NCBI GenBank assembly: GCA_963754235.1
Contig: CAVWFK010000036.1
Location: forward strand, 1-64,000
Direction: 5' to 3'
Length of the DNA stretch: 64,000 nucleotides
From: an uncultured Alphaproteobacteria bacterium
GTDB taxonomy: Bacteria; Pseudomonadota; Alphaproteobacteria; Acetobacterales; Acetobacteraceae
Both the position numbers and the translations under genes were made by a program. This document shows positions 1 through 64,000 of the stretch, in pieces. The first letter of the stretch is position 1. Every line of letters begins with the position of its first letter. A model generated the notes under the pieces. That model did not search any database. It saw only the letters and a list, made by a program, of their open reading frames with translations, and was not told the DNA's origin.

Positions 1-869
1 GAAAATGCGATCCCCCCTGGCGTGATCGTCGCCTTCGCGCGGCGGGCGGAGTGGCACTGGATGTTCACCGCCGCCGGGTTCATCGTGATGTGCGTCGCCG
101 CCACCTCGACATGCACCTCGAACGCGGTGCCGCGCCCGCCTAAACCCTGCGGCCCGATGCCGAGCTCGTTGACCGCGCGCGACAGCTCCGCCTCCATCTT
201 TGCTCCCTCGGCGTCGGTGCAGCGCGATCCGACCGGGCGCGTCGCTGCGATCTTGGCCAGGTGCATGCACAAATCCGACGTGCCGCCCACGCCGACGCCC
301 ACGATGGTCGGCGGGCAGACGCGGCCGCCCGCCTCGATCACGCGGTCGATCACGAAACGCTTCACCGCGGCCACTCCATCGGCGGGGATCAGCATCTGGA
401 GAAAGGAACCGTTCTCCGATCCCGACCCCTTCGGGATCATTTCAATTTCCACCGTCTCGGCACGCTCGTCGAAATCGATGTGAATCACGGGGATGTTTGC
501 ACCGCACGAGGTATGCTCGTTGGCGCGCGTGATCGGATGCACGACCGAGGATCGCAACGGGTGCTCTCGCGTCGCCCGCGCGCAGCCCTGCCGGATCGCC
601 TGCTTCAGGGCCGGGCCGTCGAATTGCACGTCGCGGCCGATCAGCAAATTGTAGATCGGAATCCCGGTGTCCTGGCAGAGCAGGTTCTTGGTGCGCTCGG
701 CGACCGTGACGTTCTGCACGATCGTGTCCAGCACCGCCTGGCCGGTGGCGTCGGTTTCCTCGCGCCGCAGCCGCGCCAGCCCGTCCTTCACGTCGTCGGG
801 CAGCAGCTTGAGCGCGCGGATATAGAGGGTCTTGCAGACCTCCTCGATTTCGGCCGGATCAAGCTGCAT
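1..869 (-). CDS. Fe-S hydro-lyase alpha subunit (class I fumarate hydratase / L(+)-tartrate dehydratase alpha-like), 3' end outside window
   Basis: Minus-strand ATG near 869 gives 'MQLDPAEIEEVCKTLYIRALKLLPDDVKDG..'. The conserved '..LLCQDTG..' region is present and the C-terminal '..AVNIQCHSARRAKATITPGG' runs off the window start. High GC3. Absent from the ORF track because there is no in-window stop. Confidence 0.7.
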   Translation of the reverse strand, partial: MQLDPAEIEEVCKTLYIRALKLLPDDVKDGLARLRREETDATGQAVLDTIVQNVTVAERTKNLLCQDTGIPIYNLLIGRDVQFDGPALKQAIRQGCARATREHPLRSSVVHPITRANEHTSCGANIPVIHIDFDERAETVEIEMIPKGSGSENGSFLQMLIPADGVAAVKRFVIDRVIEAGGRVCPPTIVGVGVGGTSDLCMHLAKIAATRPVGSRCTDAEGAKMEAELSRAVNELGIGPQGLGGRGTAFEVHVEVAATHITMNPAAVNIQCHSARRAKATITPGGIAF

Positions 870-937
870 CGGCGCACCCTCCTGCTAGAGAACCAGTCAA
901 GGCCGGATATAGTGACCACCACGCCGCCATCCGACCC

Positions 938-1068
938 ACCGTCATGGTCGGCGAAGGCCGACCATCCACGTCTTTGGTGCGGCCGCGAAGTCGTGGATGC
1001 TCGGCCGGAGCCTGTCCTCGAGCGGGCCTTCGGCCCGACCCGGGGGCCGAGCATGACGGGGTTGGTTC
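938..1068. repeat. MITE/REP-like triple-hairpin element, copy A (long form)
   Basis: 'CCGTCATGGTCGGCGAAGGCCGACCATCCACGTCTTTGGTGCGGCCGCGAAGTCGTGGATGCTCGGCC...GGCCGAGCATGACGGGG'. It consists of nested palindromes and is one of six copies in the window. Confidence 0.6.
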
Positions 1069-1082
1069 GACCCCGTTGATTG

Positions 1083-1442
1083 TCACCCCACACCCGCGCT
1101 CAGCAAAAACAACAGCCCGCAAGCGAGGGCCGCGCCAAAGCACGCCGCCACGCTTGCCGCGGTCCGCTCCTGCCAGCCGGCGAACTCGATCGCGAGAACG
1201 CGCAGGCCGCAGCAGAGATGCACCGCGAGCGAGACCACAAGCCCGAACTCCAGCGCCTTGCCGAGCGGGTTCGCGGTCAGCGCCAGGAAACGGTCGAGCG
1301 CCGGCGCACCGGCGATCGCGGTGCCGAGCGCCGCGAAGTGCAGCGGCAGGAAGATGCTGAGCGCGATACCGGAGACGCGATGCACGACCGACGCAACCAG
1401 TCCCGGCCGCCGGCGCAGGCGAATGGCGACCGTGCCGTTCAT
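1083..1442 (-). CDS. SQR/QFR-type hydrophobic membrane anchor subunit (about 119 aa)
   Basis: Internal start 'MNGTVAIRLRRRPGLVASVVHRVSGIALSIFLPLHF...' within ORF 1083..1817, found by codon counting. Three predicted TM helices. ATGA start/stop overlap with the upstream gene. Confidence 0.55.
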   Translation of the reverse strand: MNGTVAIRLRRRPGLVASVVHRVSGIALSIFLPLHFAALGTAIAGAPALDRFLALTANPLGKALEFGLVVSLAVHLCCGLRVLAIEFAGWQERTAASVAACFGAALACGLLFLLSAGVG

Positions 1443-1768
1443 ATCGCATAGAGCCCATACGCCGCCCGCAATCCAAGCACGGCGATGACGCACGCAACCG
1501 CGACGAGCGCCGCATCGACGCCGCGCCCCGACCAGCCCGCCCACTCGCGCAGCACCGTGCGCAGGCCGATCGGTGCATGAACCGAGGCCGCGAGCACAAA
1601 CAGCGCATAGAAGGCGAAGAAAAGAAAATTGCCGCGCGTGCGGCCGAGGATTGCGCCGGCGGTCAGGCCGTGCTGTGCGGCATAGAGGATGGTCGCCAGA
1701 TGCACGGCAACCGCGACCGCGAGCACGGCCGCGGTTGCGCGCTGGGCAAGGAACAGCGCCGGGTTCAT
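1439..1768 (-). CDS. SQR/QFR-type membrane anchor subunit (about 109 aa)
   Basis: 'MNPALFLAQRATAAVLAVAVAVHLATILYAAQHG...', hydrophobic. Its ATG overlaps the stop of the Fe-S subunit gene (ATGA). Confidence 0.55.
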   Translation of the reverse strand: MNPALFLAQRATAAVLAVAVAVHLATILYAAQHGLTAGAILGRTRGNFLFFAFYALFVLAASVHAPIGLRTVLREWAGWSGRGVDAALVAVACVIAVLGLRAAYGLYAI

Positions 1769-2472
1769 CGCCGCCACGCGGCCCGCACCATCGCACGCTT
1801 GAGGCCGGCGATCGCATAGGTCGGCGCCAGGTGCTTCGGGCAATGCTCGGTGCAGCTCATGTGCGTGTGGCAGCACTGGCAGCCGCCATCGGCCGAGATC
1901 GCTGCAAGCCGCGCCGCGTCACCCCGATCGCGCACATCGTTCACCAGGCTCCAGGCACGGTTGAGCGCCGCCGGGCCGAGATAATCGGCATCCCACGCCA
2001 CCACCTCGCAGGCAGCGTAGCAGACGCCGCAGCCGATGCACTCGATCGCCGCGTCGGCGGCCCGGCGCGCGGCGCTGTCGGGGCAAACGACGGCGAAGTC
2101 GCGCGCCGGCTCCGCCCCCGGCTCGAACGCCCCGCCCGCGCGTTGCCACCTGTCGAAGAACGGCGACATGTCGACGACAAGATCCTTCACGATCGGCAGA
2201 TTGCGCAGCGGCGCCAGCGTGATCGCTCCGTCGTCGAGGCTTGCCACGCGCGTGCGGCAGGTCCAGCGCGGCTCTCCGTTCACCATCATGGCGCACGACC
2301 CGCACATGCCGACGCGACAGGCAAAGCGATAGGCCAGCGAGGCGTCCTGCGTGCGCTGGATCGCGGTCACGACGTCGAGCACGGTCTGGCTCTCCTGCCG
2401 CGCGACCGCGAAGGACTGGAAGGCGCCGTCCTCGCCGCCGCGCCAGACGCGCACGTCGAGCATCGCACTCAT
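1765..2472 (-). CDS. succinate dehydrogenase/fumarate reductase iron-sulfur subunit (SdhB/FrdB-like)
   Basis: 'MSAMLDVRVW..' with a 2Fe-2S motif 'FACRVGMCGSCAMMVNGEPRWTC', a 4Fe-4S motif 'ECIGCGVCYAAC' and a 3Fe-4S motif 'GGCQCCHTHMSCTEHCP'. About 236 aa. The start overlaps the permease stop by 4 nt. Confidence 0.85.
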   Translation of the reverse strand: MSAMLDVRVWRGGEDGAFQSFAVARQESQTVLDVVTAIQRTQDASLAYRFACRVGMCGSCAMMVNGEPRWTCRTRVASLDDGAITLAPLRNLPIVKDLVVDMSPFFDRWQRAGGAFEPGAEPARDFAVVCPDSAARRAADAAIECIGCGVCYAACEVVAWDADYLGPAALNRAWSLVNDVRDRGDAARLAAISADGGCQCCHTHMSCTEHCPKHLAPTYAIAGLKRAMVRAAWRR

Positions 2473-3344
2473 CGCTGCATCCCCCAGCGCCGCACGGTGC
2501 GCACCTCGATCGCGCGGAAGATCACGCTCTCGACCAGCAGCCCGATCACGATCACCGTCAGCAGCCCGGCGAACACGCGCGCGGTCAGCAATTCCTCGCG
2601 CGCCTCGTAGATGTACCAGCCAAGCCCGCCCGAGCGCGCCGAGACGCCGAACACCAACTCCGCCGCGATCAGCGTGCGCCACGCGAACGCCCAGCCGATC
2701 TTCAAGCCCGCCAGGATCGAAGGAAACGCCGCCGGGATCAGGATATGGACGACGTAGCGCACTCCGGAGAGGCCGTAATTGCGCCCGCTCATCCGCAGCA
2801 CCTCGGGGACCGAGCGGAAGCCGGAATTGGTGTTGAGCGCGATCGCCCACAGCGTGCCGTGGATCAGCACGAACACCATCGAGGGGATGCCGAGGCCGAA
2901 CCAGATCAAAGCGAGCGGCAGCAGTGCGATCGCCGGCAGCGGATTGAACATCGCCGTCAGCGTCGCCAAAATGTCGCTGCCGAGCTGCGTCGAGACCGCG
3001 AGCGTCGTCAGCACCGCGGCGGTCGCGACCCCCGCCGCATAGCCGATCACCAGCACTTCGAGCGAGGTGGCGATGCGATTGAGCAGCTCGCCCGTGACCA
3101 GATCGCTCACCAGGACGCTCACGGTCTCGGTCAAAGTCGGGAACAGCAGCGGGTTTCCGAGCCACATCGCATAGAATTGCCAGAGCAGCGCGAGCGCCAG
3201 CAGGATAAGCCCGCGCCGCAGCGCCAGATTGTTCTGCAGCCGCTCGAATGTCGGCAACGGCCGCACGACCGCGCCGATGCCGCTCACGTCTCCCGGCACG
3301 CGCTCGAACTCCGGGCGCAGCGGTGCGATACCGTCCGCGTTCAC
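2469..3344 (-). CDS. ABC transporter permease (NitT/TauT/SsuC-like family)
   Basis: C-terminal 291 aa of ORF 2469..3986 with multiple TM segments ('..LIPAAFPSILAGLKIGWAFAWRTLIAAELV..'). The likely GTG start overlaps the ATPase stop (GTGA). Confidence 0.75.
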   Translation of the reverse strand: MNADGIAPLRPEFERVPGDVSGIGAVVRPLPTFERLQNNLALRRGLILLALALLWQFYAMWLGNPLLFPTLTETVSVLVSDLVTGELLNRIATSLEVLVIGYAAGVATAAVLTTLAVSTQLGSDILATLTAMFNPLPAIALLPLALIWFGLGIPSMVFVLIHGTLWAIALNTNSGFRSVPEVLRMSGRNYGLSGVRYVVHILIPAAFPSILAGLKIGWAFAWRTLIAAELVFGVSARSGGLGWYIYEAREELLTARVFAGLLTVIVIGLLVESVIFRAIEVRTVRRWGMQR

Positions 3345-4129
3345 GCCACGTCCTCCGCCAGCGGCAGATCGAACAGCAGGCCGTGGATGCGCCGCGCGAG
3401 CCGGCCGATTGTGGGATCGTCGGCGCCGCGATGGCGAAACCCGTCCGAGTTCAGCTCGGCGCGCACGCGCCCCGGATGCGGCGACAGCACCAGGATGCGC
3501 GAGCCGATCAGCACCGCCTCCTCGATCGAGTGGGTGACGAACATCACGGTGAAGCGGAGCTGGTCCCACAGACCCATCAGCTCTTCCTGCATGGTGCGGC
3601 GGGTGAGCGCGTCGAGCGCCGCGAAGGGTTCGTCCATCAGCAGGATGTCGGGTGCCATCGCCATCGCCCGCGCGATCGCGACCCGCATCTTCATCCCCCC
3701 CGAGAGCATGTGCGGATAGGCGTCCGCGAACTTGGCAAGCTGCACCTTCTCCAGGATTGCCATCGCGCGGTCGCTGGCGTCGCGGCCGCGGAAGCGCCCG
3801 CTCGCGCGCATCGGGAACAGCACGTTGCCGAGTACCGTCTTCCACGGCATCAGTTGCTCGAACTCCTGGAACACCATCATCCGGTCCGGGCCGGGGCGCA
3901 CGACCGGCCGGCCGCGCAGCGCGATGCTGCCCTCGGCGGGCGCCATGAAGCCGCCGATCGCCTTCAGCAGTGTCGATTTGCCGCACCCGGAGGGGCCGAG
4001 GATCACGAACCGATCACCCGCCTCGACGGTCAGATCGACGCGCCAGGTCGCGGTGACCAGATCGTTCGGGGTCTTGTATTGCAGCGTCAGGCCGCGAACT
4101 TCGAGCAGCGGACTAGCCTCGGGCTGCAT
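3341..4129 (-). CDS. ABC transporter ATP-binding protein (NitT/TauT family)
   Basis: Walker A 'GPSGCGKST', signature 'LSGGMKMRVAIARA', Walker B 'ILLMDEPFAALD'. Start chosen at the internal 'MQPEASPLLEVRGL'. Confidence 0.85.
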   Translation of the reverse strand: MQPEASPLLEVRGLTLQYKTPNDLVTATWRVDLTVEAGDRFVILGPSGCGKSTLLKAIGGFMAPAEGSIALRGRPVVRPGPDRMMVFQEFEQLMPWKTVLGNVLFPMRASGRFRGRDASDRAMAILEKVQLAKFADAYPHMLSGGMKMRVAIARAMAMAPDILLMDEPFAALDALTRRTMQEELMGLWDQLRFTVMFVTHSIEEAVLIGSRILVLSPHPGRVRAELNSDGFRHRGADDPTIGRLARRIHGLLFDLPLAEDVA

Positions 4130-4137
4130 CGCGCCGC

Positions 4138-5151
4138 TCAGTCGCCCTTCAGCTCGCTCGCGGTTGAAGAAAAAAACACGTCTCGCCATGATCCGGGCGC
4201 ATGCGGGATCAGGCCCTGCTTTGCCATGAACGCGGCGAAGACGCCGATCTTGTGCGGATCGAGCGTCCAATGGTTCTCGGAATCCTTGAGGATTTTCACT
4301 ACATCGGCCTCAGAGAGCGCGGATGCTTTCTGCGTCTTCAGGTAGATCTGCGCCGCCTCGTCGGGGTGCTCGCGAATGAACGCTTCCGCCTGCCGCAACG
4401 CGGCCATGAAGGCCGCCACGACCTTCGGGTTCTTCTCCACGAAGCGGTTCGTCGCCCAGATGCAGTTGAAGGTGTGCGGCCCGCCCAGCACGTCGTCGCT
4501 GCTGAGCACGCGATGCACGTTCGGATGCTGCAGCTCCTCGTACATGTACGGGGCCGAGGTGAAGTGCGCGGTGATCCCCGCCTTGCCGCTCAGCATCGCC
4601 GCCATTCCGTCCGGATGCGACATCGACACGGTGAGCCTGTCGAGCTTGTGCGCGTTCGCCTCTCCGAACGCCTTGGCCGCCGCCATTTGCAGGATGATCG
4701 CCTGGATCGACACGCGCGCCGCCGGCAGCGCGATGCGGTCCTTGTCGGTGAAGCCGGCGATCGTATGCACGTTCGGGTCGATGGTATTCAGGTAGAGCGG
4801 CATCGAATTGAGCGCGGAGAGGCCCTTGACGTCGAGATTGCCGTGCGTGCGCGCCCAGATCACCAGCATCGGCGCGACCCCGCCCGACGCGAAATCCAGA
4901 TTGCCGGAGATCAGCGCCTCGTTCATCGCGGCACCGCCGGTGAAGCGCAGCCAATGCGTGGTGATGGCGACACCGCGTTGCTTGCCTTGCGTTTCCAGCA
5001 GGTTCTGCGCGCGCATCACAGTCAGCGGCAGGTAGGAAAGCCCGTATTCCTGCGCGAGCCTTACATTGACCGCCCGCGCCGAGGGCACGCCCGCCGCCAG
5101 CGTCGCGAGTGCGATGCCGAGTGCGGACAAGACCTGGCCGAGACGTCCCAT
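4138..5151 (-). CDS. ABC transporter periplasmic substrate-binding protein (NMT1/SsuA/TauA-like)
   Basis: Signal peptide 'MGRLGQVLSALGIALATLAAGVPSARA', 337 aa, SsuA/NitT-type fold features. Confidence 0.8.
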   Translation of the reverse strand: MGRLGQVLSALGIALATLAAGVPSARAVNVRLAQEYGLSYLPLTVMRAQNLLETQGKQRGVAITTHWLRFTGGAAMNEALISGNLDFASGGVAPMLVIWARTHGNLDVKGLSALNSMPLYLNTIDPNVHTIAGFTDKDRIALPAARVSIQAIILQMAAAKAFGEANAHKLDRLTVSMSHPDGMAAMLSGKAGITAHFTSAPYMYEELQHPNVHRVLSSDDVLGGPHTFNCIWATNRFVEKNPKVVAAFMAALRQAEAFIREHPDEAAQIYLKTQKASALSEADVVKILKDSENHWTLDPHKIGVFAAFMAKQGLIPHAPGSWRDVFFSSTASELKGD

Positions 5152-5213
5152 GTGCCTCCCTCCGGCGCGTTCTTGATGAGCGGCCCGAAATTAGAGCGGC
5201 GCTGCGCGAGGGG

Positions 5214-5924
5214 TCAAACCGCCACCGCCATCGCCATCGCGATCGCCGCCGCGGCTGCGCCCGGATCGGCCGCACCCGTGATCGGCCTTCCGACCACCAC
5301 CAGGTCGGCCCCGCTCGCGACCGCCTGCGCAGGTGTCGCGACCCGCGCCTGATCGCCCGCCTCGCTGCCTATCGGTCGCACGCCCGGCACCACCAGCAGC
5401 GGCGCCGGGCCGAGTGCCGCGCGGAGTGCCGCCACCTCGTGCGCGCTGCACACCAGCCCGTCGGCGCCGGCCGCGATCGCGAGCCGGCCGAGCCGCAGCA
5501 CCTGCGCCGCCGGCTCGCCTTCTACTCCCGTCGCCGCGAGCGCCGCCGCATCGAGGCTGGTCAGCACCGTCACCGCCAGCAGAAGCGGCGGATCGGCGGC
5601 CGCCGCACCCGCCTCGTGGGCCGCGGCGATCATCGCGGCGCCACCCGCCGCGTGCACCGTCAGCATCGCCGGGCGCAGCGCCAGCACCGCACGCACTGCC
5701 CCCGCAACCGTATTCGGGATGTCGTGCAGCTTGAGGTCCAGGAACAGCGGCACGCCGCTTCGCCCGGCCACCTCCCGCACGCCCGCCGGCCCGTTCGCCG
5801 CGAAAAACTCAAGGCCGAGCTTCACGCCGGCGCAATGCGGCGCGACCGCTTCGGCCCAGGCGCGCGCCTGTCGTGGATCGGCGGTGTCGAGCGCCGCGAT
5901 CAGCCGCGAGCGGCGCTCAGGCAT
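5214..5924 (-). CDS. pyrF: orotidine 5'-phosphate decarboxylase
   Basis: '..[27 protein letters not shown]..', 236 aa. Confidence 0.9.
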
Positions 5925-5962
5925 CCGACCTCAGGCATCCGACCTCAGGCATCCGGCGGCGG
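5920..5962. repeat. 14-bp tandem repeat x3 ('GGTCGGATGCCTGA') spanning the lapA stop and the pyrF start codon
   Basis: 'ctcaggcatccgacctcaggcatccgacctcaggcatccgg' read directly from the sequence. Confidence 0.6.
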
Positions 5963-6256
5963 CAGCGGCGCGGGACGGGGCGAGAGCCGCGCCTGAAAGT
6001 CCTGCAATTCGGCCTCCAGAAGCCGCACCCGCCGCTCGGCCAGGTGCGCGCGCCGGCGCTGCACGAGGGCACTGCCCCAGACCACCAGCGCGCCCAGCAG
6101 CAGGCCGATCGCCAACCCCGCCAGCACCGCGAACGAGAGCGGCGCCTGCATCGCGAAATCGGTCGGCCAGAAGCCGAGCTGCACCGGCTGCGGGTTCGAC
6201 AGCGCGAACACGACCAGGATCAGCAGCACCGGAAACAGCACGATCATGCGCAACAC
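5945..6256 (-). CDS. LapA/DUF1049-family inner-membrane protein
   Basis: Two-TM small protein 'MLRMIVLFPVLLILVVFALS..'. Sits in the conserved position between ihfB and pyrF. Confidence 0.65.
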   Translation of the reverse strand: MLRMIVLFPVLLILVVFALSNPQPVQLGFWPTDFAMQAPLSFAVLAGLAIGLLLGALVVWGSALVQRRRAHLAERRVRLLEAELQDFQARLSPRPAPLPPPDA

Positions 6257-6271
6257 GATGGATAGCCCCGA

Positions 6272-6598
6272 TCAGGCGCTCGCGCGCTCCAGCCGTGCCG
6301 CGCCGCGCGGCTTGCCGCGATTGACCCGCTCGCGCAGTTCCTTGCCGGCCTTGAAGAACGGCACCATCTTCTCGTCAACCGGCACCGCCTCGCCGGTGCG
6401 CGGATTGCGCCCGGTGCGGGCGCCGCGACGCTTGACGGTGAAGGCGCCGAAGCCGCGCAACTCGACACGGTCGCCGCGCGAGAGGGCGGCGCCGATCTCG
6501 CTGAACACGGTGGCGACGATGGTCTCGACATCGGCCCCGCGCAGATGCGGGTTGGCGGCGGCGAGTTCCGCGATCAACTCGGACCTGGTCATCGTCAT
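6272..6598 (-). CDS. ihfB: integration host factor subunit beta
   Basis: '[44 protein letters not shown]..'. Confidence 0.85.
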
Positions 6599-7536
6599 TC
6601 TGCCCCCGGCCCCGAAGGCTGCCAAAGCGCCAGCGGCAAGTCAAGCATAAGTGATTGCAGCGCAACACTTTTGTCAAGGGCGCTGCCGAGCAGGGCGGGC
6701 AGGAGACTGGCCCGGACCGAGGCGAGCCAGCCTCGCTTCGGCGCCACCTTGCGCATCGGCAGCGCGGCCGGGACCGCCTTCGTGCGCGCGAGCCACGCCC
6801 GCGCCGACGGCTCGCCCCCGATCGCATCGACCAGCCCCAGCGCCAGTGCCTGCCGGCCGGTATAGGCGCGCCCGTCCGCGAGCCGCCGCACCCGGGCCGG
6901 ATCCATGTGCCGGCCGGTCGCGACCATGACCACGAACTGGTCGTAGAGATCGTCCACGATGCCTTGCAGCACCTTCTGCCCCGCCGGGCTGGTCGGGTGC
7001 AGGGGGCTCGGCTGGTCCTTGAGCGGCCCGGAGACCAGCGTGTCGGTGGTGATGCCGAGCTTGCCCAGCAGGCCCGAGACCTCGCCGGTTGCCATCAGCA
7101 CGCCGATCGAGCCGGTGAGCGTGCCTTCGCGGGCGAAGATGCGCGCCGCCGGCACCGCGACCATGTAGCCGGCCGAGGCGGCGAGCCCGCCCATCACCGC
7201 GACCACCGGCTTGACCTTCGCCACGCTCGCGATCGCGTCGTGCAACGCCTGCCCGCCGGCGACACTGCCGCCAGGACTGTCGATCGCCACGATCAGCGCC
7301 ACCGCATGGCGGTCGGTCGCGAGGGCGCCCACGCGGGCGTCGAGTGCGTCGTCCTCGGTGATGAGACCGTTGACCGCGAGCCGCGCGACGTAGCGCCCCT
7401 CCCCGGCGGCGCCGCCCAGCCGCACGAACGCGACCAGCAGCGCCGCGGCCACCGCCAGCACGGCGACGATCTGCCATGCGGCGAGACGGCGCTTGAGGCG
7501 CTGCCGCTCGCTCAGCAGATCGGCCGTGAACGGCAT
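6595..7536 (-). CDS. sppA: signal peptide peptidase SppA (36K type)
   Basis: 313 aa, N-terminal TM segment, '[11 protein letters not shown]' serine-protease motif. Confidence 0.85.
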
Positions 7537-7585
7537 TGTCGCGGCCCCCGCCCTCCTTTTTTTGTCGCGGCCCTCGCCGTCGGGC

Positions 7586-9349
<1,764 letters not shown>

Positions 9350-9637
9350 GTGCGTGGGTTTGTCCTATGGGCAGGGCCCGGCGGGGCCGGACCGTGTGGG
9401 CTGGCGCATCCGGCCGCGAGCGGGCTGGACACGGCTTGTCGGCGCGCTTGGCGCGGACCGGGTTGCAGCAAGAGGGCCCACGCCGGAGCCGGCGGAGCCT
9501 GCCTTGAAGAAGTATCGCGCGCGTGAGCAAAGTCAAGACGATGGCGGCGGATCAATTCCGCCGAGGCGATTCGGACGCGCGCCTCGGGCAGAAGCACGGA
9601 AGCTTGCGGTACATATCTTTGCTTGATATATTTTGCC

Positions 9638-10042
9638 ATGCCCGATGAGGCGATGCACCGCCTTCTGGACTATGATCGCCGGCGATATTGGCTGGTAAAC
9701 GGTTGGTGCATCCGCTTCCGGGTCGCCGAGGTCGCGGCCACCGCGGCGAGGCCGCACGGCATCAAGTACGCCCTTACGCTGCATGACATAGACGGAACAC
9801 GACTGCTGGGACTCGACAACGCGCACGGCGTCCCGCGTGCGCAGGCCTATGACCACCGGCATCGTTTCCGGCGGGCGGCGGAACCGATCCCTTACGATTT
9901 CCGAGGCGCGGACGAGTTGATCTGCGACTTCTTCGCCGCTGTCGAGCAAGCCTGCAAGCAGGAAGGCGTGCCATTCGAGTTTGAAGCGGAAGACGCTGAG
10001 TTGGAGATGGAGGGCAACGATGACGCGAACGTCCCTGACTGA
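9638..10042 (+). CDS. hypothetical protein, possible toxin component (DUF6516/TumE-like?) of a two-gene cassette
   Basis: ATG preceded by an AT-rich patch 'acatatctttgcttgatatattttgcc'. 'MPDEAMHRLLDYDRRRYWLVNGWCIRFRV..' has mixed composition. Overlaps the next gene by 23 nt. Confidence 0.45.
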   Translation: MPDEAMHRLLDYDRRRYWLVNGWCIRFRVAEVAATAARPHGIKYALTLHDIDGTRLLGLDNAHGVPRAQAYDHRHRFRRAAEPIPYDFRGADELICDFFAAVEQACKQEGVPFEFEAEDAELEMEGNDDANVPD

Positions 10043-10376
10043 GTTGCGGGAGGAGATGCGGGGTGTGACGCGTGGCGAGCGGCAGGCTTCGTCGCTCCCT
10101 GCGGCGCCGCTGCTCGCTGCGCTGTCTCGGGACGCGCTCGACTTGTTGGGCGTCCTGCTGCGGGAACGGCCTGCGAGCGTGACCGAGCTGGTGGCGCTGA
10201 CAGGGCGGGCGCAGCCAAATGTATCCCGGTCGCTGCAATTGCTCGCGAGGCACCGCCTGATCCGATTGGTGCGGGAAGGGCGCGAAGTCAGGCCGGAGCC
10301 GATCGCAAGCGCGGTACGGGTGGACTTGGCGACCGGCACCTATGAGACAACGCCGGCATCGGCAGCGGCGGCCTGA
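10020..10376 (+). CDS. winged-helix (MarR-like) DNA-binding protein, possible antitoxin or regulator
   Basis: '..VTELVALTGRAQPNVSRSLQLLARHRLIRLVREGREV..' HTH. Confidence 0.5.
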   Translation: MTRTSLTELREEMRGVTRGERQASSLPAAPLLAALSRDALDLLGVLLRERPASVTELVALTGRAQPNVSRSLQLLARHRLIRLVREGREVRPEPIASAVRVDLATGTYETTPASAAAA

Positions 10377-10393
10377 CTACCGGGCGCGGCGGC

Positions 10394-10624
10394 TCAGTCG
10401 CCCGCCGAGGCGATCCGGACCCGCGGCTCGGGCCGCACCGCATCCCGCACGGCTTCCTGCCAGTCCTTCGCCAGCGCCGGGTCGGCCGGTGATCCGTCAT
10501 CGAGCAGCGCCATGCCACCGAGCAGCGCGCCGAGCTGGTCGGACCCAGCCAGCGCGTACTGCCGTTCGAGGAACAGCACCATCGCCCGGTAGGCCTGCTC
10601 GGCGGTCAAAGTGGTCTTGCTCAT
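10394..10624 (-). CDS. hypothetical small protein (76 aa), possible immunity or antitoxin partner
   Basis: 'MSKTTLTAEQAYRAMVLFLERQYALAG..'. ATGA overlap with the upstream 103-aa gene. Confidence 0.4.
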   Translation of the reverse strand: MSKTTLTAEQAYRAMVLFLERQYALAGSDQLGALLGGMALLDDGSPADPALAKDWQEAVRDAVRPEPRVRIASAGD

Positions 10625-10932
10625 CGGTCCTCCCGGCGTGGCCGCAGCAGAGCGAGACCACTGCTCGGCGCAAAGTTTCGCGGCTGCGCGTTGACCCCGC
10701 CATTCACGATCTGGCCCGCCCTCGTCTTAACCCAGATTTGGGAGCCGTCGGACCGGTTGCGACCATACCACGCGTTGCCGTACCTGTCCGTGCCTCGAAA
10801 GACGGCGGCATCATTCGCCACCTCCACCAGCAACGCGCGGTTCTCCGGCGTGTCCGGGAGATGTCCCAGATCGGCGCGAAAGATGCGCCGCAACCGACCG
10901 GCGCTCTCGCTCGGCAGCGCGATGGCCGGCAT
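10621..10932 (-). CDS. hypothetical protein (103 aa), possible toxin-like
   Basis: '..FRGTDRYGNAWYGRNRSDGSQIWVKTRAGQIVNGGVN..', globular composition. No family recognised confidently. Confidence 0.4.
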   Translation of the reverse strand: MPAIALPSESAGRLRRIFRADLGHLPDTPENRALLVEVANDAAVFRGTDRYGNAWYGRNRSDGSQIWVKTRAGQIVNGGVNAQPRNFAPSSGLALLRPRREDR

Positions 10933-10955
10933 GGCAGATCGCTCAGCCGGCAGGG

Positions 10956-11612
10956 CTAGCGCCCCACCCCGCCCAGCCGCTCCCGCACAATCGCGAGCGC
11001 CGCGGCGTACGCGGCCTCCGGGTCGAGCGCCGTCGTGTCCAGCGTCACCGCGTCCGGCGCCGGCCGCAAAGGAGCCGCGGTGCGGGTGCGGTCCTGCTCG
11101 TCGCGCAGCGCGATCTCCGCCTCCACCTCCGCGAGCGGCACCGCGATCCCGCGCGCGGCAAGCTCGCGCCAGCGGCGCCGGGCGCGCACGGCGGCGCTCG
11201 CGGTCACGAACAGCTTCACCGCGGCGTCGGGAAACACGACCGTTCCAACGTCGCGCCCGTCCAGCACGGCGCCCCGCCCGGCCCCGAAGCCGCGCTGAAA
11301 TTCGAGCAGGGCCGCGCGCACCGCCGGCATCGCCGCGACCAGGCTCGACGCGCGATCGGCCTCGGGCCCGCGCAAGTCGGACCGTTCGAGATCGGCGGGA
11401 TCGAGCGCACGCGCCGCCGCCGCGGCCGCCGCCGCATCGGCCGGATCGCCGCCCGCGTCCAGCACCCGCCGTCCGACCGCCCGATACAACAGCCCGGTAT
11501 CGAGATGCGGCAGCCCGAGCTCGGCCGCGAGCCGCCGCGCCAGCGTGCCCTTCCCGGACGCGGCCGGCCCGTCGATCGCGATCATCGGCGCGATCACCGG
11601 CGGGCGGGTCAC
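10956..11612 (-). CDS. cmk: cytidylate kinase
   Basis: '[13 protein letters not shown]..' P-loop, 218 aa. 4-nt overlap with aroA. Confidence 0.9.
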
Positions 11613-12946
11613 GCGAACGCCGCCCCCAGACCCTCCATCAGTGCCAGGAAGCCCGGAAAGCTGGTGTCGATGAAGCCGGTGTCGTCCACGCGCACCGCCG
11701 CGCGCGACGCGAGCCCCAGCACCAGCGCACTCATCGCGAGCCGATGATCCATTTGCGTCGCGACCAGGCCGCCGCCGGGCGGGGCGCCGTCGCAGCCCTC
11801 GATCACGAGATCGTCGCCCTCGATTGCGACCCGCACCCCGTTTGCCGCGAGCATCGCGGCCGTCGCGGCGAGCCGGTCGCTCTCCTTCACGCGCAGCTCG
11901 CGCAGGCCCCGCAGCCGCGTCGTCCCCCGCGCGCAGGCGGCGGCGACGGCCAGGATCGGGTATTCGTCGATCATGCTCGGCGCCCGCTCCCAGGGCACGT
12001 CGATCGCGCGCAAGCCGCTATGGCTCACCACCAGATCGCCCACCGTCTCGCCGCCTTCGAGGCGCGCGCCCGAGACCGTGATTGCCGCCCCCATCTCCCG
12101 TAGGCAATCCAGCAGCCCGGTCCGCAGCGGATTGAGGCCGATGCCCTCCAGTGTCACCCGCGACCCCTCCACCAGCAGCCCCGCCACCAACGGGAACGCC
12201 GCAGAAGACGGATCGCCCGGCACGATCACGTCGCGCGCGCGCAACTCGGGCTGGCCGCGCAGCCGGATCACCCGGCCCCGCTCGCCGACCGTCTCCACCG
12301 CGATCTCGGCGCCGAAATGGCGCAGCATGTTCTCGCTGTGATCGCGCGTCGCCTCCGGCTCTTCGACGCGGGTTTCGCCGGGCGCGTTCAGCCCGGCCAG
12401 CAGCACCGCCGACTTCACCTGCGCCGAGGGCACCGGCACACGATAATCAAACGGCAGCGCCTCGCGCGCGCCCTCGATCGCGAGCGGCAGGCGCCCGCCA
12501 TCGCGGCCGGCGAAGCGGGCGCCGCAGGCAGCGAGCGGGTCGGTCACGCGGCGCATCGGCCGCCGTCGCAGGCTCGCGTCGCCGGTCATCACCGCGAACA
12601 GGTCGTGGCTCGCCAGGATGCCGCAGAGCAGCCGCGCGGCGGTGCCGGAATTGCCCATGTCCAGCACGTCTTTGGGCTCCGCCAGCCCCCCGATGCCGCG
12701 CCCGGCCACCAGCCAGTCGCCGCCCGGCCGGCACGCGACCTCGGCGCCGAGCGCACGCATGGCGGCCGCCGTGCGCAGCACGTCCTCGCCCTCCAGCAGC
12801 CCGGTGATGCGCGTCTCTCCGACCGCGAGTGCCCCGATCATCAGCGCGCGATGGCTGATCGACTTGTCGCCCGGCACGCGGATGCGCCCGGCGAGCGGCC
12901 GGGCCGGGCGGGAGGCGGCGAGCGGACGGGCGGGCATCGCGGACAT
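11609..12946 (-). CDS. aroA: 3-phosphoshikimate 1-carboxyvinyltransferase
   Basis: '..[22 protein letters not shown]..'. Start ambiguous because of in-frame ATGs inside the upstream tandem repeat. Confidence 0.9.
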
Positions 12947-12997
12947 GGACGGGTCAGGGCGCATGGACGGGTCAGGGCGCATGGACGGGTCAGGGCG
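12944..12997. repeat. 18-bp tandem repeat x3 encoding (RPDPSM)3 at the aroA 5' end
   Basis: 'catggacgggtcagggcg' x3. Each unit carries an in-frame ATG. Confidence 0.7.
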
Positions 12998-13119
12998 CTT
13001 AGCATCCCTCGCGGCGGTTTGACAGGCGAGCAGGCTGCGACGTTTGACAGTCACGCAGGCCGGTGGCATGGCCGCGCCCTCCGCCGGCCCGGCCGGCGTT
13101 GCGCGAAAGATCCCGCCCG

Positions 13120-13449
13120 ATGGTCAAGCCCGAACTCGGCACCAAGCGCGTCTGCGTCGCCTGCGGCACCCGCTTCTACGACCTGACCAGGACGCCCGCG
13201 ATCTGCCCGAAATGCGGCACCGAGCAGCCCGTCGAGCAGCCGCGGCTGCGCCGTCCGCCGAGTGCCGCCGCCGAGGACCGCCGGGCACGCAAGGCGCCGG
13301 TGCCGGAGGAGGCTGACGTCGAGCCCGTCGCCGCCGCCGACGAAGCGGAGGAGGATGTGCTGGAGGACACCTCCGACCTCGAGGACGACGCCGACGCGAT
13401 CGGCCCCGACATCGAGGTGGAACCCGAGGGCGACGAGACCGAGCGCTAG
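13120..13449 (+). CDS. TIGR02300 (FYDLN_acid) family protein
   Basis: '[36 protein letters not shown]' followed by an acidic tail. Confidence 0.8.
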
Positions 13450-13490
13450 GGACGAACGCCCGATCGCCGACATGATTTGGACACGCTGAT

Positions 13491-13904
13491 ATGCCCAAGC
13501 TGAATCGCATCGTCGAAACCGCCCTCTATGTTGATGACCTGGAACATGCGGCGCATTTCTACGAATCGAAGCTGGGGCTGGAGCCGCTGCGGAAGGCGGA
13601 GACGCTGTTCGCGTACGACGTCGGCGGGTCGAGCGTTCTGCTGCTTTTCAAACGGGGGGGATCACGGCGAACGCAGACGCTGCCGGGCGGCACAATCCCG
13701 CCGCACGACGGCTCCGGCCCGATCCATATGTGCTTCGCCATCGACGCTGAAGAACTGCCGCGATGGGAAGCCCGCCTTGAAGAACAAGGTATGGAGATTG
13801 AAGGCCGCACGACATGGGATCGCGGCGGGAAGAGCATCTATTTTCGTGATCCGGACGGTCACCTGCTCGAAATGATGACGCCGGGGACGTGGCGGATCTA
13901 CTGA
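13491..13904 (+). CDS. VOC family protein (glyoxalase/bleomycin-resistance/dioxygenase fold)
   Basis: 137 aa, 'ALYVDDLEHAAHFYESKLG..YFRDPDGHLLE'. Confidence 0.75.
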   Translation: MPKLNRIVETALYVDDLEHAAHFYESKLGLEPLRKAETLFAYDVGGSSVLLLFKRGGSRRTQTLPGGTIPPHDGSGPIHMCFAIDAEELPRWEARLEEQGMEIEGRTTWDRGGKSIYFRDPDGHLLEMMTPGTWRIY

Positions 13905-13917
13905 GGGCGCGGCTTCG

Positions 13918-15342
13918 ATGGCGAATTTCGCATTCGAGGGGCAGACCTGGAGCTCTCCAGTCATTACCTGGAGCTTCGAGGACCAGACGTATCCCACCGA
14001 TGCGCGCACGCCGTTCTCGGAGCCAATCTCCAGTCCCTATCAGGCGACTGTGCTCGCCGCGCTGGCGCGCTGGCAGGGGGTCTCCGGCATCGCCTTCGAA
14101 CAGGTGGCGGACAGCCCCAACCCGTCGCAGGCGGCCGACATCCGGATCGGCTTCGCCGCGTTGCCCGGCAGCACTGAGATCGGCGAGACCGATCTGACGC
14201 GGGCACCCGACGGCACCAATTTCCTGCCCGACGTGCTGGTCCGGCTGGAGGATCCGGCATTCGATCCGCTGTTCTCCGACTCCAGCGGCGCGCTCACCTA
14301 CCAGGGCACCGCGACCACGCTCTACCAGGTGGCGCTGCACGAGATCGGCCACGCGCTCGGCCTCAACCATTCCACCGACCCGCACGCCGTGATGTTTCCC
14401 ACCGTCGGGCCGGACAATCCCGACCTCGACGGCTCCGACATCGCCGGCATCGACGTCCTCTATCCGCCGACGGCTCCGCCACCGCCGCCGCCGCCCGTAG
14501 TCGCGGCGGGCAGCCTCTATACCGATGGCGGCCAGAGTGCGGCGATCACCACCGGAACTGGCGCCAATACCGTGGTCGGCTCGGTCGGCAACGACACCAT
14601 CACCACCGGCACCGGCACCAACCTGATCGGCCCCGGCAGCGGCAACGATCTGATCGTCTCGAACGGCGCCGACACGATCTTCCCCGGCGGCGGCTCGAAC
14701 ACCGTGTTCGCGGCCGGGCACGTGCTGGCGGCGGTCGGCGCCAGCACGCTCTTCTTCATCAACGGCAGCCAGAGCAGCACCGTGCTCGGCGGCGGCGCCG
14801 GCAATGCGGTGATCAACGGCGGCGTGGGCGGCGGATTGTTCGCAGCCGGCGCGGGCGGCGGCAGCGTGATCTTCGCCGGTGCCGGCGCGAGCACCATCTT
14901 CGGCGCGGCCAGTGGCGACGTGCTGTTCGCCGGCGGTAGCGCCCCCGACCTGCTGCTCGCCGGCGCCGGCAACGAGACCCTCTCCGGCCTCGGCTCCAGC
15001 GGCGCCAACCAGCTTTACGGCGGCAGCGGCAACGATCTGATCGGCGGCGGGGCGGGGCCCGAAAGCTTCTTCGCCGGCACCGGCAACGACACCTTCATCG
15101 CCGGCAGCGGCGCCGATCTCTATGCATTCAGCAACGGCGCCGCGGGCGGGCAGGATCTGATCGAGGGGTTCAACCAGGGCAAGGGCGATCTGGTGAGCCT
15201 GCAAGGCTACGCCGCGGGTGCCGCCGCGGCGGCGGTCGCCGGGCAGGCCGCCTCGGCTGCCGGCACTACGCTCACGCTCGCCGACAACACCACGATCACC
15301 TTCGCCGGTGTCGGACACCTCTCCACGTCCGCCTTCGCCTGA
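13918..15342 (+). CDS. secreted zinc metalloprotease, matrixin/serralysin-like (M10) domain plus C-terminal RTX repeats
   Basis: 'HEIGHALGLNH' with Met-turn 'AVMFP'. Poly-Pro linker. Gly-rich 'GGSGNDLIGGGAG', 'AGTGNDTFIAGSGAD' beta-roll repeats. The uncleaved hydrophobic C-terminus is typical of T1SS cargo. Confidence 0.8.
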   Translation: MANFAFEGQTWSSPVITWSFEDQTYPTDARTPFSEPISSPYQATVLAALARWQGVSGIAFEQVADSPNPSQAADIRIGFAALPGSTEIGETDLTRAPDGTNFLPDVLVRLEDPAFDPLFSDSSGALTYQGTATTLYQVALHEIGHALGLNHSTDPHAVMFPTVGPDNPDLDGSDIAGIDVLYPPTAPPPPPPPVVAAGSLYTDGGQSAAITTGTGANTVVGSVGNDTITTGTGTNLIGPGSGNDLIVSNGADTIFPGGGSNTVFAAGHVLAAVGASTLFFINGSQSSTVLGGGAGNAVINGGVGGGLFAAGAGGGSVIFAGAGASTIFGAASGDVLFAGGSAPDLLLAGAGNETLSGLGSSGANQLYGGSGNDLIGGGAGPESFFAGTGNDTFIAGSGADLYAFSNGAAGGQDLIEGFNQGKGDLVSLQGYAAGAAAAAVAGQAASAAGTTLTLADNTTITFAGVGHLSTSAFA

Positions 15343-15369
15343 CCGACAAGGCCGGCAGGAGGTAAAGAC

Positions 15370-15771
15370 ATGCGTGCGATTCCGCTGGGAGTGAAGGGAA
15401 GCTTCACGCTCGCCGTCGCGCCCGCGCACTTGGCCAACCAGTTCAAGGATGCCACGCTGCCGCCGGTGCTGGCGACTCCCATGATGATCCTGGCGATGGA
15501 GAATGCGGCGCTCAACGCCATTCGCGACTATCTGGAACCCGGCGAGAGTGCCGTCGGCACGGCGGTCGATATCCGCCACCTCGCGGCGACGCCGGTCGGG
15601 CAGCGCGTGACGGCAGAGGCGGAAGTCATCAAGGTCGAAGGCCGACGGATCGTCTTCGCAGTAACCGCACGTGACGAGGTCGAGGACATCGGCAGGGGCA
15701 TCCATGAACGGATGGTGGTCGACGTCCACCGCGTAACACAGCGCCTGAACGCTAAGAGCAATCGGGGATAG
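15370..15771 (+). CDS. hotdog-fold thioesterase family protein
   Basis: 133 aa, 4HBT/FlK-like '..RRIVFAVTARDEVEDIGRGIHERMVV..'. Confidence 0.7.
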   Translation: MRAIPLGVKGSFTLAVAPAHLANQFKDATLPPVLATPMMILAMENAALNAIRDYLEPGESAVGTAVDIRHLAATPVGQRVTAEAEVIKVEGRRIVFAVTARDEVEDIGRGIHERMVVDVHRVTQRLNAKSNRG

Positions 15772-16085
15772 ACGAATTCGTCGATGCCGGTCCCGAACTT
15801 CAGGTCCTCATACAGACGCTCCGCGCCCCGGAGATGCCGCTCATTGCACGGCCAGCGCACAGCCCCCATTTGCAGGATCAACTCGTAGGTCAAGCCCGAA
15901 TAGTCGCACGGCCGGCCCTTCGACACCTTGCGCCATTCCTCGAACGCATCCCTGGGCTCCGTGAAGGGGATCAGCGGGGCTCCGTCGCGATCCTTGAAGT
16001 CCAACTTATTGGCCACCTCTACCTTCTCGATCGCATCGTACCGTGACCATTCGAGTCCGTTCCCCTCGCGTTCAGAAACCCAGAC
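15772..16085 (-). pseudogene. relic of a molybdopterin (Mo-bisPGD) oxidoreductase C-terminal domain (assimilatory nitrate reductase/formate dehydrogenase-like)
   Basis: Minus frame 'RDAFEEWRKVSKGRPCDYSGLTYELILQMGAVRWPCNERHLRGAERLYEDLKFGTGIDEFVYP' with GC3 about 85%. No start or stop; both flanks run into the antisense of neighbouring genes. Confidence 0.5.
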
Positions 16086-16089
16086 CCGC

Positions 16090-16095
16090 AAGGAG
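16090..16095 (+). promoter_or_regulatory. Shine-Dalgarno AAGGAG upstream of the DyP GTG start
   Basis: 'gcAAGGAGcgacgcGTG'. Confidence 0.5.
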
Positions 16096-16101
16096 CGACG
16101 C

Positions 16102-17148
16102 GTGCCATCCACAATTCCGCAACCGGTCGTCGCGCAGCTCACCCGCGCCGCTATTTTTCTCGTCGTGACGGTGAACTCCGGGCCGGGACATGATGTCACC
16201 GTGCGGACCTTGTGTGGTGATGTGGCTGCTCTTTTGCGCGCCGTGGGCTTCCGTGCCCTCGACGGTCGGCTGTCATGTGTCATGGGGCTTGGCTCCGACG
16301 CATGGGACCGGCTCTTCGGTGTGCCGAAGCCGAAAGAATTGCATCCGTTCCGTGAAATCCGCGGCCGGCATCACGCCGTCGCTACGCCGGGCGACATCCT
16401 CTTTCATATCCGCGCCACGCGTATGGATCTGTGCTTCGAACTGGCGACACAGATCATGTCGCGGCTGAGCGGCGCAGTCTCCACGGTGGACGAAGTGCAT
16501 GGCTTCAACTACTTCGATGATCGTGACCTGATCGGTTTCGTGGACGGGACGGAGAACCCCGTGGAGCAGGCGGCGATTGACGCCACCATCATCGGCGAGG
16601 AGGATGCGGCGTTTGCCGGTGGGAGTTACGCGATCGTACAAAAGTACGTTCATGACCTAAAGGGATGGAACGCGCTGCCCGTTGAGGAGCAAGAGAGAAT
16701 TATCGGCAGACTCAAGCTGTCCGACATCGAACTGGACGATAGCGTGAAGCCAACCTCCGCGCACAATGCCTTGACGACGATTATTGAAGACGGAAAACAG
16801 CTGGAGATCGTGCGCGACAACATGCCGTTCGGCGACGTGGGGAAGGGGGAGTTCGGTACCTATTTCATCGGTTATGCCCGCTCCCCGCGGCGGATCGAGC
16901 AGATGCTCGTGAACATGTTTGTCGGCCGGCCAGCCGGCAACTATGACCGGCTTTTGGATTTCAGCCGCGCCGTCACTGGCACGCTGTTTTTTGTGCCGTC
17001 CGCGACGTTTCTGGAGAATGTGGTGGCCGCCGGGGGCGCGGCTCCAGCGATGACCGGCCCGCCTGCGAACGGAGGTGAGGCGGAGGCCAAATCCGTCCCC
17101 GGATGGTTCACTCGGAATCGGCTCGCTGAAGAACAGAGGCAAGACATG
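16102..17148 (+). CDS. DyP-type peroxidase (DypB-like encapsulin cargo), C-terminal cargo-loading peptide out of frame
   Basis: GTG start. Strong similarity along the DyP domain ('..FVDGTENP..GGSYAIVQKYVHDL..DNMPFGDVG..GTYFIGYA..GTLFFVPS'). The targeting peptide 'DGSLGIGSLKNRGKT*' is encoded in the +1 frame at about 17102-17148, with TGA overlapping the encapsulin ATG. As written, the frame reads through into the encapsulin. Confidence 0.8.
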
Positions 17149-17952
17149 AACAATCTCCATCGGGAACTCGCCCCGATCTCCGATAAGGCATGGGAGCAGA
17201 TCGAAGAGGAGGCGTCGCGCACCCTCAAGCGCCACTTGGCGGCGCGGCGTGTCGTGGACGTGCTGGGCCCGAAGGGTCCCGAATTGTCGGCGGTCGGCAC
17301 CGGCCACCTCCGGCAGATCACGACGCCGGGCGATGGAATCCAAGCTGCGGCACGCGAGGCGAGGGCGCTCGTGGAATTGCGCGTTCCGTTCGATCTGACG
17401 CGCCAGGCGATTGACGATGTAGAGCGCGGCGCACTGGATTCAGACTGGTCGCCACTGAAGGTCGCGGCACGCAAAATTGCCTTCGCCGAAGACCACGCTG
17501 TCTTCGAAGGCTATGCCCCTGGGCAGATTCAGGGTTTCCGTCAAGGCACCAGCAACCCGACTTTGATGCTCCCGGCGGATGCGTGGAACTATCCGGATAC
17601 GGTCGCGCAGGCGGTAAGCCAATTACGCCTCGCCGGCGTCGATGGTCCCTATGTGCTCGTGCTGGGCGCCAATCCGTACACTGCAATCAGCGGAGCCAGT
17701 GCTGAGGGCTATCCGGTTCTGGAGCACATCCGGCGTCTCGTGGAGGGAGAGATCGTTTGGGCCCCAGCCATCGAGGGAGGTTTGGTACTGACCACCCGCG
17801 GCGGTGATTTTGAGTTGCACATCGGTCAGGACATCTCTATCGGTTACCTGAACCATTCTGAAGCCCTTGTTCAACTGTACCTGCAGGAAACCTTCGCGTT
17901 CCTGCTGCTGACAGCGGAAGCGTCCGTAATGCTCGCACCCCCGGAAAAATGA
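17146..17952 (+). CDS. family 1 encapsulin nanocompartment shell protein
   Basis: 'MNNLHRELAPISDKAWEQIEEEASRTLK..' 268 aa, HK97-fold encapsulin. Confidence 0.9.
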   Translation: MNNLHRELAPISDKAWEQIEEEASRTLKRHLAARRVVDVLGPKGPELSAVGTGHLRQITTPGDGIQAAAREARALVELRVPFDLTRQAIDDVERGALDSDWSPLKVAARKIAFAEDHAVFEGYAPGQIQGFRQGTSNPTLMLPADAWNYPDTVAQAVSQLRLAGVDGPYVLVLGANPYTAISGASAEGYPVLEHIRRLVEGEIVWAPAIEGGLVLTTRGGDFELHIGQDISIGYLNHSEALVQLYLQETFAFLLLTAEASVMLAPPEK

Positions 17953-18006
17953 ACGGTCGGAGCATTTGCCTGACACCACAACGATGACCTTGTTCGCGGC
18001 AGCCCC

Positions 18007-18765
18007 TCACGCTCCTTGGCGCTTGACCGTGAGCGGGCCGGACGCCTGGCAGGTGGGCATCACCTCCAGCCGGTTGACGTTCACCCGCGCCGGCAGCGAA
18101 ATGACCCAGGCGACCGTCTCGGCGATGTCCTCGGGCGTCAGCGGGTCGGCCCCGGCGTAGAAGGCGCGCGCCCGTTCAAGGTCGCCGCCGAAGCGGACGG
18201 CGCTGAACTCGGTGCCGCCGACCAGCCCCGGTTCCAGATCGGTCACGCGCACGCCGGTCCCCACCAAATCGGCGCGCAGGTTGAGGCTGAACTGCCGCAC
18301 GAACGCCTTCGACGCGCCGTACACGTGCCCGCCCGGATACGGGTAGGTGCCGGCCGTGCTGCCGATGTTCACCACGTGCCCGCGATCGCGCGCGACCATG
18401 CCGGGCAGCAGCGCGCGCGTGACGTGCAGCAGGCCCAGCACATTGACCTCCACCATCCGGTCCCAATCCGCGAGCTTGGCCACCGGGGCCGGATCGAGGC
18501 CGAGGCCAAGGCCCGCGTTGTTGACCAGCACATCGACCTCGCGCCAACCCTCGGGCAGGCTTTCGGGCAGCGCCGCGACGGCGTCGTGCTCGGTCACGTC
18601 GAGCGCGAACGGGAGGAAACGCACGCCCAGCTCGCGGCCGAGCGCTTCCAGCCGGTCCAGCCGCCGGGCGGCGCCGATCACGCGCTGCCCGTCGGCCACG
18701 AGACGGCGCGCGATCGCTGTGCCGAACCCGGCGCTGGCGCCGGTGACCAGGATGGTGCGGGTCAC
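18007..18765 (-). CDS. SDR family NAD(P)-dependent oxidoreductase (YdfG-like)
   Basis: 'ILVTGASAGFGTAIARRL', 'YGASKAF'. GTG start overlaps the ohr stop. Confidence 0.8.
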   Translation of the reverse strand: MTRTILVTGASAGFGTAIARRLVADGQRVIGAARRLDRLEALGRELGVRFLPFALDVTEHDAVAALPESLPEGWREVDVLVNNAGLGLGLDPAPVAKLADWDRMVEVNVLGLLHVTRALLPGMVARDRGHVVNIGSTAGTYPYPGGHVYGASKAFVRQFSLNLRADLVGTGVRVTDLEPGLVGGTEFSAVRFGGDLERARAFYAGADPLTPEDIAETVAWVISLPARVNVNRLEVMPTCQASGPLTVKRQGA

Positions 18766-19172
18766 GCGACTTCGAGCTTGACGTCGATGTTGCCGCGCGT
18801 CGCCTTCGAATACGGGCAGACCTGGTGCGCCTCTTGCATCAGCTTCTCGGCGGTCGCGCGATCGATCCCGGGCAGCGAGCCGCGCAGCTTGACCGCGAGG
18901 AAGAAGCCGCTGTCGTTCTTGTCGATGGTGACGTCGGCGGTGACGCGGATCTCCTTCGGTTGCACCTTCGCCTGGCTCGCGACCAGACCCAGCGCGCCGC
19001 CGAAGCAGGCGGAGTAGCCGGCGGCGAACAGATCCTCGGGGTTGCCGGCGCCGGGCTTGCCGGAGCCGCCCAGCTCCTTCGGCATGGCGAGGTCGAGCTT
19101 CACCACGCCGTCGCTGCTCTCGACATGGCCGTTGCGGCCGGCGACCGAGGTGGCGCTTGCGGTATAGGCCAT
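18762..19172 (-). CDS. ohr: organic hydroperoxide resistance protein (Ohr/OsmC family)
   Basis: 136 aa '..FAAGYSACFGGALG..VCPYSKATRGNIDV'. Confidence 0.9.
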   Translation of the reverse strand: MAYTASATSVAGRNGHVESSDGVVKLDLAMPKELGGSGKPGAGNPEDLFAAGYSACFGGALGLVASQAKVQPKEIRVTADVTIDKNDSGFFLAVKLRGSLPGIDRATAEKLMQEAHQVCPYSKATRGNIDVKLEVA

Positions 19173-19238
19173 GCGTTCGCTCCTGTTGTTGCGTGCGGTT
19201 GTTGCGTGCAGGGGGGAGGTGGGGTTCCTCTGCCGCGT

Positions 19239-20201
19239 GTGAAACCCGTCGCATTCTTCCACGGCGCGCATCCCGGTGCCAATGCGGCGCTGCTGCTTGG
19301 GCCCCGGCCGGTGCTGGTGGATAGCGGCTTCGGCAGCCAGACGGACGCGCTCGCCGCCTGGCTGCGCGGGCAGGGTGCGGCACCCGAACGGCTGGCGCTG
19401 GTGGTCAACACCCACCACCACAGCGATCACGTCGGCGGCAATGTTCTGTTCCACCGCCTCGGCGTGCCGATCGCGGCGCACGAAGCCGATGCCGCGCTTG
19501 TGAACGCGCGTGACCCGGACGCGTGCAGTGCCGCGTGGCTGCGCCAGCCGGTGCCGCCCTATGCGGTGGCGCGGCCGCTGGCGGAGGGCGACGAGATCGA
19601 CACCGGCGCCGCGGTCTGGCGGGTGCTGCACACGCCCGGCCACACGTTCGGCCATATCAGCCTGTGGTGCGCGCGGGCGCGAATGTTGATCGCGGGCGAC
19701 ACGGTGCATGCCGAGGATGTCGGCTGGCTCGCGCCCTGCCGCGACGGGCCGCGGACGCTCGCGTGGATGCGCGCAAGCGTGGCGCGCCTCGCGGCACTGG
19801 ACGTGAGCGTGTCGCTGTCCGGCCACGGTCCGCCCTGCCGCGACTTCGCCGCCGCCTGCGCCGTTGCCGAGATGCGGCTGGCGCGCTGGGAACGCGAGCC
19901 GGAGCGAATGGCGCGGCACGCCTGCAAGCGCGTGTTCGCCTCGGCGCTGATGATTGCGGGCGGGATGACGGAGGCGGGATTGCGCGCGCATTTGCTCGGC
20001 GCGCCGTGGTTTTGCGATCACGCGCGGGCGGCGTTCGGCGTCGAGCCGGCGGAGTTCGTGGCGCCGATGATCGCCGAGATGCTGCGCTCCGGCGCGGCCG
20101 AGTGGCGTGCGGGCCGGCTGGTGGCGACGGCACCGCACGACGTGGTGCCGGCGGGCTGGGCCGCTTCGGTGCCGATGCCGGCGGATTGGCCGCCGCAATG
20201 A
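19239..20201 (+). CDS. MBL-fold metallo-hydrolase
   Basis: 'NTHHHSDHVGGN' motif. GTG start, about 321 aa. Confidence 0.7.
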   Translation: MKPVAFFHGAHPGANAALLLGPRPVLVDSGFGSQTDALAAWLRGQGAAPERLALVVNTHHHSDHVGGNVLFHRLGVPIAAHEADAALVNARDPDACSAAWLRQPVPPYAVARPLAEGDEIDTGAAVWRVLHTPGHTFGHISLWCARARMLIAGDTVHAEDVGWLAPCRDGPRTLAWMRASVARLAALDVSVSLSGHGPPCRDFAAACAVAEMRLARWEREPERMARHACKRVFASALMIAGGMTEAGLRAHLLGAPWFCDHARAAFGVEPAEFVAPMIAEMLRSGAAEWRAGRLVATAPHDVVPAGWAASVPMPADWPPQ

Positions 20202-20202
20202 A

Positions 20203-21024
20203 TTAGGGATTCGATTCTTTGTTATACCGCTCGAACATCGCGGCGGCGATTTCCGGGCTGCTCGGCCACTGGCCGCGCCGTTGCCCGGCATGGGTCTGAT
20301 AAGTGTCCAGCCGGTCGGGGTCGGGCTGCACCACCTTGCCCGCTTGCAGGAACAGCAAACCCGCCTTGTCGGTCGGCATCCGCGCAACAAAGGCGTCGGC
20401 GTCGTCAAGAACCTGCCGCAAGCGCGTCATGGTCGCGGCAGGGTCAACGGGCGGGTCGCTCGCCACGCGCCGGAAATCCGCTTCCGTGTAGCGGCCAAGG
20501 CGGCGAACCTCGTTGATAAGCCCCTCCGGCGTAAAGCCGAGCGACTTGCCGACGGCGGCCCACACCACGGCCCCAAGCGGCAGAACGCGGTCATGGATCG
20601 TCAGCAAGTCCACCACGTCGCGCGGCTCCCGCCGTCCGGCCGCGGCCATCACCTTGTTGGTGGCGAGGTCAACCGGATGCAGCACATAGCCGAATGCCTC
20701 GTCCGGCATCGTCGGGAAAAACCGGTAGTCGGCGTCAACCGCCCATTCCAGCTTCGTCGTCTCGCCGCCTTTTCGGGCAACGACCGCATACATCGCCGGC
20801 TCGCGCCGCAGCCATTGCAGTTCGAAGCCGTCGGCCTGCAATGTGGCGCCATCTTCCTGCACCGCGCGCGCCACCCGTTCCTCGCGGTCGTGGAAAACGT
20901 CGATGTCGCCGGAATAACGCGGCGCGTCCCGGTTCAAAGGAGTGCTGCCCGCGACATAGCTTTCCGGGTCGCGGTGCGCGGCGAGCAAGCGCAGGATATC
21001 CGATTGAATTCTAGTGAGGGGCAC
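20203..21024 (-). CDS. AbiEii/AbiGii-type (DUF1814) nucleotidyltransferase toxin-family protein
   Basis: '..YVAGSTPLNRDAPRYSGDIDVFHD..' NTase signature. GTG start overlapping the upstream small ORF. Confidence 0.6.
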   Translation of the reverse strand: MPLTRIQSDILRLLAAHRDPESYVAGSTPLNRDAPRYSGDIDVFHDREERVARAVQEDGATLQADGFELQWLRREPAMYAVVARKGGETTKLEWAVDADYRFFPTMPDEAFGYVLHPVDLATNKVMAAAGRREPRDVVDLLTIHDRVLPLGAVVWAAVGKSLGFTPEGLINEVRRLGRYTEADFRRVASDPPVDPAATMTRLRQVLDDADAFVARMPTDKAGLLFLQAGKVVQPDPDRLDTYQTHAGQRRGQWPSSPEIAAAMFERYNKESNP

Positions 21025-21226
21025 GGCACGCGTTCTCGATCTGCTCCGCCAGCCGCCGCGCCCGCAGGTCGCCTTCTACCCGCAGGCTGCGGGTAATCGC
21101 GAGCGCATCTGCGGGTGTCGGCTCGGGCACCGGACGGCTGCTCCATAAGGCGGTTGCCCCGAAATCCGCAAACGCCTGCCGGTAGAGCGTCGCAAAATCC
21201 TCCGCCTGTCCTGGTTCCTTGCTCAT
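21011..21226 (-). CDS. small hypothetical protein (71 aa), possible cognate antitoxin
   Basis: ATG with SD 'taAGGAcgccATG' behind an AT-rich promoter-like patch (21227-21300). 14-nt overlap with the NTase gene. Confidence 0.4.
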   Translation of the reverse strand: MSKEPGQAEDFATLYRQAFADFGATALWSSRPVPEPTPADALAITRSLRVEGDLRARRLAEQIENACRAPH

Positions 21227-21375
21227 GGCGTCCTTAATACCAACTCGCTGATGGAGCTGAAATAAATGGCTGTTCTTGCTTATCATGCAAGGGACGTCGG
21301 CGCTTCCGCCGTCAGGCCGGGAACGGTCGCGAGTCTGTGCCGCGCCTCGCGGATGCGCTTCCGCCGCGGCTCCCC

Positions 21376-21449
21376 GAGCGTCCTTCCCCACCCCTCGGCA
21401 CCCAGCCACGCTACCCGCCCGGCCGCGATCGTGGCGGCCACGCGCGGCG
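21376..21449. repeat. about 75-bp direct repeat, copy 1 (duplicate of the phnM-like 3' end)
   Basis: About 92% identical to 22226-22300. Still encodes '..PRVAATIAAGRVAWLGAEGWGRTL' out of any gene context. Confidence 0.6.
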
Positions 21450-21505
21450 CGTTCCAGCGAACACTGTCCAGGGACGAAGGCCACGCGCCTTTCCTTCTGC
21501 CCATG

Positions 21506-21913
21506 TCAGCTCGCCGCACGAAACGGATTGACGATGCGCAGCCGGCCATCGAGCGCCATCCCGTGCTGCATGTCTTCCGACCACAACGTGTCACAATCGG
21601 CATGGAGAGCGGAGGCCGCGATCATGGCGTCATAGACTGAGAGATTGTAGCGCTCGGCCAGCGCCAAGCCAGTTTCGTGCATCTCGACCGTAAGGGGGTG
21701 AACGGTCAGCAAGCCGCGCAAGATGGACAGCAACGAATGGGTATCCTGCCATGACATTCGCATCTTACGGCGGGCGACCTTGGCAAGCTCGTTCAACACC
21801 TGAACGCTGATCGCGCCGCCGCGGCCGATGATCGCCTCTGCCTGGTCCGCCTTCACCGCATCCCCGGACGCAATATAGATGAGGACATTGGTGTCGAAGA
21901 AGCTAGCGGGCAT
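21506..21913 (-). CDS. vapC: type II toxin VapC (PIN-domain ribonuclease)
   Basis: 'MPASFFDTNVLIYIASGD..' PIN motifs. Confidence 0.85.
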   Translation of the reverse strand: MPASFFDTNVLIYIASGDAVKADQAEAIIGRGGAISVQVLNELAKVARRKMRMSWQDTHSLLSILRGLLTVHPLTVEMHETGLALAERYNLSVYDAMIAASALHADCDTLWSEDMQHGMALDGRLRIVNPFRAAS

Positions 21914-22133
21914 TCGCCTCGTCCCGGTCGAACTTGAAATCGGGAGGAAGGCGGCCGCGGAACGCGCGTAGCCGTCTCAGCAATTCCGCACGGCCAGGTT
22001 TGCGCGCAACGGCCAGTTCCCGCGCGTCGGCGACGTGGATTTCGATCTCATCACCTTCCTTGAGTTCGAGCGCCTCGACCACGGCCGCAGGGAGGCGGAC
22101 GGCGAGGCTGTTACCCCATTTGGCGACCAGCAT
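21903..22133 (-). CDS. vapB: type II antitoxin VapB (AbrB/MazE/SpoVT fold)
   Basis: 'MLVAKWGNSLAVRLPAAVVEALELKEGDEIEI..'. 11-nt overlap with vapC. Confidence 0.8.
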   Translation of the reverse strand: MLVAKWGNSLAVRLPAAVVEALELKEGDEIEIHVADARELAVARKPGRAELLRRLRAFRGRLPPDFKFDRDEANAR

Positions 22134-22191
22134 CTTGATCTCCCGGTATGGATATACATGCGAAGAAATGTGTATCCAAGGGCGCGGCAAA

Positions 22192-23380
22192 TCAACGGAA
22201 AGGTGCTGCATTGCAGGCGGACCCGGCGAGCGTCCTTCCCCACCCCTCGGCGCCCAGCCACGCCACCCGCCCGGCCGCGATCGTGGCGACGAGGCGCGGC
22301 GTGGCCCCCCGCATCGGCGACCAGCAGCAGATCGGCGCGCTTGCCGGCCGCGATCGTGCCGCGATCGGCGAGCCCGCAGGCTGCCGCCGGATTGGCCGAA
22401 ACGAGCCGCCACGCCGCCGCCAGATCGCGCACGCCACGCGACGCCAGCACGAACGCCGCGCGCAGCATCGCCGGATAGAAATAGTCGCTGGAGAGCACGG
22501 TGCAGAGTCCGGCCTCGGCGAGCCGCGCCGCCGACGCCCAGCCGAGATGCGAGCGCCCGCGCACCACGTTGGGGCTGCCCATCACCACCCAGTCGCCCGC
22601 TTCGCGCGCGGCCTCGGCGACCGCCTCCGCCATCGGGAACTCGCAGATGCGCGCGCCGCGGGCGCGGAAGGCGGCGCGCGTCGCGATGCTTTCGTCGTCG
22701 TGGCTCGCCATCGGCAGCCCGGCCGCTCGCGCCGCCGCCGCGATCGCGTCGAGCCCGGCCGGAACGGCACCGGCACCCCTCTCCACCCTGGCCGCGAGCG
22801 CGCGGAACGCCTCAAGCGTCATGCCGGCGCGCTCGCCGTATTTCGCGCCCAACACCGGGTCGGCGATCCGGCGCAGGATCGTCGGCGTGTGGTCGTTGAA
22901 CGCCAGCAGATGCACGCGGCCGCCGGCAATGTCGGCGCGCGCCATGTCGAGTGCCGCGACGTTGAACGCCTCCCAGCGCAGATGGATGCGCATGTCGCAC
23001 ACGGCGCGTGCGCGGTGCGCCTCCATCGCGTCGAGCAGCGCGCGCCACGTCTCGGCACCACGCAGCCCGGGCTCCCAGGAGAGCGTGACACCGTGATAGG
23101 CGGTGGTGATGCCGTTCGCCAGCAGCTGCGCTTCGGTATCGGCCAGCGCGACGGACGGCGGAAAATCCACGCCCGGCCGCGGCTGCAATTGCCGCTCGAA
23201 CGCATCGCCGTGGATATCGACGATGCCGGGCAGCACCAGCAGGCCGCGCGCATCGATCGCGCAACCGGCCTCGGCACACCCGATGGCCGCGATCCGACCC
23301 TCGGCCAGCAGCAGATCGGCCGTTTCCCAATTCCCCTCGCCGAGCAGCAGGCGGCCGCCGATGACACCGAGCGGCGTCAC
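22192..23380 (-). CDS. phnM: PhnM-like amidohydrolase (second phnM copy), apparent -1 frameshift near a C6 run at about 22305-22310
   Basis: '..PGIVDIHGDAFERQ..GKRADLLLVADAGG' in one frame. The expected C-terminus '..PRLVATIAAGRVAWLGAEGW..*' is in another frame (ORF 22192..22437). GTG start overlaps the phnF stop. Confidence 0.7.
22226..22300. repeat. about 75-bp direct repeat, copy 2 (native phnM-like 3' end)
   Basis: See copy 1. The two copies bracket vapBC. Confidence 0.6.
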
Positions 23381-24120
23381 GGCTCGCACACGATCTGCAC
23401 GCGCGGCGTCGGATAGCGGGCCAGGCAGAACTCGATCACGCGCCCGTCGCGATCGACGTTGACGTTCTCGCACACCAGCAGCGGCCGCGAGCGCGGCATC
23501 CTCAGCAGCCGTACCTCCTCCGCATTCGGCAGCCGCGCGGTCACGCGCGTCACCTGGCGCAGATAGTCGGCAACTCCGACCCGCCGCAGGGCGGCGGTGA
23601 TCGAAGGCGTCTCGTGCAGCGCCGCCAGCAGCCCGGGCAGGCGGGCGGCGGGGAAATGGTGCGAACCGAGGCTGACCGGCCGCGCATCGGCAAAGCCGAG
23701 GCGCTCCATCAACACGACCCGCCCGCGCGCGCGCAGGCCGAGGGCGGACGCGACCTCGCGCTCGGCCGGCACTTCGGCAAGCCGCAGCACCTGGCCCGAG
23801 GGTTCCTTGTTGTGGCGGCGGATCCATTCCGAGAAGCGCGTGCGGGGCGAGACGTTGTACTCGAGCACGTCTTCGGCCACGAAAGCGCCGCGGCCCTGCT
23901 CGACCCGCACCAGGCCGCCGCGCGACAGCTCTTCCATCGCCCGGCGCACGGTATGGCGATTGACGCCGAAGCGAGAAGCGAGCTGCGCCTCGGTGGGCAG
24001 CCGCGCGCCGGGCGCCGCGCCGCCCGTGATCTCGCGCCCCAGCGTCTCGGTAATGCGCCGCCACACGGCGACCCCGCGCGCCGTGCCGAGCGCCGGTTCG
24101 GGGATTGGAATGTCACTCAA
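23377..24120 (-). CDS. phnF: phosphonate metabolism transcriptional regulator PhnF (GntR/UTRA)
   Basis: '..EAQLASRFGVNRHTVRRAMEEL..' HTH plus UTRA domain. TTG start. Confidence 0.85.
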   Translation of the reverse strand: MSDIPIPEPALGTARGVAVWRRITETLGREITGGAAPGARLPTEAQLASRFGVNRHTVRRAMEELSRGGLVRVEQGRGAFVAEDVLEYNVSPRTRFSEWIRRHNKEPSGQVLRLAEVPAEREVASALGLRARGRVVLMERLGFADARPVSLGSHHFPAARLPGLLAALHETPSITAALRRVGVADYLRQVTRVTARLPNAEEVRLLRMPRSRPLLVCENVNVDRDGRVIEFCLARYPTPRVQIVCEP

Positions 24121-24154
24121 GGAACGTGGCCATTATTGGCATTGCAGCAATACC

Positions 24155-24283
24155 GTCATGGTCGGCGAAGGCCGACCATCCACGTCTTTCGTGACGCGGC
24201 AAAGTCGTGGATGCTCGGCCGGAGCCTGTCCTCGGGCGGGCCTTCGGCCCGACCCGGGGGCCGAGCATGACGGGCTGGTTAGA
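24155..24283. repeat. MITE/REP-like element copy B (long form) in the phnF/phnG divergent region
   Basis: Near-identical to copy A. Confidence 0.6.
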
Positions 24284-24342
24284 GCGATCGCTCCGGGCAT
24301 TGCGACTTGACGCTTAACGGAGAGGCGTCTAGCTGTCTAGAC

Positions 24343-24810
24343 ATGTCGGACGAGCCCGCAACGACAAACGAAATCGCCGCGCGGCAGCGCTGGATGGCGG
24401 TGCTGGCCCGCGCTTCCGCCGCCGAGATCGAGCGATTGCTGGCCGGCGCCCCTGCCCTCTCCGCGCACACCCGCCTGCGCGGGCCGGAAACCGGGCTCGT
24501 GATGCTGCGCGGCCGCGCCGGCGGCAGCGGGGCCGCGTTCAATCTGGGCGAGACGACCGTCACGCGATGCAGCGTGCGCAACGCCGAGGGCCGCGTCGGC
24601 CATGCCACGATCGCCGGCCGCGACCTGCGCGCCGCCGAGCTCGCGGCGGCGCTGGACGCGGCGCTGCAAGATGCCGCGCGGCGAGCGGTGCTGGAGGCGG
24701 CGGTGCTCGCACCCCTCGCGGCGGCGCAGGCAGCGCGGCGCGCGGCGCAGGCACGGCGCGCGGCGGCGACGCGGGTGCAGTTCTTCACGCTCGCGACGAT
24801 GCGCGCATGA
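24343..24810 (+). CDS. phnG: C-P lyase subunit PhnG
   Basis: 'MSDEPATTNEIAARQRWMAVLA..'. Confidence 0.85.
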   Translation: MSDEPATTNEIAARQRWMAVLARASAAEIERLLAGAPALSAHTRLRGPETGLVMLRGRAGGSGAAFNLGETTVTRCSVRNAEGRVGHATIAGRDLRAAELAAALDAALQDAARRAVLEAAVLAPLAAAQAARRAAQARRAAATRVQFFTLATMRA

Positions 24811-25382
24811 GCCTCGAACAGCCGGGCTTCGCCGATCCGGTCGCGGGCGCGCAATCCTGCTTCCGCGCGGTGCTCGACGCGATGGCGCGTCCGGGCCGCG
24901 TGCAGGCGGCGGGCGCCGGCCTTACCCCGCCCGCGCCGCTCGATCCGGCGACCGCCGCGGTGCTGCTGACGCTCGTGGACCCCGAGACGCCGCTCTCTCT
25001 GCCCGCCGCGGCGGCACCGGCGGCCGAGTGGATTGCTTTCCACTGCGGGGCGCCGGTCGTGCCGCGCATCGCCGAGGCGAGCTTCGTGCTCCGCTTCGAT
25101 CTGCCTGATTTCGCAACCTTGCAGGTAGGCACTCACGAGATGCCGGAACGCGGCGCCACGCTGATCCTGCAACTGCCGGCCCTCGGCAGCGGCGCCGCGC
25201 TCCACCTCGCCGGTCCCGGCCTCGCCGCCCCGGCACTCCTGCGCGCGACCGGCCTGCCCGGGGATTTCGCGGCGCGCTGGGCCGCCAACCACGCGCGGTT
25301 TCCGTGCGGCGTCGATCTCATCTTGTGCAGCGGCACCATGCTTGCCGCCCTGCCGCGCAGCGTCACGGTGGCGGCGGTCTGA
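24807..25382 (+). CDS. phnH: C-P lyase subunit PhnH
   Basis: 'MSLEQPGFADPVAGAQSCFRAVLDAMARPG..'. ATGA overlap. Confidence 0.85.
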   Translation: MSLEQPGFADPVAGAQSCFRAVLDAMARPGRVQAAGAGLTPPAPLDPATAAVLLTLVDPETPLSLPAAAAPAAEWIAFHCGAPVVPRIAEASFVLRFDLPDFATLQVGTHEMPERGATLILQLPALGSGAALHLAGPGLAAPALLRATGLPGDFAARWAANHARFPCGVDLILCSGTMLAALPRSVTVAAV

Positions 25383-26485
25383 TGGCCTATGTCGCGGTCA
25401 AGGGCGGCGAGCGCGCGATCGAGGCCGCCCACGCCTGGCTCGCCGAGGAGCGGCGCGGCGATCCCGAATTGCCGGATGTGTCCACCGGGCAGATCGCCGA
25501 GCAGCTTGGCCGCGCGGTTGATCGGGTGATGGCGGAGGGATCGCTGTACGATCCCGGCCTCGCGGCACTCGCGATCAAGCAGGCGCAGGGCGATCTGATC
25601 GAGGCCGCGTTCCTGCTGCGCGCCTACCGCACCACGCTGCCGCGCTTCGGCGCCTCCGAGCCGGTGCGCACCGAGGCGATGGCGGTGCGCCGGCGCATCT
25701 CGGCGGTGTTCAAGGACCTGCCCGGCGGCCAGGTGCTCGGACCGACGACCGACTACACGCACCGGCTGCTCGATTTCGCGCTCGCGGCCGGCTCGACGCC
25801 GCCTGCCCCGCCTCAAGCTGTCGCGCCTCAAGCAATCGCCGAGGATGCACCGGCGCCGCGCGTCACCGACATCCTGGGCGGCGAAGGGCTGATCGAAGCG
25901 GACCCGGCAGGCGACGACATGCCCCCCGGCGACCTCACCCGCGACCCGCTGGCCTTCCCCGCGTCGCGCGATCTGCGCTTGCAGGCGCTCGCGCGCGGCG
26001 ACGAGGGATTCCTGCTCGGCCTCGGCTATTCGACTCAGCGCGGCTATGGCAACGCGCACCCGTTCGCGGGCGAGATCCGGATGGGCGAGGTAGCGGTCGA
26101 GATCGTGCCGCCCGAGCTCGGATTTCCGGTGGAGATCGGCACCGTTACGATCACGGAATGCCAGGTGGTGAACCAGTTTCGCGGCTCGAAAACTGTGCCG
26201 CCGCAATTCACCCGCGGCTACGGCCTCGCCTTCGGCCATGCCGACCGGCGCGCGATGGCGATGGCGCTGGTGGATCGCGCGCTGCGCGCCGCGGAGCTGG
26301 GCGAGGACGTGACGGCACCCGCGCAGAGGCAGGAATTCGTGCTGTCGCACTGCGATAACGTAGAAGCGACCGGCTTCGTCGAGCATCTCAAGCTGCCGCA
26401 CTACGTCGATTTCCAGAGCGAGCTGGAGACGATCCGGCGGCTGCGCCGTGACGCCGAGACCGCGATGCCGAAGGCCGCCGAATGA
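25382..26485 (+). CDS. phnI: C-P lyase subunit PhnI
   Basis: 'MAYVAVKGGERAIEAAH..'. Confidence 0.9.
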   Translation: MAYVAVKGGERAIEAAHAWLAEERRGDPELPDVSTGQIAEQLGRAVDRVMAEGSLYDPGLAALAIKQAQGDLIEAAFLLRAYRTTLPRFGASEPVRTEAMAVRRRISAVFKDLPGGQVLGPTTDYTHRLLDFALAAGSTPPAPPQAVAPQAIAEDAPAPRVTDILGGEGLIEADPAGDDMPPGDLTRDPLAFPASRDLRLQALARGDEGFLLGLGYSTQRGYGNAHPFAGEIRMGEVAVEIVPPELGFPVEIGTVTITECQVVNQFRGSKTVPPQFTRGYGLAFGHADRRAMAMALVDRALRAAELGEDVTAPAQRQEFVLSHCDNVEATGFVEHLKLPHYVDFQSELETIRRLRRDAETAMPKAAE

Positions 26486-27321
26486 TGCAGGGCTACAACT
26501 TCGCCTATCTCGACGAGCAGACGAAACGCATGGTGCGCCGCGCGATCCTCAAGGCGGTCGCGGTGCCGGGGCATCAGGTGCCGTTCGGCTCACGCGAGAT
26601 GCCGCTGCCCTATGGCTGGGGAACCGGGGGGATCCAGGTGACGGCCGCGATCCTGGGTGCCTCGGACGTGCTCAAGGTGATCGACCAGGGTGCCGACGAC
26701 ACCACCAACGCGGTCTCGATCCGCCGCTTCTTCGCCCGCACCGCGGGCATCGCCACCACCACGCACACGGCCGATGCGAGCATCATCCAGACCCGCCACC
26801 GCATCCCGGAGGCTAGGCTGCGCGAGGATCAGATCATCGTCTATCAGGTGCCGCAGCCCGAGCCGCTGTACCGGCTCGAGCCGCGCCGCGCCGAAGCCAC
26901 GCGGATGCACGCGCTCGCCGATTACGGCCTGATGCACGTCAAGCTGTACGAGGATGTGTCCCGACTGGGCCAGGTCTCGATCAGCTACGATTATCCGGTG
27001 ATGGTCGCGGGACGCTATCTGGCGTCGCCCTCGCCGATCCCGGCCTTCGACAATCCGAAGATGCACAGGATGCCGGCGGTGCAATTGTTCGGCGCCGGGC
27101 GGGAGAAGCGCATCTATGCGATCCCGCCCTATACCGAGGTCCGCTCGCTCGATTTCGAGGACCATCCGTTCCGGCCCACCCGCGCGCCGCACGCCTGCGC
27201 GTTGTGCGGAGCGGCCGACAGCTATCTCGACGAGGTGGTGACGGATGATCGCGGCGGACGGATGTTCGTCTGCTCCGACACCGATCATTGCGAGCAGCGG
27301 CGCGGGGCGGCGGCGGCGTGA
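26482..27321 (+). CDS. phnJ: C-P lyase catalytic subunit PhnJ
   Basis: 'MMQGYNFAYLDEQTKRM..' with a Cys cluster 'CALCGAADSYLDEV..CSDTDHC'. Confidence 0.9.
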   Translation: MMQGYNFAYLDEQTKRMVRRAILKAVAVPGHQVPFGSREMPLPYGWGTGGIQVTAAILGASDVLKVIDQGADDTTNAVSIRRFFARTAGIATTTHTADASIIQTRHRIPEARLREDQIIVYQVPQPEPLYRLEPRRAEATRMHALADYGLMHVKLYEDVSRLGQVSISYDYPVMVAGRYLASPSPIPAFDNPKMHRMPAVQLFGAGREKRIYAIPPYTEVRSLDFEDHPFRPTRAPHACALCGAADSYLDEVVTDDRGGRMFVCSDTDHCEQRRGAAAA

Positions 27322-28091
27322 CCGCGCCCCTGCTCGAAGCCGAGCACCTCTCGCTCGCATTCGGCGCGGTGCAGGCGCTCGCTTGCGTCGATGCCGCGCT
27401 GTGGCCGGGCGAGGTGCTGGCGATCGTGGGCGAATCCGGCTCCGGCAAGACCACGCTGCTCAACGTGCTGTCCGGCCACCTCGCACCCGATCAGGGCCGG
27501 GTGTGGTATCGCGATCCCGCCGGGCTGCGGCACGACGTCCATGCGATGCCGGCCCCTGCGCTGCGCACGCTGCACCGCTCCGACTGGGGGTTCGTGCAGC
27601 AGGACCCGAAGCTGAGTTTGCGCATGGGCGTCTCCGCCGGCGGTAATGTCGGCGAGCGGCTGATGGCGCAGGGTGCCCGCCACTACGGCCGGATTCGCGA
27701 AGCGGCACTCGACTGGCTGCGGCAGGTGGAGATCGACGCCGATCGCATCGACGACCTGCCGCGCACCTTCTCGGGTGGAATGCTGCAACGCTTGCAGATC
27801 GCGCGCACCCTGGTCACGCATCCGCGGCTGGTGTTCATGGACGAACCGACCGGCGGCCTGGACGTGTCGGTGCAGGCGCGGCTGCTCGACCTGATCCGCA
27901 CCTTGGTGGCGCGATTGCAGGTCGCGGTGATGCTGGTGACGCACGATGTCGCCGTCGCCCGCCTGCTCGCCGGGCGGATCATGGTGATGCAGCGCGGCCG
28001 AGTGGTCGAAACCGGGCTCACCGACCAGGTGCTCGACGACCCGCAGCACGAATACACGCAACTGCTGGTAAGCTCGGTGCTGGCGGCATGA
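27318..28091 (+). CDS. phnK: phosphonate C-P lyase ATP-binding protein PhnK
   Basis: Walker A 'GESGSGKTT'. GTGA overlap. Confidence 0.9.
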   Translation: MTAPLLEAEHLSLAFGAVQALACVDAALWPGEVLAIVGESGSGKTTLLNVLSGHLAPDQGRVWYRDPAGLRHDVHAMPAPALRTLHRSDWGFVQQDPKLSLRMGVSAGGNVGERLMAQGARHYGRIREAALDWLRQVEIDADRIDDLPRTFSGGMLQRLQIARTLVTHPRLVFMDEPTGGLDVSVQARLLDLIRTLVARLQVAVMLVTHDVAVARLLAGRIMVMQRGRVVETGLTDQVLDDPQHEYTQLLVSSVLAA

Positions 28092-28117
28092 CCACGCACC
28101 CCTCATGGCCGGCGAAT

Positions 28118-28278
28118 GCCGGATCGTCGTCATGCTCGGCGAAGGCCGCACACTCGTCATGCTCGGCGGAGGCCGAGCATCCACGACTTTGCGGGCCCAC
28201 GAAAGGCGTGGATGGTCGGCCGGAGCCTGTCCTCGGGCGGGCCTTCGGCCCGACCCGGGGGCCGACCATGACGGTGAG
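28118..28278. repeat. MITE/REP-like element copy C (expanded form) between phnK and phnL
   Basis: 'GTCATGCTCGGCGAAGGCCG..' with an internal duplication. Sits in the only sizeable intergenic gap of the phnG-M operon. Confidence 0.6.
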
Positions 28279-28287
28279 AATTGCGGC

Positions 28288-28989
28288 ATGACCACGCTGA
28301 TGCTGCGCGCCGAGGCGCTGGAGAAAACCTTCACCCTGCACCTGCGCGGCGGCCTCCGCCTGCCGGTGCTGCGCGACCTCGCACTCGACGTCCGTGCCGG
28401 CGAATGCGTCGCCCTGGCCGGGCCGTCGGGCGCGGGCAAGACCACGCTGCTGCGCAGCCTCTATGGCAATTACCGCGCCGGCGGCGGCCGCATCCTGGTG
28501 CGCCATCGCGGCGAGATGGTCGATATCGCGCGCGCCGATCCGCGCACCGTGCTCGCGGTCCGCGCCGAGACGCTCGGCCATGTCAGCCAGTTCCTGCGCG
28601 TGGTGCCGCGCGTGGCCGCCCTCGACATCGTGGCCGAGGCGGCGTTGGCGCGCGGTGCCGCACCGGAAGCGGCGCGGGAGCAGGCACGGGCGCTGCTCGC
28701 GCGCCTCGGCATCCCGCCGCGTCTGCACGCCCTGCCGCCCGCGACCTTCTCCGGCGGCGAGCAGCAGCGCATCAACCTCGCCCGCGCCTTCATCGCCCGC
28801 CATCCGGTGCTGCTGATCGACGAGCCGACCGCCTCGCTCGACGACGCCCGCCGCGACGTCGCGGTGGCGATGATGCGCGAGGCCAAGGCGGCAGGTGCCG
28901 CGATCGTGCTGATCGCGCACGACGTTGCGGTGCGCGACGCGATCGCCGATCGTCTGCTGACGCTGACGCCGTTGCAGGATGCCGCATGA
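28288..28989 (+). CDS. phnL: phosphonate C-P lyase ATP-binding protein PhnL
   Basis: 'MTTLMLRAEAL..GPSGAGKTTLL'. Confidence 0.9.
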   Translation: MTTLMLRAEALEKTFTLHLRGGLRLPVLRDLALDVRAGECVALAGPSGAGKTTLLRSLYGNYRAGGGRILVRHRGEMVDIARADPRTVLAVRAETLGHVSQFLRVVPRVAALDIVAEAALARGAAPEAAREQARALLARLGIPPRLHALPPATFSGGEQQRINLARAFIARHPVLLIDEPTASLDDARRDVAVAMMREAKAAGAAIVLIAHDVAVRDAIADRLLTLTPLQDAA

Positions 28990-30125
28990 CCGTCGAGACC
29001 GTGCTGACCAACGCAATCCTGGTGCTGCCGCAGGAGACCATGCCCGGCACGCTGAAACTGTGCCGCGGCCGTATCGCCGCCGTCGATGCCGGGCGCAGCG
29101 CCGTCCCCGCCGCCATCGACCTCGAAGGCGACATGCTGATCCCCGGCGCGGTCGATCTGCATTCCGACAACCTCGAACGCCAGGTGCATCCGCGCAGCAG
29201 CGCGCGCTGGCCCTCGCGCGAGGCGATGATCGCGCACGACGCGCAATGCGCGGCCGCCGGCGTGACCACCGTGCTGGACGCGCTCTGCGTCGGCGACCTC
29301 GGCTACGAGAAGGATCGCAACCGCACCTTCCAGGAAGGTGTCGCCGATCTCGACGCGCTCGAGGGCACCGGCCTGCTGCGCATCGAGCACTTTTTGCACC
29401 TGCGCTGCGAGATCCCCGCCCCCGACACGCTCGACCTCCTTGAGCCCGCGTCCGGCCATGCGCGCGTGCGGATGGCCAGCCTGATGGACCACAGCCCGGG
29501 CGTGGGGCAGAACGCCGACCTCGACCGCTATCGCGCGCTGCGCCGGCGCGATGGCGAGGACGATTCCAGGATCGAGCGCCGCATTGTCGAGATGCTCGAT
29601 CGCCGCGCCGTGCTGCGCGATCCCAATCGCCGCGCGCTCTTGGATCGGCTGCGGCGCGTGGGCGTGGCACTTGCCAGCCACGACGACCGCACCGAGGCGG
29701 AGGTGGAGGAGAATTATCGCGACGGCATCGCGATCAGCGAGTTCCCGGTGACGATCGCGGCCGCGCGCGCGGCGCGGGCACGCGGCATGGCGGTGATCGC
29801 GGGCGCGCCCAATCTGGTGCGCGGCGGCTCGCATTCCGGCAACGTCGCGGTCGTCGATCTGCTGCGCGCGGGGCTGGTTGATGCGCTCGCCTCGGACTAC
29901 GTGCCGGGCAGCCTGATCTCGGCCGCCTTCCGCGCCGCCGCCCTCGGCCTGCTGCCGCTGCCGCAGGCGGTGGCCCTGGTCAGCCTGCGTCCCGCGCGCC
30001 TCGCCGGCCTCGCCGACCGTGGTGCGATCGCACCCGGTCTCGCCGCCGATCTGGTGCGGCTCCGGGTCCATGACGGCATCCCGGTCGCGCGAGAGACCTG
30101 GCGGGCGGGCGCGCGCGTCGCGTGA
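28986..30125 (+). CDS. phnM: alpha-D-ribose 1-methylphosphonate 5-triphosphate diphosphatase PhnM
   Basis: '..PGAVDLHSDNLERQ..ASHDD..' amidohydrolase. ATGA overlap with phnL. Confidence 0.9.
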   Translation: MTVETVLTNAILVLPQETMPGTLKLCRGRIAAVDAGRSAVPAAIDLEGDMLIPGAVDLHSDNLERQVHPRSSARWPSREAMIAHDAQCAAAGVTTVLDALCVGDLGYEKDRNRTFQEGVADLDALEGTGLLRIEHFLHLRCEIPAPDTLDLLEPASGHARVRMASLMDHSPGVGQNADLDRYRALRRRDGEDDSRIERRIVEMLDRRAVLRDPNRRALLDRLRRVGVALASHDDRTEAEVEENYRDGIAISEFPVTIAAARAARARGMAVIAGAPNLVRGGSHSGNVAVVDLLRAGLVDALASDYVPGSLISAAFRAAALGLLPLPQAVALVSLRPARLAGLADRGAIAPGLAADLVRLRVHDGIPVARETWRAGARVA

Positions 30126-30399
30126 TAAAACCCGTGGGCAACTCCGTTGCAATATGCATCGTCATGTATGGACGGCCCCCGTCTGGCAAGGAGGTTTTGG
30201 CGGCGCTGGCGATTGGTCTGGAGCGGTCATGTATTCGGCCTGTTGCTGCGGTCGAATGCTGACCGCTGGCCCCGATGGGTTACGCGGGCCGGGTTCCAAG
30301 CATCGCGGCGCGCTGTGGGGCGCGATGACGAGACGGAGTGTCCCGGTCCAGGTCCTGACCATTTTGCCGTCGCTGCCTTCTGCTCCTTGCTGGGTCACT

Positions 30400-31760
30400 G
30401 GCTGCTCTTCAGGCGAGCGGCCAGAAAGGGGAAGGTTTCTTGGTTTGGCTGCTGCGGGGCGTTCCTTCGTCCCGGCCTTCGTCCCGGCCTGTGTGGTTGC
30501 GGGCGCCGCGCGCAGCGGCGGTCAAGGGGGGCCGGAGGCCCCCGCCGCAGGCGGCGCGCAGCGCCCTTGACGGCCGCGAGCACGGCACCACGCTGGAGTG
30601 GGCCGCAGCTGCGGCCATCATTGCGCCACCTGTGCCGCGGGGCGGCGATAGGTCTCACCGGAGATCAGCATCGCCCAGGCGATGCGGGCGGTTTTCGCCG
30701 CCTGCGCCAAGACCACGACCTTCACCGGCCGGCGAGCCAGGATGCCGCGCTGCCAGGCGGTGGCGCGATCGGTGCGGCTGCGGGCATAGCGCATGATCGT
30801 GCTGGCGCCGAGGGCCAACAGCTTGCGCAGCCGGATGTCGCCCTGGCGGCTGATGCCGCTCGCGCGCCGCTTGCCCGCACTCGAATGCTCAAGCGGTGTC
30901 AGGCCGCACCAGGCGGCGAAGTCGCGGGCGCTGCGGAACTGCCGACCGTCGCCGATTGCGGTGACGATGGCGTGGGCGGTGATCGGGCCAACGCCGGGGA
31001 TGGTGGCCAGCCGGCGCATCACCGGGTGCTCGCGGGCGGCCGCGACGATGCGTTCCTCCAGCGCCGCAATGTCGCGCTGCAACCTCTCGATGGTCTTCAC
31101 CATGATGCGCAGCGGCACCCGAAGCGGCTCCGGGATCGCAACCTCCGCCGTGTCGTCGACCCGCCGCGCCAGCTCGGCAAAGCCCCGCCGGCCCTGGGCG
31201 GCGATGATGCCGAACTCGGCCAGCAGGCTGCGCGCGCAGTTCGTCAGCTGGGTCTGCTGCTTCAGCAGCAGATCGCGCGCGCGTTCCAGGCCACGCGCGG
31301 CCTGCTGCTCGATGCTCTTGATCGGCACGAAGCGCATGTTCGGCCGGCACACCGCCGCGCAGATGGCTTCGGCATCACGCGCGTCGTTCTTGTTGCGCCT
31401 GACGAAGGGCTTCACATAGGCGGCCGGGATCAGCCGCACCTCATGGCCGAGCGCCCGCAGCTGGCGCGCCCAGTAATGCGCGCTGCCGCAGGCCTCGATC
31501 CCCACCAGGGCGGGCGACTGCTTGGTGAAGAACGGCTCGACCTGGGTCCGGCGCAGCTTCTTCTGCTCGATCACCTTGCCGGTGCTGTCGGCCACATGCA
31601 CCTGGAACACAGACTTGGCGATATCCAGGCCGATTATGGTAGCGTTCATGACGGACGGTCTCCGTTGCTGGTTGGTCAAACCCCAGCTTGGCACATAGAT
31701 GCCGTCAGGGGGCCGTCCACCCAGCATCGCGAGGCGCGCTGCGCCGTGGCGATCCAGGCG
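30400..31760 (-). mobile_element. IS110-family insertion sequence (boundaries approximate)
   Basis: Contains the IS110 transposase gene. Inserted in the phnM / DUF1045-gene spacer. No obvious terminal inverted repeats, as is typical of IS110. Confidence 0.6.
30618..31649 (-). CDS. IS110 family transposase
   Basis: 'MNATIIGLDIAKSVFQVHV..' DEDD N-domain, C-terminal '..CGLTPLEHSSAGKRR..'. Confidence 0.85.
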   Translation of the reverse strand: MNATIIGLDIAKSVFQVHVADSTGKVIEQKKLRRTQVEPFFTKQSPALVGIEACGSAHYWARQLRALGHEVRLIPAAYVKPFVRRNKNDARDAEAICAAVCRPNMRFVPIKSIEQQAARGLERARDLLLKQQTQLTNCARSLLAEFGIIAAQGRRGFAELARRVDDTAEVAIPEPLRVPLRIMVKTIERLQRDIAALEERIVAAAREHPVMRRLATIPGVGPITAHAIVTAIGDGRQFRSARDFAAWCGLTPLEHSSAGKRRASGISRQGDIRLRKLLALGASTIMRYARSRTDRATAWQRGILARRPVKVVVLAQAAKTARIAWAMLISGETYRRPAAQVAQ

Positions 31761-31813
31761 GGCCGCTCCGTGCCTCCCGCCTGGATCGCCACGCCGCCCA
31801 GCGGCGGCTCGCG

Positions 31814-32512
31814 ATGACGGCTGCGCCAGGTCCCGTTCTGTCTAGGGTCGCGCTCTACTGGGCGCCGGCGGCCGACGATCCGCTGTGGCGTGCGGGCAAT
31901 ACATGGCTCGGCCGCGACCCCGAGACCGCCGATCGCCTGCTTCCTCCCGACCTGCCCGGCATCGCGGGCCTGACCGAAGCGCCGCGGCGCTATGGCTTCC
32001 ACGCGACGCTGAAGCCGCCGATGCGCCTCGCCGGATCGTGGCAGGCGTTCCGCCGCGACGCGGCGATGCTCGCCGCGCGCACCGCCGCCTTCCCGATGCC
32101 GCCGCTCGCGGTCGCCGACCTCGCCGGCTTCCTGGCGTTGCGCGAGGCGGCACCCTGCCCGGCGCTGCACGCCTTCGCCGATGCCTGCGTCGCAGCACTC
32201 GACGCGCACCGCGCGCCGCTTGACCCTGCCGAGCAGGCAGACCGGCGCGCGGCCGGCCTGTCGGCGGCGGAGGAGGCAAATCTGCTGCGCTGGGGCTATC
32301 CTTACGTATTCGATACGTTCCGCTTCCACGCGACACTCACCCGCCGGCTGAGTGCGGAAGAGCAGGCGTGGGTCGCCCCCGCCGCCCGCGCGCATTTCGC
32401 CGCCGCGCTCGCTGCCGATCGCCGGGTCACCGAACTCTGCCTGTTCACCGAGGCGGCCCCCGGTGCGCCGTTCATGCTGGCAGAGCGGCTGCCGCTAGCC
32501 GGTTCAGGATAG
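31814..32512 (+). CDS. DUF1045 (2H-phosphoesterase-like) putative phosphonate metabolism protein
   Basis: '..YWAPAADDPLWRAGNTWLGRD..FHATLKPP..FHATLTRR' two H-x-T-x motifs. Confidence 0.75.
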   Translation: MTAAPGPVLSRVALYWAPAADDPLWRAGNTWLGRDPETADRLLPPDLPGIAGLTEAPRRYGFHATLKPPMRLAGSWQAFRRDAAMLAARTAAFPMPPLAVADLAGFLALREAAPCPALHAFADACVAALDAHRAPLDPAEQADRRAAGLSAAEEANLLRWGYPYVFDTFRFHATLTRRLSAEEQAWVAPAARAHFAAALAADRRVTELCLFTEAAPGAPFMLAERLPLAGSG

Positions 32513-33020
32513 CGACCAGCCTGCGCCCGCCCTGCTCGATCGTGCCGTCGTTCATGATCGTGTCGCGCGGCAGGCCCTCGGGCAGCTTGACGGTGCGCGC
32601 CAGACGCGCGGCGACCGCAACCGCCTCGTCGCGCCCGCGCGCGGCCATGCGGCGTGCCAGCACGTCCGGCGGCGCGGTGACCTCCACCACGTGCAGCGGA
32701 TAGCGCGAGCCGGCCTCGGCCAGCACGGTGCGCGACACGCTGGCGACGACGATCTTCCCCTCCGCCAGCCGCAGCCCGATCTCGGCGGGCACGCCGTACA
32801 TCAGCCCGTGCGCACGCCAGGAGAGGGCGAAGGCGCCGGCATTCTGCCGCGTCACGAACGTCTTCTCGTCGATCGTCTCGTGGTCCTCGCCCTCCAGCGG
32901 CGGGCGGGTCACGGCGCGGCGGACGAAATAGAACCGCTCCTGCGCGCCAAGCGCCGTCCGGGCGGCATTGATCAGCGTGTCCTTGCCCGAGCCGGAAGGC
33001 CCGACCACCGCCACCAGCAT
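32472..33020 (-). CDS. phnN: ribose 1,5-bisphosphokinase PhnN
   Basis: 'MLVAVVGPSGSGKDTLI..'. Confidence 0.85.
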   Translation of the reverse strand: MLVAVVGPSGSGKDTLINAARTALGAQERFYFVRRAVTRPPLEGEDHETIDEKTFVTRQNAGAFALSWRAHGLMYGVPAEIGLRLAEGKIVVASVSRTVLAEAGSRYPLHVVEVTAPPDVLARRMAARGRDEAVAVAARLARTVKLPEGLPRDTIMNDGTIEQGGRRLVAILNRLAAAALPA

Positions 33021-33089
33021 CCCGCCTCCTCTTATTGACGCGGCGAAGCTTGCGCGTAGCCTGTTGCTCGCGCAACGGGAGCACACGCG

Positions 33090-34868
33090 ATGTTCACTAC
33101 CCGTCCGGAAATTGCCGGCACCTTCGGCGTCGTCGCCAGCACGCACTGGATCGCGAGCCAGACCGGCATGGCGGTGCTGGAACGCGGCGGCAACGCATTC
33201 GACGCCGCGGTGGCGACGGCGTTCGTGCTGCAGGTCGCCGAGCCGCACCTGAACGGGCCGGGCGGCGACGCGCCGATCATCATCCACGACGCCCGCGCGG
33301 GCGAGCAGCGGGTGATCTGCGGCCAGGGCGTCGCCCCGGAGGCGGCGACGATCAGGCACTTCGAGGAACTCGGCCTCGACCTCGTGCCCGGCACCGGACT
33401 GCTGCCGGCCGTGGTGCCCGGCGCGTTCGACGCCTGGTGCCTGCTGCTGCGCGACTGGGGCAGTTGGGAACTGGCCGACGTGCTGGCGTACGCGATCGGC
33501 TACGCGCGGCGGGGCATTCACATCGTCGCGCGCATCTCCGCCACCATCGAGGGCGTGCGCCCGCTGTTCGAGGCGGAATGGAAGTCGAGCCGCGACGTGT
33601 TTCTTCCCGGCGGCGCGGTGCCCGCACCGGGGAGCCTGTTCGCGCGCCCGGCGCTGGCCGACACCTGGGAACGCCTCTGCCGCGAGGCCGTGGGCGGCTC
33701 GCGCGAGGCCCGGATCGATGCGGCGCGCGACGCCTGGAATCGCGGCTTCGTCGCCGAGGCGATCGGGCGCTTCTACCAGGGCACCGAAGTGCTCGACACC
33801 TCGGGCCGCCGCCATCGCGGGCTGCTCGCGGCCGACGACCTCGCGCGCTGGCACGCGACGGTGGAAGCGCCGCTGGCGTACCAATACGGCGCGCACACGG
33901 TGCTGAAATGCGGGCCGTGGAGCCAGGGGCCGGTGTTCTTGCAGCAACTGGCGCTGCTGCGCGGCTGCGATCTGGGCGGCATGGACCCGGTCGGCGCCGA
34001 GTTCGTCCACACCATCGTCGAATGCGCCAAGCTCGCCTATGCCGATCGCGAGGCCTATTACGGCGACCCCGATTTCGTGCGCGTGCCGATGGAGGCGCTG
34101 CTGTCGGCGGAATACAACGACACGCGGCGTGCGCTTGTTGGCGCGAAGGCATCGCTGGCGCTGCGCCCCGGCAAGCTTCCCGGCTTCGATCCCTGGGTCG
34201 ATCACGAAGCGGCGTCGCGCGCCGACTACGCGACGCGCGCGGCCGGAGCGGGCGAGCCGACCATTGCGCGCCTGGGCTTGATGGGCGCTGATACCTGCCA
34301 CCTCGACGTGATCGACCGGCACGGCAACATGGTGAGTGCGACACCCTCGGGCGGGTGGCTGCATTCCTCGCCGGTGGTGCCGGAGCTTGGTTTCTGCATC
34401 ACCACGCGCGGGCAGATGTTCTGGCTGCGCGACGGCGTGCCGAGCAGCCTCGCGCCGCGCAAGCGGCCGCGCACCACGCTCACGCCCAGCATGGCGCTGC
34501 GCGACGGCGTGCCGTGGATGGCGTTCGGCACGCCGGGCGGCGACCAGCAGGATCAGTGGTCGCTCGTTTTCTTTGCCCGCATGGTGCATCACAATATGAC
34601 GATCCAGCAGGCGATCGACGCGCCGAGCTTCCATTCCGAGCACTGGCCGAGCAGTTTTTGGCCGCGCGCCGCCTATCCCGGCAAGCTGGTGCTGGAAGCG
34701 CGCTTTCCGCGCACCGTGGTCGAGGAGTTGCGCGCGCGCGGCCATCGCGCCGAGCTGGGTGAGGAGTGGTCCGAAGGGCGCCTGTCGGCCGCGCGCACCG
34801 AGCCGGACGGCCAGATGTTCGCCGGCGCCAACGCCCGCGGGATGCAGGGCTACGCGGTGGGGCGGTGA
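33090..34868 (+). CDS. gamma-glutamyltransferase family protein
   Basis: 592 aa '..TTHWIASQTGMAVLERGGNAFDAAVA..' Ntn-hydrolase GGT. Confidence 0.85.
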   Translation: MFTTRPEIAGTFGVVASTHWIASQTGMAVLERGGNAFDAAVATAFVLQVAEPHLNGPGGDAPIIIHDARAGEQRVICGQGVAPEAATIRHFEELGLDLVPGTGLLPAVVPGAFDAWCLLLRDWGSWELADVLAYAIGYARRGIHIVARISATIEGVRPLFEAEWKSSRDVFLPGGAVPAPGSLFARPALADTWERLCREAVGGSREARIDAARDAWNRGFVAEAIGRFYQGTEVLDTSGRRHRGLLAADDLARWHATVEAPLAYQYGAHTVLKCGPWSQGPVFLQQLALLRGCDLGGMDPVGAEFVHTIVECAKLAYADREAYYGDPDFVRVPMEALLSAEYNDTRRALVGAKASLALRPGKLPGFDPWVDHEAASRADYATRAAGAGEPTIARLGLMGADTCHLDVIDRHGNMVSATPSGGWLHSSPVVPELGFCITTRGQMFWLRDGVPSSLAPRKRPRTTLTPSMALRDGVPWMAFGTPGGDQQDQWSLVFFARMVHHNMTIQQAIDAPSFHSEHWPSSFWPRAAYPGKLVLEARFPRTVVEELRARGHRAELGEEWSEGRLSAARTEPDGQMFAGANARGMQGYAVGR

Positions 34869-34904
34869 TGGGCCTCGTGCCTCGGATGGCAGCAATGCGG
34901 CGTT

Positions 34905-35214
34905 TTGGCATGGGAAAAGATCGTGAAGCCCTCAGCCGCCCTTGACCTCAAGCGAGTCGCCGTACGCGAAGCTGCGAGCCGGTTTCGTGTCGCGAATCCG
35001 CGCGTATTCGGCTCGGGTACTGCACGGAACCGACACGGACGGTGGCGATCTCGATCTGTTGGTGGATGCGTTGCCGGGAGCGACCCTGTTCGATCTTGGT
35101 GGCCTGCAAGTCGAGCTCGAAGAATTGCTGGGCGTTTCCGTCGATCTGGTGACGCCGGGGGATTTGCCGGTCAAATTCCGCGATCAAGTTCTTGCGGAGG
35201 CGAGGCCGGTGTGA
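34905..35214 (+). pseudogene. MNT (minimal nucleotidyltransferase, MntA-like) antitoxin, frameshifted
   Basis: '..RVFGSGTAR' (ORF 34905..) and 'GTDTDGGDLDLLVD..LGVSVDLV..' (ORF 34942..) lie in adjacent frames. Together they would give the NTase signature hGS..D.D. Confidence 0.5.
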
Positions 35215-35217
35215 AGC

Positions 35218-35592
35218 ATGAACCGCCTGCCCGACTACCTCGCCCACATCCAGCAAGCGGCGTCGGACGCGTGCAGCTTTGTCGAGGGACTGCATAAGGA
35301 AGAGTTCTTCGCCGACAAGCGCACGCAAAAGGCTGTCGTCATGAGCCTGGTCATTGTGGGCGAGGCCGCGACGAAGGTAATGGCTCGTTATCCCGAATTC
35401 GTAGCGAGGCACTCCGAAGTACCATGGCGTAGCATGCGCGGGATGCGCAACCGCGTTGCGCACGGCTACTTCGACATCGACCTCGAGGTGGTTTGGGACA
35501 CGGTGCAGACCGCTGCGCCCGAGCTGCTCGATCGTCTGGCTGCCATTCGTCATGACGCCGAGTCCCATATTGAAAGTAGGGGCTACGAGTGA
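35218..35592 (+). CDS. hepT: HepT-like (DUF86/HEPN) ribonuclease toxin
   Basis: '..MRGMRNRVAHGYFDIDLEVVW..' Rx4HxY motif. Confidence 0.8.
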   Translation: MNRLPDYLAHIQQAASDACSFVEGLHKEEFFADKRTQKAVVMSLVIVGEAATKVMARYPEFVARHSEVPWRSMRGMRNRVAHGYFDIDLEVVWDTVQTAAPELLDRLAAIRHDAESHIESRGYE

Positions 35593-35644
35593 GCACGCGC
35601 CCCACCCTGCCGTTGTGGCTGCACCCGAACCGGCTGGTCGCGCG

Positions 35645-37420
35645 CTACCGCTTCGGCTTCTCCGCCGCGATCCGCCCTGGCAGCGGATGCCCGGGCGGCG
35701 GCATCCGCCTCGGCTTGGGCGCAGGCCGCGCCGGCGCCTTGCCGGCACGCAACTGCGCGATCGTGATCCGCGACGTGATCTGCTCGGGATCCGTCGCCAG
35801 CTCGATCACCGCCGGCCGGCCGCTCGCGACCGCGCGGGCGAAGGCAGGCGCAAACTCCGCCGTCTCGGTCACGCTCTCGCCGTGGCCCCCGAACGCCTCG
35901 ATGAGCCGGCCAAAATCGGGGTTGGTGAGCGAGGTGCCGGAGACGCGGCCGGGATAGTCGCGCTCCTGGTGCATCCGGATCGTGCCGTACATCTGGTTGT
36001 TGAACACCAGCACGATCGGCGCCACGCCGTGATGAAAGGCGGTTGCGATCTCCTGCCCGGTCATCAGGAAGCCGCCGTCGCCGACGAAGCAGACCACCTG
36101 CCGGTGCGGATACGCGATCTTCGCTCCTACCGCCGCCGGCACGCCGTAGCCCATCGCCCCGTTGCACGGCCCGATGTAGCGCTGATGCTCGGAGAAGTGC
36201 ATGAACCGCGTCGCCCAGGTGGCGAAATTGCCCGCATCCGTCGTAAAGATCGCATCCGGTGCCGCCATCTCCTCGAGCGTGCGCAAGCATCGCGCCACGT
36301 TCAGCTTGCCCTCGTACTCCGGCACCGCATGTTCGGCCTCGCGCAGCGCCCGCAGATCGGCGGTCCACTCCGCCCACACTGGCGGCGCGTCGGGTGCCCA
36401 GTCGCGCACCGCCGCCGCAAACGCATCGAGATCGGTCGGGATGCCGAGCGCCACGCGGAACACGCGCCCGATCTCGGCACCATCCGGATAGACATGAATG
36501 ATCGGGGTTTCGCCCGCGAGATCGAACAGCGTGTAGCCCTGCGTCACCGCCTCCGGCAGCCGCGAGCCGATCGCGAGCACCAGATCGGCCTCGCGCACGC
36601 GCTCGACCAGCGCGGGGTCGCAACCGACACCGAGATCGCCCACGAAATTCTCGGCGGTGCCGTCATAGAGCGCCTGGCGCCGGAAGCCGACCGCGACCGG
36701 CAACTGCCAGGCGCGCAGGAACGCGGCGATACCGGCGCGCGCCGCCGCACTCCACACCGATCCGCCGAGCATCGCGAGCGGCCGTTGCGCGCGGCCCAGC
36801 ATCGCGCGCATCCGCGCCAGCGCCGCCGGATCGGGATGCGGGCGGGCGACGTCGCAGGGACGCAAATCCGGCACCTCGACCACGTCGCGCTGCATTTCCT
36901 CCGACAACGCAATCACCACCGGGCCGGGCCGTCCGGTGGTCGCGACGTCGGCCGCGTGGGCCACCATCTCGGGGATGCGGCGCGCGTCATCGATCTGTGT
37001 GACCCACTTCGCGAGCGGGCCGAACATCCGGCGGTAGTCGATCTCCTGGAAGCTGTCGCGGTCGGTCTCCTCGAACGGGATCTGGCCCACGAACAGCAGC
37101 AGCGGCGTTGAATCCTGGGCCGCGATGTGCACGCCGATCGCGCCGTGGCAGGCGCCGGGTCCGCGCGTGACCATCGCCGCGGCGGGCCGGCCCGAGAGCT
37201 TGCCGAACGCTTCTGCCATGTTCACGGCACCCGCCTCGAAACGGCACGTCACCAGCTTCAGCCGGTCGCGCACCGCGTAGAGGCCGTCGAGCACGTCGAG
37301 ATAGCTCTCGCCCGGCACCGCGAACACGTGGTCGATCCCTTGCGCCACCAGCGCATCGGCCAAAGCGCGTCCGCCGGTGCGCGGCTGCGTGCGCAGCTTG
37401 CGGGCCTGCGCGAGTTCCAT
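35645..37420 (-). CDS. thiamine-pyrophosphate enzyme (acetolactate synthase large-subunit-like)
   Basis: 591 aa, 'GDGGF' TPP motif. Confidence 0.8.
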   Translation of the reverse strand: MELAQARKLRTQPRTGGRALADALVAQGIDHVFAVPGESYLDVLDGLYAVRDRLKLVTCRFEAGAVNMAEAFGKLSGRPAAAMVTRGPGACHGAIGVHIAAQDSTPLLLFVGQIPFEETDRDSFQEIDYRRMFGPLAKWVTQIDDARRIPEMVAHAADVATTGRPGPVVIALSEEMQRDVVEVPDLRPCDVARPHPDPAALARMRAMLGRAQRPLAMLGGSVWSAAARAGIAAFLRAWQLPVAVGFRRQALYDGTAENFVGDLGVGCDPALVERVREADLVLAIGSRLPEAVTQGYTLFDLAGETPIIHVYPDGAEIGRVFRVALGIPTDLDAFAAAVRDWAPDAPPVWAEWTADLRALREAEHAVPEYEGKLNVARCLRTLEEMAAPDAIFTTDAGNFATWATRFMHFSEHQRYIGPCNGAMGYGVPAAVGAKIAYPHRQVVCFVGDGGFLMTGQEIATAFHHGVAPIVLVFNNQMYGTIRMHQERDYPGRVSGTSLTNPDFGRLIEAFGGHGESVTETAEFAPAFARAVASGRPAVIELATDPEQITSRITIAQLRAGKAPARPAPKPRRMPPPGHPLPGRIAAEKPKR

Positions 37421-37485
37421 GTCTGTCTCCCCGATCGCGCGCGCAGCTTACGCAGCGATGGGCGAGACCGAAAGGGCGGGTGGCC

Positions 37486-38358
37486 TCAGGCCTGCGCGGG
37501 CGTGGCTCGGAATGCGCCCGCCATCTCGGCAAGAAACCGGTTCATCGTGATCGGCTTGCGGCCGAGCAGTCGCTCGAGCAGGTCGTCAACCTCGCCCCCC
37601 TTGCCGCCCGTGTAGTACTCCTGCAGTTCGAGCAGTGCGGCAACCAGCCACTCCGGCATTCCCTGATCGCGCATCGCCTGCCGCTGCGCTTCCTCGGGGA
37701 TGTCCACATAGCGGGCCGCGACCCCCGTCTGGCGGGTGATTTTCTCCGCAATTTCCGTGCAGGTCAGTGCCTCCGGCCCGTTCAGTTCATAGGTCTCGCC
37801 GTAATGTCCGCTGCCGCGCAGCGCGTCCGCCGCCACCTTGGCGATGTCGCGCACGTCCAGATAGCTGATCCGCGCATTCCCCATCGCGACGTAGAACGCA
37901 CCCTGCGCGCGGACGCTCGGCGCATAGTAGGCGACGACATTCTGCATGAAGCTGTTGGGCCGCAGGATGCAATGCGCCATCGACCGCGCGGCCCTCAGCC
38001 TGTCCTCGACCTGCCGGTGCCAGCTCGGGAACGACTTGCCGTAATCTCCCGCGCCCAGGGCCGAATTGAGCACGATCCGCTGCACGCCGGCCGCTTCACT
38101 CGCGCTGATCACGTTGCTTTCCAGTGCCACCAGCTCCGGGACTGGCGAGCACACCAGATAGACGCTCACGATGCCGCGCAGCGCGGCCGCAAGGCTGGCC
38201 GGGTCCGCGAAATCGGCGATGACCGTCTCCGTCCCGCTCGGTGCCTTCGCCGCCTCCGCGGCGGAGCGGTACAGGGCGCGATGTGGCGCGCCGCTCTGTG
38301 CTACTTCCGCCAGCACCGCGCCGCCCACGGTGCCACTCGCTCCGGTGACCAGAATCAT
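37486..38358 (-). CDS. NmrA-family NAD(P)-binding protein
   Basis: 'MILVTGASGTVGGAV..'. Confidence 0.7.
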   Translation of the reverse strand: MILVTGASGTVGGAVLAEVAQSGAPHRALYRSAAEAAKAPSGTETVIADFADPASLAAALRGIVSVYLVCSPVPELVALESNVISASEAAGVQRIVLNSALGAGDYGKSFPSWHRQVEDRLRAARSMAHCILRPNSFMQNVVAYYAPSVRAQGAFYVAMGNARISYLDVRDIAKVAADALRGSGHYGETYELNGPEALTCTEIAEKITRQTGVAARYVDIPEEAQRQAMRDQGMPEWLVAALLELQEYYTGGKGGEVDDLLERLLGRKPITMNRFLAEMAGAFRATPAQA

Positions 38359-38557
38359 GGTGACTGTCCCCGCAATCGGCGCCCGGCGGACCCCGCCGAA
38401 CGGCCTGATGTCCCCCTGCGCCGGATGCTCTCTCGCGCCGACCGGAAGAACGTACAACTTGACGACCGGCGGTAGCCAGCCGGCCGTTTGCCCGGCGGCG
38501 GCTTGCGCGCACGCACCGGCTGGGCTTCCCTCGGCGTGCGGCGAAGCGGAAGGGCGG

Positions 38558-39295
38558 ATGGGGCTGATCTTTCTCGGCGATGACCGGATCGCGATCGGCG
38601 ATATGACGCTGCGCTACACCCCCTCCGGCGCGGGCGGCACGCCGGATGCGCCGGTGCTGGTCAAGGATCGCGCCTTCATCGAGACCTATCAGGAGCTGCT
38701 CGCACCGCACGCGCCGCGGCGGATGCTCGAATTCGGCATCGGCGAGGGCGGCAGCGCGCTGTTCCACACCGAGCTCTTTGGCCTCGATCGGTTCGTGGGC
38801 GTGGATATATCCGAACCCTCCCCCGGCTTCGAGGAGCTGCTGGCGCGACGGCACCTGCGCGCGCGCATCCGCCCGTACTGGACCACATCGCAGGACGATG
38901 CCGCGCGGCTGCGCATGATCGTCATGCGCGAGTTCCCCGACGGGTTGCCGGACGTGGTGATCGACGACGCCTCGCATCTCTACGGCCCGTCCCGCCGCAG
39001 CTTCGAGATCGCGTTTCCGTTCCTGCGCAAGGGCGGCCTCTACATCATCGAGGACTGGGCCTGGGCGCACTGGGTGCACACGCAGAGCCCGGACAGCGGC
39101 TGGGACCGCGAGCTGGCGCTGACCAACCTCATTTTCGAGCTGGTGATGCTGCTGCCCTCGACCGATCTGGTGCGGCGGGTCGAAGTGCGGCAAGGTCTGG
39201 TGCTGATCGAGAAGTCGGACGCGGATTTCGACTGGGCGCGATTCCGGCTGGATGATCTGATCCGCAGCCGGGGAAGGCGGCCGAGCCCGATATGA
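38558..39295 (+). CDS. class I SAM-dependent methyltransferase-like protein
   Basis: '..MLEFGIGEGGSALFH..VGVDISE..LYIIEDW'. Confidence 0.65.
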   Translation: MGLIFLGDDRIAIGDMTLRYTPSGAGGTPDAPVLVKDRAFIETYQELLAPHAPRRMLEFGIGEGGSALFHTELFGLDRFVGVDISEPSPGFEELLARRHLRARIRPYWTTSQDDAARLRMIVMREFPDGLPDVVIDDASHLYGPSRRSFEIAFPFLRKGGLYIIEDWAWAHWVHTQSPDSGWDRELALTNLIFELVMLLPSTDLVRRVEVRQGLVLIEKSDADFDWARFRLDDLIRSRGRRPSPI

Positions 39296-39339
39296 CATCA
39301 ACGGCCCTTGATCCCTTGGCAGTGCCGCGGTTGCCCCCA

Positions 39340-39428
39340 TCGTCATGCTCGGAAGGCCGAGCATCCACGACTTTGCGGCCGCGCGAAAGACGTGGATGGT
39401 CGGCCTTCGCCGACCATGACGGGTTGGT
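39340..39428. repeat. MITE/REP-like element copy D (short form, inverted orientation)
   Basis: 'GTCATGCTCGGAAGGCCGAGCATCCACGACTTTGCGGCCGCGCGAAAGACGTGGATGGTCGGCCTTCGCCGACCATGACGG'. Confidence 0.6.
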
Positions 39429-39454
39429 AACGGTCATCACCTAAGGCAGCCGCT

Positions 39455-39709
39455 ATGAGAGCGATCTTCATTCAAATCAAATGCGAAATGGGTCACGCGT
39501 ATCGCGTGGCCACCCTCGCGCGCGACACGATCGAGGAACTCTCCGAGATCTACTCGACCTCGGGCCAGTACGACCTGCTCGGCAAGTTCTATCTCGAACC
39601 CGAGCAGGACACCGGGCTGTTCGTCACCGAGAAGGTGCAGACGCTGCCGGGCGTGAAGGACACCTACACGCTGATCACCTTCAACGCCTTCACCGCCCCG
39701 GCGGGCTAG
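39455..39709 (+). CDS. stand-alone Lrp/AsnC-type ligand-binding (RAM) domain protein
   Basis: 84 aa. Confidence 0.65.
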   Translation: MRAIFIQIKCEMGHAYRVATLARDTIEELSEIYSTSGQYDLLGKFYLEPEQDTGLFVTEKVQTLPGVKDTYTLITFNAFTAPAG

Positions 39710-39732
39710 TATCCCGTTTCCGAAATTCCCCG

Positions 39733-39826
39733 TCATTGCGAGGAGCGGAGCGACGAAGCAATCCAGTGCGGTGCCGCGCGCAAGGCCCTGGATTGCTTCG
39801 CTTCGCTCGCAATGACGGGAATTGTC
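39733..39826. terminator. long near-perfect inverted repeat / hairpin
   Basis: 'CCGTCATTGCGAGGAGCGGAGCGACGAAGCAATCCAG' ... 'CTGGATTGCTTCGCTTCGCTCGCAATGACGG'. Confidence 0.4.
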
Positions 39827-39958
39827 ACGTCAACGAATTTCTGAACCAGGACACCAGCCGCCTCTCTCGCTCCTCGCGGTGATCCTTGACCGGACGCAGC
39901 GGTGGTGTTAGAGTTCCTAACGGAAACCGCACCCGCGGTCACGTTCAAGGAGCGACAC

Positions 39959-40642
39959 ATGAGAAGCGAGGATGGGCAATTCGTGGCCGGCGCCAGCGGC
40001 AACCCTGGCGGGCGGCCGCGGGCGGTGCAGCAGGCGCGCGACCTGATCGAGGCGCTGGCCCCGGAACTGGTGATGACGCTGATGGAGATCGTGCGGGACC
40101 GCAAAGTGCCGGCCCGGGCGCGCGTCGCGGCGGCGATGGGGCTGCTCGACCGCCGCTACGGGCGACCGAAACAGCAGGTGAAGTGGGCGGACGGACTGAT
40201 CCTGCCGCTGCCCGACGACCAAGAGCGGGACGACGAAGAGCGGGGCGACGAAGAACCGGAGGAGCCCTGCCCGCCGGAGCCGCCCGCCGAGCCGGCCGCC
40301 GATGACGCTGCCCATGTCGACGCGGCGCCGGATGGCGATGAGCCTGCGGCCGAGCCGGTCGCGGCAGCCGCGGCCGAGCCGGACCCGGCCGTGACAAGCG
40401 ACGCGGCGGTGAAGCAGCCGGGCCGGCCGGACGAGGCGCCGCCGCGACCGTCCGACGAGCCGGCACCATCTCACCTCGCAGGTGGCGGATCATGGCGGTT
40501 CGGGATGGACCACGGAGCACGGTCCCCCCACGCCGGCCCCAACCCTGTTCTGAGGCGCCGCTTTCCCCACCCGGCGGTGGGGTCGCCAACTCCTGTTCTG
40601 AGGTGCGGCTTGATCCACCCCTGTCCTGAGGTGCGGCCCTGA
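39959..40642 (+). CDS. phage-related DUF5681-like protein with acidic low-complexity tail
   Basis: '..ASGNPGGRPRAVQQARDLIEALAPEL..' followed by a D/E/P-rich tail. Confidence 0.45.
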   Translation: MRSEDGQFVAGASGNPGGRPRAVQQARDLIEALAPELVMTLMEIVRDRKVPARARVAAAMGLLDRRYGRPKQQVKWADGLILPLPDDQERDDEERGDEEPEEPCPPEPPAEPAADDAAHVDAAPDGDEPAAEPVAAAAAEPDPAVTSDAAVKQPGRPDEAPPRPSDEPAPSHLAGGGSWRFGMDHGARSPHAGPNPVLRRRFPHPAVGSPTPVLRCGLIHPCPEVRP

Positions 40643-40666
40643 TCCGCCCCTGTTCTGAGGCGCGGA
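40544..40666. repeat. four direct repeats of 'CCTGTTCTGAGG(C/T)GCGG' at about 30-45-bp spacing
   Basis: Read directly from the sequence. Confidence 0.5.
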
Positions 40667-40689
40667 GCAGCGCGATGAGGGCCGGCGGA

Positions 40690-42006
40690 TCAGGCCGCCG
40701 CCGCCTCCCGTCCCACCTGCACCCGGGCGACGCGCCGCCCGTCCATCTCCAGCACCTCGAACCGCCAGCCGCCGAACACGATCCGGTCGCCCGAGCGCGG
40801 CACCCGCCGCAGCAGCGCCAGCAGCAGGCCGGCGAGCGTGTGATAGCTGCCCTCGCCCGGCAGGTCGGGCAGCAGCAGCCGCGCCTTGACCTCATCGACC
40901 GGCATCATCCCGTCCATCACCAGCGTCCCCTCCGGCGCCCCCTCCCCCACTGCCGGTGCCGGCCCGCCATCCTCGGGATCGCCGACGATCGCCTCCAGCA
41001 CATCGGTCGCCGTCACCACGCCCTCGAAGCTGCCGTATTCGTCCATCACCAGCGCCAGCCCCACCGGGTCCGATTTCAGCCGCTCCAGCGCATCGAGCGC
41101 GGTGACGGTATCGGGCACCACGATCGGGGTGCGCAGCGCCGCCGAGACCGACAGATCGCCGCCGTCGAGCAGCCGGTCCAGCATGTCCTTGGCCTGGACC
41201 ACGCCGACCACGTTATCGACCGAGCCATCGCACACGACGAAGCGGCTGTGGGGCGCGCCTTTCAGCGCTGCGATGATGTCGCGCTTCGGGTCGCCGCGGT
41301 CGACCCAGGCGAGTTCGGTGCGCGGCGTCATGATCGCGCGCACCGGCTTGTCGGCCAGCCGCAGCACGCGCTCGATGATGTCGCGCTCCTCGGCCTCCAG
41401 CACGCCTTCCTGCGCGCCCTCGGCGAGCAGCGCCCGCAGCTCCTCCTCGGTGACCCCCGCCCGCGCCGCGCGCGCCGGGCCGAACAGGCGCAGCACCAGC
41501 GCCGAGGAGACGCTCAGCAGCCACACGACCGGGCCGGTGATCCGCGAGAGCAGCGCGAGCGGGCGGGCGATGCGGGCCGCGATCGCCTCCGGCCGGCGGA
41601 GTGCCAACTGCTTGGGCACCAGCTCGCCGACCACCAGCGTCAGGTACGTGATCAGCAGCACCACCAGCACCAGCGACAGGCCGCCCGCGAATGGCCGCAG
41701 CCAGGTGACGCGGGACAGCGCGCCGCTCAGCGTCTCCGCCAGACGCGCGCCGCCGAACACCCCGGCCACCATCCCCACCAGCGTGATGCCCACCTGCACC
41801 GTCGGCAGGAAGCGCTGCGGCTCCTCGGTGAGCTGGCGCGCCGCCTGGGCCCCCGCCACGCCCTTGCGCTCCAGCACCAGCAGCCGCGCCCGCCGCGCCG
41901 AAACCAGCGCCAGCTCGCTCATCGCGAACACGCCGTTCAGCACGATCAGCAGCAGCACGACCACGATCTCGATCGCCAGCATCATGGCGTCCAGCATAGC
42001 CGGCAA
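40690..42006 (-). CDS. HlyC/CorC (CNNM) family transporter (DUF21-CBS-CorC domains)
   Basis: 438 aa. Confidence 0.85.
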   Translation of the reverse strand: MPAMLDAMMLAIEIVVVLLLIVLNGVFAMSELALVSARRARLLVLERKGVAGAQAARQLTEEPQRFLPTVQVGITLVGMVAGVFGGARLAETLSGALSRVTWLRPFAGGLSLVLVVLLITYLTLVVGELVPKQLALRRPEAIAARIARPLALLSRITGPVVWLLSVSSALVLRLFGPARAARAGVTEEELRALLAEGAQEGVLEAEERDIIERVLRLADKPVRAIMTPRTELAWVDRGDPKRDIIAALKGAPHSRFVVCDGSVDNVVGVVQAKDMLDRLLDGGDLSVSAALRTPIVVPDTVTALDALERLKSDPVGLALVMDEYGSFEGVVTATDVLEAIVGDPEDGGPAPAVGEGAPEGTLVMDGMMPVDEVKARLLLPDLPGEGSYHTLAGLLLALLRRVPRSGDRIVFGGWRFEVLEMDGRRVARVQVGREAAAA

Positions 42007-42089
42007 TGCGGTGCCAGCGCGAAATGGCGAGGGCGACGCGGCGCGGCGGCGGGGTTACAAGGGGCGGCGTCGCAATCGGAGAGGCCCGC

Positions 42090-42566
42090 ATGAACCGCCG
42101 CCTGCCCGCGCTCGCGATCCTGCTCGGCATCCTGGGCCTGATCCCCTTCATCGTCTGCGGCCTTGGCGGCGTCACCCTCCGCTGGCAGGAGAGCGCGCCG
42201 CAGCTTCTGGCGGCGCTGACGGCTTACGGGGCGGTGATCCTGGGCTTCCTGGGCGGGGTTCATTGGGGGTTCGCGCTCGGCGATGAGGCCGGGCGCGGCG
42301 AGCGGCCGCGGCTGGTGCTCGGCGTGGTGCCGCCGCTGATCGGCTGGGTGGCACTGCTGGTCCAGCTTGTGGCCCCGATCGAGGCGGGGATTGCCGTGTT
42401 GATCGCGGGCTACATCGGCGCGGGTGTGCTCGACGCCTCGTTGCGCCGGCAGGGCTTCGTGCCGTCCGGCTATCTGGCACTGCGCTGGGGCCTCACCGCC
42501 GCCGTTGTCGCGTTGCTGGCGACCGTCCTGGTGCTGCGGCTGGCCAGCGCGCATATCGTGCTCTGA
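42090..42566 (+). CDS. DUF3429-like membrane protein
   Basis: 'MNRRLPALAILLGILGLIPF..', four TM helices. SD 'GGAGAGG'. Confidence 0.55.
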   Translation: MNRRLPALAILLGILGLIPFIVCGLGGVTLRWQESAPQLLAALTAYGAVILGFLGGVHWGFALGDEAGRGERPRLVLGVVPPLIGWVALLVQLVAPIEAGIAVLIAGYIGAGVLDASLRRQGFVPSGYLALRWGLTAAVVALLATVLVLRLASAHIVL

Positions 42567-42616
42567 GGTTTGGAGCCGCGGGATTCAGACATCTCTCCGT
42601 AATGGCGCAGGCTCAA

Positions 42617-42770
42617 GCCCTCTCCGCCCCTCGGGGCGGAGAGGGTTGGGTGAGGTGGGGGCCGGCCGCGCGATGACCGATGCGGCGCGAGCGGCTAAGA
42701 GTATTCTCGCGGCGTCGGCGTTTCCCCCACCTCACCCCGACCCTCCCGCCCCGAGGGGCGGAGAGGGAGT
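42617..42770. repeat. large inverted repeat (arms about 45 bp, each with its own core palindrome 'CTCCGCCCCTCGGGGCGGAG')
   Basis: A second MITE/REP-like family. Confidence 0.5.
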
Positions 42771-42816
42771 TGAACGTCGTTGAAGGGCCGCCTGAGATGC
42801 GTCAATACCGCGGGAT

Positions 42817-43449
42817 GTGGAGGATGCGCGAATGGCCGAGCACGCGCTGATCGCAACGCTGCGCGCGGCCCGGGTGGTGCCGGTGATCCGCACTCGATCG
42901 GCGGCCAATGCCCGGACCGTCGTGGGTTGGCTGCGCGACGCCGGCCTGCGCGTCTTCGAGATCACCCTGACCGTGCCCGACGCACCGGCGCTGATCGCGG
43001 AACTCGCCGCCGACCCGGCCCTGCTGGTCGGCGCCGGAACGGTGCCGGACGCCGCCCGAGCGCGCGCGTGCCTTGACGCCGGCGCGCGGTTCATCGTCGC
43101 ACCCTGGGTCGATCCGTCCCTCGCCGCCCCGTGCCGGGACGCGGAAGCGGTGCTGATGCTGGGCGCGCTGACACCCACCGAGGTGCGCGCGGCCCTCGCC
43201 GCCGGGGCGGATGTGATAAAACTGTTCCCCGCCGCCTCCGCCGGCGGGCCCGGGCATGTCGCGGCGCTCGCGAGCGTGTTCCCCGGCGTTGCGTTCTGCC
43301 CCACGGGCGGGATCGCGCCGGCGCAGACGCCGGACTACCTCGCGGCGGGGGCCGCGTTCGTGGGCATCGGCGGCGCGCTCGTGGACGAGCGCCGGATCGC
43401 CGCCGGCGACCGCGCCGCGATCGAGGCCGCCGCGCGCGCGGTGCGGTGA
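42817..43449 (+). CDS. eda: KDPG / KHG aldolase
   Basis: '..VVPVIRT..EITLTVP..GAGTV..FCPTGGI..'. Confidence 0.8.
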   Translation: MEDARMAEHALIATLRAARVVPVIRTRSAANARTVVGWLRDAGLRVFEITLTVPDAPALIAELAADPALLVGAGTVPDAARARACLDAGARFIVAPWVDPSLAAPCRDAEAVLMLGALTPTEVRAALAAGADVIKLFPAASAGGPGHVAALASVFPGVAFCPTGGIAPAQTPDYLAAGAAFVGIGGALVDERRIAAGDRAAIEAAARAVR

Positions 43450-44423
43450 GCAGGGTGGGCTTCGACATCATCGCGATGGGCGAGCCGATGCTGGAGTTCA
43501 ACCAGCAGCCGGCCGGGCCGGACGGGCGGCGCCTCTATCTCGAAGGCCACGGCGGCGACACCTCCAACGCCGCGATCGCGGCGGCGCGGCAGGGGGCGCG
43601 GGCCGCCTACGCAACCTCGGTCGGTGCCGATGCGCCCGGCGACAGCTTCATCGCGCTCTGGCAGCGCGAGGGGGTGGACACCTCGCTGGTGCGGCGCGAT
43701 CCGGGGCGACCCACGGCGGTCTATTTCGTCACTCACGGGACCCACGGGCACGCGTTCACCTTCTATCGCACCGGCTCGGCCGCCAGCGCCTACGGCCCCG
43801 AAGACGTGCCCGTGGACGCGATCGCCGGCGCACGCTTCTTGTATGCCTCGGGGATCAGCCTCGGCATTTCGGCATCCGCCGCCGATGCGGTGTTCCGCGC
43901 GATCGAAGTCGCCCGCGCCGCCGGCGTCGCGGTGGCACTCGACACCAATTATCGCGCGCGGCTGTGGCCGGCAGCACGAGCCGCGGCGGTGATCCACGCC
44001 GCCGCGGCCGCGAGCGAGATCGTGCTGCCGACGATGGAGGATGCGCGCACGCTCACCGGCCTCACGGCGACCGACGCCGTGCTCGATTTCTATCTCCGCC
44101 TGGGTGCGAGACTGGTGGCACTCAAGATGGGGGAAGCGGGCGCGTGGCTCGCAACCCCCGAGCGGCGGGTCGCGATCGGCGCCCATCCGTGCCGCCCGGT
44201 CGATGCCACCGGCGCCGGCGATACGTTCGGCGGCAGCCTGCTCGCCCGCCTCGCCGCCGGCGACGCGCCCGAGGACGCCGCCCGCTACGCCGCCTGCGCC
44301 GCGGCGCTGGCAACCGAGGGCTACGGCGCGGTGGCACCGATCCCGCACGCTGCGGCGGTGCACGAGGCGCTGGCAGCCGGAGCGGTCACAGCAGCTCCCC
44401 GAGATGCCCTGCCCTCTCACTGA
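43446..44423 (+). CDS. PfkB-family sugar kinase (2-dehydro-3-deoxygluconokinase-like)
   Basis: '..DTNYRARLW..', 'GAGDTFGGSLLARL'. GTGA overlap with eda. Confidence 0.8.
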   Translation: MSRVGFDIIAMGEPMLEFNQQPAGPDGRRLYLEGHGGDTSNAAIAAARQGARAAYATSVGADAPGDSFIALWQREGVDTSLVRRDPGRPTAVYFVTHGTHGHAFTFYRTGSAASAYGPEDVPVDAIAGARFLYASGISLGISASAADAVFRAIEVARAAGVAVALDTNYRARLWPAARAAAVIHAAAAASEIVLPTMEDARTLTGLTATDAVLDFYLRLGARLVALKMGEAGAWLATPERRVAIGAHPCRPVDATGAGDTFGGSLLARLAAGDAPEDAARYAACAAALATEGYGAVAPIPHAAAVHEALAAGAVTAAPRDALPSH

Positions 44424-45577
44424 CCCGGCGCATACTTCGTTCCGGTGACCAGAGCAGCGGCCGCAAGGGCCGCGATAACGACGGCAAATACGATGTGGGC
44501 GGCGATCGAACTGGCGAGCGCCGACAATAGGCCAATCCCGATCACCGGCAGGGAATTGCCGGCATAGACGGCGACGAGATAGCCCGAGACCACCTCGCCA
44601 CGCATCTGCCCGGGTGCGATGCGGTTCACCACCTCCAGGCTGCCGCGGTAGCCGAGCGCGGCCGAGACGCCGCCGAGCACCGTGGCGAAGAGCAGGATCG
44701 GCATGGACAGGGCGACCTCCGCGACGACGAGGAGGCCCAGGCTGGGAAGCAGCACGGCCAAGCCGCTCAGCATGGCGGTTCGGCTGCTGAACTTGCCAGT
44801 CGCGATAACGGCCAGTGTGGAGACGGCAAACAGCTCGAACACGACAACGCCGGACATGGCCGGCGCGGTCTGATGCAATGTTTCCGCGAGCAGGTTCGGG
44901 ATGAGTGCCGCGTAGAAGCCAAGCAGGGCGAAGATCACGAACGCGGTGACAGCGGGGGACAGGAACTGGAGTCGGATTTGCTTTGGAACGCCAAGCCGGG
45001 GCCGCAGCGACAAGTCCCCGAACCGACGCACCGGGTCCTTCACCGTCTCCGGCGTGAACAGAATGGCGATACCGACTGCGAATAGCACAACCAAATAGAC
45101 GACGAAGGAGAGCCGCAACGGCCACGACGCGAACTGCGCCAGCAATCCCGCGAGCAGCGGCCCCACCGCGAGACCCACGAAGTTCGCCGCGGAAGCGATC
45201 CGCGCGGCGACTGCCTTGTCTCCTCGCGGCTGCAATTCCGCGATCCAGGCGGTCGCGGCGCCGGCGGCAAGCCCGGTGGCGAACCCGCTCAATACCCGCG
45301 CCACGAACAGCCACACTGTTCCGCCCGCGAGCGCGAACACCACGGTGCTGGCGAGACCGAATCCGATTGCCGGCAGGGTGGCGCTCCGACGGCCTATCTG
45401 GTCGGACAGGCGGCCGAACACAAACAGTGCAGCGAGATTGCCAAGCACATAAGTCGCATAGACCAGGGTCAGCGTAATCTCGGAAAACCCGAAGGCCCGG
45501 CGATAGAGCGGATACAAGGGTGTAGGAAGTGTCGCACCCACGAACATGATCGCAAGCTCGACCGCGACGATCGTCAT
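44417..45577 (-). CDS. MFS transporter
   Basis: 12 TM helices. Confidence 0.8.
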   Translation of the reverse strand: MTIVAVELAIMFVGATLPTPLYPLYRRAFGFSEITLTLVYATYVLGNLAALFVFGRLSDQIGRRSATLPAIGFGLASTVVFALAGGTVWLFVARVLSGFATGLAAGAATAWIAELQPRGDKAVAARIASAANFVGLAVGPLLAGLLAQFASWPLRLSFVVYLVVLFAVGIAILFTPETVKDPVRRFGDLSLRPRLGVPKQIRLQFLSPAVTAFVIFALLGFYAALIPNLLAETLHQTAPAMSGVVVFELFAVSTLAVIATGKFSSRTAMLSGLAVLLPSLGLLVVAEVALSMPILLFATVLGGVSAALGYRGSLEVVNRIAPGQMRGEVVSGYLVAVYAGNSLPVIGIGLLSALASSIAAHIVFAVVIAALAAAALVTGTKYAPGQ

Positions 45578-45749
45578 GCCGAAAGAGCCGCCTGGCCTCC
45601 GGTGCAGCTCGGTTTTCTCCAATGCAGAGGCCTTCCGGCATAGGGAAGTCTATGTTACTGGTCACTCTACTTGATCATTGCGGCCGGATGCCTCGGTCGG
45701 GACCGAAGCATTCGTGATTGTGATCCGCGGTCGGGCACGGCCGGGGCGG

Positions 45750-46445
45750 TCACAGCAGCTCTTCGAAGCGGCAGTTGACCAAAAGCTCGCCGATCGTGGC
45801 GTTGGACGGCAGCAGCAGCATGGTCTCGGTGAGGCGTGCCAGGTCGGCGGGCTGGATCATCTCGCGCGGCGGGATCGTCTTGACCCATCCGGTCATGTCG
45901 GTCGCGACGAAGCCGGGGCAGATCGCGGTCGCCCGCAGGCCGGCGTCCCAGCCTTCCCGCCGGATCGCCTGATTGAGCGCCAGCACGGCGAACTTGCTGA
46001 TCGCATAACCGACGTTTTCGTTCTTCACCCGCTTGCCCGAGAGCGAGGCGAAGGTTGCGACGCGGCCTTCCCCGCACGCCCGCAGATGCGGCACGGCAAG
46101 CCGCGTGAGGCGGAGCGGGCCTTTCACGTTGACCTCCCACATCCGGTCGAGCGGCCCTTCGTCGGCATCCTCGAGCCGCGCCACCGGGTTGATCCCGGCC
46201 GCGTTCACCAGCGCCTGGATGCGCCCGAAGCGCGCGACGGTCGCGGCGACCCACTCTTGCGCTGAGGCCACGCTCTCCGCGTCGTAGCGGTGCAGCATGA
46301 GACGGTCGCTCTCGCAGAGGCCGCGCGGCTCGCGCACCCCGGCCGAGACCAGGAAGCCGGACGCCAGCAGCCGCTCCGCGACCGCGCGGCCGATGCCGCG
46401 CGCCGCACCCGAGATCATCGCGACGCGGTCCTTGGGGTCGAGCAT
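45750..46445 (-). CDS. SDR family oxidoreductase
   Basis: 'MISGAARGIGRAVAERL'. Confidence 0.8.
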   Translation of the reverse strand: MLDPKDRVAMISGAARGIGRAVAERLLASGFLVSAGVREPRGLCESDRLMLHRYDAESVASAQEWVAATVARFGRIQALVNAAGINPVARLEDADEGPLDRMWEVNVKGPLRLTRLAVPHLRACGEGRVATFASLSGKRVKNENVGYAISKFAVLALNQAIRREGWDAGLRATAICPGFVATDMTGWVKTIPPREMIQPADLARLTETMLLLPSNATIGELLVNCRFEELL

Positions 46446-46536
46446 CCGCCTTCTCCATCAAAGTTGAGTGCCGAGTGTGCAACACCTCGCTGCTCTCCCG
46501 TTAGGCTGCGCGTTGACACTTCGGCACACAAAGGGG

Positions 46537-47532
46537 ATGGCCATGCGGAAGATCGCCGTGATTACCGGCGCCGGAGCGGGCGTCGGCCGCGCCACTGCGA
46601 CGGAGTTCGCACGCAACGGTTGCGACGTGGCGCTGCTGTCGCGCGATCCCGACCGGCTCGAACACGCGGCGGCCGAATTGCGGCGCTTCGGCGTGCGCAC
46701 CCTGCCGATACCGACCGATGTGGCGGATGCCGCGGCCGTGGAAGCTGCGGCCGAGCAAGTGGAGCGCGAGCTTGGCCCGATCGACGTCTGGGTGAACGTG
46801 GCGATGGCGACGGTGTTCGCGCCGGTGCACAAGCTGACCGCCGAAGAATTCCAGCGCGGCACCACGGTCACCTATCTCGGCCAGGTGCATGGCACGATGG
46901 CGGCGCTGAAGCGCATGCGCAGCCGCAATCGCGGCTCGATCGTCTGCGTCGGCTCCGCCCTCGCCTATCGGGCGGTGCCGCTGCAATCGGTCTATTGCGG
47001 TGCCAAGTTTGCCATCCGCGGCTTCCTCGGTGCGCTGCGGTCGGAGCTGTACCACGACAAGCTTGACATCAGCGTGACCGAAGTGGATTTGCCGGCGGTC
47101 AACACGCCGCAATTCGACTGGGCGCGGAACAAGATGGACCGCAAGCCGCAACCCGTGCCGCCGATCTTCCAGCCAGAGGTGCCGGCACGGGCGATCTATT
47201 TCGGCGCCTTCCATCCGCGGCGCCAGATCTGGGTGGGTTTCCCCACGGTGCGGGCAATTCTTGCCAACCGGATCGCGCCGGGGCTGATCGACCGCTATCT
47301 CGCCAAAGCCGGCTACACCGGCCAGCTCACCGATCAGCGGTCGGACCCCGATGCCCCCGGCAATCTGTTCGAGCCGGTGCCCGGCGCGTATGGCGCCCAC
47401 GGCCGCTTCGACGGGCGGGCGCGGACAAGAAGCTGGGAGGTGTTCACCAGCCGCCACCGCAATGCCGCCTGGGCGGCGGTGCTGGCAGGGCTGGTCGGCC
47501 TGCATCTGCTGGCCAGGCGGCTCAACATCTGA
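46537..47532 (+). CDS. SDR family oxidoreductase with C-terminal membrane anchor
   Basis: 'VITGAGAGVGRATA..YCGAKFA'. Confidence 0.8.
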   Translation: MAMRKIAVITGAGAGVGRATATEFARNGCDVALLSRDPDRLEHAAAELRRFGVRTLPIPTDVADAAAVEAAAEQVERELGPIDVWVNVAMATVFAPVHKLTAEEFQRGTTVTYLGQVHGTMAALKRMRSRNRGSIVCVGSALAYRAVPLQSVYCGAKFAIRGFLGALRSELYHDKLDISVTEVDLPAVNTPQFDWARNKMDRKPQPVPPIFQPEVPARAIYFGAFHPRRQIWVGFPTVRAILANRIAPGLIDRYLAKAGYTGQLTDQRSDPDAPGNLFEPVPGAYGAHGRFDGRARTRSWEVFTSRHRNAAWAAVLAGLVGLHLLARRLNI

Positions 47533-47541
47533 TGGCGGCGG

Positions 47542-47991
47542 CTACTTCAGATGGCACGGCTTGCGCGTTGGCGGAACGTGCAACTGAACCGTCATCAGCA
47601 CCGCCGGCACGTCGCCGATCGTGCCGGAGCGGTGGCCCTTGCGCCCGTCGCGCGGCGTGCAGCCCTGGTCCTCCCCGAACGAGAACTCGCCGGGTCCCTG
47701 CTCGATGCGCGTGCCGTCCATGGATTCGATCCACCAACGGCCGGAGAGCACGACGATCCATTGCGGCGCCGGGTTCTCGTGCCAGTCTCCGACCCAGCCG
47801 ACCGGCTGCACGGTGACGACAACCGTCGACGGGCAGCGGTCCTGCTTGTTGTTCCACTGGGGAGCGGCGCCGCCCACGCCCTTCAATTCGAACTCCGTCA
47901 GGGCGCACCGGGCCTGATGACTGACCCCGTCGGCGTCAACCCACAGGTGCCAATAGGGGATCTCCGGCCGCGGTCCCGTGTTCTCGGTCAT
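47542..47991 (-). CDS. cupin domain protein
   Basis: Start at the internal 'MTENTGPRPEIPYWHLWVD..'. Confidence 0.55.
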   Translation of the reverse strand: MTENTGPRPEIPYWHLWVDADGVSHQARCALTEFELKGVGGAAPQWNNKQDRCPSTVVVTVQPVGWVGDWHENPAPQWIVVLSGRWWIESMDGTRIEQGPGEFSFGEDQGCTPRDGRKGHRSGTIGDVPAVLMTVQLHVPPTRKPCHLK

Positions 47992-48103
47992 TCGCTCCTC
48001 CCCTCGACAGTGGCCGGGTATCTGCCTGAACTTTCCGCCCCGCGCGCCGTTCCGTCGGTCGCGCTCAGATGACGAACGCCGCGGAGACGGGAGGACGATC
48101 AGG

Positions 48104-48625
48104 ATGGGACCGAGCACCGTTATCGAGGCTGCGATCCGCTATCTCCTCGTAAGCCTGTTTTTCCCGTTCAGCGCTCTCGACAAGATCCTCAACTTCCAGG
48201 GAGCGGTGGATCAGGCGAAGGAGCTGATCCCCGCGGAAAAGCCCGCCAAGGCACTAATACTGGCGGGGCTCGGTGTCGAGATCCTGGGGCCTTTGGGGAT
48301 TTTAACGGGCGTCCTGGACCGCTCCGCCGCATTCGTCATGGCCGGGTATTGCGGCGTGACGGCACTGCTGTGGAAACGATTCTGGGAGCATGACGATCTG
48401 TTGCGCCCGGGCAAGAGCCAAGGACGTGACCTATTTTGGGACTTCCTGAAGAATTTCGGGTTGGCTGGCGGATTCCTGCTGATTACCTTTGGCACGCGAG
48501 CAGGGGCGACGCGCGGCTTTTTCGACAATCCCCTGTCCTCATCTCACCCCTATGTCAAACCAGGATCAGAAGATGGCCGTCGGGGTCACGCGCGACGCGT
48601 GGCGCGTCGCGCGGTGGGGCGGTGA
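48104..48625 (+). CDS. DoxX family membrane protein
   Basis: 'MGPSTVIEAAIRYLLVSLFFPFSALDKI..'. Confidence 0.6.
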   Translation: MGPSTVIEAAIRYLLVSLFFPFSALDKILNFQGAVDQAKELIPAEKPAKALILAGLGVEILGPLGILTGVLDRSAAFVMAGYCGVTALLWKRFWEHDDLLRPGKSQGRDLFWDFLKNFGLAGGFLLITFGTRAGATRGFFDNPLSSSHPYVKPGSEDGRRGHARRVARRAVGR

Positions 48626-49487
48626 GCGCCACCGTCACCCAATCCGTCGCCACATCGCGCGGGTCGGTAATTCCGGCCGGCCGGCCCGGCGGGCGATAGC
48701 CGAGCAGTTCCAGCCCGGGTCCGTTGTCCGAGGCAGGCCGCAGGCCCGTCACCCGTGCCCGCGCGCCGGCCAGCCCGTCCAGCCGAGCCTGAGCGGGGCC
48801 GCGGTTCCGTGTTTGGTCGCTCACCCGCAGCCCGAGCGCGCGATAGAAGCCGAGGCTGCGCCGGGTCGAGGCGATCGAGAGCGCGCTGTGGTCGATGCCC
48901 AGGAACAGGGCACCGGATAACTGGGCACCGGATGCGTCCTGGTGCCAGACAGCGCGGCCCTGGCCGGGCGGAAACCAGATCAGCTCCAGCGGGTGGCCAT
49001 CCGGATCGTGGAACTTGAACGCCCGCACGGCGCCATTCGCCGGCGGCAGCAATTGTGGCCCATTCTCGCTGATCGCTCGCCAGCCCGTGCACGCGCCAAG
49101 ATGCGCGTAGGCAGCATCGATGTCGCTCACCACGATCGCCATATGCTGGAACCACAGATCGTTGCTCCGGCTGTCGGGCGGGTATGGCCGGCCAAGCGTT
49201 GCCGGTCGCACCAGCGCAATGGTCTGCGCGCCCAGCCGCATCACCACCTCGCTCGTGCCGTCATCGCTGAGGCCGAGTGCTGCCAGCGTCGCGCGGTCGC
49301 TCGGTCCTCGCGCGATCGCGCAAAACCCGAGCGCGTCGCGATAGAACGCCTCCGCCCGGTCGAGGTCGGATACCACGCGGCTGATGCGCAGGATGTGCTC
49401 TGCCTGAAACCGGCGGTGCCGCGACCGGCCGGCGGCCCACAGCAGAGCGGCCGCCGCGAGGAGCATGGCCGCGCGGGCGATCGTCAC
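48555..49487 (-). CDS. VOC family protein (two glyoxalase-like domains)
   Basis: 310 aa, N-terminal TM helix. Confidence 0.7.
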   Translation of the reverse strand: MTIARAAMLLAAAALLWAAGRSRHRRFQAEHILRISRVVSDLDRAEAFYRDALGFCAIARGPSDRATLAALGLSDDGTSEVVMRLGAQTIALVRPATLGRPYPPDSRSNDLWFQHMAIVVSDIDAAYAHLGACTGWRAISENGPQLLPPANGAVRAFKFHDPDGHPLELIWFPPGQGRAVWHQDASGAQLSGALFLGIDHSALSIASTRRSLGFYRALGLRVSDQTRNRGPAQARLDGLAGARARVTGLRPASDNGPGLELLGYRPPGRPAGITDPRDVATDWVTVALTAPPRDAPRVARDPDGHLLILV

Positions 49488-51061
49488 CCGGCCAGCCGCT
49501 CCTTGATGCGGTCGGCTACCCGAAGCGCATTGGCGATGATCGTCAGCGTCGGGTTCACTGCGCCGATCGAGGGGAAGAAACTCGCATCCGTGATATAGAG
49601 GTTATCCAGCTCGTGCGCCTTGCAGTCGAGGTCCAGCACCGAGCTGGCCGGGTCGGTGCCGAAACGGCAGGTGCCGGCTTGGTGCGCAGTCCCCGCGATC
49701 GGGATGTCCTTGCCCAGATAGAGGCGGCGGTCGATCAGATGCGGCCACGCCCCCAAAGGTATCAGCAGCCCCTCTAGCTTGCTCCGGAGCCGCTTTGCCG
49801 CCTCCTCGTTGCCTTCGTGGATGTCCAGCACCACGCGATCGCCGTCGTAGCGGATGCGGTTCTCCGGCCGCGGCAGATCCTCGCTCTGCAACCAGAAATC
49901 AATGGAGTGCTCGGCCATCTTCTCGAACGGCATCTCCGGCAGCCAGGATAGATACCCGGGCAACGCCTCGCCCCGAATCTGCTCGCCGTGCGAGGTCGCG
50001 CACATCTGGATCAGGCCCAGCGGATACTCCCAGTCGGGGGCACCGAAGTAGAAGTCGCTGAATGCCAGCGTCTTCTGGAACACCGTGTGGTTCGGCCGCT
50101 TCAGCAGCGCCATCACCACGGACATGTTATGCCGCACGTAGTTGCGCCCGACCTGATCGGAGCCATTGGCAAGCCCGTTCGGATGCGCCTCGCTGGCCGA
50201 GCGCAGCAGCAGCAGCGCGGAACTCAAGGCGCCGCAGGCGGCCACCACGATGTCGGCCGAATACTGCTCGAACTGATTGTCGCGGATCACGTGCACACGG
50301 CTGACGCTGCGGCCGGCGGCGTCGGTTTCCAGCCGGGTCGCGTAGGCGTTGGTCAGCAGCGTGAAGTTAGGATACGCCGCACGGGTGGGGTCCACGCAGA
50401 TCACCTGCGCGTCGGCCTTCGCGTTGATCGCGCAGGGGAAGCCGTCGAACGCGTCGCAGCGGATGCAAGGGCTATAGGTGGCGGCGCTGCCGTCCGGGTT
50501 CTGGTCCAGCTTGATGCCGAGCGGCAGATGGAACGGGTGCAGCCCCTCGCCTTGCAGGATGCCATTCAGTTCCTGGATGCGCGGCTCGTGTTGCACCGGC
50601 GGATAGGCGTAGGGGGCGCTGGACCAGGGCTCGGTAGGGTCTTCTCCGCGCTGCCCGTGTACGTGATACAGCGCCTCGGCTTGCGTATAGTACGGCTCGA
50701 ACACGTCGTAGCCGAGTGGCCAGGCCGGAGAGATGCCGTCCTTGTGTTGCAGCTCGCCGAAATCGCGCTCGCGGAGGCGGAACAGGGCGGCGCCGTAAAC
50801 CTTGGAGTTGCCGCCCACATAGTAGTGCAGCCCGGGATGAAAGCTGCGTCCGTCCGCACCGTACCAGGTGTCGGGCGCCTGATAGACGGCATCCACAAAA
50901 ACGGTCTTGGAATCCCAGTTGCGCCGCGAGCGCGGTAGGTAGTCGCCGCGCTCCAGCATCAGAATGCGTTTGCCCGTGGCGGCCAGGCGTTGCGCGAGCG
51001 AGGCGCCGCCGGGACCGCTGCCGATGACGATCACATCGTAATGGTCGCTGGTCGCCGCCAC
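49484..51061 (-). CDS. GMC family FAD-dependent oxidoreductase
   Basis: 'DVIVIGSGPGGASLA..' and the C-terminal GMC motif. Confidence 0.85.
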   Translation of the reverse strand: MAATSDHYDVIVIGSGPGGASLAQRLAATGKRILMLERGDYLPRSRRNWDSKTVFVDAVYQAPDTWYGADGRSFHPGLHYYVGGNSKVYGAALFRLRERDFGELQHKDGISPAWPLGYDVFEPYYTQAEALYHVHGQRGEDPTEPWSSAPYAYPPVQHEPRIQELNGILQGEGLHPFHLPLGIKLDQNPDGSAATYSPCIRCDAFDGFPCAINAKADAQVICVDPTRAAYPNFTLLTNAYATRLETDAAGRSVSRVHVIRDNQFEQYSADIVVAACGALSSALLLLRSASEAHPNGLANGSDQVGRNYVRHNMSVVMALLKRPNHTVFQKTLAFSDFYFGAPDWEYPLGLIQMCATSHGEQIRGEALPGYLSWLPEMPFEKMAEHSIDFWLQSEDLPRPENRIRYDGDRVVLDIHEGNEEAAKRLRSKLEGLLIPLGAWPHLIDRRLYLGKDIPIAGTAHQAGTCRFGTDPASSVLDLDCKAHELDNLYITDASFFPSIGAVNPTLTIIANALRVADRIKERLAG

Positions 51062-51078
51062 GCCTCAGCCCTTGCCGC

Positions 51079-52866
51079 TCAATCCTTGCCGCCTGGCAAC
51101 ACGCCGGCCAGGACTTGCCTCGCACTTTCCTTCAGCACGCTGCCCAGTTCCGGCTCGCTGCCCATCATGGTCATGAAGTTCTTCGCATCCTTCAACGTGA
51201 TATGCGGCGGCAAGGGGGGCACGTTCGGGTCCGTGTAGCACTCGAGAATAACCGGGCGGTCGGCCGCCAGCGCCTCGTCCCACGCAGCACCCAGCTTCTC
51301 CGGATCATCGACGAAGATGCCCTTCAGACCCAACAGTCCGGCATATTTGTGGTACGGGAAGTCGGGGATGGTCTGCGTCGCCGGCGTCTTGCCGTCGCCG
51401 AGCTGAATGCGTTCCTCCCACGTCACCTGGTTGAGGTCGCGGTTGTTCAACACCATCACGATCAAGCGCGGGTCGGACCACTCCTTCCAGTATTTGCTAA
51501 TGGTGATCATCACGTTCAGTCCGTTCATCTGCATCGCACCGTCGCCGATGAAGGCGATGACGACACGATCCGGGAACGCCATCTTCGCCGCCATCGCGTA
51601 GGGCGTGGCCGCACCCAGAGACGCCAATCCCCCCGAGAGCGACCCCATCATGCCGCGACGAATCCGGATGTCGCGCGCGTACCAATTGGCGACCGAGCCG
51701 GAATCGCCGGTCATGATGCAGTTCTCCGGCAGCCGCTTCGACAGCTCCCAGAACACGCGTTGCGGGTTGATCGGATCGGCCGGCTCCATCGCCCGCTCTT
51801 CCAGCGTCTTCCACCACTTGGCGACGCCGGTCTCGATCCCCCGCCGCCAATGACCCGCCGGCTTCTTATCCAACATCGGCAGCAGGGCGCGCAGGGTTAC
51901 GGCGCTGTCGCCCACCATGTTCACCTCCATGGGATAGCGCAGGCTCAGCCTGGTGCCGTCGATGTCGATCTGCACGCCGCGCGCCTCGCCCGGCTTGGGC
52001 AGGAACTCGCTGTAGGGGAAGCAGGAGCCGATCATGAAGAAGGTGTCGCAGCCCTTCATCAGATCCCAGCTCGGCTTGGTCCCGAGCAGGCCGATCGAAC
52101 CCGTGACCCAGGGCAGCTCGTCGGGAAGGGCGGCCTTGCCCAGCAGCGCCTTGGCGGCCCCCGCCTGCAGCCGGTCGGCAACCTCGATCACCTCGTCGGT
52201 GGCCCCCAAAGCGCCCGCGCCGACCAGGATGCCGACCTTCTTGCCGGCGTTGAGCACATCGGCCGCCCGCCGCAGGAGCGCCTCGTCCGGCAGTTGCGCC
52301 GGACCGGCGTAGCCGACGCCGGTATGGGTGGTGCCGTGGACCACCGGCGGGTCTTCGTAAGTCATCTCCTGGAGGTCATTCGGGATGATGACGCAGGTGA
52401 CGGTGCGGCGGTTGGATGCGGTCCGCACCGCCCGATCAATCAACTGGCGCACCTGCCCCGGCAAAATGGCCATCGCGACGAAGTCCGCGGCCACGTCCTT
52501 GAACAGCGACTGCAGATCGACTTCCTGCTGATAGCCGGCACCGATGGACGTGCGCGCCTGCTGGCCCACGATCGCCACCACGGGCACGTGATCCATCTTC
52601 GCGTCATAGAGGCCGTTCAGCAGGTGGATCGCACCCGGTCCTGAGGTCGCGTAGCAGAGCCCGACCTCGCCGGTAAACTTGGCGTGGGCCGACGCCATGA
52701 AGGCCGCCATCTCCTCATGCCGGACCTGGATGTATTTCAGGCTGTCCTGAACCTTTTGCAGCGCCACGTCGAGGCCGCCGACACCGTCCCCAGGGTAGCC
52801 ATAGACGCGCTTGAGCCCCCATTCCTGCAACCGGTGCCACACGTATTCGCTGACATTCATGCTCAT
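51079..52866 (-). CDS. TPP-dependent pyruvate oxidase / pyruvate dehydrogenase (quinone)-like enzyme
   Basis: 595 aa. 'IGDGAMQMNG' TPP motif. Locally lower GC (about 56-60%). Confidence 0.85.
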   Translation of the reverse strand: MSMNVSEYVWHRLQEWGLKRVYGYPGDGVGGLDVALQKVQDSLKYIQVRHEEMAAFMASAHAKFTGEVGLCYATSGPGAIHLLNGLYDAKMDHVPVVAIVGQQARTSIGAGYQQEVDLQSLFKDVAADFVAMAILPGQVRQLIDRAVRTASNRRTVTCVIIPNDLQEMTYEDPPVVHGTTHTGVGYAGPAQLPDEALLRRAADVLNAGKKVGILVGAGALGATDEVIEVADRLQAGAAKALLGKAALPDELPWVTGSIGLLGTKPSWDLMKGCDTFFMIGSCFPYSEFLPKPGEARGVQIDIDGTRLSLRYPMEVNMVGDSAVTLRALLPMLDKKPAGHWRRGIETGVAKWWKTLEERAMEPADPINPQRVFWELSKRLPENCIMTGDSGSVANWYARDIRIRRGMMGSLSGGLASLGAATPYAMAAKMAFPDRVVIAFIGDGAMQMNGLNVMITISKYWKEWSDPRLIVMVLNNRDLNQVTWEERIQLGDGKTPATQTIPDFPYHKYAGLLGLKGIFVDDPEKLGAAWDEALAADRPVILECYTDPNVPPLPPHITLKDAKNFMTMMGSEPELGSVLKESARQVLAGVLPGGKD

Positions 52867-53027
52867 GGGAGGCGCTCCAACCCTGCAACCGAACGGAGCA
52901 CGCCAACCGATGGACGCGCGTTCGCGATGCCGCAGCGGTTACGCGCCACCCTCCCCCGCGTTCCCGCGTTTGCGGTCAAATCGTGGCAGCGGGGCAGGGC
53001 GATCGCATTTGGACACGATGTTACCGT

Positions 53028-53113
53028 CATGGTCGGTGGAGGCCGACCATCCACGTCTTTCGTGCGGCCGCATCGTCGTGGATGCTCGGCATTCGCCGAG
53101 CATGACGGGGTTG
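53028..53113. repeat. MITE/REP-like element copy E (short form)
   Basis: 'CCGTCATGGTCGGTGGAGGCCGACCATCCACGTCTTTCGTGCGGCCGCATCGTCGTGGATGCTCGGCATTCGCCGAGCATGACGGGG'. Confidence 0.6.
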
Positions 53114-53139
53114 GGGCCCCCTCGGGTCAGGAGCGGTCG

Positions 53140-54026
53140 ATGCAGATCGAAGTGGTCGTGGACGCGGATGCGACGATCGGGGAGTCGCCGACCTGGGTGC
53201 CCGGCGAGAACGCGCTCTACTGGATCGACGTCAAAAGGCCCGCGCTCTATCGCTTCGATATCGCAAGCAATGTCCAGCACACCTGGCCGATGCCGAGCGA
53301 TATCGGTGCCTTCGCCCTGGCCGCGGACCCGCCGGGAGCAGTGGTGGCACTGCGGACCGGGATGTTCCGGCTCGACTTCGCATCCGGGTCACTCGACCTC
53401 CCTCGCCCCGCCGCCCTTCGACCCGGCGCTGTTCCGCTTCAATGAAGGTGCGTGCGACAGGTACCGGCCGCTTCTGGGTGGGCGTCATGTTCGACCCGCT
53501 TGATGGTACGCCGCCACCGCAGAAATCATCCCTGCACAGCTTGACCCTGCGCGGCGGCCTGCGCCCCGAACCGGACGCCGCCGAACTGCATAACGGCATG
53601 GCGTGGAGCCCCGACGGGCGCGAGTTCTACCTGTCGCATAGCCAGCATCAGGAGGTGTTCGCCTTCGCGTTCGACGCGGCGGCCGGCCGGCTCGGCGCGC
53701 GCCGCCTTTTCGTGCGCACCCCGAAGGCGCTTGGCCTGCCCGATGGCGCTGCCATCGACAGCGAAGGCGGCTACTGGTGCGCGCTGCACGGCGGCAGCCG
53801 GTTGCGGCGCTACACGGTGGCGGGTGAAATGGACCGCGACATCGCGCTCCCGGTGAGCCAGCCGACCATGTGCGCCTTTGCAGGCCCCGCCCTCGACGTG
53901 CTCTACGTGACCAGCGCCACCGACAAGCTCACGCCGGAGCAGCGCCGAGCCGAGCCGCTGGCCGGCGCGCTGCTGCGGCTGCGGCCCGGCGAGAGGGGCA
54001 TCCCCCGGCCCTGCATGGTGCGCTGA
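53140..54026 (+). pseudogene. SMP-30/gluconolactonase/LRE-family protein disrupted by two +1 frameshifts
   Basis: N-part 'MQIEVVVDADATIGESPTWVPGENALYWIDV..' (to 53445). The conserved 'FRFNEGACDR' lies in a third frame. The C-part 'GRFWVGVMFDPLDG..' starts at 53442. Confidence 0.7.
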
Positions 54027-54073
54027 TTTCCGATCCAGGATCGGTGCCGTCACAGCGAAAGGGATGCCGCGTG

Positions 54074-55279
54074 ATGGCCGTGCAGAACAGGGTGCCGGGA
54101 CGGGCCGCGACACCGCGCGAGTTCACGCTGGCCCTGGTGCTGCTCTGGCTCTCGGGCGCCGCGCTCAGGGTGACCATCCTGGCGGTGCCGCCGCTGCTGC
54201 CGCGCATCACCGCCGAGCTCGGCCTGAGTGCGACCGACATCGGCCTGCTGACCGGTCTGCCGCCGCTGCTCTTCGCGCTCGCGGCAGTGCCGGGCGCGGT
54301 GCTGATCGCCCGCTTCGGCGCGGTCTCGACACTGGTGGCGGGGCTGTTGCTGAACGCGCTCGGCACGGTTGCGCGCGGCTTCGCCGGCAGCGCGCTCGGC
54401 CTCGACGCGACGACCGGACTGATGTGCCTGGGCATCGCGGTGATGCAGCCGGCGCTGCCGCCGCTGGTGCGGGCCTGGGCGCCGGCACGCATCGGCTTCG
54501 CCACCGCAGTCTTTACCAACGGCTTGCTGGTGGGCGAGCTGGTCCCGGTCGCCTGGGTGCCGCAACCGGTGCTGCCCCTGCTCGGCGACGGCTGGCGTGC
54601 CTCGCTGTCGATCTGGGCGCTGCCGGTGCTGGCGACGGCGCTGCTGGTGGCGGCACTGGGCCGCCGGCCGGAGGCCAGGCTGGACGCCGCTCCACCACGC
54701 TGGTGGCCGGACTGGCGGGACGCGCGGGTCTGGCGGCTGGGCCTGATGCTGGGCGGCGTGAACGCCACCTATTTCGGCGTGAACGGTTTCCTGCCGGGAT
54801 GGCTGACCGCCGCCGGGGCGCCGGATCTGGTGCGGCCGGCGCTGACCGCTCTCAATCTGGCGCAGATCCCGGCTTCGCTGCTGATGCTCGGCTTGGCCGG
54901 GCGGCTGGTGCGGCGACCGGCGGCTTATGGCGGCGCGGGCGTGCTGCTGCTGGCAGGGGTGCTGGGGTGCGTCGCGATGCCCGGCCCCGCCGCGGTGGCA
55001 TGGGCAGGGCTGGCGGGCTTCGCCGGCGCGATGCTGCTGACCCTGGCGCTCGCTCTCCCCTCGCTGCTGGGCGCGGCTGAGGATGTGCCGCGCCTCGCCG
55101 CCGCCATGTTCACCGTCAGCTACAGCGTGTCCGTGGCGGCGGCGCTGTTGGCGGGGTGGTTGTGGGACGCGAGCGGCGCCGCGGCGACGGCGTTCCTGCC
55201 GTTCGCGCTGGCGGCGCTGGCGGTGACGTTGTTGGGCGCCACGCTACGGCTGCGGCCGGCGTCTGCGAGCGGCCGCTGA
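54074..55279 (+). CDS. MFS transporter
   Basis: About 400 aa, 12 TM helices. Confidence 0.8.
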   Translation: MAVQNRVPGRAATPREFTLALVLLWLSGAALRVTILAVPPLLPRITAELGLSATDIGLLTGLPPLLFALAAVPGAVLIARFGAVSTLVAGLLLNALGTVARGFAGSALGLDATTGLMCLGIAVMQPALPPLVRAWAPARIGFATAVFTNGLLVGELVPVAWVPQPVLPLLGDGWRASLSIWALPVLATALLVAALGRRPEARLDAAPPRWWPDWRDARVWRLGLMLGGVNATYFGVNGFLPGWLTAAGAPDLVRPALTALNLAQIPASLLMLGLAGRLVRRPAAYGGAGVLLLAGVLGCVAMPGPAAVAWAGLAGFAGAMLLTLALALPSLLGAAEDVPRLAAAMFTVSYSVSVAAALLAGWLWDASGAAATAFLPFALAALAVTLLGATLRLRPASASGR

Positions 55280-55646
55280 GGCACGTGTTAGTTAGTGTTA
55301 TTGACAATTGGGTAGCAATGATGTTAGAGTTTGTCCAGAGACAACGCACCGCAATCGAGGTTATGGCATCCCGGACGCCAACTGCCTGAACGTGCTCGAC
55401 CGCACCGCGACGCGGGAGGCCGCCGCCGGGGAGAGAGCAGGCCCTGTTCCGACCCTGCTCAGGCCCTGTTCCGAGCCTGTTTCCGAGGCCGGTCCTGGCT
55501 CGCCACGGGCCGAACTTTTCCTCCAATCTCAGGCGGTTCTGTGCAATCTCTGCCCCGCCACGAGAACCGAGCGATTTTTTCGCGGCCGTCCACCTCGCCG
55601 CCGCCGCCATTTGGCTCAATCGACGACAGGCCCTAGCTTCGCGCTT

Positions 55647-55922
55647 ATGACGAGCCGCGAGGAGACGCTGCAAGCCGCGCTGCTGGCCGTTGCGTTCCGT
55701 CAGCGGGTGCGGGCAGCCAACGCGGAGGAGGGCCGGCAGCGCATCGAGGCACTGCTAGACCGGACGCTGGACGAGGCGGCGTTCGCCGACACGATCGCGC
55801 GCTGTCTCGCCGCGCGGCTGATCCGCGATCCGGTGCGGCTCGCGGCGGGCGACCTGCAATGCCATTGGGAGCTGGAGCTGACAGCGGCGGGGGTGGAGCA
55901 CGCAAGATCAGGCAGGGCGTGA
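55647..55922 (+). CDS. hypothetical small protein (91 aa)
   Basis: High GC3. 'MTSREETLQAALLAVAFRQRV..'. Confidence 0.35.
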   Translation: MTSREETLQAALLAVAFRQRVRAANAEEGRQRIEALLDRTLDEAAFADTIARCLAARLIRDPVRLAAGDLQCHWELELTAAGVEHARSGRA

Positions 55923-55923
55923 T

Positions 55924-56883
55924 TCACTCGACCAAGGCCCCGATCACCCGCCTTGCATCGGCCGCCAGCGCCGCGTCGAAGGGCCGATGCCCGAGCAGGT
56001 CGGCCCATGCGAACAGGTCCACGATCCGCGCGATGCGCTGCCAATCCGCCGGCAGCACCCCGCCGCCGCGGCGGTACCCGCGCGCAAGACCGCCCGCGAA
56101 GCCGGCGCGCGTCCCGAGCGGCGGGCGAAGCAGGTTGCCGAAGTCGAGGCCGGGTGTGGCACTCAGCGCGAACTCCCAGTCCAGCACCGCCGCCACGCCG
56201 CCGTCGCGCACCAGAATGTTCGAGGGATTGAAGTCGCCGTGCACCAGTCGCGGCTGGTCGAGCCACGCATCCAGCCGCCAGCCTTCGCGCGCGGCGAAGT
56301 CGAGCACCCGCTTCGTCAGCGCGACGCCGAGCCGGGCGCGGCCCGGTCCCCGCACCAGGCACTCGTGCAGGAAATCGAGCAGGGCGGCGCGGTCGAAGCC
56401 GATCGCGACGGGCACGCGCAGGTCGGGCGTCAGGAAGCCGTAGCGCGCGAAGTGGAAGGCATGGACCCGCGCGAGCGCGGCCCCGACTGCCTCCCCCAGC
56501 CCGTCGAGCGTCACCGCGTCGGCCCTGGCGGCGGCCCGGTCGAGCCGCTCGCCCTCGATCCATTCCAGCACGGCGTACGGGCCGCGCGTGATGGGGTTCG
56601 TCTCCGCGAGATGGAGGAACCGCGCGATCGGCACCCGACCCGCCAGAAGCCGGGCGAGCGCCGCCTCCTTGCGCCCTTGCGGCGGCTCGCGGGTGATGAG
56701 CCGCAGCAGCACCGTGCCCGCCGGCCGATCGAGCGTTACCCGCAGATTGGTGTTGACCAGCCCGCCGGCGATCGGCCGGATGTCGCGTACGAGGACATCC
56801 CCCAACGCCGGCCGCAGTAACGCCGCCGCCTGCTCGACGCTGACCGAAACCGGTTCCGCGTGCCGCACCCAGCCTTCCCGCAT
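55924..56883 (-). CDS. aminoglycoside/choline-kinase-type phosphotransferase family protein
   Basis: 'VHGDFNPSNILV', 'DWEFA'. Confidence 0.8.
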   Translation of the reverse strand: MREGWVRHAEPVSVSVEQAAALLRPALGDVLVRDIRPIAGGLVNTNLRVTLDRPAGTVLLRLITREPPQGRKEAALARLLAGRVPIARFLHLAETNPITRGPYAVLEWIEGERLDRAAARADAVTLDGLGEAVGAALARVHAFHFARYGFLTPDLRVPVAIGFDRAALLDFLHECLVRGPGRARLGVALTKRVLDFAAREGWRLDAWLDQPRLVHGDFNPSNILVRDGGVAAVLDWEFALSATPGLDFGNLLRPPLGTRAGFAGGLARGYRRGGGVLPADWQRIARIVDLFAWADLLGHRPFDAALAADARRVIGALVE

Positions 56884-57132
56884 CCGCCGCCTCCCGGCAC
56901 CGCCGGCCATCCTGCCTCAGCCGTCATCGCGAGCCGGCCGCTTGGCCGGCGTGGCGATCCAGGCCCGCGGCACCGTGCGGCGCGCCTGGACTGCTTCGTC
57001 GCATTGCTCCTCGCAGTGACGGGGCGCGATGGGTCACGCGTTCAGAAAACCGCCACCGCCTGGTGACTGCGGCGATCGGTGCTACCCTACGGCACTGCCG
57101 CGCGGAAGCCGGGCGGCTGCGAAGGACCACCG

Positions 57133-58560
57133 ATGCTCGCTACCTCGCCCGCTTTCAAGCAGAACGCCCGCGCGGCGCTTGCCGATGCCGGCTTGCAAAA
57201 AGCACTCGCCCGCAGCAACCCGCAATTGGCGGCACGGCGCGCCGCCGCCGTCGCCGCCCTGCCGGAGTTCGAGCGCCTGCGCGAGATCGGCCGCGACATC
57301 AAGAACCACACGCTCGCAAATCTCGACTTCTATCTCGAGACCTTCGCCGCCAACGTCGAGCGCGCCGGCGGCCAGGTGCATTGGTGCGCCGACGCCGACG
57401 CGGCGCGGGCCGCCGTGCTCGCGATCTGCCGCAATGCCGGCGCCCGCACGGTGACGAAGGGAAAAAGCATGATCTCCGAGGAGATCGCGCTGAACGAGCA
57501 CCTGGAGAAGAACGGCATCGAGCCGGTCGAGACCGATCTCGGCGAATACATCGTCCAGCTCCGCCACGAGACGCCGAGCCACTTGATCGGCCCGGCCTTC
57601 CATCTCAACCGCGAGGACTGGGAGGAGACCTTCCGCAAATCCCACACCGACCTTCCCGCCGATCGCGTGTTCCATGAGCGGCGCGACATCATGAACGAAG
57701 CACGCAGCCACCTGCGCCAGCGCTTCCTCGGCGCCGATGTCGGCATCACCGGTGCCAATTTCCTGATCGCCGAGACCGGCAGCAGCGTCATCGTCACCAA
57801 CGAGGGCAACGGCGACCTGACGCAGACGCTGCCGCGCGTGCATATCGCCCTCGCCAGCATCGAGAAGGCGGTGCCGACGCTGGAGGATGCGTGCAGCCTG
57901 CTGCGCCTGCTCGCGCGCTCGGCGACCGGGCAGGACATCACGGTCTATACGACGTTCTCGACCGGGCCGCGCCGCGGCGGCGATCTCGATGGGCCAAGCG
58001 AGTATCACGTCGTGCTGCTGGATAACGGCCGCTCGGCGATGCTCGGCACCGAGTTCCAGGATATGCTGCGCTGCATCCGCTGTGCGGCGTGCATGAACCA
58101 CTGCCCGGTCTATGGCGCGGTCGGCGGCCACGCCTATGGCTGGGTCTATCCCGGACCGATGGGGGCGGTGCTGACGCCGAGCCTGATCGGCGTCGATCGC
58201 GCCGGCCTTTTGCCCAATGCCTCCACCTTCTGCGGCCGCTGCGAGAGCGTCTGTCCGGTGATGATCCCGCTGCCCGGCATGATGCGCCACTGGCGCGAGC
58301 GCGAGTTCGAGCGCCACCTCTCGCCGCAAGCGGTGCGCAGCAATCTCGCCTTGTGGGGCTGGTTCGCGCGCCGCCCCGCTGCGTATCGCGCCGCGACCCG
58401 GCTGGCGGCCGCTTGCCTCGGCCTGATGGGGCGGCGGCGCGGCCGGTTCGCCTGGCTCCCCTTCGCCGGCGGGTGGACGGCGGGGCGCGACCTGCCGGCG
58501 CCGGAGGGCGACACCTTCTTCGCCCGCTACGCCCGCGAGCAGCGAAGGCGCCGCGTCTGA
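57133..58560 (+). CDS. lutB: lactate utilization protein B (LutB/YkgF Fe-S protein)
   Basis: 'CIRCAACMNHCPVY', 'CGRCESVCPV' ferredoxin motifs. Confidence 0.85.
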   Translation: MLATSPAFKQNARAALADAGLQKALARSNPQLAARRAAAVAALPEFERLREIGRDIKNHTLANLDFYLETFAANVERAGGQVHWCADADAARAAVLAICRNAGARTVTKGKSMISEEIALNEHLEKNGIEPVETDLGEYIVQLRHETPSHLIGPAFHLNREDWEETFRKSHTDLPADRVFHERRDIMNEARSHLRQRFLGADVGITGANFLIAETGSSVIVTNEGNGDLTQTLPRVHIALASIEKAVPTLEDACSLLRLLARSATGQDITVYTTFSTGPRRGGDLDGPSEYHVVLLDNGRSAMLGTEFQDMLRCIRCAACMNHCPVYGAVGGHAYGWVYPGPMGAVLTPSLIGVDRAGLLPNASTFCGRCESVCPVMIPLPGMMRHWREREFERHLSPQAVRSNLALWGWFARRPAAYRAATRLAAACLGLMGRRRGRFAWLPFAGGWTAGRDLPAPEGDTFFARYAREQRRRRV

Positions 58561-59225
58561 TGTCGCGCGAGGCCGTGCTGGGCGCGATCCGCCGGGGCCT
58601 GCGCCGCGGGCCGTTGCCCGAGGACCAGGCGGCGATGCTGCGCGCCCGGCTGGCAGCACACCCTCGCCACCTGATCCCCGCACGGGCGCAGCGCGAGGGC
58701 GCGGAGCGGATCGCGTCGTTCGTGAGCTGCGTGGAAAAGGAATTCGGCACCGTCGGTCGCGTGGCCGCTCTCGACGCGGTGCCGGAGGCGGTCGCGACCT
58801 ACCTCGCCCGCCAGAACCTGCCGCCCGAGCTGGTGGTCGCCCCGCATCCCGAGCTGCGGGCGATCCCGTGGGCCGATCGGCCGCTGCTGCGTTTGCGCGA
58901 GGGGCGGGCGGAAGCGTCCGACGTGGTCTCGGTGCAGCACGGGTTTGCCGGCATCGCCGAGACCGGCACGCTGATGCTGCCCTCGGCGCCCGAGCGGCCG
59001 ACCACGCTCAACCTGCTGCCCGAGACCGCGATCGTGGTGCTGCGCGCGGGCCGCGTCGTGGCCGGGATGGAGGATGCGTGGGACCTGCTGCGTGCGGAGT
59101 TTTCGGGGATGCCGCGCAACGTGATGCTGGTGACGGGGCCATCCCGCTCGGCCGATATCGAGAGCACGCTGGAGCTGGGCGCGCACGGCCCCCGCCGGCT
59201 GCACGTCGTGCTTGGTGGAGGATGA
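58560..59225 (+). CDS. lutC: lactate utilization protein C (LutC/YkgG)
   Basis: TGATG overlap with lutB. Confidence 0.8.
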   Translation: MSREAVLGAIRRGLRRGPLPEDQAAMLRARLAAHPRHLIPARAQREGAERIASFVSCVEKEFGTVGRVAALDAVPEAVATYLARQNLPPELVVAPHPELRAIPWADRPLLRLREGRAEASDVVSVQHGFAGIAETGTLMLPSAPERPTTLNLLPETAIVVLRAGRVVAGMEDAWDLLRAEFSGMPRNVMLVTGPSRSADIESTLELGAHGPRRLHVVLGGG

Positions 59226-59740
59226 TGCCGCCTGAGAAGGCCGATCGCGCGGTATGGGCCGACTACGTGCGCAGCGTCAGGCCGCTGTCGGGACGGGAGC
59301 ACCCCGAGGCCGTCGCACCGCCCCCTCCCCCCGTCCCCCTCCCGCAAGGGGAGGGGGAGAAACGAACTGCGCGTCCCCGTCGCCCCGCCGCGGCCGCCCC
59401 GCTCGTCGTCGGCGACGCGCCCGCCGGTGTCGATGCCGCGTCGTGGAACCGGCTGCGCACCGGCCGGCTCGCGCCGGAGCGCACGCTCGACCTGCACGGC
59501 CGCACCGCGCACGCGGCCTACGACGCGCTCACCGCCTTCCTGCACCGGGCGCAGGCCGACCGGGTGCGCTGCGTCGAGATCATCACCGGGCGCGGCGAGG
59601 GTGCCGGCGGCGGCGTGATCCGCCGCGAGCTGCCGCTCTGGCTCAATCTCGACGCGCTGCGACCGCTGGTGCTCGGCGCCGCCTATCCGCATCCGGCCAA
59701 TTCGGGCGCGGTGCGGCTGCTGCTGCGGCGGCCGCGATGA
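59222..59740 (+). CDS. Smr-domain protein
   Basis: 'TLDLHGRTAHAAYDALTAFL..ITGRG'. Pro-rich linker. Confidence 0.8.
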   Translation: MMPPEKADRAVWADYVRSVRPLSGREHPEAVAPPPPPVPLPQGEGEKRTARPRRPAAAAPLVVGDAPAGVDAASWNRLRTGRLAPERTLDLHGRTAHAAYDALTAFLHRAQADRVRCVEIITGRGEGAGGGVIRRELPLWLNLDALRPLVLGAAYPHPANSGAVRLLLRRPR

Positions 59741-60138
59741 CGCCGTTCGGCGCCCGGGTCCGCGCGCTCCGCGCCGAGCGCCGCACCACGCAGAAGGCGC
59801 TCGCCGCCGAACTCGGCGTCTCGGCCGCCTATCTCTCGGCGCTGGAGCACGGCAGGCGCGGCGCGCCGGCCAGCGGATTGGTGCATCAGGTATGCGAGAT
59901 TTTCGGCCTGATCTGGGACGAGGCGGACGAGCTCGCGCGCCTCGCCCGCCTCTCGCGCCCGCGCGTGCGGGTCAACACCGGCGGGCTGACGCCGGAGCAG
60001 ACGGCGTTGGCGAACCGGCTGTCGCAGACGATCCGGCGGCTGCCGCCGGAGACCGTCGCCGCGATGCACGCACTCCTGGATCAGACCTCGCCGCAGCCCA
60101 AGCCGCGCTTGCGCCGGGCCGCGGGTCGAGGGCGGTAG
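59737..60138 (+). CDS. XRE-family helix-turn-helix regulator
   Basis: '..TQKALAAELGVSAAYLSALEHG..'. ATGA overlap with the Smr gene. Confidence 0.65.
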   Translation: MTPFGARVRALRAERRTTQKALAAELGVSAAYLSALEHGRRGAPASGLVHQVCEIFGLIWDEADELARLARLSRPRVRVNTGGLTPEQTALANRLSQTIRRLPPETVAAMHALLDQTSPQPKPRLRRAAGRGR

Positions 60139-60163
60139 GAGAATTGGAAGCGCGGTCGATCCT

Positions 60164-60544
60164 TCACTTTGCGACCAGCATCGGCCCCAGCGCCCGGCCG
60201 CCGAAGATGTGCACGTGGAAGTGCGGCACGTCCTGGTGGCTGTCCGGCCCCATATTGGCGAGCACCCGATACCCCGGCGCCTCCAGCCCGAGCTGCTTCG
60301 CGACCGCCGCGACCGCGCGCCAGAAGCCGACGATCTCCGCCTCGCCGGCGCCGGTCGCGAAATCAGTGAGCGAGACGAACTTCCCGCGCGGGATCACCAG
60401 CACATGCACCGGCGCCTGCGGATTGATGTCGTGAAAGGCGACCGCCCACTCATCCTCGAACACCCGCCGCGACGGGATCTCGCCGCGCAGAATCTTGGCG
60501 AAGATGTTCTGGTCGTCGTACGGACCAAGCCCGCTCACCGGCAT
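60164..60544 (-). CDS. HIT-family (HinT-like) hydrolase
   Basis: '..HFHVHIFGG'. Confidence 0.85.
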   Translation of the reverse strand: MPVSGLGPYDDQNIFAKILRGEIPSRRVFEDEWAVAFHDINPQAPVHVLVIPRGKFVSLTDFATGAGEAEIVGFWRAVAAVAKQLGLEAPGYRVLANMGPDSHQDVPHFHVHIFGGRALGPMLVAK

Positions 60545-60561
60545 CGCATCCACCCCGATCG

Positions 60562-61044
60562 TCAGGGAATCTTCGTCGTCTGCAGCCCGAAGGCAAGCGG
60601 CAGGGCGCGGGCGCGCGACGCCTTCTCGGCGATGCCGCTGATGCCTTCGCGGCGTTGCAGCTCGGCCCAGACCTCGTCGGCCCGCACCCCCGCATCCACC
60701 CACAGCACGATCAGATGATAGAGCACGTCGGCGCTCTCGCCGATCAGGGCGTCGCGGTTGCCGGAGAGCGCCTCGATCAGGCACTCGACCGCCTCCTCGC
60801 CGAATTTCTGCGCGACCTTCGGCGTGCCGCGCGAGAGCAGCCGGGCGGAGTGGCTGACCGAGGGATCGGCCGACCGGCGCTCCATCACCACCGCCCACAG
60901 CCGGTCGAGCACCGCAGGGCTGGCGCCGAGCGCCAGCGGCGGCGGTGGCGGGGCGGCACTCTCCGGCGCGGCGGCGCGTCGCTTGCGCGGCTTTGCCCGT
61001 TTGTTCCGCGGCTTCGCCGGCTTCTTCTTGGTGGCCTTCGCCAT
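60562..61044 (-). CDS. hisE: phosphoribosyl-ATP pyrophosphatase HisE with about 50-aa Lys/Pro-rich N-terminal extension
   Basis: '..[32 protein letters not shown]..' preceded by '[36 protein letters not shown]'. ATG lies 7 nt after the hisF stop. Confidence 0.75.
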
Positions 61045-61053
61045 CGCCCGGGC

Positions 61054-61827
61054 TCAGGCCGCCAGGCGCGGAGGCGGCCGCACCGGTAGCCCGGCTTCCG
61101 CGAGCGCTGCTTTCGCGTCCGCGATCGAGAACGTGCCGAAATGGAATACGCTCGCGGCCAGCAGCCCCGTCGCCCCCGCGCGCGCGCCCTCGACGAAATG
61201 TGCGAGCGACCCGACGCCGCCCGAGGCCACCACCGGCAGCCGCACCGCGCCGCACACCGCGCGCAGCAGGTCGAGATCGAATCCCGCCCCGGTGCCGTCC
61301 CGATCCATGCTGGTGAGCAGAATCTCGCCGGCGCCGCACGCCGCGACCTGCCGGCACCAGGCGACCGCGTCGATCCCGGTGCCGCGCCGGCCGCCGTGGG
61401 TGAACACCTCCCAACGGGCCTCGCCGGCTTGGCGCGCATCGACCGCGACCACGACGCACTGGCTGCCGAATTTCTCCGCCGCCTCGCGCACCAGATCGGG
61501 GCGGGCGACTGCGGCCGAATTGATGCTGCACTTGTCCGCACCCGCCAGCAGCAGGCGGCGCATGTCCTCGGTGGTACGGATGCCGCCGCCCACGGTCAGC
61601 GGCAGGAAGATGCGCGCCGCCGTCCGTGCCGCCACGTCGCGGATGGTGTCGCGATTCTCGTGGCTCGCGGTAATGTCGAGGAAGGTGAGTTCGTCGGCGC
61701 CCGCCGCGTCATAGATGGCGGCCTGCTCCACCGGATCGCCGGCATCGCGCAGGCTGACGAAGTTGACGCCCTTGACGACGCGCCCGTCCTTCACGTCCAG
61801 GCAGGGAATGACGCGCAGCTTCAACAA
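61054..61827 (-). CDS. hisF: imidazole glycerol phosphate synthase cyclase subunit
   Basis: '[20 protein letters not shown]..'. Confidence 0.95.
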
Positions 61828-61851
61828 CGGAACAACGCCTTTCAGCCGCCC

Positions 61852-62613
61852 CTAGACCATCGCGCCCGATTCGGTGGCAAGCGCGGCCATCGCCGCCGCG
61901 ATATCGATGCGCCCGTCATAGAGCGCGCGGCCGACGATCACGCCCTCGATCCGGCCGCGCGGCAGCGCCGCCGCGGCCTCCGCCACCGCGCGCAGATCAT
62001 CGAGGCTGCCGATCCCGCCGCTCGCGATCACCGGGGTCGAGAGCGCCGCCGCGAGCGCCGCCGTCGCCGCGACATTGGCGCCGGTCAGCATCCCGTCGCG
62101 CGCGATGTCGGTGTGGATGATCGCCGCCGCCCCCCACTCCTCGCAGCGGCGCGCGAGGTCGAGTGCGGTGATCGCGGAGGGCTCGATCCAGCCCTCGGTC
62201 GCGACCATCCCATCACGCGCGTCGATCCCGATGGCGATCCGGCCGGGAAAGGTTCGACACGCCTCGGCGACCAGCGCCGGATGCTTCACCGCCGCACTGC
62301 CCAGGATGGCCCGAGCCACGCCGACGTCGAGCCAACGCCCGATCGTGGCAAGGTCCCGCAAGCCGCCGCCGAGCTGCACCGGGACCGTTGCCGCCGCCAG
62401 GATCGCTGTGATCGCGGGCGCGTTGACGCTGCGACCCAGGGTCGCGCCGTCGAGATCGACGACGTGCAGCCAGCGGCAGCCGGCCTGGGCCCACGCCCGC
62501 GCCTGCGCCGCGGGGTCGGCGGAATAGATCGTGGCAAGATCCATGTCGCCCTGGCGCAACCGCACGCAGGCCCCGCCCTTGAGGTCGATCGCGGGATAAA
62601 GGGTCAGGTTCAT
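61852..62613 (-). CDS. hisA: ProFAR isomerase
   Basis: 'MNLTLYPAIDLKGGACVRL..'. Confidence 0.9.
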   Translation of the reverse strand: MNLTLYPAIDLKGGACVRLRQGDMDLATIYSADPAAQARAWAQAGCRWLHVVDLDGATLGRSVNAPAITAILAAATVPVQLGGGLRDLATIGRWLDVGVARAILGSAAVKHPALVAEACRTFPGRIAIGIDARDGMVATEGWIEPSAITALDLARRCEEWGAAAIIHTDIARDGMLTGANVAATAALAAALSTPVIASGGIGSLDDLRAVAEAAAALPRGRIEGVIVGRALYDGRIDIAAAMAALATESGAMV

Positions 62614-62616
62614 CTC

Positions 62617-62705
62617 CCCGTCATGGTCGGCGGAGGCCGACCATCCACGTCTTTCTGCCGCGCGGGATAGTGAAGTCGTGGATGGTCGGCCTTCGCCGAC
62701 CATGA
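62617..62705. repeat. MITE/REP-like element copy F, abutting the hisA start codon
   Basis: 'CCGTCATGGTCGGCGGAGGCCGACCATCCACG..GACCATGACGGGG'. Its terminal 'GACGGGGAG' supplies the SD 3-4 nt before the hisA ATG. Confidence 0.6.
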
Positions 62706-62738
62706 CGGGGGGACACGTCAATCCTTTCGCAACCGGCC

Positions 62739-63299
62739 TCACACCTTCCCCTCCGGCTTCAGCCGCTTGCAGTAGAACAACCCGCGCAGCGTGCGGCCGC
62801 GGACACGGGCGTAAGCGGGATGCTCGCCCCAGCGCTCGTAGCCCATGCTCTCGTAGAGACGGATCGCCGCCTCCTGTGTCTCGCGCACATCGAGGTTGAG
62901 GACATGATAGCCGAGCGCGCGCGCACCTTCCTCGACACGGGCGGTCATCATCCGGGCGAGACCCAGGCCGCGCGCATAGGGGGCGATGTAGGCGTGCATC
63001 ATCGTCGCCGCAAAAGCCTGCGCCTCGTTGTTGCGCGGCGGCCGGACGAGCTGGGCGGAGCCGACGATCACGCCATCGAGCCGGCCCACGAACAGCTCGC
63101 GCTCCGGCACCAGAAGCAGGCCGCGGAAATACCGCTCCAGCGCCGCGCGGCCGGGGGGATTGACCCAGCCGAAGCCGCCGCCCTCGATGATCGCGGCGTC
63201 AGTCGCCTCGCACAGCGCCTGAAGGTCGTCATCGTCGAAACCCGTGACGCGTTCGACGGACAGCACGGGTGCCGCATTCGGGTGGTCTCGATCGGCCAT
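62739..63299 (-). CDS. GNAT family N-acetyltransferase
   Basis: Start at the internal 'MADRDHPNAAPVLSVERVTGFDDDD..'. Sits between hisH and hisA. Confidence 0.65.
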   Translation of the reverse strand: MADRDHPNAAPVLSVERVTGFDDDDLQALCEATDAAIIEGGGFGWVNPPGRAALERYFRGLLLVPERELFVGRLDGVIVGSAQLVRPPRNNEAQAFAATMMHAYIAPYARGLGLARMMTARVEEGARALGYHVLNLDVRETQEAAIRLYESMGYERWGEHPAYARVRGRTLRGLFYCKRLKPEGKV

Positions 63300-63300
63300 C

Positions 63301-63936
63301 TCAGGGTGCCCAGCGTAGGAAATTGCCGAGGATGGTGAGGCCGACCGCCTGGCTCTTCTCGACATGGAACTGCGTGCCGGCCCGATTGCCGCTTGCGACC
63401 ATTGCCACGACCGGGCCGCCATACTCGGCCGTGGCGAGCGTCTCGGCAGGGTCGGCGCCGCGCAGCGCATAGCTGTGGACGAAATAGACGTGATCGCCGG
63501 GGGCCAGCCGATCGAGCAGCGGATGCGCGCCGGGCGCGAAGTCGAGCGCGTTCCAGCCCATCTGCGGCAGCCGCAGGCCGGGTGCCTCCATCTCCGCGAT
63601 CTCGCCTGCGATCCAGCCGAAGCCCGGCGTGCTGCGGTGTTCCAGCCCGCGCTCGGCCATCAATTGCATCCCGACACAGATGCCGAGGAACGGGGCGCCG
63701 CGCGCGGTCGCGTGCGCGATCGCCTCGGTCATGCCGGTGACGGCGGCGAGGCCCGAGGCGCAGTCGGCGAACGCGCCCTGGCCGGGCAGCACGATGCGGT
63801 CGGCGCCGGCAACCGCGTCCGGATCGGCGGTGATGGCGACCTCGGCCGCGATGCCGTCGCGCGCGGCGGCTTCCGCCAGCGCGCGCGAGGCGGAGGCGAG
63901 ATTGCCGCTCCCGTAATCGATTACCGCGACCTTCAT
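63301..63936 (-). CDS. hisH: imidazole glycerol phosphate synthase glutaminase subunit
   Basis: 'MKVAVIDYGSGNL..GICVGMQL..HSY'. Confidence 0.9.
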   Translation of the reverse strand: MKVAVIDYGSGNLASASRALAEAAARDGIAAEVAITADPDAVAGADRIVLPGQGAFADCASGLAAVTGMTEAIAHATARGAPFLGICVGMQLMAERGLEHRSTPGFGWIAGEIAEMEAPGLRLPQMGWNALDFAPGAHPLLDRLAPGDHVYFVHSYALRGADPAETLATAEYGGPVVAMVASGNRAGTQFHVEKSQAVGLTILGNFLRWAP

Positions 63937-64000
63937 GGGCGCAGCCGTGCCGCCAGCTCCGGCCGTCCGGCCAGCAGCCGCGCCCAGGCGCCGTCTATGC
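63933..64000 (-). CDS. 3' end of an unidentified upstream gene (partial)
   Basis: Open frame '..IDGAWARLLAGRPELAARLRP*' with ATGA overlap onto hisH. Too short to assign. Confidence 0.3.
   Translation of the reverse strand, partial: IDGAWARLLAGRPELAARLRP

Follow-up and report, generated by a model that had tools for sequence, protein, structure and literature searches.

Probable front of an operon for a divergent succinate-dehydrogenase-like complex and a fumarase-like hydratase in an uncultured Acetobacteraceae bacterium

The start of the window (the whole 64-kb stretch of DNA analyzed here) most likely carries the first part of an operon in which genes for a divergent succinate-dehydrogenase-like complex are combined with those for a fumarase-like hydratase. 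The six-gene core of this operon comprises SdhB, an SdhD-like anchor, an SdhC-like anchor, hydro-lyase alpha, hydro-lyase beta, and a flavoprotein. Reading these sequences as a whole, we lean toward an interpretation in which the visible genes are the first seven of a conserved catabolic operon, the remainder, flavoprotein included, lies beyond base 1, and the encoded enzymes would convert 3-sulfopropanoate to sulfolactate. A sulfonated look-alike of succinate is the probable substrate because, in related genomes, the operon sits among sulfolactate-degradation genes.

Gene organization at the window start

Seven co-directional genes occupy the minus strand, in the order substrate-binding protein (SBP), ATPase, permease, SdhB-like subunit, two anchors, and hydro-lyase alpha (Table 1). 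The identities first assigned to them (ABC importer, SdhB-like protein, membrane anchors, and fumarase-like alpha subunit) are upheld by domain and family profile matches. The first-pass annotation described 4-nt overlaps throughout the first six genes; these are present at four of the five junctions (GTGA or ATGA), but a gap separates the SBP and ATPase genes, the latter having a plausible ATG start at 4129.

Table 1. Positions and properties of features at the start of the window
Feature	Position	Strand	Properties
Fe-S hydro-lyase alpha, class-I fumarase/TtdA family	1..869	-	ATG 869; PF05681 (Fumerase) 295 bits
Palindromic dispersed repeat, ~120 nt	938..1060		within spacer 870-1082, between anchor and hydro-lyase alpha
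Membrane anchor, SdhC-like cytochrome b556	1083..1442	-	119 aa; ATGA overlap; PF01127
Membrane anchor, SdhD-like	1439..1768	-	109 aa; ATGA overlap; PF01127; TIGR02968 27.6 bits, below cutoff
SdhB-like iron-sulfur subunit	1765..2472	-	235 aa; ATGA overlap with permease; Fer2_3 + Fer4_8/17
ABC permease	2469..3344	-	291 aa; PF00528; GTG start overlaps ATPase stop (GTGA)
ABC ATPase	3341..4129	-	262 aa; PF00005; start 8 nt past SBP stop codon
SBP of NitT/TauT-type ABC importer, periplasmic	4138..5151	-	337 aa; signal peptide ...ARA/VN; Pfam NMT1/NMT1_2

The importer shares the three-component architecture of the TauABC/SsuABC (NitT/TauT) systems, and its best family matches fall among them: taurine ATPase TauB for the ATPase (205.9 bits, below cutoff), SaoP/SsuC/NtrB/TauC-like models for the permease (each below cutoff), and SsuA_fam for the SBP (81.6 bits against a cutoff of 163.5), whose best hit in the PDB, a weak one (E=8e-4), is the taurine-binding protein TauA. 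It differs from those importers in falling far below the equivalog cutoffs in all matches, and in the translational coupling of its genes to respiratory-type subunits. The SBP is 50-60% identical to SBPs encoded ahead of SdhB in related operons. The tight coupling of importer to SdhB and anchors is kept in other species (for example, L008-L013, L019, L021, L022, L031, Elioraea L062, and M. radiotolerans L092); the transporter is not an independently transcribed neighbor. Among relatives one type of uptake cassette can replace another (ABC, TctC, or TAXI-TRAP) and its place within the operon shifts, as would be expected for a substrate-specific catabolic unit.

The SdhB-like protein scores above the cutoff of TIGR00384 dhsB (189 against 88 bits) and conserves the Cys motifs of the 2Fe-2S, 4Fe-4S, and 3Fe-4S clusters together with the Q-site His and Trp. 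The SdhC-like anchor passes TIGR02970 (58.4 bits, cutoff 52.3) and keeps the HRVSG motif and its heme-ligand His, while the SdhD-like anchor has a heme-ligand His that aligns with His71 of E. coli SdhD, and Glu-Trp in place of Asp82-Tyr83. The initial assignment of fumarate reductase anchors in the order FrdB-C-D does not hold; both anchors belong to the SdhD/SdhC (PF01127, Sdh_cyt) family, and the order is B-D-C.

The window start truncates the alpha gene some 2-3 codons short of its stop, leaving 289 codons visible. Its product exceeds the cutoff of NF004885 'fumarate hydratase' (304.8 against 276 bits) and contains the three cluster Cys (CQDTG, CPP, and QCHSARR) and the KGSGSEN motif; the beta subunit of relatives contains TT..R and GKGG. 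The family resembles the two-subunit class I fumarate hydratases and TtdAB in its PF05681 alpha and PF05683 beta subunits, its cluster Cys and CQDTG catalytic motif, the TT..R and Lys of beta, and the equivalog-level score of the alpha subunit found here. It differs from them in a beta subunit with sub-cutoff scores against curated models and an insertion particular to the family (HTAPNV...GYAP), in being always encoded beside a divergent flavoprotein (in both gene orders among related loci), and in a context of sulfonate catabolism, as opposed to the TCA cycle or tartrate fermentation.

The repeat ahead of the alpha gene has terminal inverted repeats (CCGTCATGGTCGGC / GCCGAGCATGACGG) and internal hairpins. 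Two more copies occupy 24152-24274 (95%) and 28155-28274 (88%), and half copies lie at ~39355, 53023, and 62618-62708; in the closest relatives (L001, L041, and L047) the same spacer measures only ~25-40 nt. The element, previously called a MITE, is a real dispersed repeat with terminal inverted repeats, but no target-site duplication is evident and its MITE status is unproven.

The flavoprotein and the conserved core

A tblastn search of the whole 64-kb window found no SdhA-family gene, and the first-pass annotation had read the module as having no flavoprotein, its position being taken by the transporter. Comparison of related loci revises that reading. The synteny sample comprised 85 loci, each from a distinct species, with neighborhood counts made on the 46 that span 18 kb or more. 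SdhB, both anchors, alpha, beta, and flavoprotein occur together in L001-L005 and across the 85 loci, and the flavoprotein follows hydro-lyase alpha and then beta in 43 of the 46 long loci. The beta and flavoprotein genes often abut or overlap, the overlap being 4 nt in L003-L005 and L092 and 1 nt in L002. Since the alpha gene ends some 2-3 codons past base 1, and beta and flavoprotein genes come next in relatives, the missing flavoprotein is most likely a window-edge artifact. Judging from those relatives, the flavoprotein is very probably encoded in the source genome just beyond base 1, presumably after the beta subunit. An SdhB/anchor module that truly lacks a flavoprotein and links either hydro-lyase or transporter to the quinone pool would accord with the lack of an SdhA-family gene in the window; however, the window ends exactly where relatives carry beta and flavoprotein, and we consider such a module extremely improbable.

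An sdhA/frdA-type gene is thus found downstream in relatives, but its product is not canonical. In all 51 family flavoproteins analyzed, the FAD-linking His (His45) is replaced by Cys and the catalytic Thr (Thr254) by Glu. The family keeps H242, E255, R286, H354, and R399, has smaller residues through the substitutions E260A and S404G, and scores below every curated SdhA/FrdA/NadB cutoff; no closer solved structure was found for it. Compared with the Type C succinate:quinone oxidoreductase of E. coli (SdhCDAB), the likeness extends to the three-cluster SdhB-type subunit, the two small Sdh_cyt anchors with both heme-b His ligands, and the retained residues of the relatives' flavoprotein. The differences, in turn, lie in gene order (B, D, C, then hydro-lyase alpha and beta, then A, with the hydratase genes splitting off the flavoprotein), in the Cys and Glu substitutions, in flavoprotein scores below all curated SdhA/FrdA models, and in the coupling of the operon to an importer and sulfolactate genes. 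Among SdhA-family proteins without a classical membrane complex, TfrA gives the flavoprotein's best NCBIfam score, though at 485 bits this is below the cutoff of 718, and NadB likewise lacks the FAD-linking His. Unlike NadB, however, the family has Phe at the NadB-specific Glu121 position, as do SdhA and FrdA, and unlike both NadB and TfrA it is encoded alongside SdhB/C/D-type partners.

Sulfonate context and a proposed route

Sulfonate as the substrate class, which the first-pass annotation had already put forward as one of two options, is fairly probable, and it is backed by the neighbors of the core in relatives. Among the 46 long loci, 28-29 carry SuyA/SuyB-like genes, 24 carry TauE, and 21 carry Ldh_2 (ComC-like); 2-hydroxyacid dehydrogenase and YeiH/SuyZ-like genes are also found. 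Many independent lineages have SuyAB, TauE, and Ldh_2 dispersed among the core genes of the same co-directional operon, in an order that varies; in Elioraea tepidiphila (L062), for example, one co-directional operon encodes SuyA, SuyB, SBP, ATPase, permease, SdhB, and anchors, followed by TauE, hydro-lyase alpha and beta, flavoprotein, 2-hydroxyacid dehydrogenase, and Ldh_2. The SuyB-like UxaA-type protein of relatives is 78.5% identical to a P. versutus gene whose locus consists of GntR, suyA, suyB, and a sulfate exporter, and SuyAB is the sole heteromeric member of the UxaA superfamily (PMC6336799). A type 2 arrangement, in which the flavoprotein precedes a divergent hydro-lyase, lies within C3-sulfonate islands of P. 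versutus pTAV3 and Sulfitobacter. TPP enzymes and a nitroreductase-family gene occur in many clusters, in roles that the pathway proposed below does not explain.

These neighborhoods resemble the SlcC/ComC-SuyAB systems with SuyZ/TauE of Chromohalobacter salexigens and Paracoccus pantotrophus in their heteromeric UxaA-type lyase, Ldh_2 and 2-hydroxyacid dehydrogenases, TauE/YeiH exporters, and TctC receptors (cf. PMC12421959). The published sulfolactate pathway differs in having no complex-II-like and hydratase core, and its genes are all absent from the window: SuyAB, TauE, and a ComC-like gene were not found in the 64 kb. In the closest Acetobacteraceae relatives (L041 and L047) the six-gene core stands alone, beside housekeeping genes.

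In the route proposed here, the ABC importer would bring in a succinate-like organosulfonate, for which 3-sulfopropanoate is the leading, if tentative, candidate. A membrane-bound complex-II-like enzyme, made up of the flavoprotein, the three-cluster SdhB-like subunit, and a one-heme SdhC/SdhD-like anchor, would oxidize 3-sulfopropanoate to 3-sulfoacrylate and pass electrons to quinone; the two-subunit Fe-S hydratase would then add water to yield 3-sulfolactate. Sulfolactate sulfo-lyase SuyAB, adjacent in many relatives, would cleave this to pyruvate and sulfite, possibly preceded by a ComC/SlcC-type racemizing pair. 3-Sulfopropanoate arises naturally in the metabolism of DHPS and homotaurine, and a route from it via sulfoacrylate to sulfolactate was proposed in a thesis, with no enzymes reported (PMC11489063; PMC12890257); homotaurine is degraded by P. 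pantotrophus (PMC12421959). The literature searched yielded no enzymes for aerobic 3-sulfopropanoate degradation.

Alternative substrates and directions

Features of the flavoprotein itself speak against 3-sulfopropanoate desaturation. Loss of the FAD-linking His is unfavorable for succinate-type C-C desaturation; in E. coli, FrdA variants at His44 no longer oxidize succinate and still reduce fumarate. A putative Cys-FAD link could compensate. Glu in place of the catalytic Thr, moreover, is not an obvious sulfonate-binding device, and both dicarboxylate-binding His/Arg pairs (H242, R286, H354, and R399), along with the carboxylate site of the relatives' beta subunit (TT..R/K), are unchanged, a pattern that fits sulfosuccinate or another dicarboxylate no less well. 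By the same enzyme logic, a sulfonated dicarboxylate of this kind would be oxidized to sulfofumarate and hydrated, with sulfite lost spontaneously from the 2-hydroxy-2-sulfo adduct or through a SuyAB-like lyase to give oxaloacetate. The smaller residues at E260A and S404G could accommodate the extra substituent, some clusters include TctC (tricarboxylate-type) receptors and a DctA gene, and TauE or YeiH exporters lie within the core operon even without SuyAB nearby. However, the Thr-to-Glu change would place a negative charge beside a tri-anion, and the association with a ComC/SlcC-like pair and SuyAB points to sulfolactate and sulfopyruvate intermediates. We know of no natural source of sulfosuccinate, and the cluster is an old one, spread widely among soil and marine lineages; this substrate is unlikely. 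It is rather unlikely, too, that the flavoprotein acts without C-C desaturation, oxidizing a 2-substituted 3-sulfopropanoate, either L-cysteate (cf. NadB/aspartate) or sulfolactate (cf. complex II/malate), to sulfopyruvate with quinone as acceptor, the ComC-like enzyme and SuyAB completing the pathway and the hydro-lyase serving separately. The NadB-like loss of the covalent-FAD His suits low-potential substrates, and the Glu gained in the active site could serve to bind an amino group or a hydroxyl; Ldh_2 often comes after the flavoprotein with no second dehydrogenase, sulfopyruvate decarboxylase-like genes and TPP enzymes lie near some loci, and the Sulfitobacter island has an aspartate-aminotransferase-like gene. 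Such a role nevertheless leaves the invariable hydro-lyase/flavoprotein coupling unexplained without an enoate intermediate, and it conflicts with the Phe at the Glu121 position and with an alpha subunit above the curated two-subunit fumarate hydratase cutoff.

The equivalog match of alpha and the retained dicarboxylate-binding residues would suit an ordinary, non-sulfonated C4/C5 dicarboxylate, whether in a second succinate dehydrogenase and fumarase or in tartrate, methylsuccinate, or mesaconate catabolism, with sulfonate genes as neighbors through island co-localization only. The window and the closest Acetobacteraceae loci indeed lack sulfonate-specific genes other than the NitT/TauT-type importer. 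But the invariant Glu and Cys substitutions and the sub-cutoff flavoprotein scores, the SsuA/TauA-like binding proteins of the operon, and the interleaving of SuyAB, TauE, and Ldh_2 within operons of many lineages, rather than merely nearby, make this quite unlikely. We regard as very unlikely a reductive direction, in which the hydro-lyase would make an enoate from a hydroxy acid and a quinol-dependent reductase would use it (sulfoacrylate or a fumarate analog) as an electron sink, producing the saturated acid. Enzymes acting as reductases typically lack the covalent-FAD His; however, most hosts are aerobes that use ubiquinone (Methylobacterium, Acetobacteraceae, and Burkholderiales), the anchor is a heme-b Sdh-type one, and a high-affinity importer and pyruvate-yielding SuyAB point to assimilation of the carbon skeleton.

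Desaturation and hydration of 3-sulfopropanoate remains our preferred reading, and the broader proposal of an uncharacterized pathway combining uptake with a quinone-linked step is sustained. Despite the edge artifact at base 1, the core module, which is widespread in Alpha- and Betaproteobacteria and uncharacterized, is of moderate interest.

Gene content of the operon at the window edge

Reading of the minus strand of positions 1-5400, with the products scanned against Pfam and NCBIfam, recovers seven co-directional genes (table). The first-pass annotation had described the first six as joined by 4-nt overlaps throughout; this is true of four junctions out of five, one with a GTGA and three with an ATGA start/stop overlap, but between the SBP and ATPase genes there is a gap of 8 nt, taking the plausible ATG at 4129 as the start. 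The importer, with an NMT1/SsuA-type SBP, a BPD_transp_1 permease, and an ABC ATPase, has the composition of a NitT/TauT system. Every score against the Tau, Ssu, and Sao equivalogs of NCBIfam falls far under its cutoff, and the SBP finds at best a weak TauA match in the PDB. A promoter and terminator scan of positions 1-6400 returned one plus-strand promoter-like site, with terminator-like sites at chance level. Directly upstream, 62 nt from the SBP start, lies a run of housekeeping genes. The G+C content of the operon, about 0.63-0.70, is lower than the 0.70-0.77 of these housekeeping neighbours, which may be a sign of acquisition.

Features of the operon, its dispersed repeat, and other genes noted in the window
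Feature	Position	Strand	Match or remark
SBP, periplasmic, signal peptide, NMT1/SsuA-like	5151-4138	-	Pfam/NCBIfam
ABC ATPase	4129-3341	-	Pfam/NCBIfam; best match taurine ATPase TauB
Permease, SaoP/SsuC/NtrB/TauC-like	3344-2469	-	Pfam/NCBIfam (BPD_transp_1)
SdhB-like Fe-S protein	2472-1765	-	TIGR00384, 189 bits (cutoff 88)
SdhD-like anchor	1768-1439	-	PF01127; TIGR02968
SdhC-like cytochrome b556 anchor	1442-1083	-	PF01127; TIGR02970
Fe-S hydro-lyase alpha	ATG 869 to window start	-	PF05681, 295 bits; NF004885, 304.8 (cutoff 276)
Dispersed palindromic repeat, spacer copy	938-1060		about 120 nt
Repeat, other full copies	24152-24274; 28155-28274		near-identical
Repeat, half copies	39355-39422; 53023-53090; 62618-62708
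rpsA, sppA, HU/IHF-family, lapA-like, pyrF	5214-9349	-	housekeeping run
TPP-enzyme homologues	35798-37378; 51217-52851	-	23-28% identity to cluster-associated TPP enzyme

Between the second anchor gene and the hydro-lyase gene lies a spacer of 213 nt that contains a repeat with 14-nt terminal inverted repeats (93%; CCGTCATG...CATGACGG) and internal hairpins. It recurs in the 64 kb with sharp borders; three of the copies are full, and three or more are partial. This element had been called a MITE; its short length, non-coding character, terminal inverted repeats, and dispersed copies agree with that label, but no target-site duplication or shared flanks are evident at the three full copies. Because a target-site duplication is not visible, we name the element a dispersed palindromic repeat, and a REP/BIME-like palindromic repeat is an equally possible identity. 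The corresponding spacer spans only ~25-40 nt in the closest relatives, so the repeat is an insertion; this position is filled by a TauE exporter gene in many Hyphomicrobiales.

The hydro-lyase alpha gene ends about two to three codons past base 1, and all genes downstream of it therefore lie outside the window. Searches with tblastn, using the flavoprotein of a relative as one query, located no SdhA-family gene, hydro-lyase beta, SuyAB (sulfolactate sulfo-lyase), TauE, or ComC-like gene within the 64 kb; the sulfolactate pathway genes, SuyAB plus a ComC/SlcC dehydrogenase pair, are likewise absent from it. The two TPP-enzyme homologues in the window are, given their low identity to the enzyme of related clusters, probably unrelated genes of the acetolactate-synthase type.

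Related loci in other genomes (L numbers) were compared as three contexts of close homologues plus 80 loci, one per species, found with the SdhB-like protein, whose closest relative in the genome contig search is 75% identical. A tblastn synteny table across these relatives, with 46 "long loci" of at least 18 kb, recovers a constant core: SdhB, two anchors, hydro-lyase alpha and beta (PF05683), and a flavoprotein of ~575 aa with FAD_binding_2 and Succ_DH_flav_C domains. The flavoprotein is found in 43 of the 46 long loci, and its gene mostly abuts or overlaps that of the beta subunit (by 4 nt in L003-L005 and L092, by 1 nt in L002); a transporter cassette separates the two in some Betaproteobacteria. 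The absence of a flavoprotein, the headline of the first-pass annotation, is thus very probably an artefact of the window edge, its expected site lying past the window start, and a truly flavoprotein-less module is less likely. The earlier suggestion of an uncharacterised uptake and quinone-linked pathway for a sulfonate-like substrate fares better, backed by the gene context of the relatives. The original observation itself is confirmed in part.

Subunit motifs of the dehydrogenase and the hydro-lyase

The SdhB-like protein carries the cysteine motifs of all three clusters, 2Fe-2S, 4Fe-4S, and 3Fe-4S (CRVGMCGSC...C, CIGCGVCYAAC, and CHTHMSCTEHCP). Both anchors keep the heme-b histidine, aligned with E. 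coli SdhC His84 and SdhD His71, and the quinone-site histidine and tryptophan are also kept in the complex, while the quinone-site Asp-Tyr of SdhD is replaced by Glu-Trp. A three-cluster SdhB with two Sdh_cyt heme-b anchors is shared with the complex II superfamily of anchor type C. The operon had previously been read as following an FrdB-C-D order; the anchors instead match the SdhC and SdhD models, in the order B, D-like, C-like. E. coli FrdABCD, by contrast, has heme-less FrdC and FrdD anchors and the order A-B-C-D, neither of which the window operon shares.

The flavoproteins of the relatives depart further from canonical enzymes. In an alignment of 51 sequences from related loci with E. 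coli SdhA, FrdA, and NadB, the histidine that would carry a covalent 8-alpha-N3-histidyl FAD (SdhA His45, FrdA His44) is a cysteine (GKCGCTRMVQGG) in 51 of 51. Equally invariant (51/51) is the replacement of the catalytic T254 (E. coli SdhA numbering) by glutamate (LEEGLRGAGG), which leaves the succinate/fumarate catalytic set incomplete; the other five of six residues (H242, E255, R286, H354, and R399) are kept, and two neighbouring positions hold smaller residues. The family scores under every curated NCBIfam cutoff for SdhA, FrdA, NadB, and TfrA, the best being TfrA at 485 bits against 718, and the closest solved homologues in a PDB search are mycobacterial or E. coli SdhA and FrdA, with none closer. 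As judged from these motifs, the module is complex-II-like, and not a canonical succinate dehydrogenase.

The fumarase-like identity first given to the hydro-lyase alpha subunit is borne out by its PF05681 match and by a score that exceeds the curated cutoff of NF004885, the model for two-subunit fumarate hydratases. Alpha subunits, including the window copy, keep the three cysteine ligands along with CQDTG, CPP, QCHSARR, and KGSGSEN; the PF05681 domain, the three cysteines, and the CQD motif are features of class I Fe-S hydro-lyases. The beta subunits of the relatives (PF05683) keep TT..R and a lysine (GKGG) and score 121 bits against TIGR00723, with a cutoff of 145. Because the cysteines, CQDTG, KGSGSEN, TT..R, and GKGG are retained, the substrate of the enzyme is predicted still to be an enoate or hydroxy acid that bears an anionic group at its far end.

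Sulfonate genes around related loci

Among the 46 long loci, the genes recurring beside the core encode a SuyA/SuyB-like heteromeric lyase of the UxaA type (28-29 loci), TauE (24), a GntR regulator (23), an Ldh_2 (ComC-like) dehydrogenase (21), a TctC receptor (21), ABC ATPase, SBP, and permease (16-18), a nitroreductase-family protein (15), a 2-hydroxyacid dehydrogenase (9), and a TPP enzyme (9); YeiH/SuyZ-like exporters are also present. Sulfonate and core genes are mixed within single co-directional operons, and their order varies by lineage. In Elioraea tepidiphila DSM 17972 (L062), the order is SuyA, SuyB, SBP, ATPase, permease, SdhB, anchors, TauE, hydro-lyase alpha and beta, flavoprotein, 2-hydroxyacid dehydrogenase, and Ldh_2; the ABC cassette lies between anchors and hydro-lyase in L030, L037, and L060, a place taken in Betaproteobacteria by the TctC receptor. 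Methylobacterium radiotolerans JCM 2831 (L092) carries the whole gene set on plasmid pMRAD01. Homologues are also present in Cupriavidus, Rhodococcus jostii RHA1, and haloarchaea. No other member of the superfamily to which SuyAB belongs is heteromeric (PMC6336799). With the product of a Paracoccus versutus gene, which lies in a locus of GntR, suyA, suyB, and sulfate exporter, the SuyB-like protein shares 78.5% identity. The same locus layout is known for the characterised P. pantotrophus enzyme.

A second arrangement, which we call type 2 (L044, L048, L053, L054, L080, L093, and L094), runs SdhB, anchors, and flavoprotein, with the same Cys and Glu signature, followed by a divergent hydro-lyase (about 35% and 28% identity) in which CADTG replaces CQDTG. 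On P. versutus pTAV3 (L093) and in Sulfitobacter THAF37 (L094), it lies within C3-sulfonate islands, beside YeiH, TauE, ComC/SlcC-like, and TTT genes; in L048, its neighbours are a NitT/TauT ABC system and genes recognised by eye as coding for TauD-like dioxygenases. In the closest Acetobacteraceae loci, the six-gene core stands alone, with rpsD and cysK-like genes next to it. Since the window, too, lacks SuyAB, TauE, and ComC-like genes, the sulfonate link reaches the window operon by homology with other lineages.

Several accessory genes recur at these loci. Several clusters, in L043, L057, L068, and other Betaproteobacterial loci, have a sulfatase gene (PF00884) inserted between anchors and TctC/hydro-lyase. 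The nitroreductase-family gene (PF00881, ~286 aa) adjoins the cluster in, for example, L019, L021, L025, L031, and L045, and in Sulfitobacter, where it sits beside GST and TPP-enzyme genes. The TPP enzyme (~540 aa; L002, L003-L005, L092, L094, L043, L057, L068, and L082-L084) is nearest to the models for acetolactate synthase, 2-hydroxyacyl-CoA lyase, and oxalyl-CoA decarboxylase, below all cutoffs; L008 has in its stead, upstream, a pair of genes for two subunits that resemble sulfopyruvate decarboxylase. Three loci (L012, L024, and L030) contain, in or near the cluster, a two-subunit dehydratase pair of the aconitase-X type (DUF521/DUF126). Proteobacterial-type clusters, 62-65% identical to the window in the SdhB-like protein, occur in MAGs labelled Streptomycetaceae (L046, L069) and Clostridia (L078), where these contigs are probably mis-binned.

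Candidate substrate and implications

A dehydrogenase and hydratase pair, always co-encoded, sits among sulfolactate-cleaving genes, with SsuA/TauA-like or TctC receptors to serve it; this is most simply read as a route from 3-sulfopropanoate (3-SP). The complex-II-like dehydrogenase would oxidise 3-SP to 3-sulfoacrylate, passing electrons to quinone, and the Fe-S hydro-lyase would hydrate this to 3-sulfolactate, mimicking the succinate, fumarate, and malate sequence of the TCA cycle. SuyAB would then release pyruvate and sulfite, and the ComC/SlcC-like pair would deal with the other sulfolactate enantiomer. Were the geometry of hydration like that of L-malate, priority rules would make the product (2R)-3-sulfolactate, the substrate of SuyAB. 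Sulfoacrylic acid is an intermediate of bacterial coenzyme M biosynthesis. It is named in a paper on that pathway (PMC9457059). Metabolism of sulfoquinovose/DHPS and of homotaurine has recently been recognised to yield 3-SP. The degradation of 3-SP is called unknown in reviews to January 2026, and a 3-SP to sulfolactate route was proposed from physiology in a thesis, with no enzymes reported (PMC11489063; PMC12890257). P. pantotrophus is reported to degrade homotaurine, a 3-SP precursor (PMC12421959).

Both substrate and steps are inferred, and the active site itself—both anion-binding pairs kept, threonine exchanged for glutamate, and histidine for cysteine—fits several readings. Loss of the histidyl FAD link would argue against succinate-type desaturation, unless the conserved cysteine makes an S-cysteinyl link. 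The same loss, together with the Thr to Glu change, would fit a flavoprotein that oxidises cysteate or sulfolactate to sulfopyruvate, as NadB would or as complex II does with malate, and sulfosuccinate as substrate would fit the fully conserved dicarboxylate sites. A non-sulfonate dicarboxylate is less likely, as is a reductive role of the complex. 3-Nitropropionate was raised as a succinate analogue in view of the recurrent nitroreductase genes, and was rejected as the primary reading by the SuyAB, TauE, and ComC context. We favour 3-SP, but only tentatively: that the Cys/Glu complex II homologue, with S-cysteinyl or non-covalent FAD, is the missing 3-SP:quinone dehydrogenase, and makes up, with an Fe-S hydratase dedicated to sulfoacrylate, a sulfonate counterpart of the succinate-fumarate-malate segment feeding SuyAB, seems to us somewhat less probable than its alternatives taken together.

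Each part of the module can be placed in an established family: the dehydrogenase in the complex II superfamily (anchor type C), the hydratase among class I Fe-S hydro-lyases, and the transporter among NitT/TauT importers. It is the combination that differs from known systems, in its split gene order, in the changed active site of the flavoprotein, and in being associated systematically with sulfolactate catabolism. In the literature searched (3-SP, sulfoacrylate, sulfosuccinate, and sulfolactate with SDH/fumarase/FRD), no description of these three traits and no characterisation of the module was found. Present annotations treat its genes as those of an ordinary succinate dehydrogenase, fumarate hydratase, or FAD-binding protein, which can mislead metabolic reconstructions. 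Strains in which the proposal is testable include M. radiotolerans JCM 2831 (pMRAD01), E. tepidiphila DSM 17972, P. versutus (pTAV3), and Cupriavidus necator N-1. If true, it would explain the mineralisation of 3-SP and homotaurine by aerobic soil and marine bacteria, and the dehydrogenase would be the first membrane-bound enzyme of the complex II type to act on an organosulfonate and not on a dicarboxylate. A widespread, conserved module that leads from 3-SP to sulfolactate would fill in a missing part of the organosulfur cycle, and for the complex II family it would mean a wider range of substrates and of flavin chemistry.

Follow-up and report, generated by a model that had tools for sequence, protein, structure and literature searches.

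Hairpin dimers in the 64-kb window

The window, which is the whole 64-kb stretch of DNA analyzed here, contains six copies of one hairpin repeat. The preliminary description had reported six copies, in both orientations and in short and long forms, and all of them were found (119 nt for the long form; 81, 83, and 89 nt for the short forms). The pattern CATCCACG-N10-40-CGTGGATG occurred six times in the window and in none of 100 dinucleotide-preserving shuffles, which is far beyond chance. Within the window, the arm 13-mer at 0–1 mismatch was confined to the copy loci. Gene contexts were checked by Pfam, which upheld the divergent phnF/phnG, the phnK/phnL, and the hisA sites. The copies and their parts are as follows.

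940 to 1058, + strand: copy 1, long head-to-head dimer, 119 nt from tag to tag; left arm 940–970 (GGTC), spacer 971–991, right arm 992–1058 (GCTC), insert 1007–1045; neighbors are an Sdh_cyt gene (1083–1817, −) and a fumarase gene (3–884, −)
24154 to 24272, + strand: copy 2, long dimer, 119 nt from tag to tag; left arm 24154–24184, spacer 24185–24205, right arm 24206–24272, insert 24221–24259; between the divergent phnF (GntR/UTRA, −) and phnG (+)
28098 to 28154, + strand: two degenerate extra arms, CCTCATGGCCGGCGAATGCCGG.. and CGTCATGCTCGGCGAAGGCCGCACACT, in tandem with a 27-nt period
28155 to 28273, − strand: copy 3, long dimer, 119 nt, core in the reverse orientation to copies 1 and 2; left arm 28155–28185 (GCTC), spacer 28186–28206, right arm 28207–28273 (GGTC), insert 28222–28260; in the phnK/phnL gap, ending 14 nt ahead of the phnL ATG (28288)
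39341 to 39421, − strand: copy 4, short dimer, 81 nt from tag to tag; left arm 39341–39369 (GCTC, 2-nt loop deletion), spacer 39370–39390, right arm 39391–39421 (GGTC); neighbors are a methyltransferase gene (+) and an AsnC-like ORF (+)
53025 to 53107, + strand: copy 5, short dimer, 83 nt from tag to tag; left arm 53025–53055 (GGTC), spacer 53056–53076, right arm 53077–53107 (GCTC); neighbors are a TPP-enzyme gene (−) and an ORF from 53141 (+) with no assigned function
62619 to 62707, + strand: copy 6, short dimer with like arms, 89 nt from tag to tag; left arm 62619–62649, spacer 62650–62676, right arm 62677–62707; between the stop codon of a GNAT gene (62739) and the hisA ATG (62613, − strand)

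Core orientation was called from the spacer polarity and the order of the GGTC and GCTC arms; copies 1, 2, 5, and 6 share one orientation, and copies 3 and 4 have the opposite one. The extra arms lie directly upstream of copy 3, and this grouped arrangement begins 7 nt past the phnK stop codon. The core of copy 6 ends 5 nt before the hisA ATG, and its palindrome is lengthened by the flanks CTCCC/GGGGG.

Each window copy consists of two inverted 31-nt arms flanking a spacer of 21–27 nt, with the tags pointing outward. An arm comprises a CGTC tag, a 9-bp stem starting with AT, a 4-nt loop, and a CCA tail. The consensus, 5′-CGTC-ATGSTCGGC-GAAG-GCCGASCAT-CCACG-3′, is followed by a conserved inner extension, WNTTK. 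The 12 full arms of the window all begin with CGTC, and one of the degenerate extra arms begins with CCTC. The stem (ATGSTCGGC/GCCGASCAT) opens with an A-T and a T-A pair, and its G/C position (position 4) covaried in 233 of 233 arms, 223 of which carried GGTC..GACC, 10 GCTC..GAGC, and none a mixed pair. The loops were all 4 nt long (GAAG, GGAG, GCAG, or GAAT), with the exception of three long-form arms, and all arms finish with ...CAT-CCA-CG. The long form is the short form with a 39-nt insert (GGAGCCTGTCCTCGRGCGGGCCTTCGGCCCGACCCGGGG) within the right-arm loop, most of which the insert displaces; three of the six window copies carry it, in one arm loop each. A purine-rich outward flank (GGRRGGAR) was found at 53% of 210 family ends compared with 8% of random 10-mers, and is built into both ends of the repeat family.

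The copies had been described as three consecutive hairpins. Their folds are highly stable (z −4.5 to −12.6), and the triple hairpin stands as a possible conformer, but the minimum-energy fold of the whole single strand was one long hairpin in all six copies. Relative to that fold, the three-hairpin form was less stable by 1–3 kcal/mol in the three long-form copies and by 4–6 kcal/mol in the two short copies whose arms differ; in copy 6, with its like arms, the penalty rose to 17.6 kcal/mol.

Dispersal among relatives and gene context

A scan for the head-to-head dimer gave more than 105 genome stretches from 10 assemblies. It was found more than 100 times in these uncultured alphaproteobacterial (Defluviicoccus-like) assemblies, giving at least 104–119 distinct dimers. 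Among the stretches listed, 119 dimers and 19 singles were counted, and several of the singles are long-form or have deleted partners. A blastn search of a plasmid collection with copy 6 gave no match, nor did the arm sequence as a text string in the literature. Exact-protein look-ups for HisA, PhnL, and the AsnC-like ORF found no record, and a blastn comparison of the window with all collected loci yielded no long match.

Across five pairs of orthologous copies from different assemblies, identity was 97% (296/305) for the arms, compared with 82% for the spacers and 84% for the flanks. At 10 comparable orthologous sites, the dimer was kept in five, replaced by a solo hairpin in one, and lacking or different in four. 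The hisA junction had no dimer in the two closest relatives (HisA identity 87% and 94%), where unrelated palindromes occupy it. Both the copy number in related assemblies and the absence of an individual copy from relatives, points that the preliminary description had proposed to check, bear out its reading of a dispersed REP/MITE-like repeat.

The presence/absence cases were mostly mosaic replacements rather than clean single-element insertions. We considered L008/L090, L023/L096, and L004/L073 as clean empty sites for the core and rejected them, as their differences are mosaic replacements; L008 carries a 290-nt mosaic of repeats. The only clean filled/empty pair was L050/L062, and the unit inserted there is a larger composite. 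This composite carries at least some of the dimers and has its own outer inverted repeats, GAGCCTGTC...GACAGGCTC, in several MAGs.

A preference for regulatory junctions, as suggested earlier, was not supported. According to crude gene calls, 96 dimers were 52% co-directional, 28% convergent, and 20% divergent, compared with 61%, 21%, and 18% for all adjacent gene pairs, showing no context bias. The proposal that the element end acts as the Shine-Dalgarno sequence of hisA was likewise not supported, and we rejected it as a general property: GGAG abuts the ATG with zero spacing, the flank is common to both family ends, and a plausible ORF start lay within 25 nt after only 17 of the 210 family ends. 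We rejected a terminator reading because none of the arms is followed by a T-run. An Rfam 15 gathering-score scan of the whole window gave no matches, and an E-value scan of copy 2 gave chance-level matches only (E 0.66–0.96). Together with the more than 100 dispersed copies, this argues against a conserved structured RNA gene, which the preliminary description had named as the contrary case.

Arms flanking GIY-YIG nuclease genes

No ssn homologue was found within the window. At locus L026, a 96-aa GIY-YIG gene (PF01541, E 6.5e-17) is bracketed by two dimers, and L048 contains a second homologue; apart from the gene in L026, ORFs between closely spaced dimers are ordinary metabolic genes. In six or more other genomes or metagenome contigs, two exact arms enclose a single-domain GIY-YIG gene of 95 aa. 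The exact arm CGTCATGGTCGGCGAAGGCCGACCATCCACG is present on both sides of the gene, tags outward, in L112/L115/L120, L190, and L192/L193. L189 and L191 have the exact arm on one side, where the short contigs end, and L113 has an arm with a variant tag on one side and a truncated downstream arm. A CGTC- or TGTC-tagged hairpin was located within 500 nt of 75 of 80 metagenome homologue loci, and on both sides in 53 of them; the canonical Neisseria NTS was found in 7 of the 80 loci, and the published SRM string was matched in 33. Homologues at 52–60% identity carry flanking canonical NTS in other metagenome contigs. All dimers and ssn units have a common inner-end consensus, and L190 contains a gene-less dimer and an ssn unit with shared inner ends on one contig.

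The protein contains PF01541 only, is 95–96 aa long, and has Y7/Y18/E65 spaced like Y6/Y17/E64 of SsnA, the residues mutated by Chenal et al. 2025 (PMC11893778). In that study, the SsnA clade was defined by cd10448 and by blastp to Nm SsnA with E < 1e-10. Size, domain, Y/Y/E spacing, and flanking motifs suggest that the protein belongs to the Ssn family. The SRM search string of the same authors, HGTCWYN(0-2)YYVSBRHN(0-5)WNVSBRGN(0-2)RNCYNB, matched one of the 12 window arms (53077–53107, copy 5). The other 11 fail it; the consensus arm fails in the 3′ stem part, while the NTS itself matches. The string is a hand-made search aid, and its failure therefore lowers formal membership, not functional analogy.

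Neisseria SsnA binds the NTS hairpin only as ssDNA and cuts a few nucleotides 5′ of the tag, and the only demonstrated biological role of Ssn is the modulation of natural transformation, in Neisseria (PMC11893778). Since the same hairpin brackets the ssn gene in related genomes, we interpret the arm as a site recognized by a cognate Ssn nuclease, which would be encoded elsewhere in the source genome. Each arm folds into the 9-bp hairpin when single-stranded; by analogy with SsnA, the cognate enzyme would bind this hairpin only as ssDNA and would cut shortly 5′ of the tag, at a distance of a few nucleotides that in these repeats falls in the pyrimidine-rich outer flank. The dimers (81–119 bp) probably represent miniature, gene-less versions of the arm-ssn-arm unit of approximately 490 bp, because they have arms and inner ends in common with it, and they have spread through the intergenic DNA of the Defluviicoccus-like/Rhodospirillales clade. 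We assign this explanation as a whole a probability of about 0.7. A role in ssDNA handling (transformation, replication, or repair) may follow.

It is a more tentative idea, and one we consider rather doubtful, that the dimers are internally deleted, non-autonomous copies of the arm-ssn-arm unit multiplied by the Ssn GIY-YIG single-strand nuclease. If this is true, CGTC REPs would be carried as passengers by an ssDNA mobility system that is driven by a GIY-YIG enzyme and parallels REPIN-RAYT. Hints of such multiplication are that dimers and ssn units share their inner ends, that the loops of both arms change in concert in orthologous copies, and that a pyrimidine-rich stretch is conserved exactly at the SsnA-type cutting position. 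The paired objects, in which an arm-ssn-arm unit and gene-less dimers share their ends and in some cases a contig, are suited to a direct test of Ssn-driven CGTC spread.

We weighed the Ssn reading against a cis-acting structure, of RNA or DNA, under selection at the individual sites, as a terminator or attenuator, an mRNA stabilizer, a phnF/phnG operator, or the hisA ribosome-binding site. The high stability of the hairpins is compatible with this, all copies are intergenic, some lie within operons and near start codons, and REPs elsewhere in bacteria can alter mRNA stability and termination (reviewed in the literature). However, the dimers occur in both orientations at co-directional sites, show no context bias or Rfam family, and have no T-run after any arm. 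The Shine-Dalgarno-like flank, unspaced at hisA, belongs to both family ends and seldom precedes a start codon, and the nearest relatives have unrelated palindromes in place of the hisA copy. Selection for such a role is thus unlikely. Because the same hairpins bracket the Ssn nuclease gene in relatives, we regard the copies as dispersed repeats, not as regulators made for phn or his; effects on phn and his expression would be by-products of the insertion of a very stable hairpin, not the purpose of the element.

Mobile elements of known types were considered as well. A classical MITE, that is, an internally deleted DDE-transposase IS moved by cut-and-paste via terminal inverted repeats and leaving target-site duplications, would account for the long terminal inverted repeats, for the dimers that in several MAGs are nested in a larger unit bounded by outer inverted repeats, and for the L050/L062 pair, in which the whole composite was inserted at a TA/CTAG site; the 39-nt loop insert of the window also opens with the same GGAGCCTGTC as the composite outer repeat. 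We nevertheless judge it very unlikely: the six window copies all lack direct target duplications at the ends of the core, where the flanks are inverted, and lack outer repeats beyond it. The composite covers a subset of copies in other genomes, the TA/CTAG junction is limited to the L050 composite, and neither a transposase gene with these ends nor a parent IS was seen in the DNA sampled. Least probable of all is a REPIN mobilized by RAYT, in which a single-copy IS200/IS605-like HUH tyrosine transposase would recognize the REP hairpin in ssDNA and copy a non-autonomous inverted REP pair. The architecture matches (two inverted hairpin repeats and a spacer, many copies, no target-site duplication), as does the vertical persistence of dimers at some orthologous sites. 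The tag is CGTC rather than GTAG, however, and the gene seen between arms encodes a GIY-YIG nuclease. In the 105 loci and the window, tblastn with E. coli RayT gave nothing below E 0.38 (878 kb), and a YxxNP and HUH motif scan found nothing; Di Nocera et al. 2013 (PMC3733652) also reported no association between CGTC repeats and tyrosine transposase genes.

For the annotation of the window, the Ssn reading means that the phn and his loci carry genome-wide repeats as hairpins and no dedicated regulatory RNA. The arm would represent an Ssn-type motif overlooked by the published SRM string; because the string misses it, string-based surveys undercount such systems in uncultured Alphaproteobacteria.

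Comparison with known repeat systems

The copies combine with other repeat families in intergenic gaps, as in the mosaic clusters of E. coli BIME, rhizobial RIME, and Neisseria dRS3/Correia regions; this is seen in copy 3 and its extra arms, in the L008 mosaic, and in the other palindromes at the hisA junction of relatives. The sequence families differ, and the comparison concerns arrangement. The resemblance to REPIN-RAYT (Bertels and Rainey 2011; Nunvar 2010; Ton-Hoang 2012) is closer, comprising two inverted REP hairpins with a spacer in a unit of approximately 100 bp, hundreds of copies, vertical persistence, no target duplication, and a presumed enzyme gene between repeats, whereas the tag and the associated gene differ and an HUH/Y1 transposase was not found.

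The arm follows the format of the NTS (CGTCATTCCCGCGMAVGCGGGAATCYRG) and SRM, CGTCAT + stem + loop + stem + ATCC (PMC11893778). In the Ssn architecture, the motif lies on both sides of a small (<150 aa) single-domain GIY-YIG gene (PMC11893778), and relatives of the window likewise have the motif on both sides of a gene of approximately 95 aa, tags outward. In contrast, the window has no ssn gene, most of its arms escape the SRM string, and nearly all copies are tight head-to-head dimers; cleavage, ssDNA specificity, and any link to competence would hold in these organisms by analogy with Neisseria.

The copies are CGTC-tagged REPs in head-to-head dimers, ordinary members of a known genome-wide palindromic repeat class (CGTC-1 to CGTC-4; Di Nocera, De Gregorio and Rocco 2013, PMC3733652), and the measured anatomy shows all Table 1 features of that study. 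Both have an unpaired CGTC tag (variants TGTC/CCTC in the published families), a CCA tail, an 8–9-bp stem beginning with A-T and T-A, and a 4–5-nt loop. In both, most repeats form head-to-head dimers of like or unlike arms with spacers of 20–100 bp, often with complementary ends, which are intergenic, sometimes nested in other palindromes, without a linked transposase, and found mainly in Alphaproteobacteria. In terms of stem and loop lengths, the ATGSTCGGC arm pairs a 9-bp stem with a 4-nt loop, whereas the published families have 8 bp with 4 nt or 8–9 bp with 5 nt. This arm occurs in uncultured Defluviicoccus-like/Rhodospirillales MAGs, which the 2013 survey did not cover.

Six head-to-head dimers in the window

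The six copies are head-to-head dimers of a CGTC-tagged repetitive extragenic palindrome (REP). The preliminary description had placed a repeat at these six sites, and the same element was read at each of them. The gapped pattern CATCCACG-N10-40-CGTGGATG matched exactly the six copy sites and gave 0 matches in 100 dinucleotide-preserving shuffles, and within the window the arm 13-mer at 0-1 mismatch was confined to the same sites. The repeat finder grouped the copies into families D1, D3, D4 and D6 and many inverted pairs. All six copies are intergenic, and the G+C content of the window is 69.6%. The flanking genes phnF/phnG (divergent), phnK/phnL and GNAT/hisA were confirmed by Pfam on the ORFs. 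Two degenerate extra arms (28098-28154) precede copy 3.

Table. Copies in the window, measured from tag to tag, with flanking genes.
940-1058: copy 1, 119 nt, long form (39-nt loop insert at 1007-1045); Sdh_cyt/fumarase
24154-24272: copy 2, 119 nt, long form (insert at 24221-24259); phnF/phnG, divergent
28155-28273: copy 3, 119 nt, long form (insert at 28222-28260); phnK/phnL
39341-39421: copy 4, 81 nt; methyltransferase/AsnC-like
53025-53107: copy 5, 83 nt; TPP enzyme/unknown ORF
62619-62707: copy 6, 89 nt; GNAT/hisA

The left arm of each copy reads CGTC-ATGSTCGGC-GAAG-GCCGASCAT-CCACG. It is followed by a spacer of 21-27 nt with complementary ends and by the reverse complement of the arm, so the element is one palindrome with the CGTC tags outermost. 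The S position of the stem occurred in two compensated states, GGTC..GACC in 223 arms and GCTC..GAGC in 10, and never in a mixed state in the window and 105 related loci, indicating that the hairpin of each individual arm is maintained. A GGTC arm is paired with a GCTC arm in five of the six window copies, and copy 6 has two GGTC arms. In the long form, 39 nt (GGAGCCTGTCCTCGRGCGGGCCTTCGGCCCGACCCGGGG) take the place of most of the right-arm loop of the short form; this insert was also noted in the related locus L083 (~7531). Its host arm is of the GCTC type in copies 1 and 2 and of the GGTC type in copy 3, and its orientation with respect to that arm never changes, which suggests either that it entered arm loops separately and site-specifically or that arms recombined with each other. 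The insert starts with GGAGCCTGTC, a string of the outer inverted repeat of a larger composite in metagenome-assembled genomes (MAGs).

When the whole single strand was folded, every copy preferred one long hairpin. A three-hairpin form closed by an outer stem was 1-3 kcal/mol worse than the long hairpin in the long copies 1-3; the three-hairpin form was 4-6 kcal/mol worse in the short copies 4 and 5, which have unlike arms, and 17.6 kcal/mol worse in copy 6, which has like arms. Thus, the triple hairpin proposed earlier is an accessible alternative, but the predicted ground state is one long hairpin in every copy.

The element end had also been proposed as the Shine-Dalgarno sequence of hisA. 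There, GGAG abuts the ATG with zero spacing, which, going by the established spacing of Shine-Dalgarno sequences, is too close for a canonical ribosome-binding site. The outward flanks are purine-rich at both ends throughout the family (consensus GGRRGGAR; C or T at no more than 2% at positions 5-6). GGAG, GAGG or AGGA was found within 10 nt of 53% of 210 ends, compared with 8% of random 10-mers, and a plausible coding start lay within 25 nt of only 17 of the 210 ends. The Shine-Dalgarno-like string, common at both ends and rarely before a start, therefore belongs to the extended palindrome of the repeat, and we regard the match at hisA as probably incidental.

Distribution and orthologous sites

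The dimer-pattern scan, using one genome per species, gave at least 105 eight-kb blocks with at least 104-119 distinct dimers; among the matches listed, 10 assemblies contributed blocks, all from uncultured Alphaproteobacteria and two carrying the label Defluviicoccus sp. The window does not come from any of these 10, and exact look-ups with three of its proteins gave no match. The earlier reading as a dispersed REP/MITE-like repeat was thus right in kind, and no Rfam family matched the element. The arms were nearly invariant throughout the genomes compared and the spacers varied by lineage: most MAGs have T/A-rich spacers, and those of the window and of the MAGs CAVZPY and CAWCYL are short with a high G+C content. 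Besides dimers, hairpins also occur singly (CGTCATGGTCGGC-loop-GCCGACCATGACG). In one orthologous comparison, one MAG has the dimer and the other a solo hairpin, which fits a deletion between direct repeats inside the two arms.

Among 10 orthologous sites comparable between assemblies, the dimer was kept at five, was in solo form at one, and was absent or replaced by something else at four. In the five conserved pairs, identity was 97% in the arms (296/305) versus 82% in the spacers and 84% in the flanks, indicating that the arms, and not the spacers, are under constraint or homogenisation. The loops of both arms had changed jointly in two of these pairs (L031/L082 and L072/L100; GAAG/CTTC versus GGCG/CGCC and GGAG/CTCC versus GAAG/CTTC), with little or no change in the spacer. 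Such joint changes point to arm-to-arm correction or whole-copy replacement.

The nearest relatives by HisA are JADEYI01 (94%) and the MAG CAVZPY (87%). The comparison of relatives for individual copies, proposed earlier, showed that both lack the element at the GNAT/hisA junction and carry unrelated palindromic repeats there. A preference for regulatory junctions was not borne out. By crude G+C-third-position gene calls, 96 dimers were 52% co-directional, 28% convergent and 20% divergent, against 61/21/18% for every pair of neighbouring genes in that DNA, showing no promoter preference. No T-run follows the arm at any of the six window copies. Neither a regulatory reading of the dimers nor the Shine-Dalgarno reading is supported.

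Other repeats and neighbouring features

A second CGTC-tagged family in the window, missing from the preliminary list, has the arm CGTC-ATYGCGAG...GCRAT-CCAG(G), e.g. CCGTCATTGCGAGGAGCGGAGCGACGAAGCAATCCAG ... CTGGATTGCTTCGCTTCGCTCGCAATGACGG, and is closer to the format of the Neisseria NTS hairpin. Its three dimers bring the total in the window to at least nine CGTC-type dimers, drawn from two families.

Table. Other repeats in the window.
31712-31822: second-family head-to-head dimer
39730-39820: second-family head-to-head dimer
56912-57024: second-family head-to-head dimer
42618-42767: palindromic family CCCTCTCCGCCCCTCGGGGCGGAGAGGG + TTGGGTGAGGTGGGGG, 44-nt arms, 62 nt apart
21375-21449 and 22227-22301: 75-nt direct repeat, 93% identical, 852 nt apart
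14583-15124: glycine-rich, short-period internal coding repeats, ORF 13918-15342 (+)
7958-8683: internal coding repeats of 261-nt period, ORF 7586-9349 (-)

The last two ORFs probably encode repeat-domain proteins separate from the dimers. Downstream of copy 5, a SMP-30/gluconolactonase-like domain in ORF 53442-54026 begins at profile position 93, and the preceding ORF (53141-53445) had no Pfam match; 53141-54026 may be a frameshifted or split gene.

Palindromic repeats were also noted in L108 (1590-1870) and L107 (5925-6015), and the CCCTCTCCGCCCCTCGGGGCGGAGAGGG + TTGGGTGAGGTGGGGG family fills the GNAT/hisA junction in JADEYI01. In CAVZPY, that junction is filled by a different G/C-tract palindrome (CCCCTCCCGCAAGGGGAGGGG); it is a hot spot for different repeats. 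In several MAGs, the main dimer lies ~52-63 nt inside outer inverted repeats GAGCCTGTC(C/T)G..TTCAG.. / ..CTGAAA..GACAGGCTC (L050 7283-7465; L001, L015, L020, L025, L040, L045, L046, L058, L067, L104). In the filled/empty pair L050 7283-7465 and L062 ~5774, the inserted unit is the whole ~180-nt composite, with TA/CTAG at the junction, and the composite resembles a MITE-like carrier in its own right. An additional tagged hairpin family, with the dimer-form tail CCACG, occurs beside the main family in MAGs (L008 ~1620-1650, L016 ~5570-5600, L048 3215-3245, L073 6860-6950); in L073 it occupies the site where L004 has a main dimer. An IS110-family transposase gene (DEDD_Tnp_IS110/Transposase_20) directly adjoins a gene-less dimer in L190 (13196-14456; ENA contig_19793). 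REP-type hairpins are known targets of IS110/IS1111 elements, so the arms may be additional targets.

Association with ssn genes and comparison with known systems

In L026, a 96-aa ORF with a single GIY-YIG domain (PF01541, E 6.5e-17) lies between two dimers 432 nt apart, and L048 encodes a homologue 56% identical to this protein, 390 nt from a dimer. Ssn nucleases are ~94-aa single-domain GIY-YIG proteins whose binding to a CGTC-tagged hairpin (NTS, CGTCATTCCCGCGMAVGCGGGAATCYRG) is limited to ssDNA and whose cut falls a few nt upstream; their genes are flanked by the hairpin motif, and Neisseria Ssn modulates natural transformation (Chenal et al. 2025, PMC11893778). The gene-between-motifs arrangement of L026 is exactly alike. 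Y7, Y18 and E65 of its protein have the spacing of SsnA Y6, Y17 and E64, mutated in that study, and from this spacing, not from alignment to SsnA, we infer that they correspond.

At 80 metagenome loci encoding homologues of the L026 protein, a CGTC/TGTC-tagged hairpin was present within 500 nt of the gene in 75 and on both sides in 53, typically with the upstream hairpin (+ strand) ~50 nt and the downstream hairpin (- strand) ~10 nt away. The published search string for Ssn-related motifs (SRM), hand-built from NTS-like motifs (Chenal et al. 2025, PMC11893778), matched at 33 of the 80 loci and the canonical NTS at 7; 11 of the 12 window arms failed the SRM string. The gene lies between two copies of the exact window-type arm, their tags pointing outward, in L112/L115/L120, L190 and L192/L193, the last from a Dongiaceae MAG. 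In L113, the upstream arm is a CGTCGTGG variant and the downstream arm is truncated, and the short contigs L189 and L191 have an arm on one side. The arms are most likely hairpins that a cognate nuclease of the Ssn family recognises in ssDNA.

The L112 unit spans 487 nt from CGTC to GACG (arm, ~90 nt, ssn, ~50 nt, arm). The inner ends of ssn units beside the arms (AGTTTGYC... / ...GGCAAAST) reappear at the spacer ends of dimers that lack the gene, one of which shares the L190 contig with an ssn unit. The consensus of 246 spacer ends is W-N-T-T-K-T-T, with TT at 98%, and the window spacers (TCTTTCGTG...GCGGCAAAGT) agree with it. On the simplest reading of these shared ends, the dimers would be miniatures of the arm-ssn-arm unit that lack its gene; the opposite course, insertion of an ssn gene into a dimer, is also conceivable.

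CGTC-tagged REPs have an unpaired CGTC tag, an 8-9-bp stem starting A-T, T-A, a 4-5-nt loop and a CCA tail; they form mostly head-to-head dimers with tags outside and spacers of 20-100 bp, often with complementary ends, include dimers of unlike arms, are occasionally nested in other palindromes, and occur mainly in Alphaproteobacteria without a linked transposase (Di Nocera et al. 2013, PMC3733652). The window arm shares every listed feature. In agreement with the lack of a linked transposase, tblastn with E. coli RayT, a REP-associated tyrosine transposase, gave no match below E 0.38 in 878 kb, and a catalytic-motif scan of the 878 kb found nothing. The REP/MITE-like assignment thus holds in kind and is sharpened to head-to-head dimers of CGTC-tagged REPs, likely Ssn-linked. 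A few features merit further attention: the published search string misses the arm, dimers and ssn units share their ends, the two arms change in concert, and the purine-rich flanks are conserved. Knowledge of the class dates from 2013 and that of its nuclease partner from 2025, and the window repeat is a new family member in uncultured Alphaproteobacteria.

Follow-up and report, generated by a model that had tools for sequence, protein, structure and literature searches.

Two predicted toxin–antidote gene pairs, probably of separate origin, between cmk and rpsA in an uncultured member of the Acetobacteraceae

The cmk and rpsA genes of an uncultured bacterium of the Acetobacteraceae are separated by 1.6 kb of DNA that probably consists of two unrelated two-gene toxin–antidote modules, acquired at different times. 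We analysed this junction within a 64,000-nt stretch of one contig (GenBank assembly GCA_963754235.1, contig CAVWFK010000036.1, positions 1 to 64,000; hereafter, the window). Homology searches and comparison of related loci support the prediction that the plus-strand genes (pair 1, tumE and tumA) form a TumE–TumA type II toxin–antitoxin (TA) module, a member of an experimentally validated superfamily, and that the minus-strand genes (pair 2, tox103 and imm76) form a polymorphic-toxin-type toxin/immunity pair. Both modules are further members of already known kinds of system. The original prediction had read the two small-gene pairs as TA or toxin/immunity modules, which these assignments support for each pair. 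It had assigned none of the four proteins confidently to a family; two of the four, however, match curated Pfam families above the gathering score. Matches to housekeeping families, named beforehand as an outcome that would speak against the prediction, were found for none of the four proteins.

The cmk–rpsA junction and its four genes

The gap between rpsA and cmk extends from 9350 to 10955 and measures 1,606 bp, in agreement with the split of 1.6 kb proposed earlier, compared with about 120–380 bp where relatives keep the two genes adjacent. RpsA is 93% identical to that of the close relative L082 and 81–88% identical to those of other Acetobacteraceae; Cmk is 87% identical to that of L082 and 65–76% identical to other Acetobacteraceae Cmk proteins. 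Positions 9201–9537 align by blastn at 71% identity with the region just 5′ of rpsA in L082, with the common block CTTGACTTTGC...GCGCGATACTT in the rpsA leader. An Rfam scan of 9200–11100, rpsA leader included, identified no RNA family. The junction had been described as conserved, and its tightness in relatives was checked: this held for 11 Acetobacteraceae or alphaproteobacterial loci, in which the cmk-to-rpsA match distance is 124–376 bp, but not for locus L004, where 1.7 kb of other cargo (a hydrolase and a cupin gene) separates the genes, nor for several relatives in which the complete 6 kb of flanking sequence contains no rpsA after cmk. The cmk–rpsA junction is therefore not universally conserved in the Acetobacteraceae.

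All four open reading frames (ORFs) were found where they had been placed (Table 1), including the 23-nt overlap (10020–10042) between the genes of the plus-strand pair and the ATGA start/stop overlap between those of the minus-strand pair. Their GC content at third codon positions (GC3) is 0.75–0.87, compared with 0.89–0.91 in the neighbouring housekeeping genes, and none of the four proteins has a second copy in the window. That they serve housekeeping or regulation in the aroA–cmk–rpsA region, or are chance ORFs, seems to us very improbable. Many spurious ORFs do arise in high-GC DNA, and ArsR/SmtB metalloregulator models match the 118-aa winged-helix protein too, below threshold; its score against the ArsR model is, however, 35 bits with a cut-off of 55, the TumE and HVO_A0114 matches of pair 1 exceed their curated cut-offs, and most relatives have a junction without these four genes. 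On the evidence of homology, we regard the ORFs as real genes and not chance ORFs of GC-rich DNA, because two exceed a Pfam gathering score and all four have homologues elsewhere, in unrelated genomic contexts.

Table 1 Features of the cmk–rpsA junction and its flanks, in window coordinates
Feature	Position	Strand	Basis or remark
rpsA (ribosomal protein S1)	7586–9349	-	587-aa ORF; flank of insertion
Native rpsA upstream region (promoter/leader)	9350–9544	-	blastn to L082
Vestige of imm76 3′ end	9545–9591	-	Duplicate of 10394–10433
Putative tumE promoter/operator	9604–9637	+	Conserved palindrome and boxes; function inferred
−35 box TTGCGG	9604–9609	+	Matches conserved TTGCAA-like box
Palindrome ATATC-N7-GATAT	9613–9629	+	Conserved before tumE homologues
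−10 box TATATT	9627–9632	+	Followed by 5 nt, then tumE ATG
tumE, TumE/DUF6516 toxin (predicted), 134 aa	9638–10042	+	Pfam PF20126
tumA-like putative antitoxin/repressor, HVO_A0114 winged-helix, 118 aa	10020–10376	+	Pfam PF25212
imm76, putative immunity protein, 76 aa, three-helix model	10394–10624	-	ATGA overlap with tox103
tox103, stand-alone polymorphic-toxin C-terminal domain (predicted), 103 aa	10621–10932	-	Profile search, AF2 model
cmk (cytidylate kinase)	10956–11612	-	218-aa ORF; flank of insertion

The TumE–TumA pair and its promoter

The first protein of pair 1 matches Pfam PF20126 with 29.8 bits (gathering cut-off 23.4) over 72 of the 81 profile positions, and its 118-aa partner matches the HVO_A0114 family PF25212 with 42.7 bits (cut-off 27.6) and MarR_2 with 28.7 bits. 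We placed the start of tumE (GC3 of 0.75) at the ATG at 9638, because homologues have 134 aa; initiation from the TTG at 9623 would lengthen the protein to 139 aa. The ATG of tumA is preceded by GGAGGG. Searches returned 362 TumE homologues, and the 120 listed are 68–89% identical, mostly 134 aa long and, with one exception, carry PF20126. Of 86 other loci, 83 have a tumA homologue behind tumE in the same orientation, most commonly with an ATG start of tumA and the 23-nt overlap seen here. The same 134-aa and 118-aa pair with this overlap recurs in unrelated contexts, one of them an integrase island adjoining GmrSD_N and WYL genes, and homology to other such modules extends from about 35 nt before the tumE ATG to about 6 nt past the tumA stop. 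A scan of viral contigs for TumE identified no relatives.

The AT-rich, promoter-like patch noted ahead of the pair was confirmed: the GC content of 9558–9637 is 57.5%, compared with 69.6% for the window, and a conserved putative promoter/operator lies inside it, although a generic sigma-70 promoter/terminator scan found no sites. The ATATC-N7-GATAT palindrome occurs once in the 64 kb, where 0 occurrences are expected. Of 69 unique regions upstream of tumE homologues, 64 contain the exact palindrome. Its spacer varies there and its distance to the ATG is fixed, with 8 nt as the usual interval between its end and the ATG, and it stands after a TTGCAA-like box. In the window, the palindrome would span both the spacer between the −35 and −10 boxes and the −10 box itself, a layout that suggests a leaderless, autorepressed promoter. 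We infer that TumE would be the toxin of this module (approximately 9600–10383, plus strand) and the HVO_A0114 winged-helix protein its neutralizing antitoxin, which most likely also represses the operon as a dimer bound to the palindrome, and that the promoter probably yields a leaderless tumE mRNA.

The TumE–TumA superfamily (DUF6516/PF20126) is described by Durairaj et al. (Nature 2023, PMC10584680), who used toxicity/rescue assays together with 35S-Met labelling to validate six gammaproteobacterial pairs; in these, TumE arrests growth and blocks translation, and the cognate antitoxin restores growth. Like the systems in that paper, the window pair has a TumE domain, a bicistronic arrangement with overlapping frames and a small putative DNA-binding partner, and its relatives occupy mobile and defence-island contexts. 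The six validated pairs all belong to gammaproteobacterial subcluster 1a, whereas the window pair falls in a different subcluster and is set apart by its HVO_A0114 winged-helix partner. In the validated pairs the antitoxin gene lies upstream, whereas tumE comes first here and in the 83 loci counted above. Partner-first order is, however, called 'predominant' and not universal in the paper, DUF6516 being mostly downstream in clusters 1, 2, 4 and 6; toxin-first order thus marks a TumE–TumA subtype and leaves membership unaffected. Neither the conserved ATATC-N7-GATAT palindrome nor the probable leaderless start of the window pair is mentioned in the passages of PMC10584680 that we compared.

The tox103–imm76 pair and its possible roles

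The second pair begins with tox103, which starts 23 nt after the cmk stop. Tox103 has no match in Pfam, NCBIfam or PADLOC, and only chance-level matches in PHROGs (E of 0.12 or worse); Imm76 likewise has none in Pfam, NCBIfam or PADLOC. A Pfam scan of 43 tox103-family members gave scattered noise, with one weak match to barnase-type Ribonuclease (E = 0.005), and NCBIfam returned nothing for the toxin domain in canonical members. A profile search of PDB sequences with the domain hit CylK β-propeller repeats, and these matches were discarded as spurious. The domain profile nevertheless recovered at least 1,461 protein clusters (50% identity), with the domain reaching to within 15 aa of the C terminus in 143 of 150 representatives. 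Five of ten long members examined contain RHS repeats and one contains PBECR5; member P0024 has an Rhs-associated core domain. The homologue in locus L001 is part of an array that also includes a fragment of a Tse2 ADP-ribosyltransferase and a CdiI_ImmP immunity gene.

An imm76-like sequence follows the tox103 domain in four independent loci, one of them with a full-length Rhs gene. With Z set to 1e6, the imm76 profile matched the gene directly downstream of the domain in L001 (E of 2e-5) and L175 (E of 4e-4), a truncated 46-aa fragment encoded downstream of the Rhs gene in L174 (E of 0.02) and the C-terminal half of the fused protein P0004 (E of 1.5e-20). Toxin domains at the C termini of Rhs and CdiA proteins, immunity genes downstream of them and stand-alone ('orphan') cassettes have been described (Zhang et al. 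2012, PMC3482391). The tox103 family resembles these polymorphic toxin systems in the placement of the domain at the extreme C terminus of Rhs and other long proteins, in the immunity gene immediately downstream and in homologues grouped into arrays with toxin fragments and further immunity genes. The window copy differs from them as a bare domain between housekeeping genes: it has no delivery domain, and neither an Rhs/CdiA/T6SS gene, a second copy of the domain nor any secretion system gene was found in the 64 kb. We propose that tox103 is the toxic C-terminal tip otherwise borne by Rhs and other long delivery proteins, and that Imm76, translationally coupled to it, would be the cognate immunity protein that binds and blocks the toxin.

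An AF2 model of Tox103, of moderate confidence (pLDDT 76.8) and built on a 7-sequence alignment, has helices at residues 11–17 and 29–39 and strands at 45–48, 54–59, 65–71 and 74–81. This topology agrees with the published definition of colicin-like BECR RNases (pre-α + α + β1–β4), in which the catalytic His lies on the pre-α helix (bioRxiv 10.64898/2026.08.28.747851). Residue 16 sits on this helix in the model, and the invariant H24 lies in the loop after it. Unlike the colicin-like BECR-fold tRNases (colicin D, CdiA-CT toxins), Tox103 has Arg16 at the putative catalytic-His position. A Foldseek comparison with PDB structures found no significant match to the model. The model weakly suggests a colicin-D-like (BECR) RNase fold, and on this reading Tox103 would act as an RNase. 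The BECR fold is used by TA toxins (RelE, BrnT, HigB) and by polymorphic toxins alike, and toxins of both kinds are among the fold matches of Tox103.

Without a delivery domain, Tox103 would not be exported, and the pair would therefore be a reserve cassette that could recombine into a full-length toxin gene, an immunity gene next to a toxin relic, perhaps attenuated by the change of His16 to Arg, or a TA-like addiction pair. The last of these, a working chromosomal type II TA system (addiction or abortive infection) and not the remains of a secreted toxin system, we consider unlikely. The tox103 ORF is intact and the two genes are tightly coupled by translation within the aroA–cmk transcription unit, and are thus probably expressed; the fold is compatible with either kind of toxin; and short stand-alone forms are common, with fewer than 40 residues ahead of the domain in 38 of the 150 representatives. 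Many of these short members, however, stem from metagenome contigs of limited length and may be incomplete. Moreover, in contrast to the antitoxins of classical type II systems, Imm76 has no detectable autoregulatory DNA-binding domain by family searches or in its three-helix model, a fold search of which gave no informative neighbour; the loss of the toxin from relatives that hold the antidote is typical of immunity genes; and Arg replaces His16.

The same substitution makes it a tenable, though not a favoured, possibility that imm76 alone is functional, guarding against the Rhs toxins of neighbours, and that tox103 is an inactivated relic nearing deletion. Among 145 representatives, 136 (94%) have His at position 16, 6 have Lys and none has Arg; Tox103 may be inactive because its Arg16 is absent from all of them. 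The Imm76 homologue is kept in relatives where the toxin gene is absent (L082), reduced to 37 nt of its 3′ end (L084 and L085) or left as a remnant of about 30 aa (L086); GC3 is near the host value for imm76 (0.87) but not for tox103 (0.79), and the ribosome-binding site of tox103 is weak, compared with the Shine–Dalgarno sequence GGGAGG 5 nt upstream of imm76. Against inactivation, the tox103 frame is uninterrupted from start to stop and none of the family's seven invariant residues is lost. One of these, H24, may be the actual catalytic His, and Lys16 in six members suggests that a basic residue may be tolerated at position 16. The polymorphic-toxin origin of the pair is the supported assignment, with imm76 as the gene that selection would keep.

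History of the locus and its implications

In L082, the junction consists of cmk, the imm76 homologue and rpsA, with nothing else; L084 and L085 share both imm76 and tumA at 90% nucleotide identity. In the window, a 32-nt direct repeat (9558–9589 and 10402–10433, 91% identical) links the vestige ahead of rpsA to the 3′ end of imm76; the minus-strand translation of the vestige reads PEARVRIASA, compared with PEPRVRIASAGD at the Imm76 end, and the vestige is placed relative to the rpsA leader as the imm76 stop is in L082. Because of this duplicated remnant, we infer that the tumE–tumA module arrived after tox103–imm76, beside the 3′ end of imm76, and that its arrival left a 32–47-nt copy next to the rpsA promoter. 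The two cassettes are unrelated and appear to have been acquired at different times. Long direct repeats were also considered as a general signature of tumE–tumA transposition and rejected: the median longest string shared by the flanks is 8 nt, compared with 7.3 nt in shuffled flanks, and conspicuous repeats are confined to the window (an exact 13-nt string, and 32 nt at 91%), L130/L136 (19 nt) and L160 (14 nt). As flank repeats are near the shuffled level, we treat the window duplication as a one-off recombination scar.

A more far-reaching account can be offered tentatively. Tox103 and Imm76 would represent an unnamed toxin/immunity family pair, the toxin being a colicin-like BECR RNase warhead of Rhs proteins with at least 1,461 clusters, of which the window holds a domesticated, non-secreted copy with a change of the putative catalytic His to Arg in a housekeeping operon; the toxin-first TumE/HVO_A0114 pair would be a self-contained mobile element, about 780 bp long, whose promoter is leaderless and under the control of the palindrome.

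The understanding of TA and polymorphic toxin systems is unchanged by this finding, which turns four 'hypothetical' genes into testable assignments. The tox103 and imm76 families are abundant yet have no Pfam or NCBIfam model, and the strongly conserved palindrome and promoter layout provides a direct handle on TumA autorepression in the toxin-first TumE–TumA subtype. The locus illustrates how conflict genes pile up and decay between essential genes, with immunity genes kept, toxins lost and a TA module landing beside them.

Gene content of the cmk–rpsA interval

The 1,606-bp interval between rpsA and cmk (9350–10955) in this Acetobacteraceae window of 69.6% GC holds four ORFs, arranged in two overlapping pairs as the original prediction had described. 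Their GC3 (0.75, 0.79, 0.79 and 0.87 for the 134-, 118-, 103- and 76-aa genes, the last being nearest the host value) is lower than that of rpsA, cmk, aroA and sppA (0.89–0.91), which is consistent with a foreign origin.

Features of the cmk–rpsA region (window coordinates, except for the L004 cargo, which is given in coordinates of that locus)
Feature	Position	Strand	Remark
rpsA	7586–9349	−	
−35 TTGCGG	9604–9609	+	
−10 TATATT	9627–9632	+	5 nt ahead of A9638
tumE (134-aa ORF)	9638–10042	+	
tumA (118-aa ORF)	10020–10376	+	23-nt overlap with 134-aa ORF; GGAGGG ahead of ATG
imm76 (76-aa ORF)	10394–10624	−	ATGA overlap with 103-aa ORF; GGGAGG 5 nt before ATG
tox103 (103-aa ORF)	10621–10932	−	start 23 nt past cmk stop
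cmk	10956–11612	−	
aroA	11609–13069	−	
sppA			housekeeping neighbour on same strand as aroA, cmk and rpsA
L004 cargo	6618–7941		302-aa alpha/beta-hydrolase-like ORF and convergent 137-aa cupin-like ORF

The Cmk protein is 65–76% identical to those of Roseomonas, Falsiroseomonas, Roseicella and Dankookia. We mapped aroA, cmk and rpsA across 80 loci retrieved for their cmk homologues. The junction had been taken to be conserved, and matches to cmk and rpsA indeed lie 124–376 bp apart in 11 Acetobacteraceae or alphaproteobacterial loci; however, a Falsiroseomonas MAG (L004) carries 1.7 kb of cargo unlike that of the window at this junction, and in several relatives whose 6-kb flank is complete, Roseomonas alba (L002) among them, rpsA does not follow cmk. 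The different cargo of L004 indicates that the junction tolerates independent insertions, and together these observations describe a junction that is usually tight in Acetobacteraceae but neither invariant nor insertion-proof.

The longest aroA ORF opens with a threefold tandem repeat of 18 nt (12944–12997, minus strand). Because aroA of relatives can be aligned only from about residue 40 on, the gene probably starts further downstream, which would place the repeat in its upstream region. Divergent from aroA, a small ORF (13063–13449, plus strand) resembles the FYDLN_acid zinc-ribbon family, as judged from visual recognition of an FYDL motif and from the PF09538 gene that a close relative (L082) has in this position, and appears to be ordinary conserved context.

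A toxin-first TumE–TumA module and its putative control region

Against the Pfam model of TumE (PF20126, once named DUF6516), the 134-aa protein scores 29.8 bits, which exceeds the 23.4-bit cut-off; the 118-aa winged-helix protein reaches 42.7 bits with HVO_A0114 (PF25212) and 28.7 bits with MarR_2. The partner lies downstream on the same strand in 83 of 86 tumE loci, most commonly with an ATG start and a 23-nt overlap. The window TumE has 362 homologues, and those listed are 68–89% identical to it and nearly all 134 aa long. Homology to other tumEA modules runs from about 35 nt before the ATG to about 6 nt past the stop codon of tumA, delimiting a unit of about 780 bp (roughly 9600–10383). 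The pair with its 23-nt overlap recurs in unrelated genomic places, including a chromosomal site adjoining a DUF423 gene and an island (L088–L091) bearing a tyrosine integrase, a GmrSD_N (type IV restriction-like) gene and a WYL-domain gene; the latter setting suggests that tumEA travels with defence islands.

Durairaj et al. (Nature 2023, PMC10584680), who defined TumE–TumA, found that six DUF6516 proteins from gammaproteobacteria each stopped the growth of E. coli and were countered by their partners; one of these proteins reduced 35S-methionine incorporation, and RNase activity is put forward as a proposal only. The partner-first order predominates in that account and is the order of all validated pairs, whereas cassette 1 is toxin-first; this subtype is thus a bioinformatically recognised one. 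Judged by its sequence, cassette 1 is a TumE–TumA module, a new member of the toxin-first subtype, with a predicted toxin and a predicted neutralizing partner.

The AT-rich patch that had been flagged as promoter-like ahead of cassette 1 is a conserved, putative control region. Aligned tumE upstream regions read TTGC(A/G)(A/G), 3 nt, the palindrome ATATC-N7-GATAT, about 8 nt and ATG. The palindrome is exact in 64 of the 69 unique upstream sequences, with a variable spacer and an almost constant distance to the ATG; in the 64-kb window it occurs once (9613–9629), where none is expected by chance. The −35 and −10 elements of the candidate tumE promoter are separated by 17 nt. No Shine–Dalgarno sequence precedes the tumE ATG in the window, and the site went unreported in a generic promoter scan. 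We infer that the tumE mRNA would be leaderless and that a TumA dimer bound across the −10 region would autorepress tumEA.

A polymorphic-toxin tip and its predicted immunity gene

Pfam, NCBIfam, PADLOC and PHROGs yielded nothing meaningful for the 103-aa or the 76-aa protein, and for the former a word-indexed search turned up just six relatives. A profile built from these relatives and searched against 1.84 billion cluster representatives retrieved 1,461 proteins at E ≤ 0.001 (1,046 at ≤ 1e-10). In the best 150 of these 1,461 matches, the domain ends at most 15 residues from the C terminus in 143 and is preceded by at least 100 residues in 76. Among ten long members examined, RHS repeats occur in five and an N-terminal PBECR5 domain in one; an Rhs-associated core domain is present in one family member. 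Such C-terminal placement on long, varied delivery proteins is the architecture that defines polymorphic-toxin C-terminal domains (Zhang et al. 2012, PMC3482391).

The 76-aa family follows the toxin domain in four independent settings, all scored by the imm76 profile: a low-GC contig (L001), where the array around the 103-aa homologue also includes a CdiI_ImmP immunity gene and a Tse2 ADP-ribosyltransferase fragment; L175; a metagenomic protein (P0004), in which the two are fused in frame; and L174, where the 76-aa family gene directly follows a 1,124-aa Rhs gene. The reading of the two pairs as TA or toxin/immunity modules is supported, one reading for each: TA for cassette 1, by its family matches and conserved pairing, and toxin/immunity for cassette 2, which by its homologues is a stand-alone polymorphic-toxin tip, putatively toxic, with a gene predicted to neutralize it.

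In its AF2 model (pLDDT 76.8), the 103-aa protein folds into two helices followed by four strands, the 'pre-alpha + alpha + beta1–4' layout of colicin-like BECR RNases (bioRxiv 10.64898/2026.08.28.747851), and the domain may act as an RNase. The modelled immunity protein has three helices and lacks informative structural neighbours. All family invariants (H24, D49, W55, G63, W67, G79 and N81) are kept in the window protein. The first His of the HIFRDxEGH motif sits on the predicted pre-alpha helix, where colicin-like RNases have their catalytic His according to the same preprint. Of 145 representatives, 136 carry His here, 6 carry Lys and none carries Arg; the residue in the window protein is Arg16, so its toxin may be attenuated or dead. 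One family member, P0020 (459 aa), pairs PBECR5 (phage BECR nuclease 5) at its N terminus with a tox103-like domain at its C terminus and would thus be a single protein holding two putative RNase-type modules.

History of the locus

In L082 (RpsA 93% and Cmk 87% identical) the order is aroA, cmk, an imm76 homologue (68% identical) and rpsA, with neither toxin nor tumEA at the junction. The contigs L084 and L085 share 643 bp with window 10016–10658 at 90% nucleotide identity, a stretch that takes in tumA, imm76 and 37 nt from the 3′ end of the toxin gene. Beyond it the contigs differ from the window, the upstream neighbour being an aldo-keto reductase. In place of TumE stands a 70-aa fragment (L084 5877–6089) that keeps only the last nine TumE residues (GDNDDANVPD), and the locus looks like a recombination scar with an orphan TumA left. 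The N-terminal part of this fragment resembles, by eye, a ParD/CopG-type antitoxin tail. In L086 what remains of the toxin ahead of the imm76 homologue is about 30 aa long. These states indicate that the toxin was lost repeatedly and the immunity gene kept.

A 32-nt direct repeat (9558–9589 and 10402–10433, 91% identical) flanks the window tumEA. The first copy, a frame-shifted vestige of the imm76 C terminus, reads PEARVRIASA on the minus strand and lies where the imm76 stop meets the rpsA leader in L082. Long flanking repeats as a general tumEA feature were rejected on testing 75 loci, the only other cases being L130 and L136, with a 19-nt exact direct repeat, GCGCTAGCCGAAACTCGGC. In the simplest account, the toxin–immunity pair would have entered downstream of cmk in an ancestor; tumEA would later have joined the imm76 3′ end, probably through two crossovers, one homologous and the other illegitimate, with the vestige as their trace; and toxin genes would then have decayed in some lineages.

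The locus, with the toxicity, neutralization, RNase activity and autorepression predicted for its two cassettes, is a clear example of known biology and offers two small leads only for follow-up. One is the conserved putative TumA operator with its probable leaderless promoter; the other is the Rhs warhead family without a name, a toxin-tip/immunity family that is abundant, has no curated name and is of known polymorphic-toxin kind.
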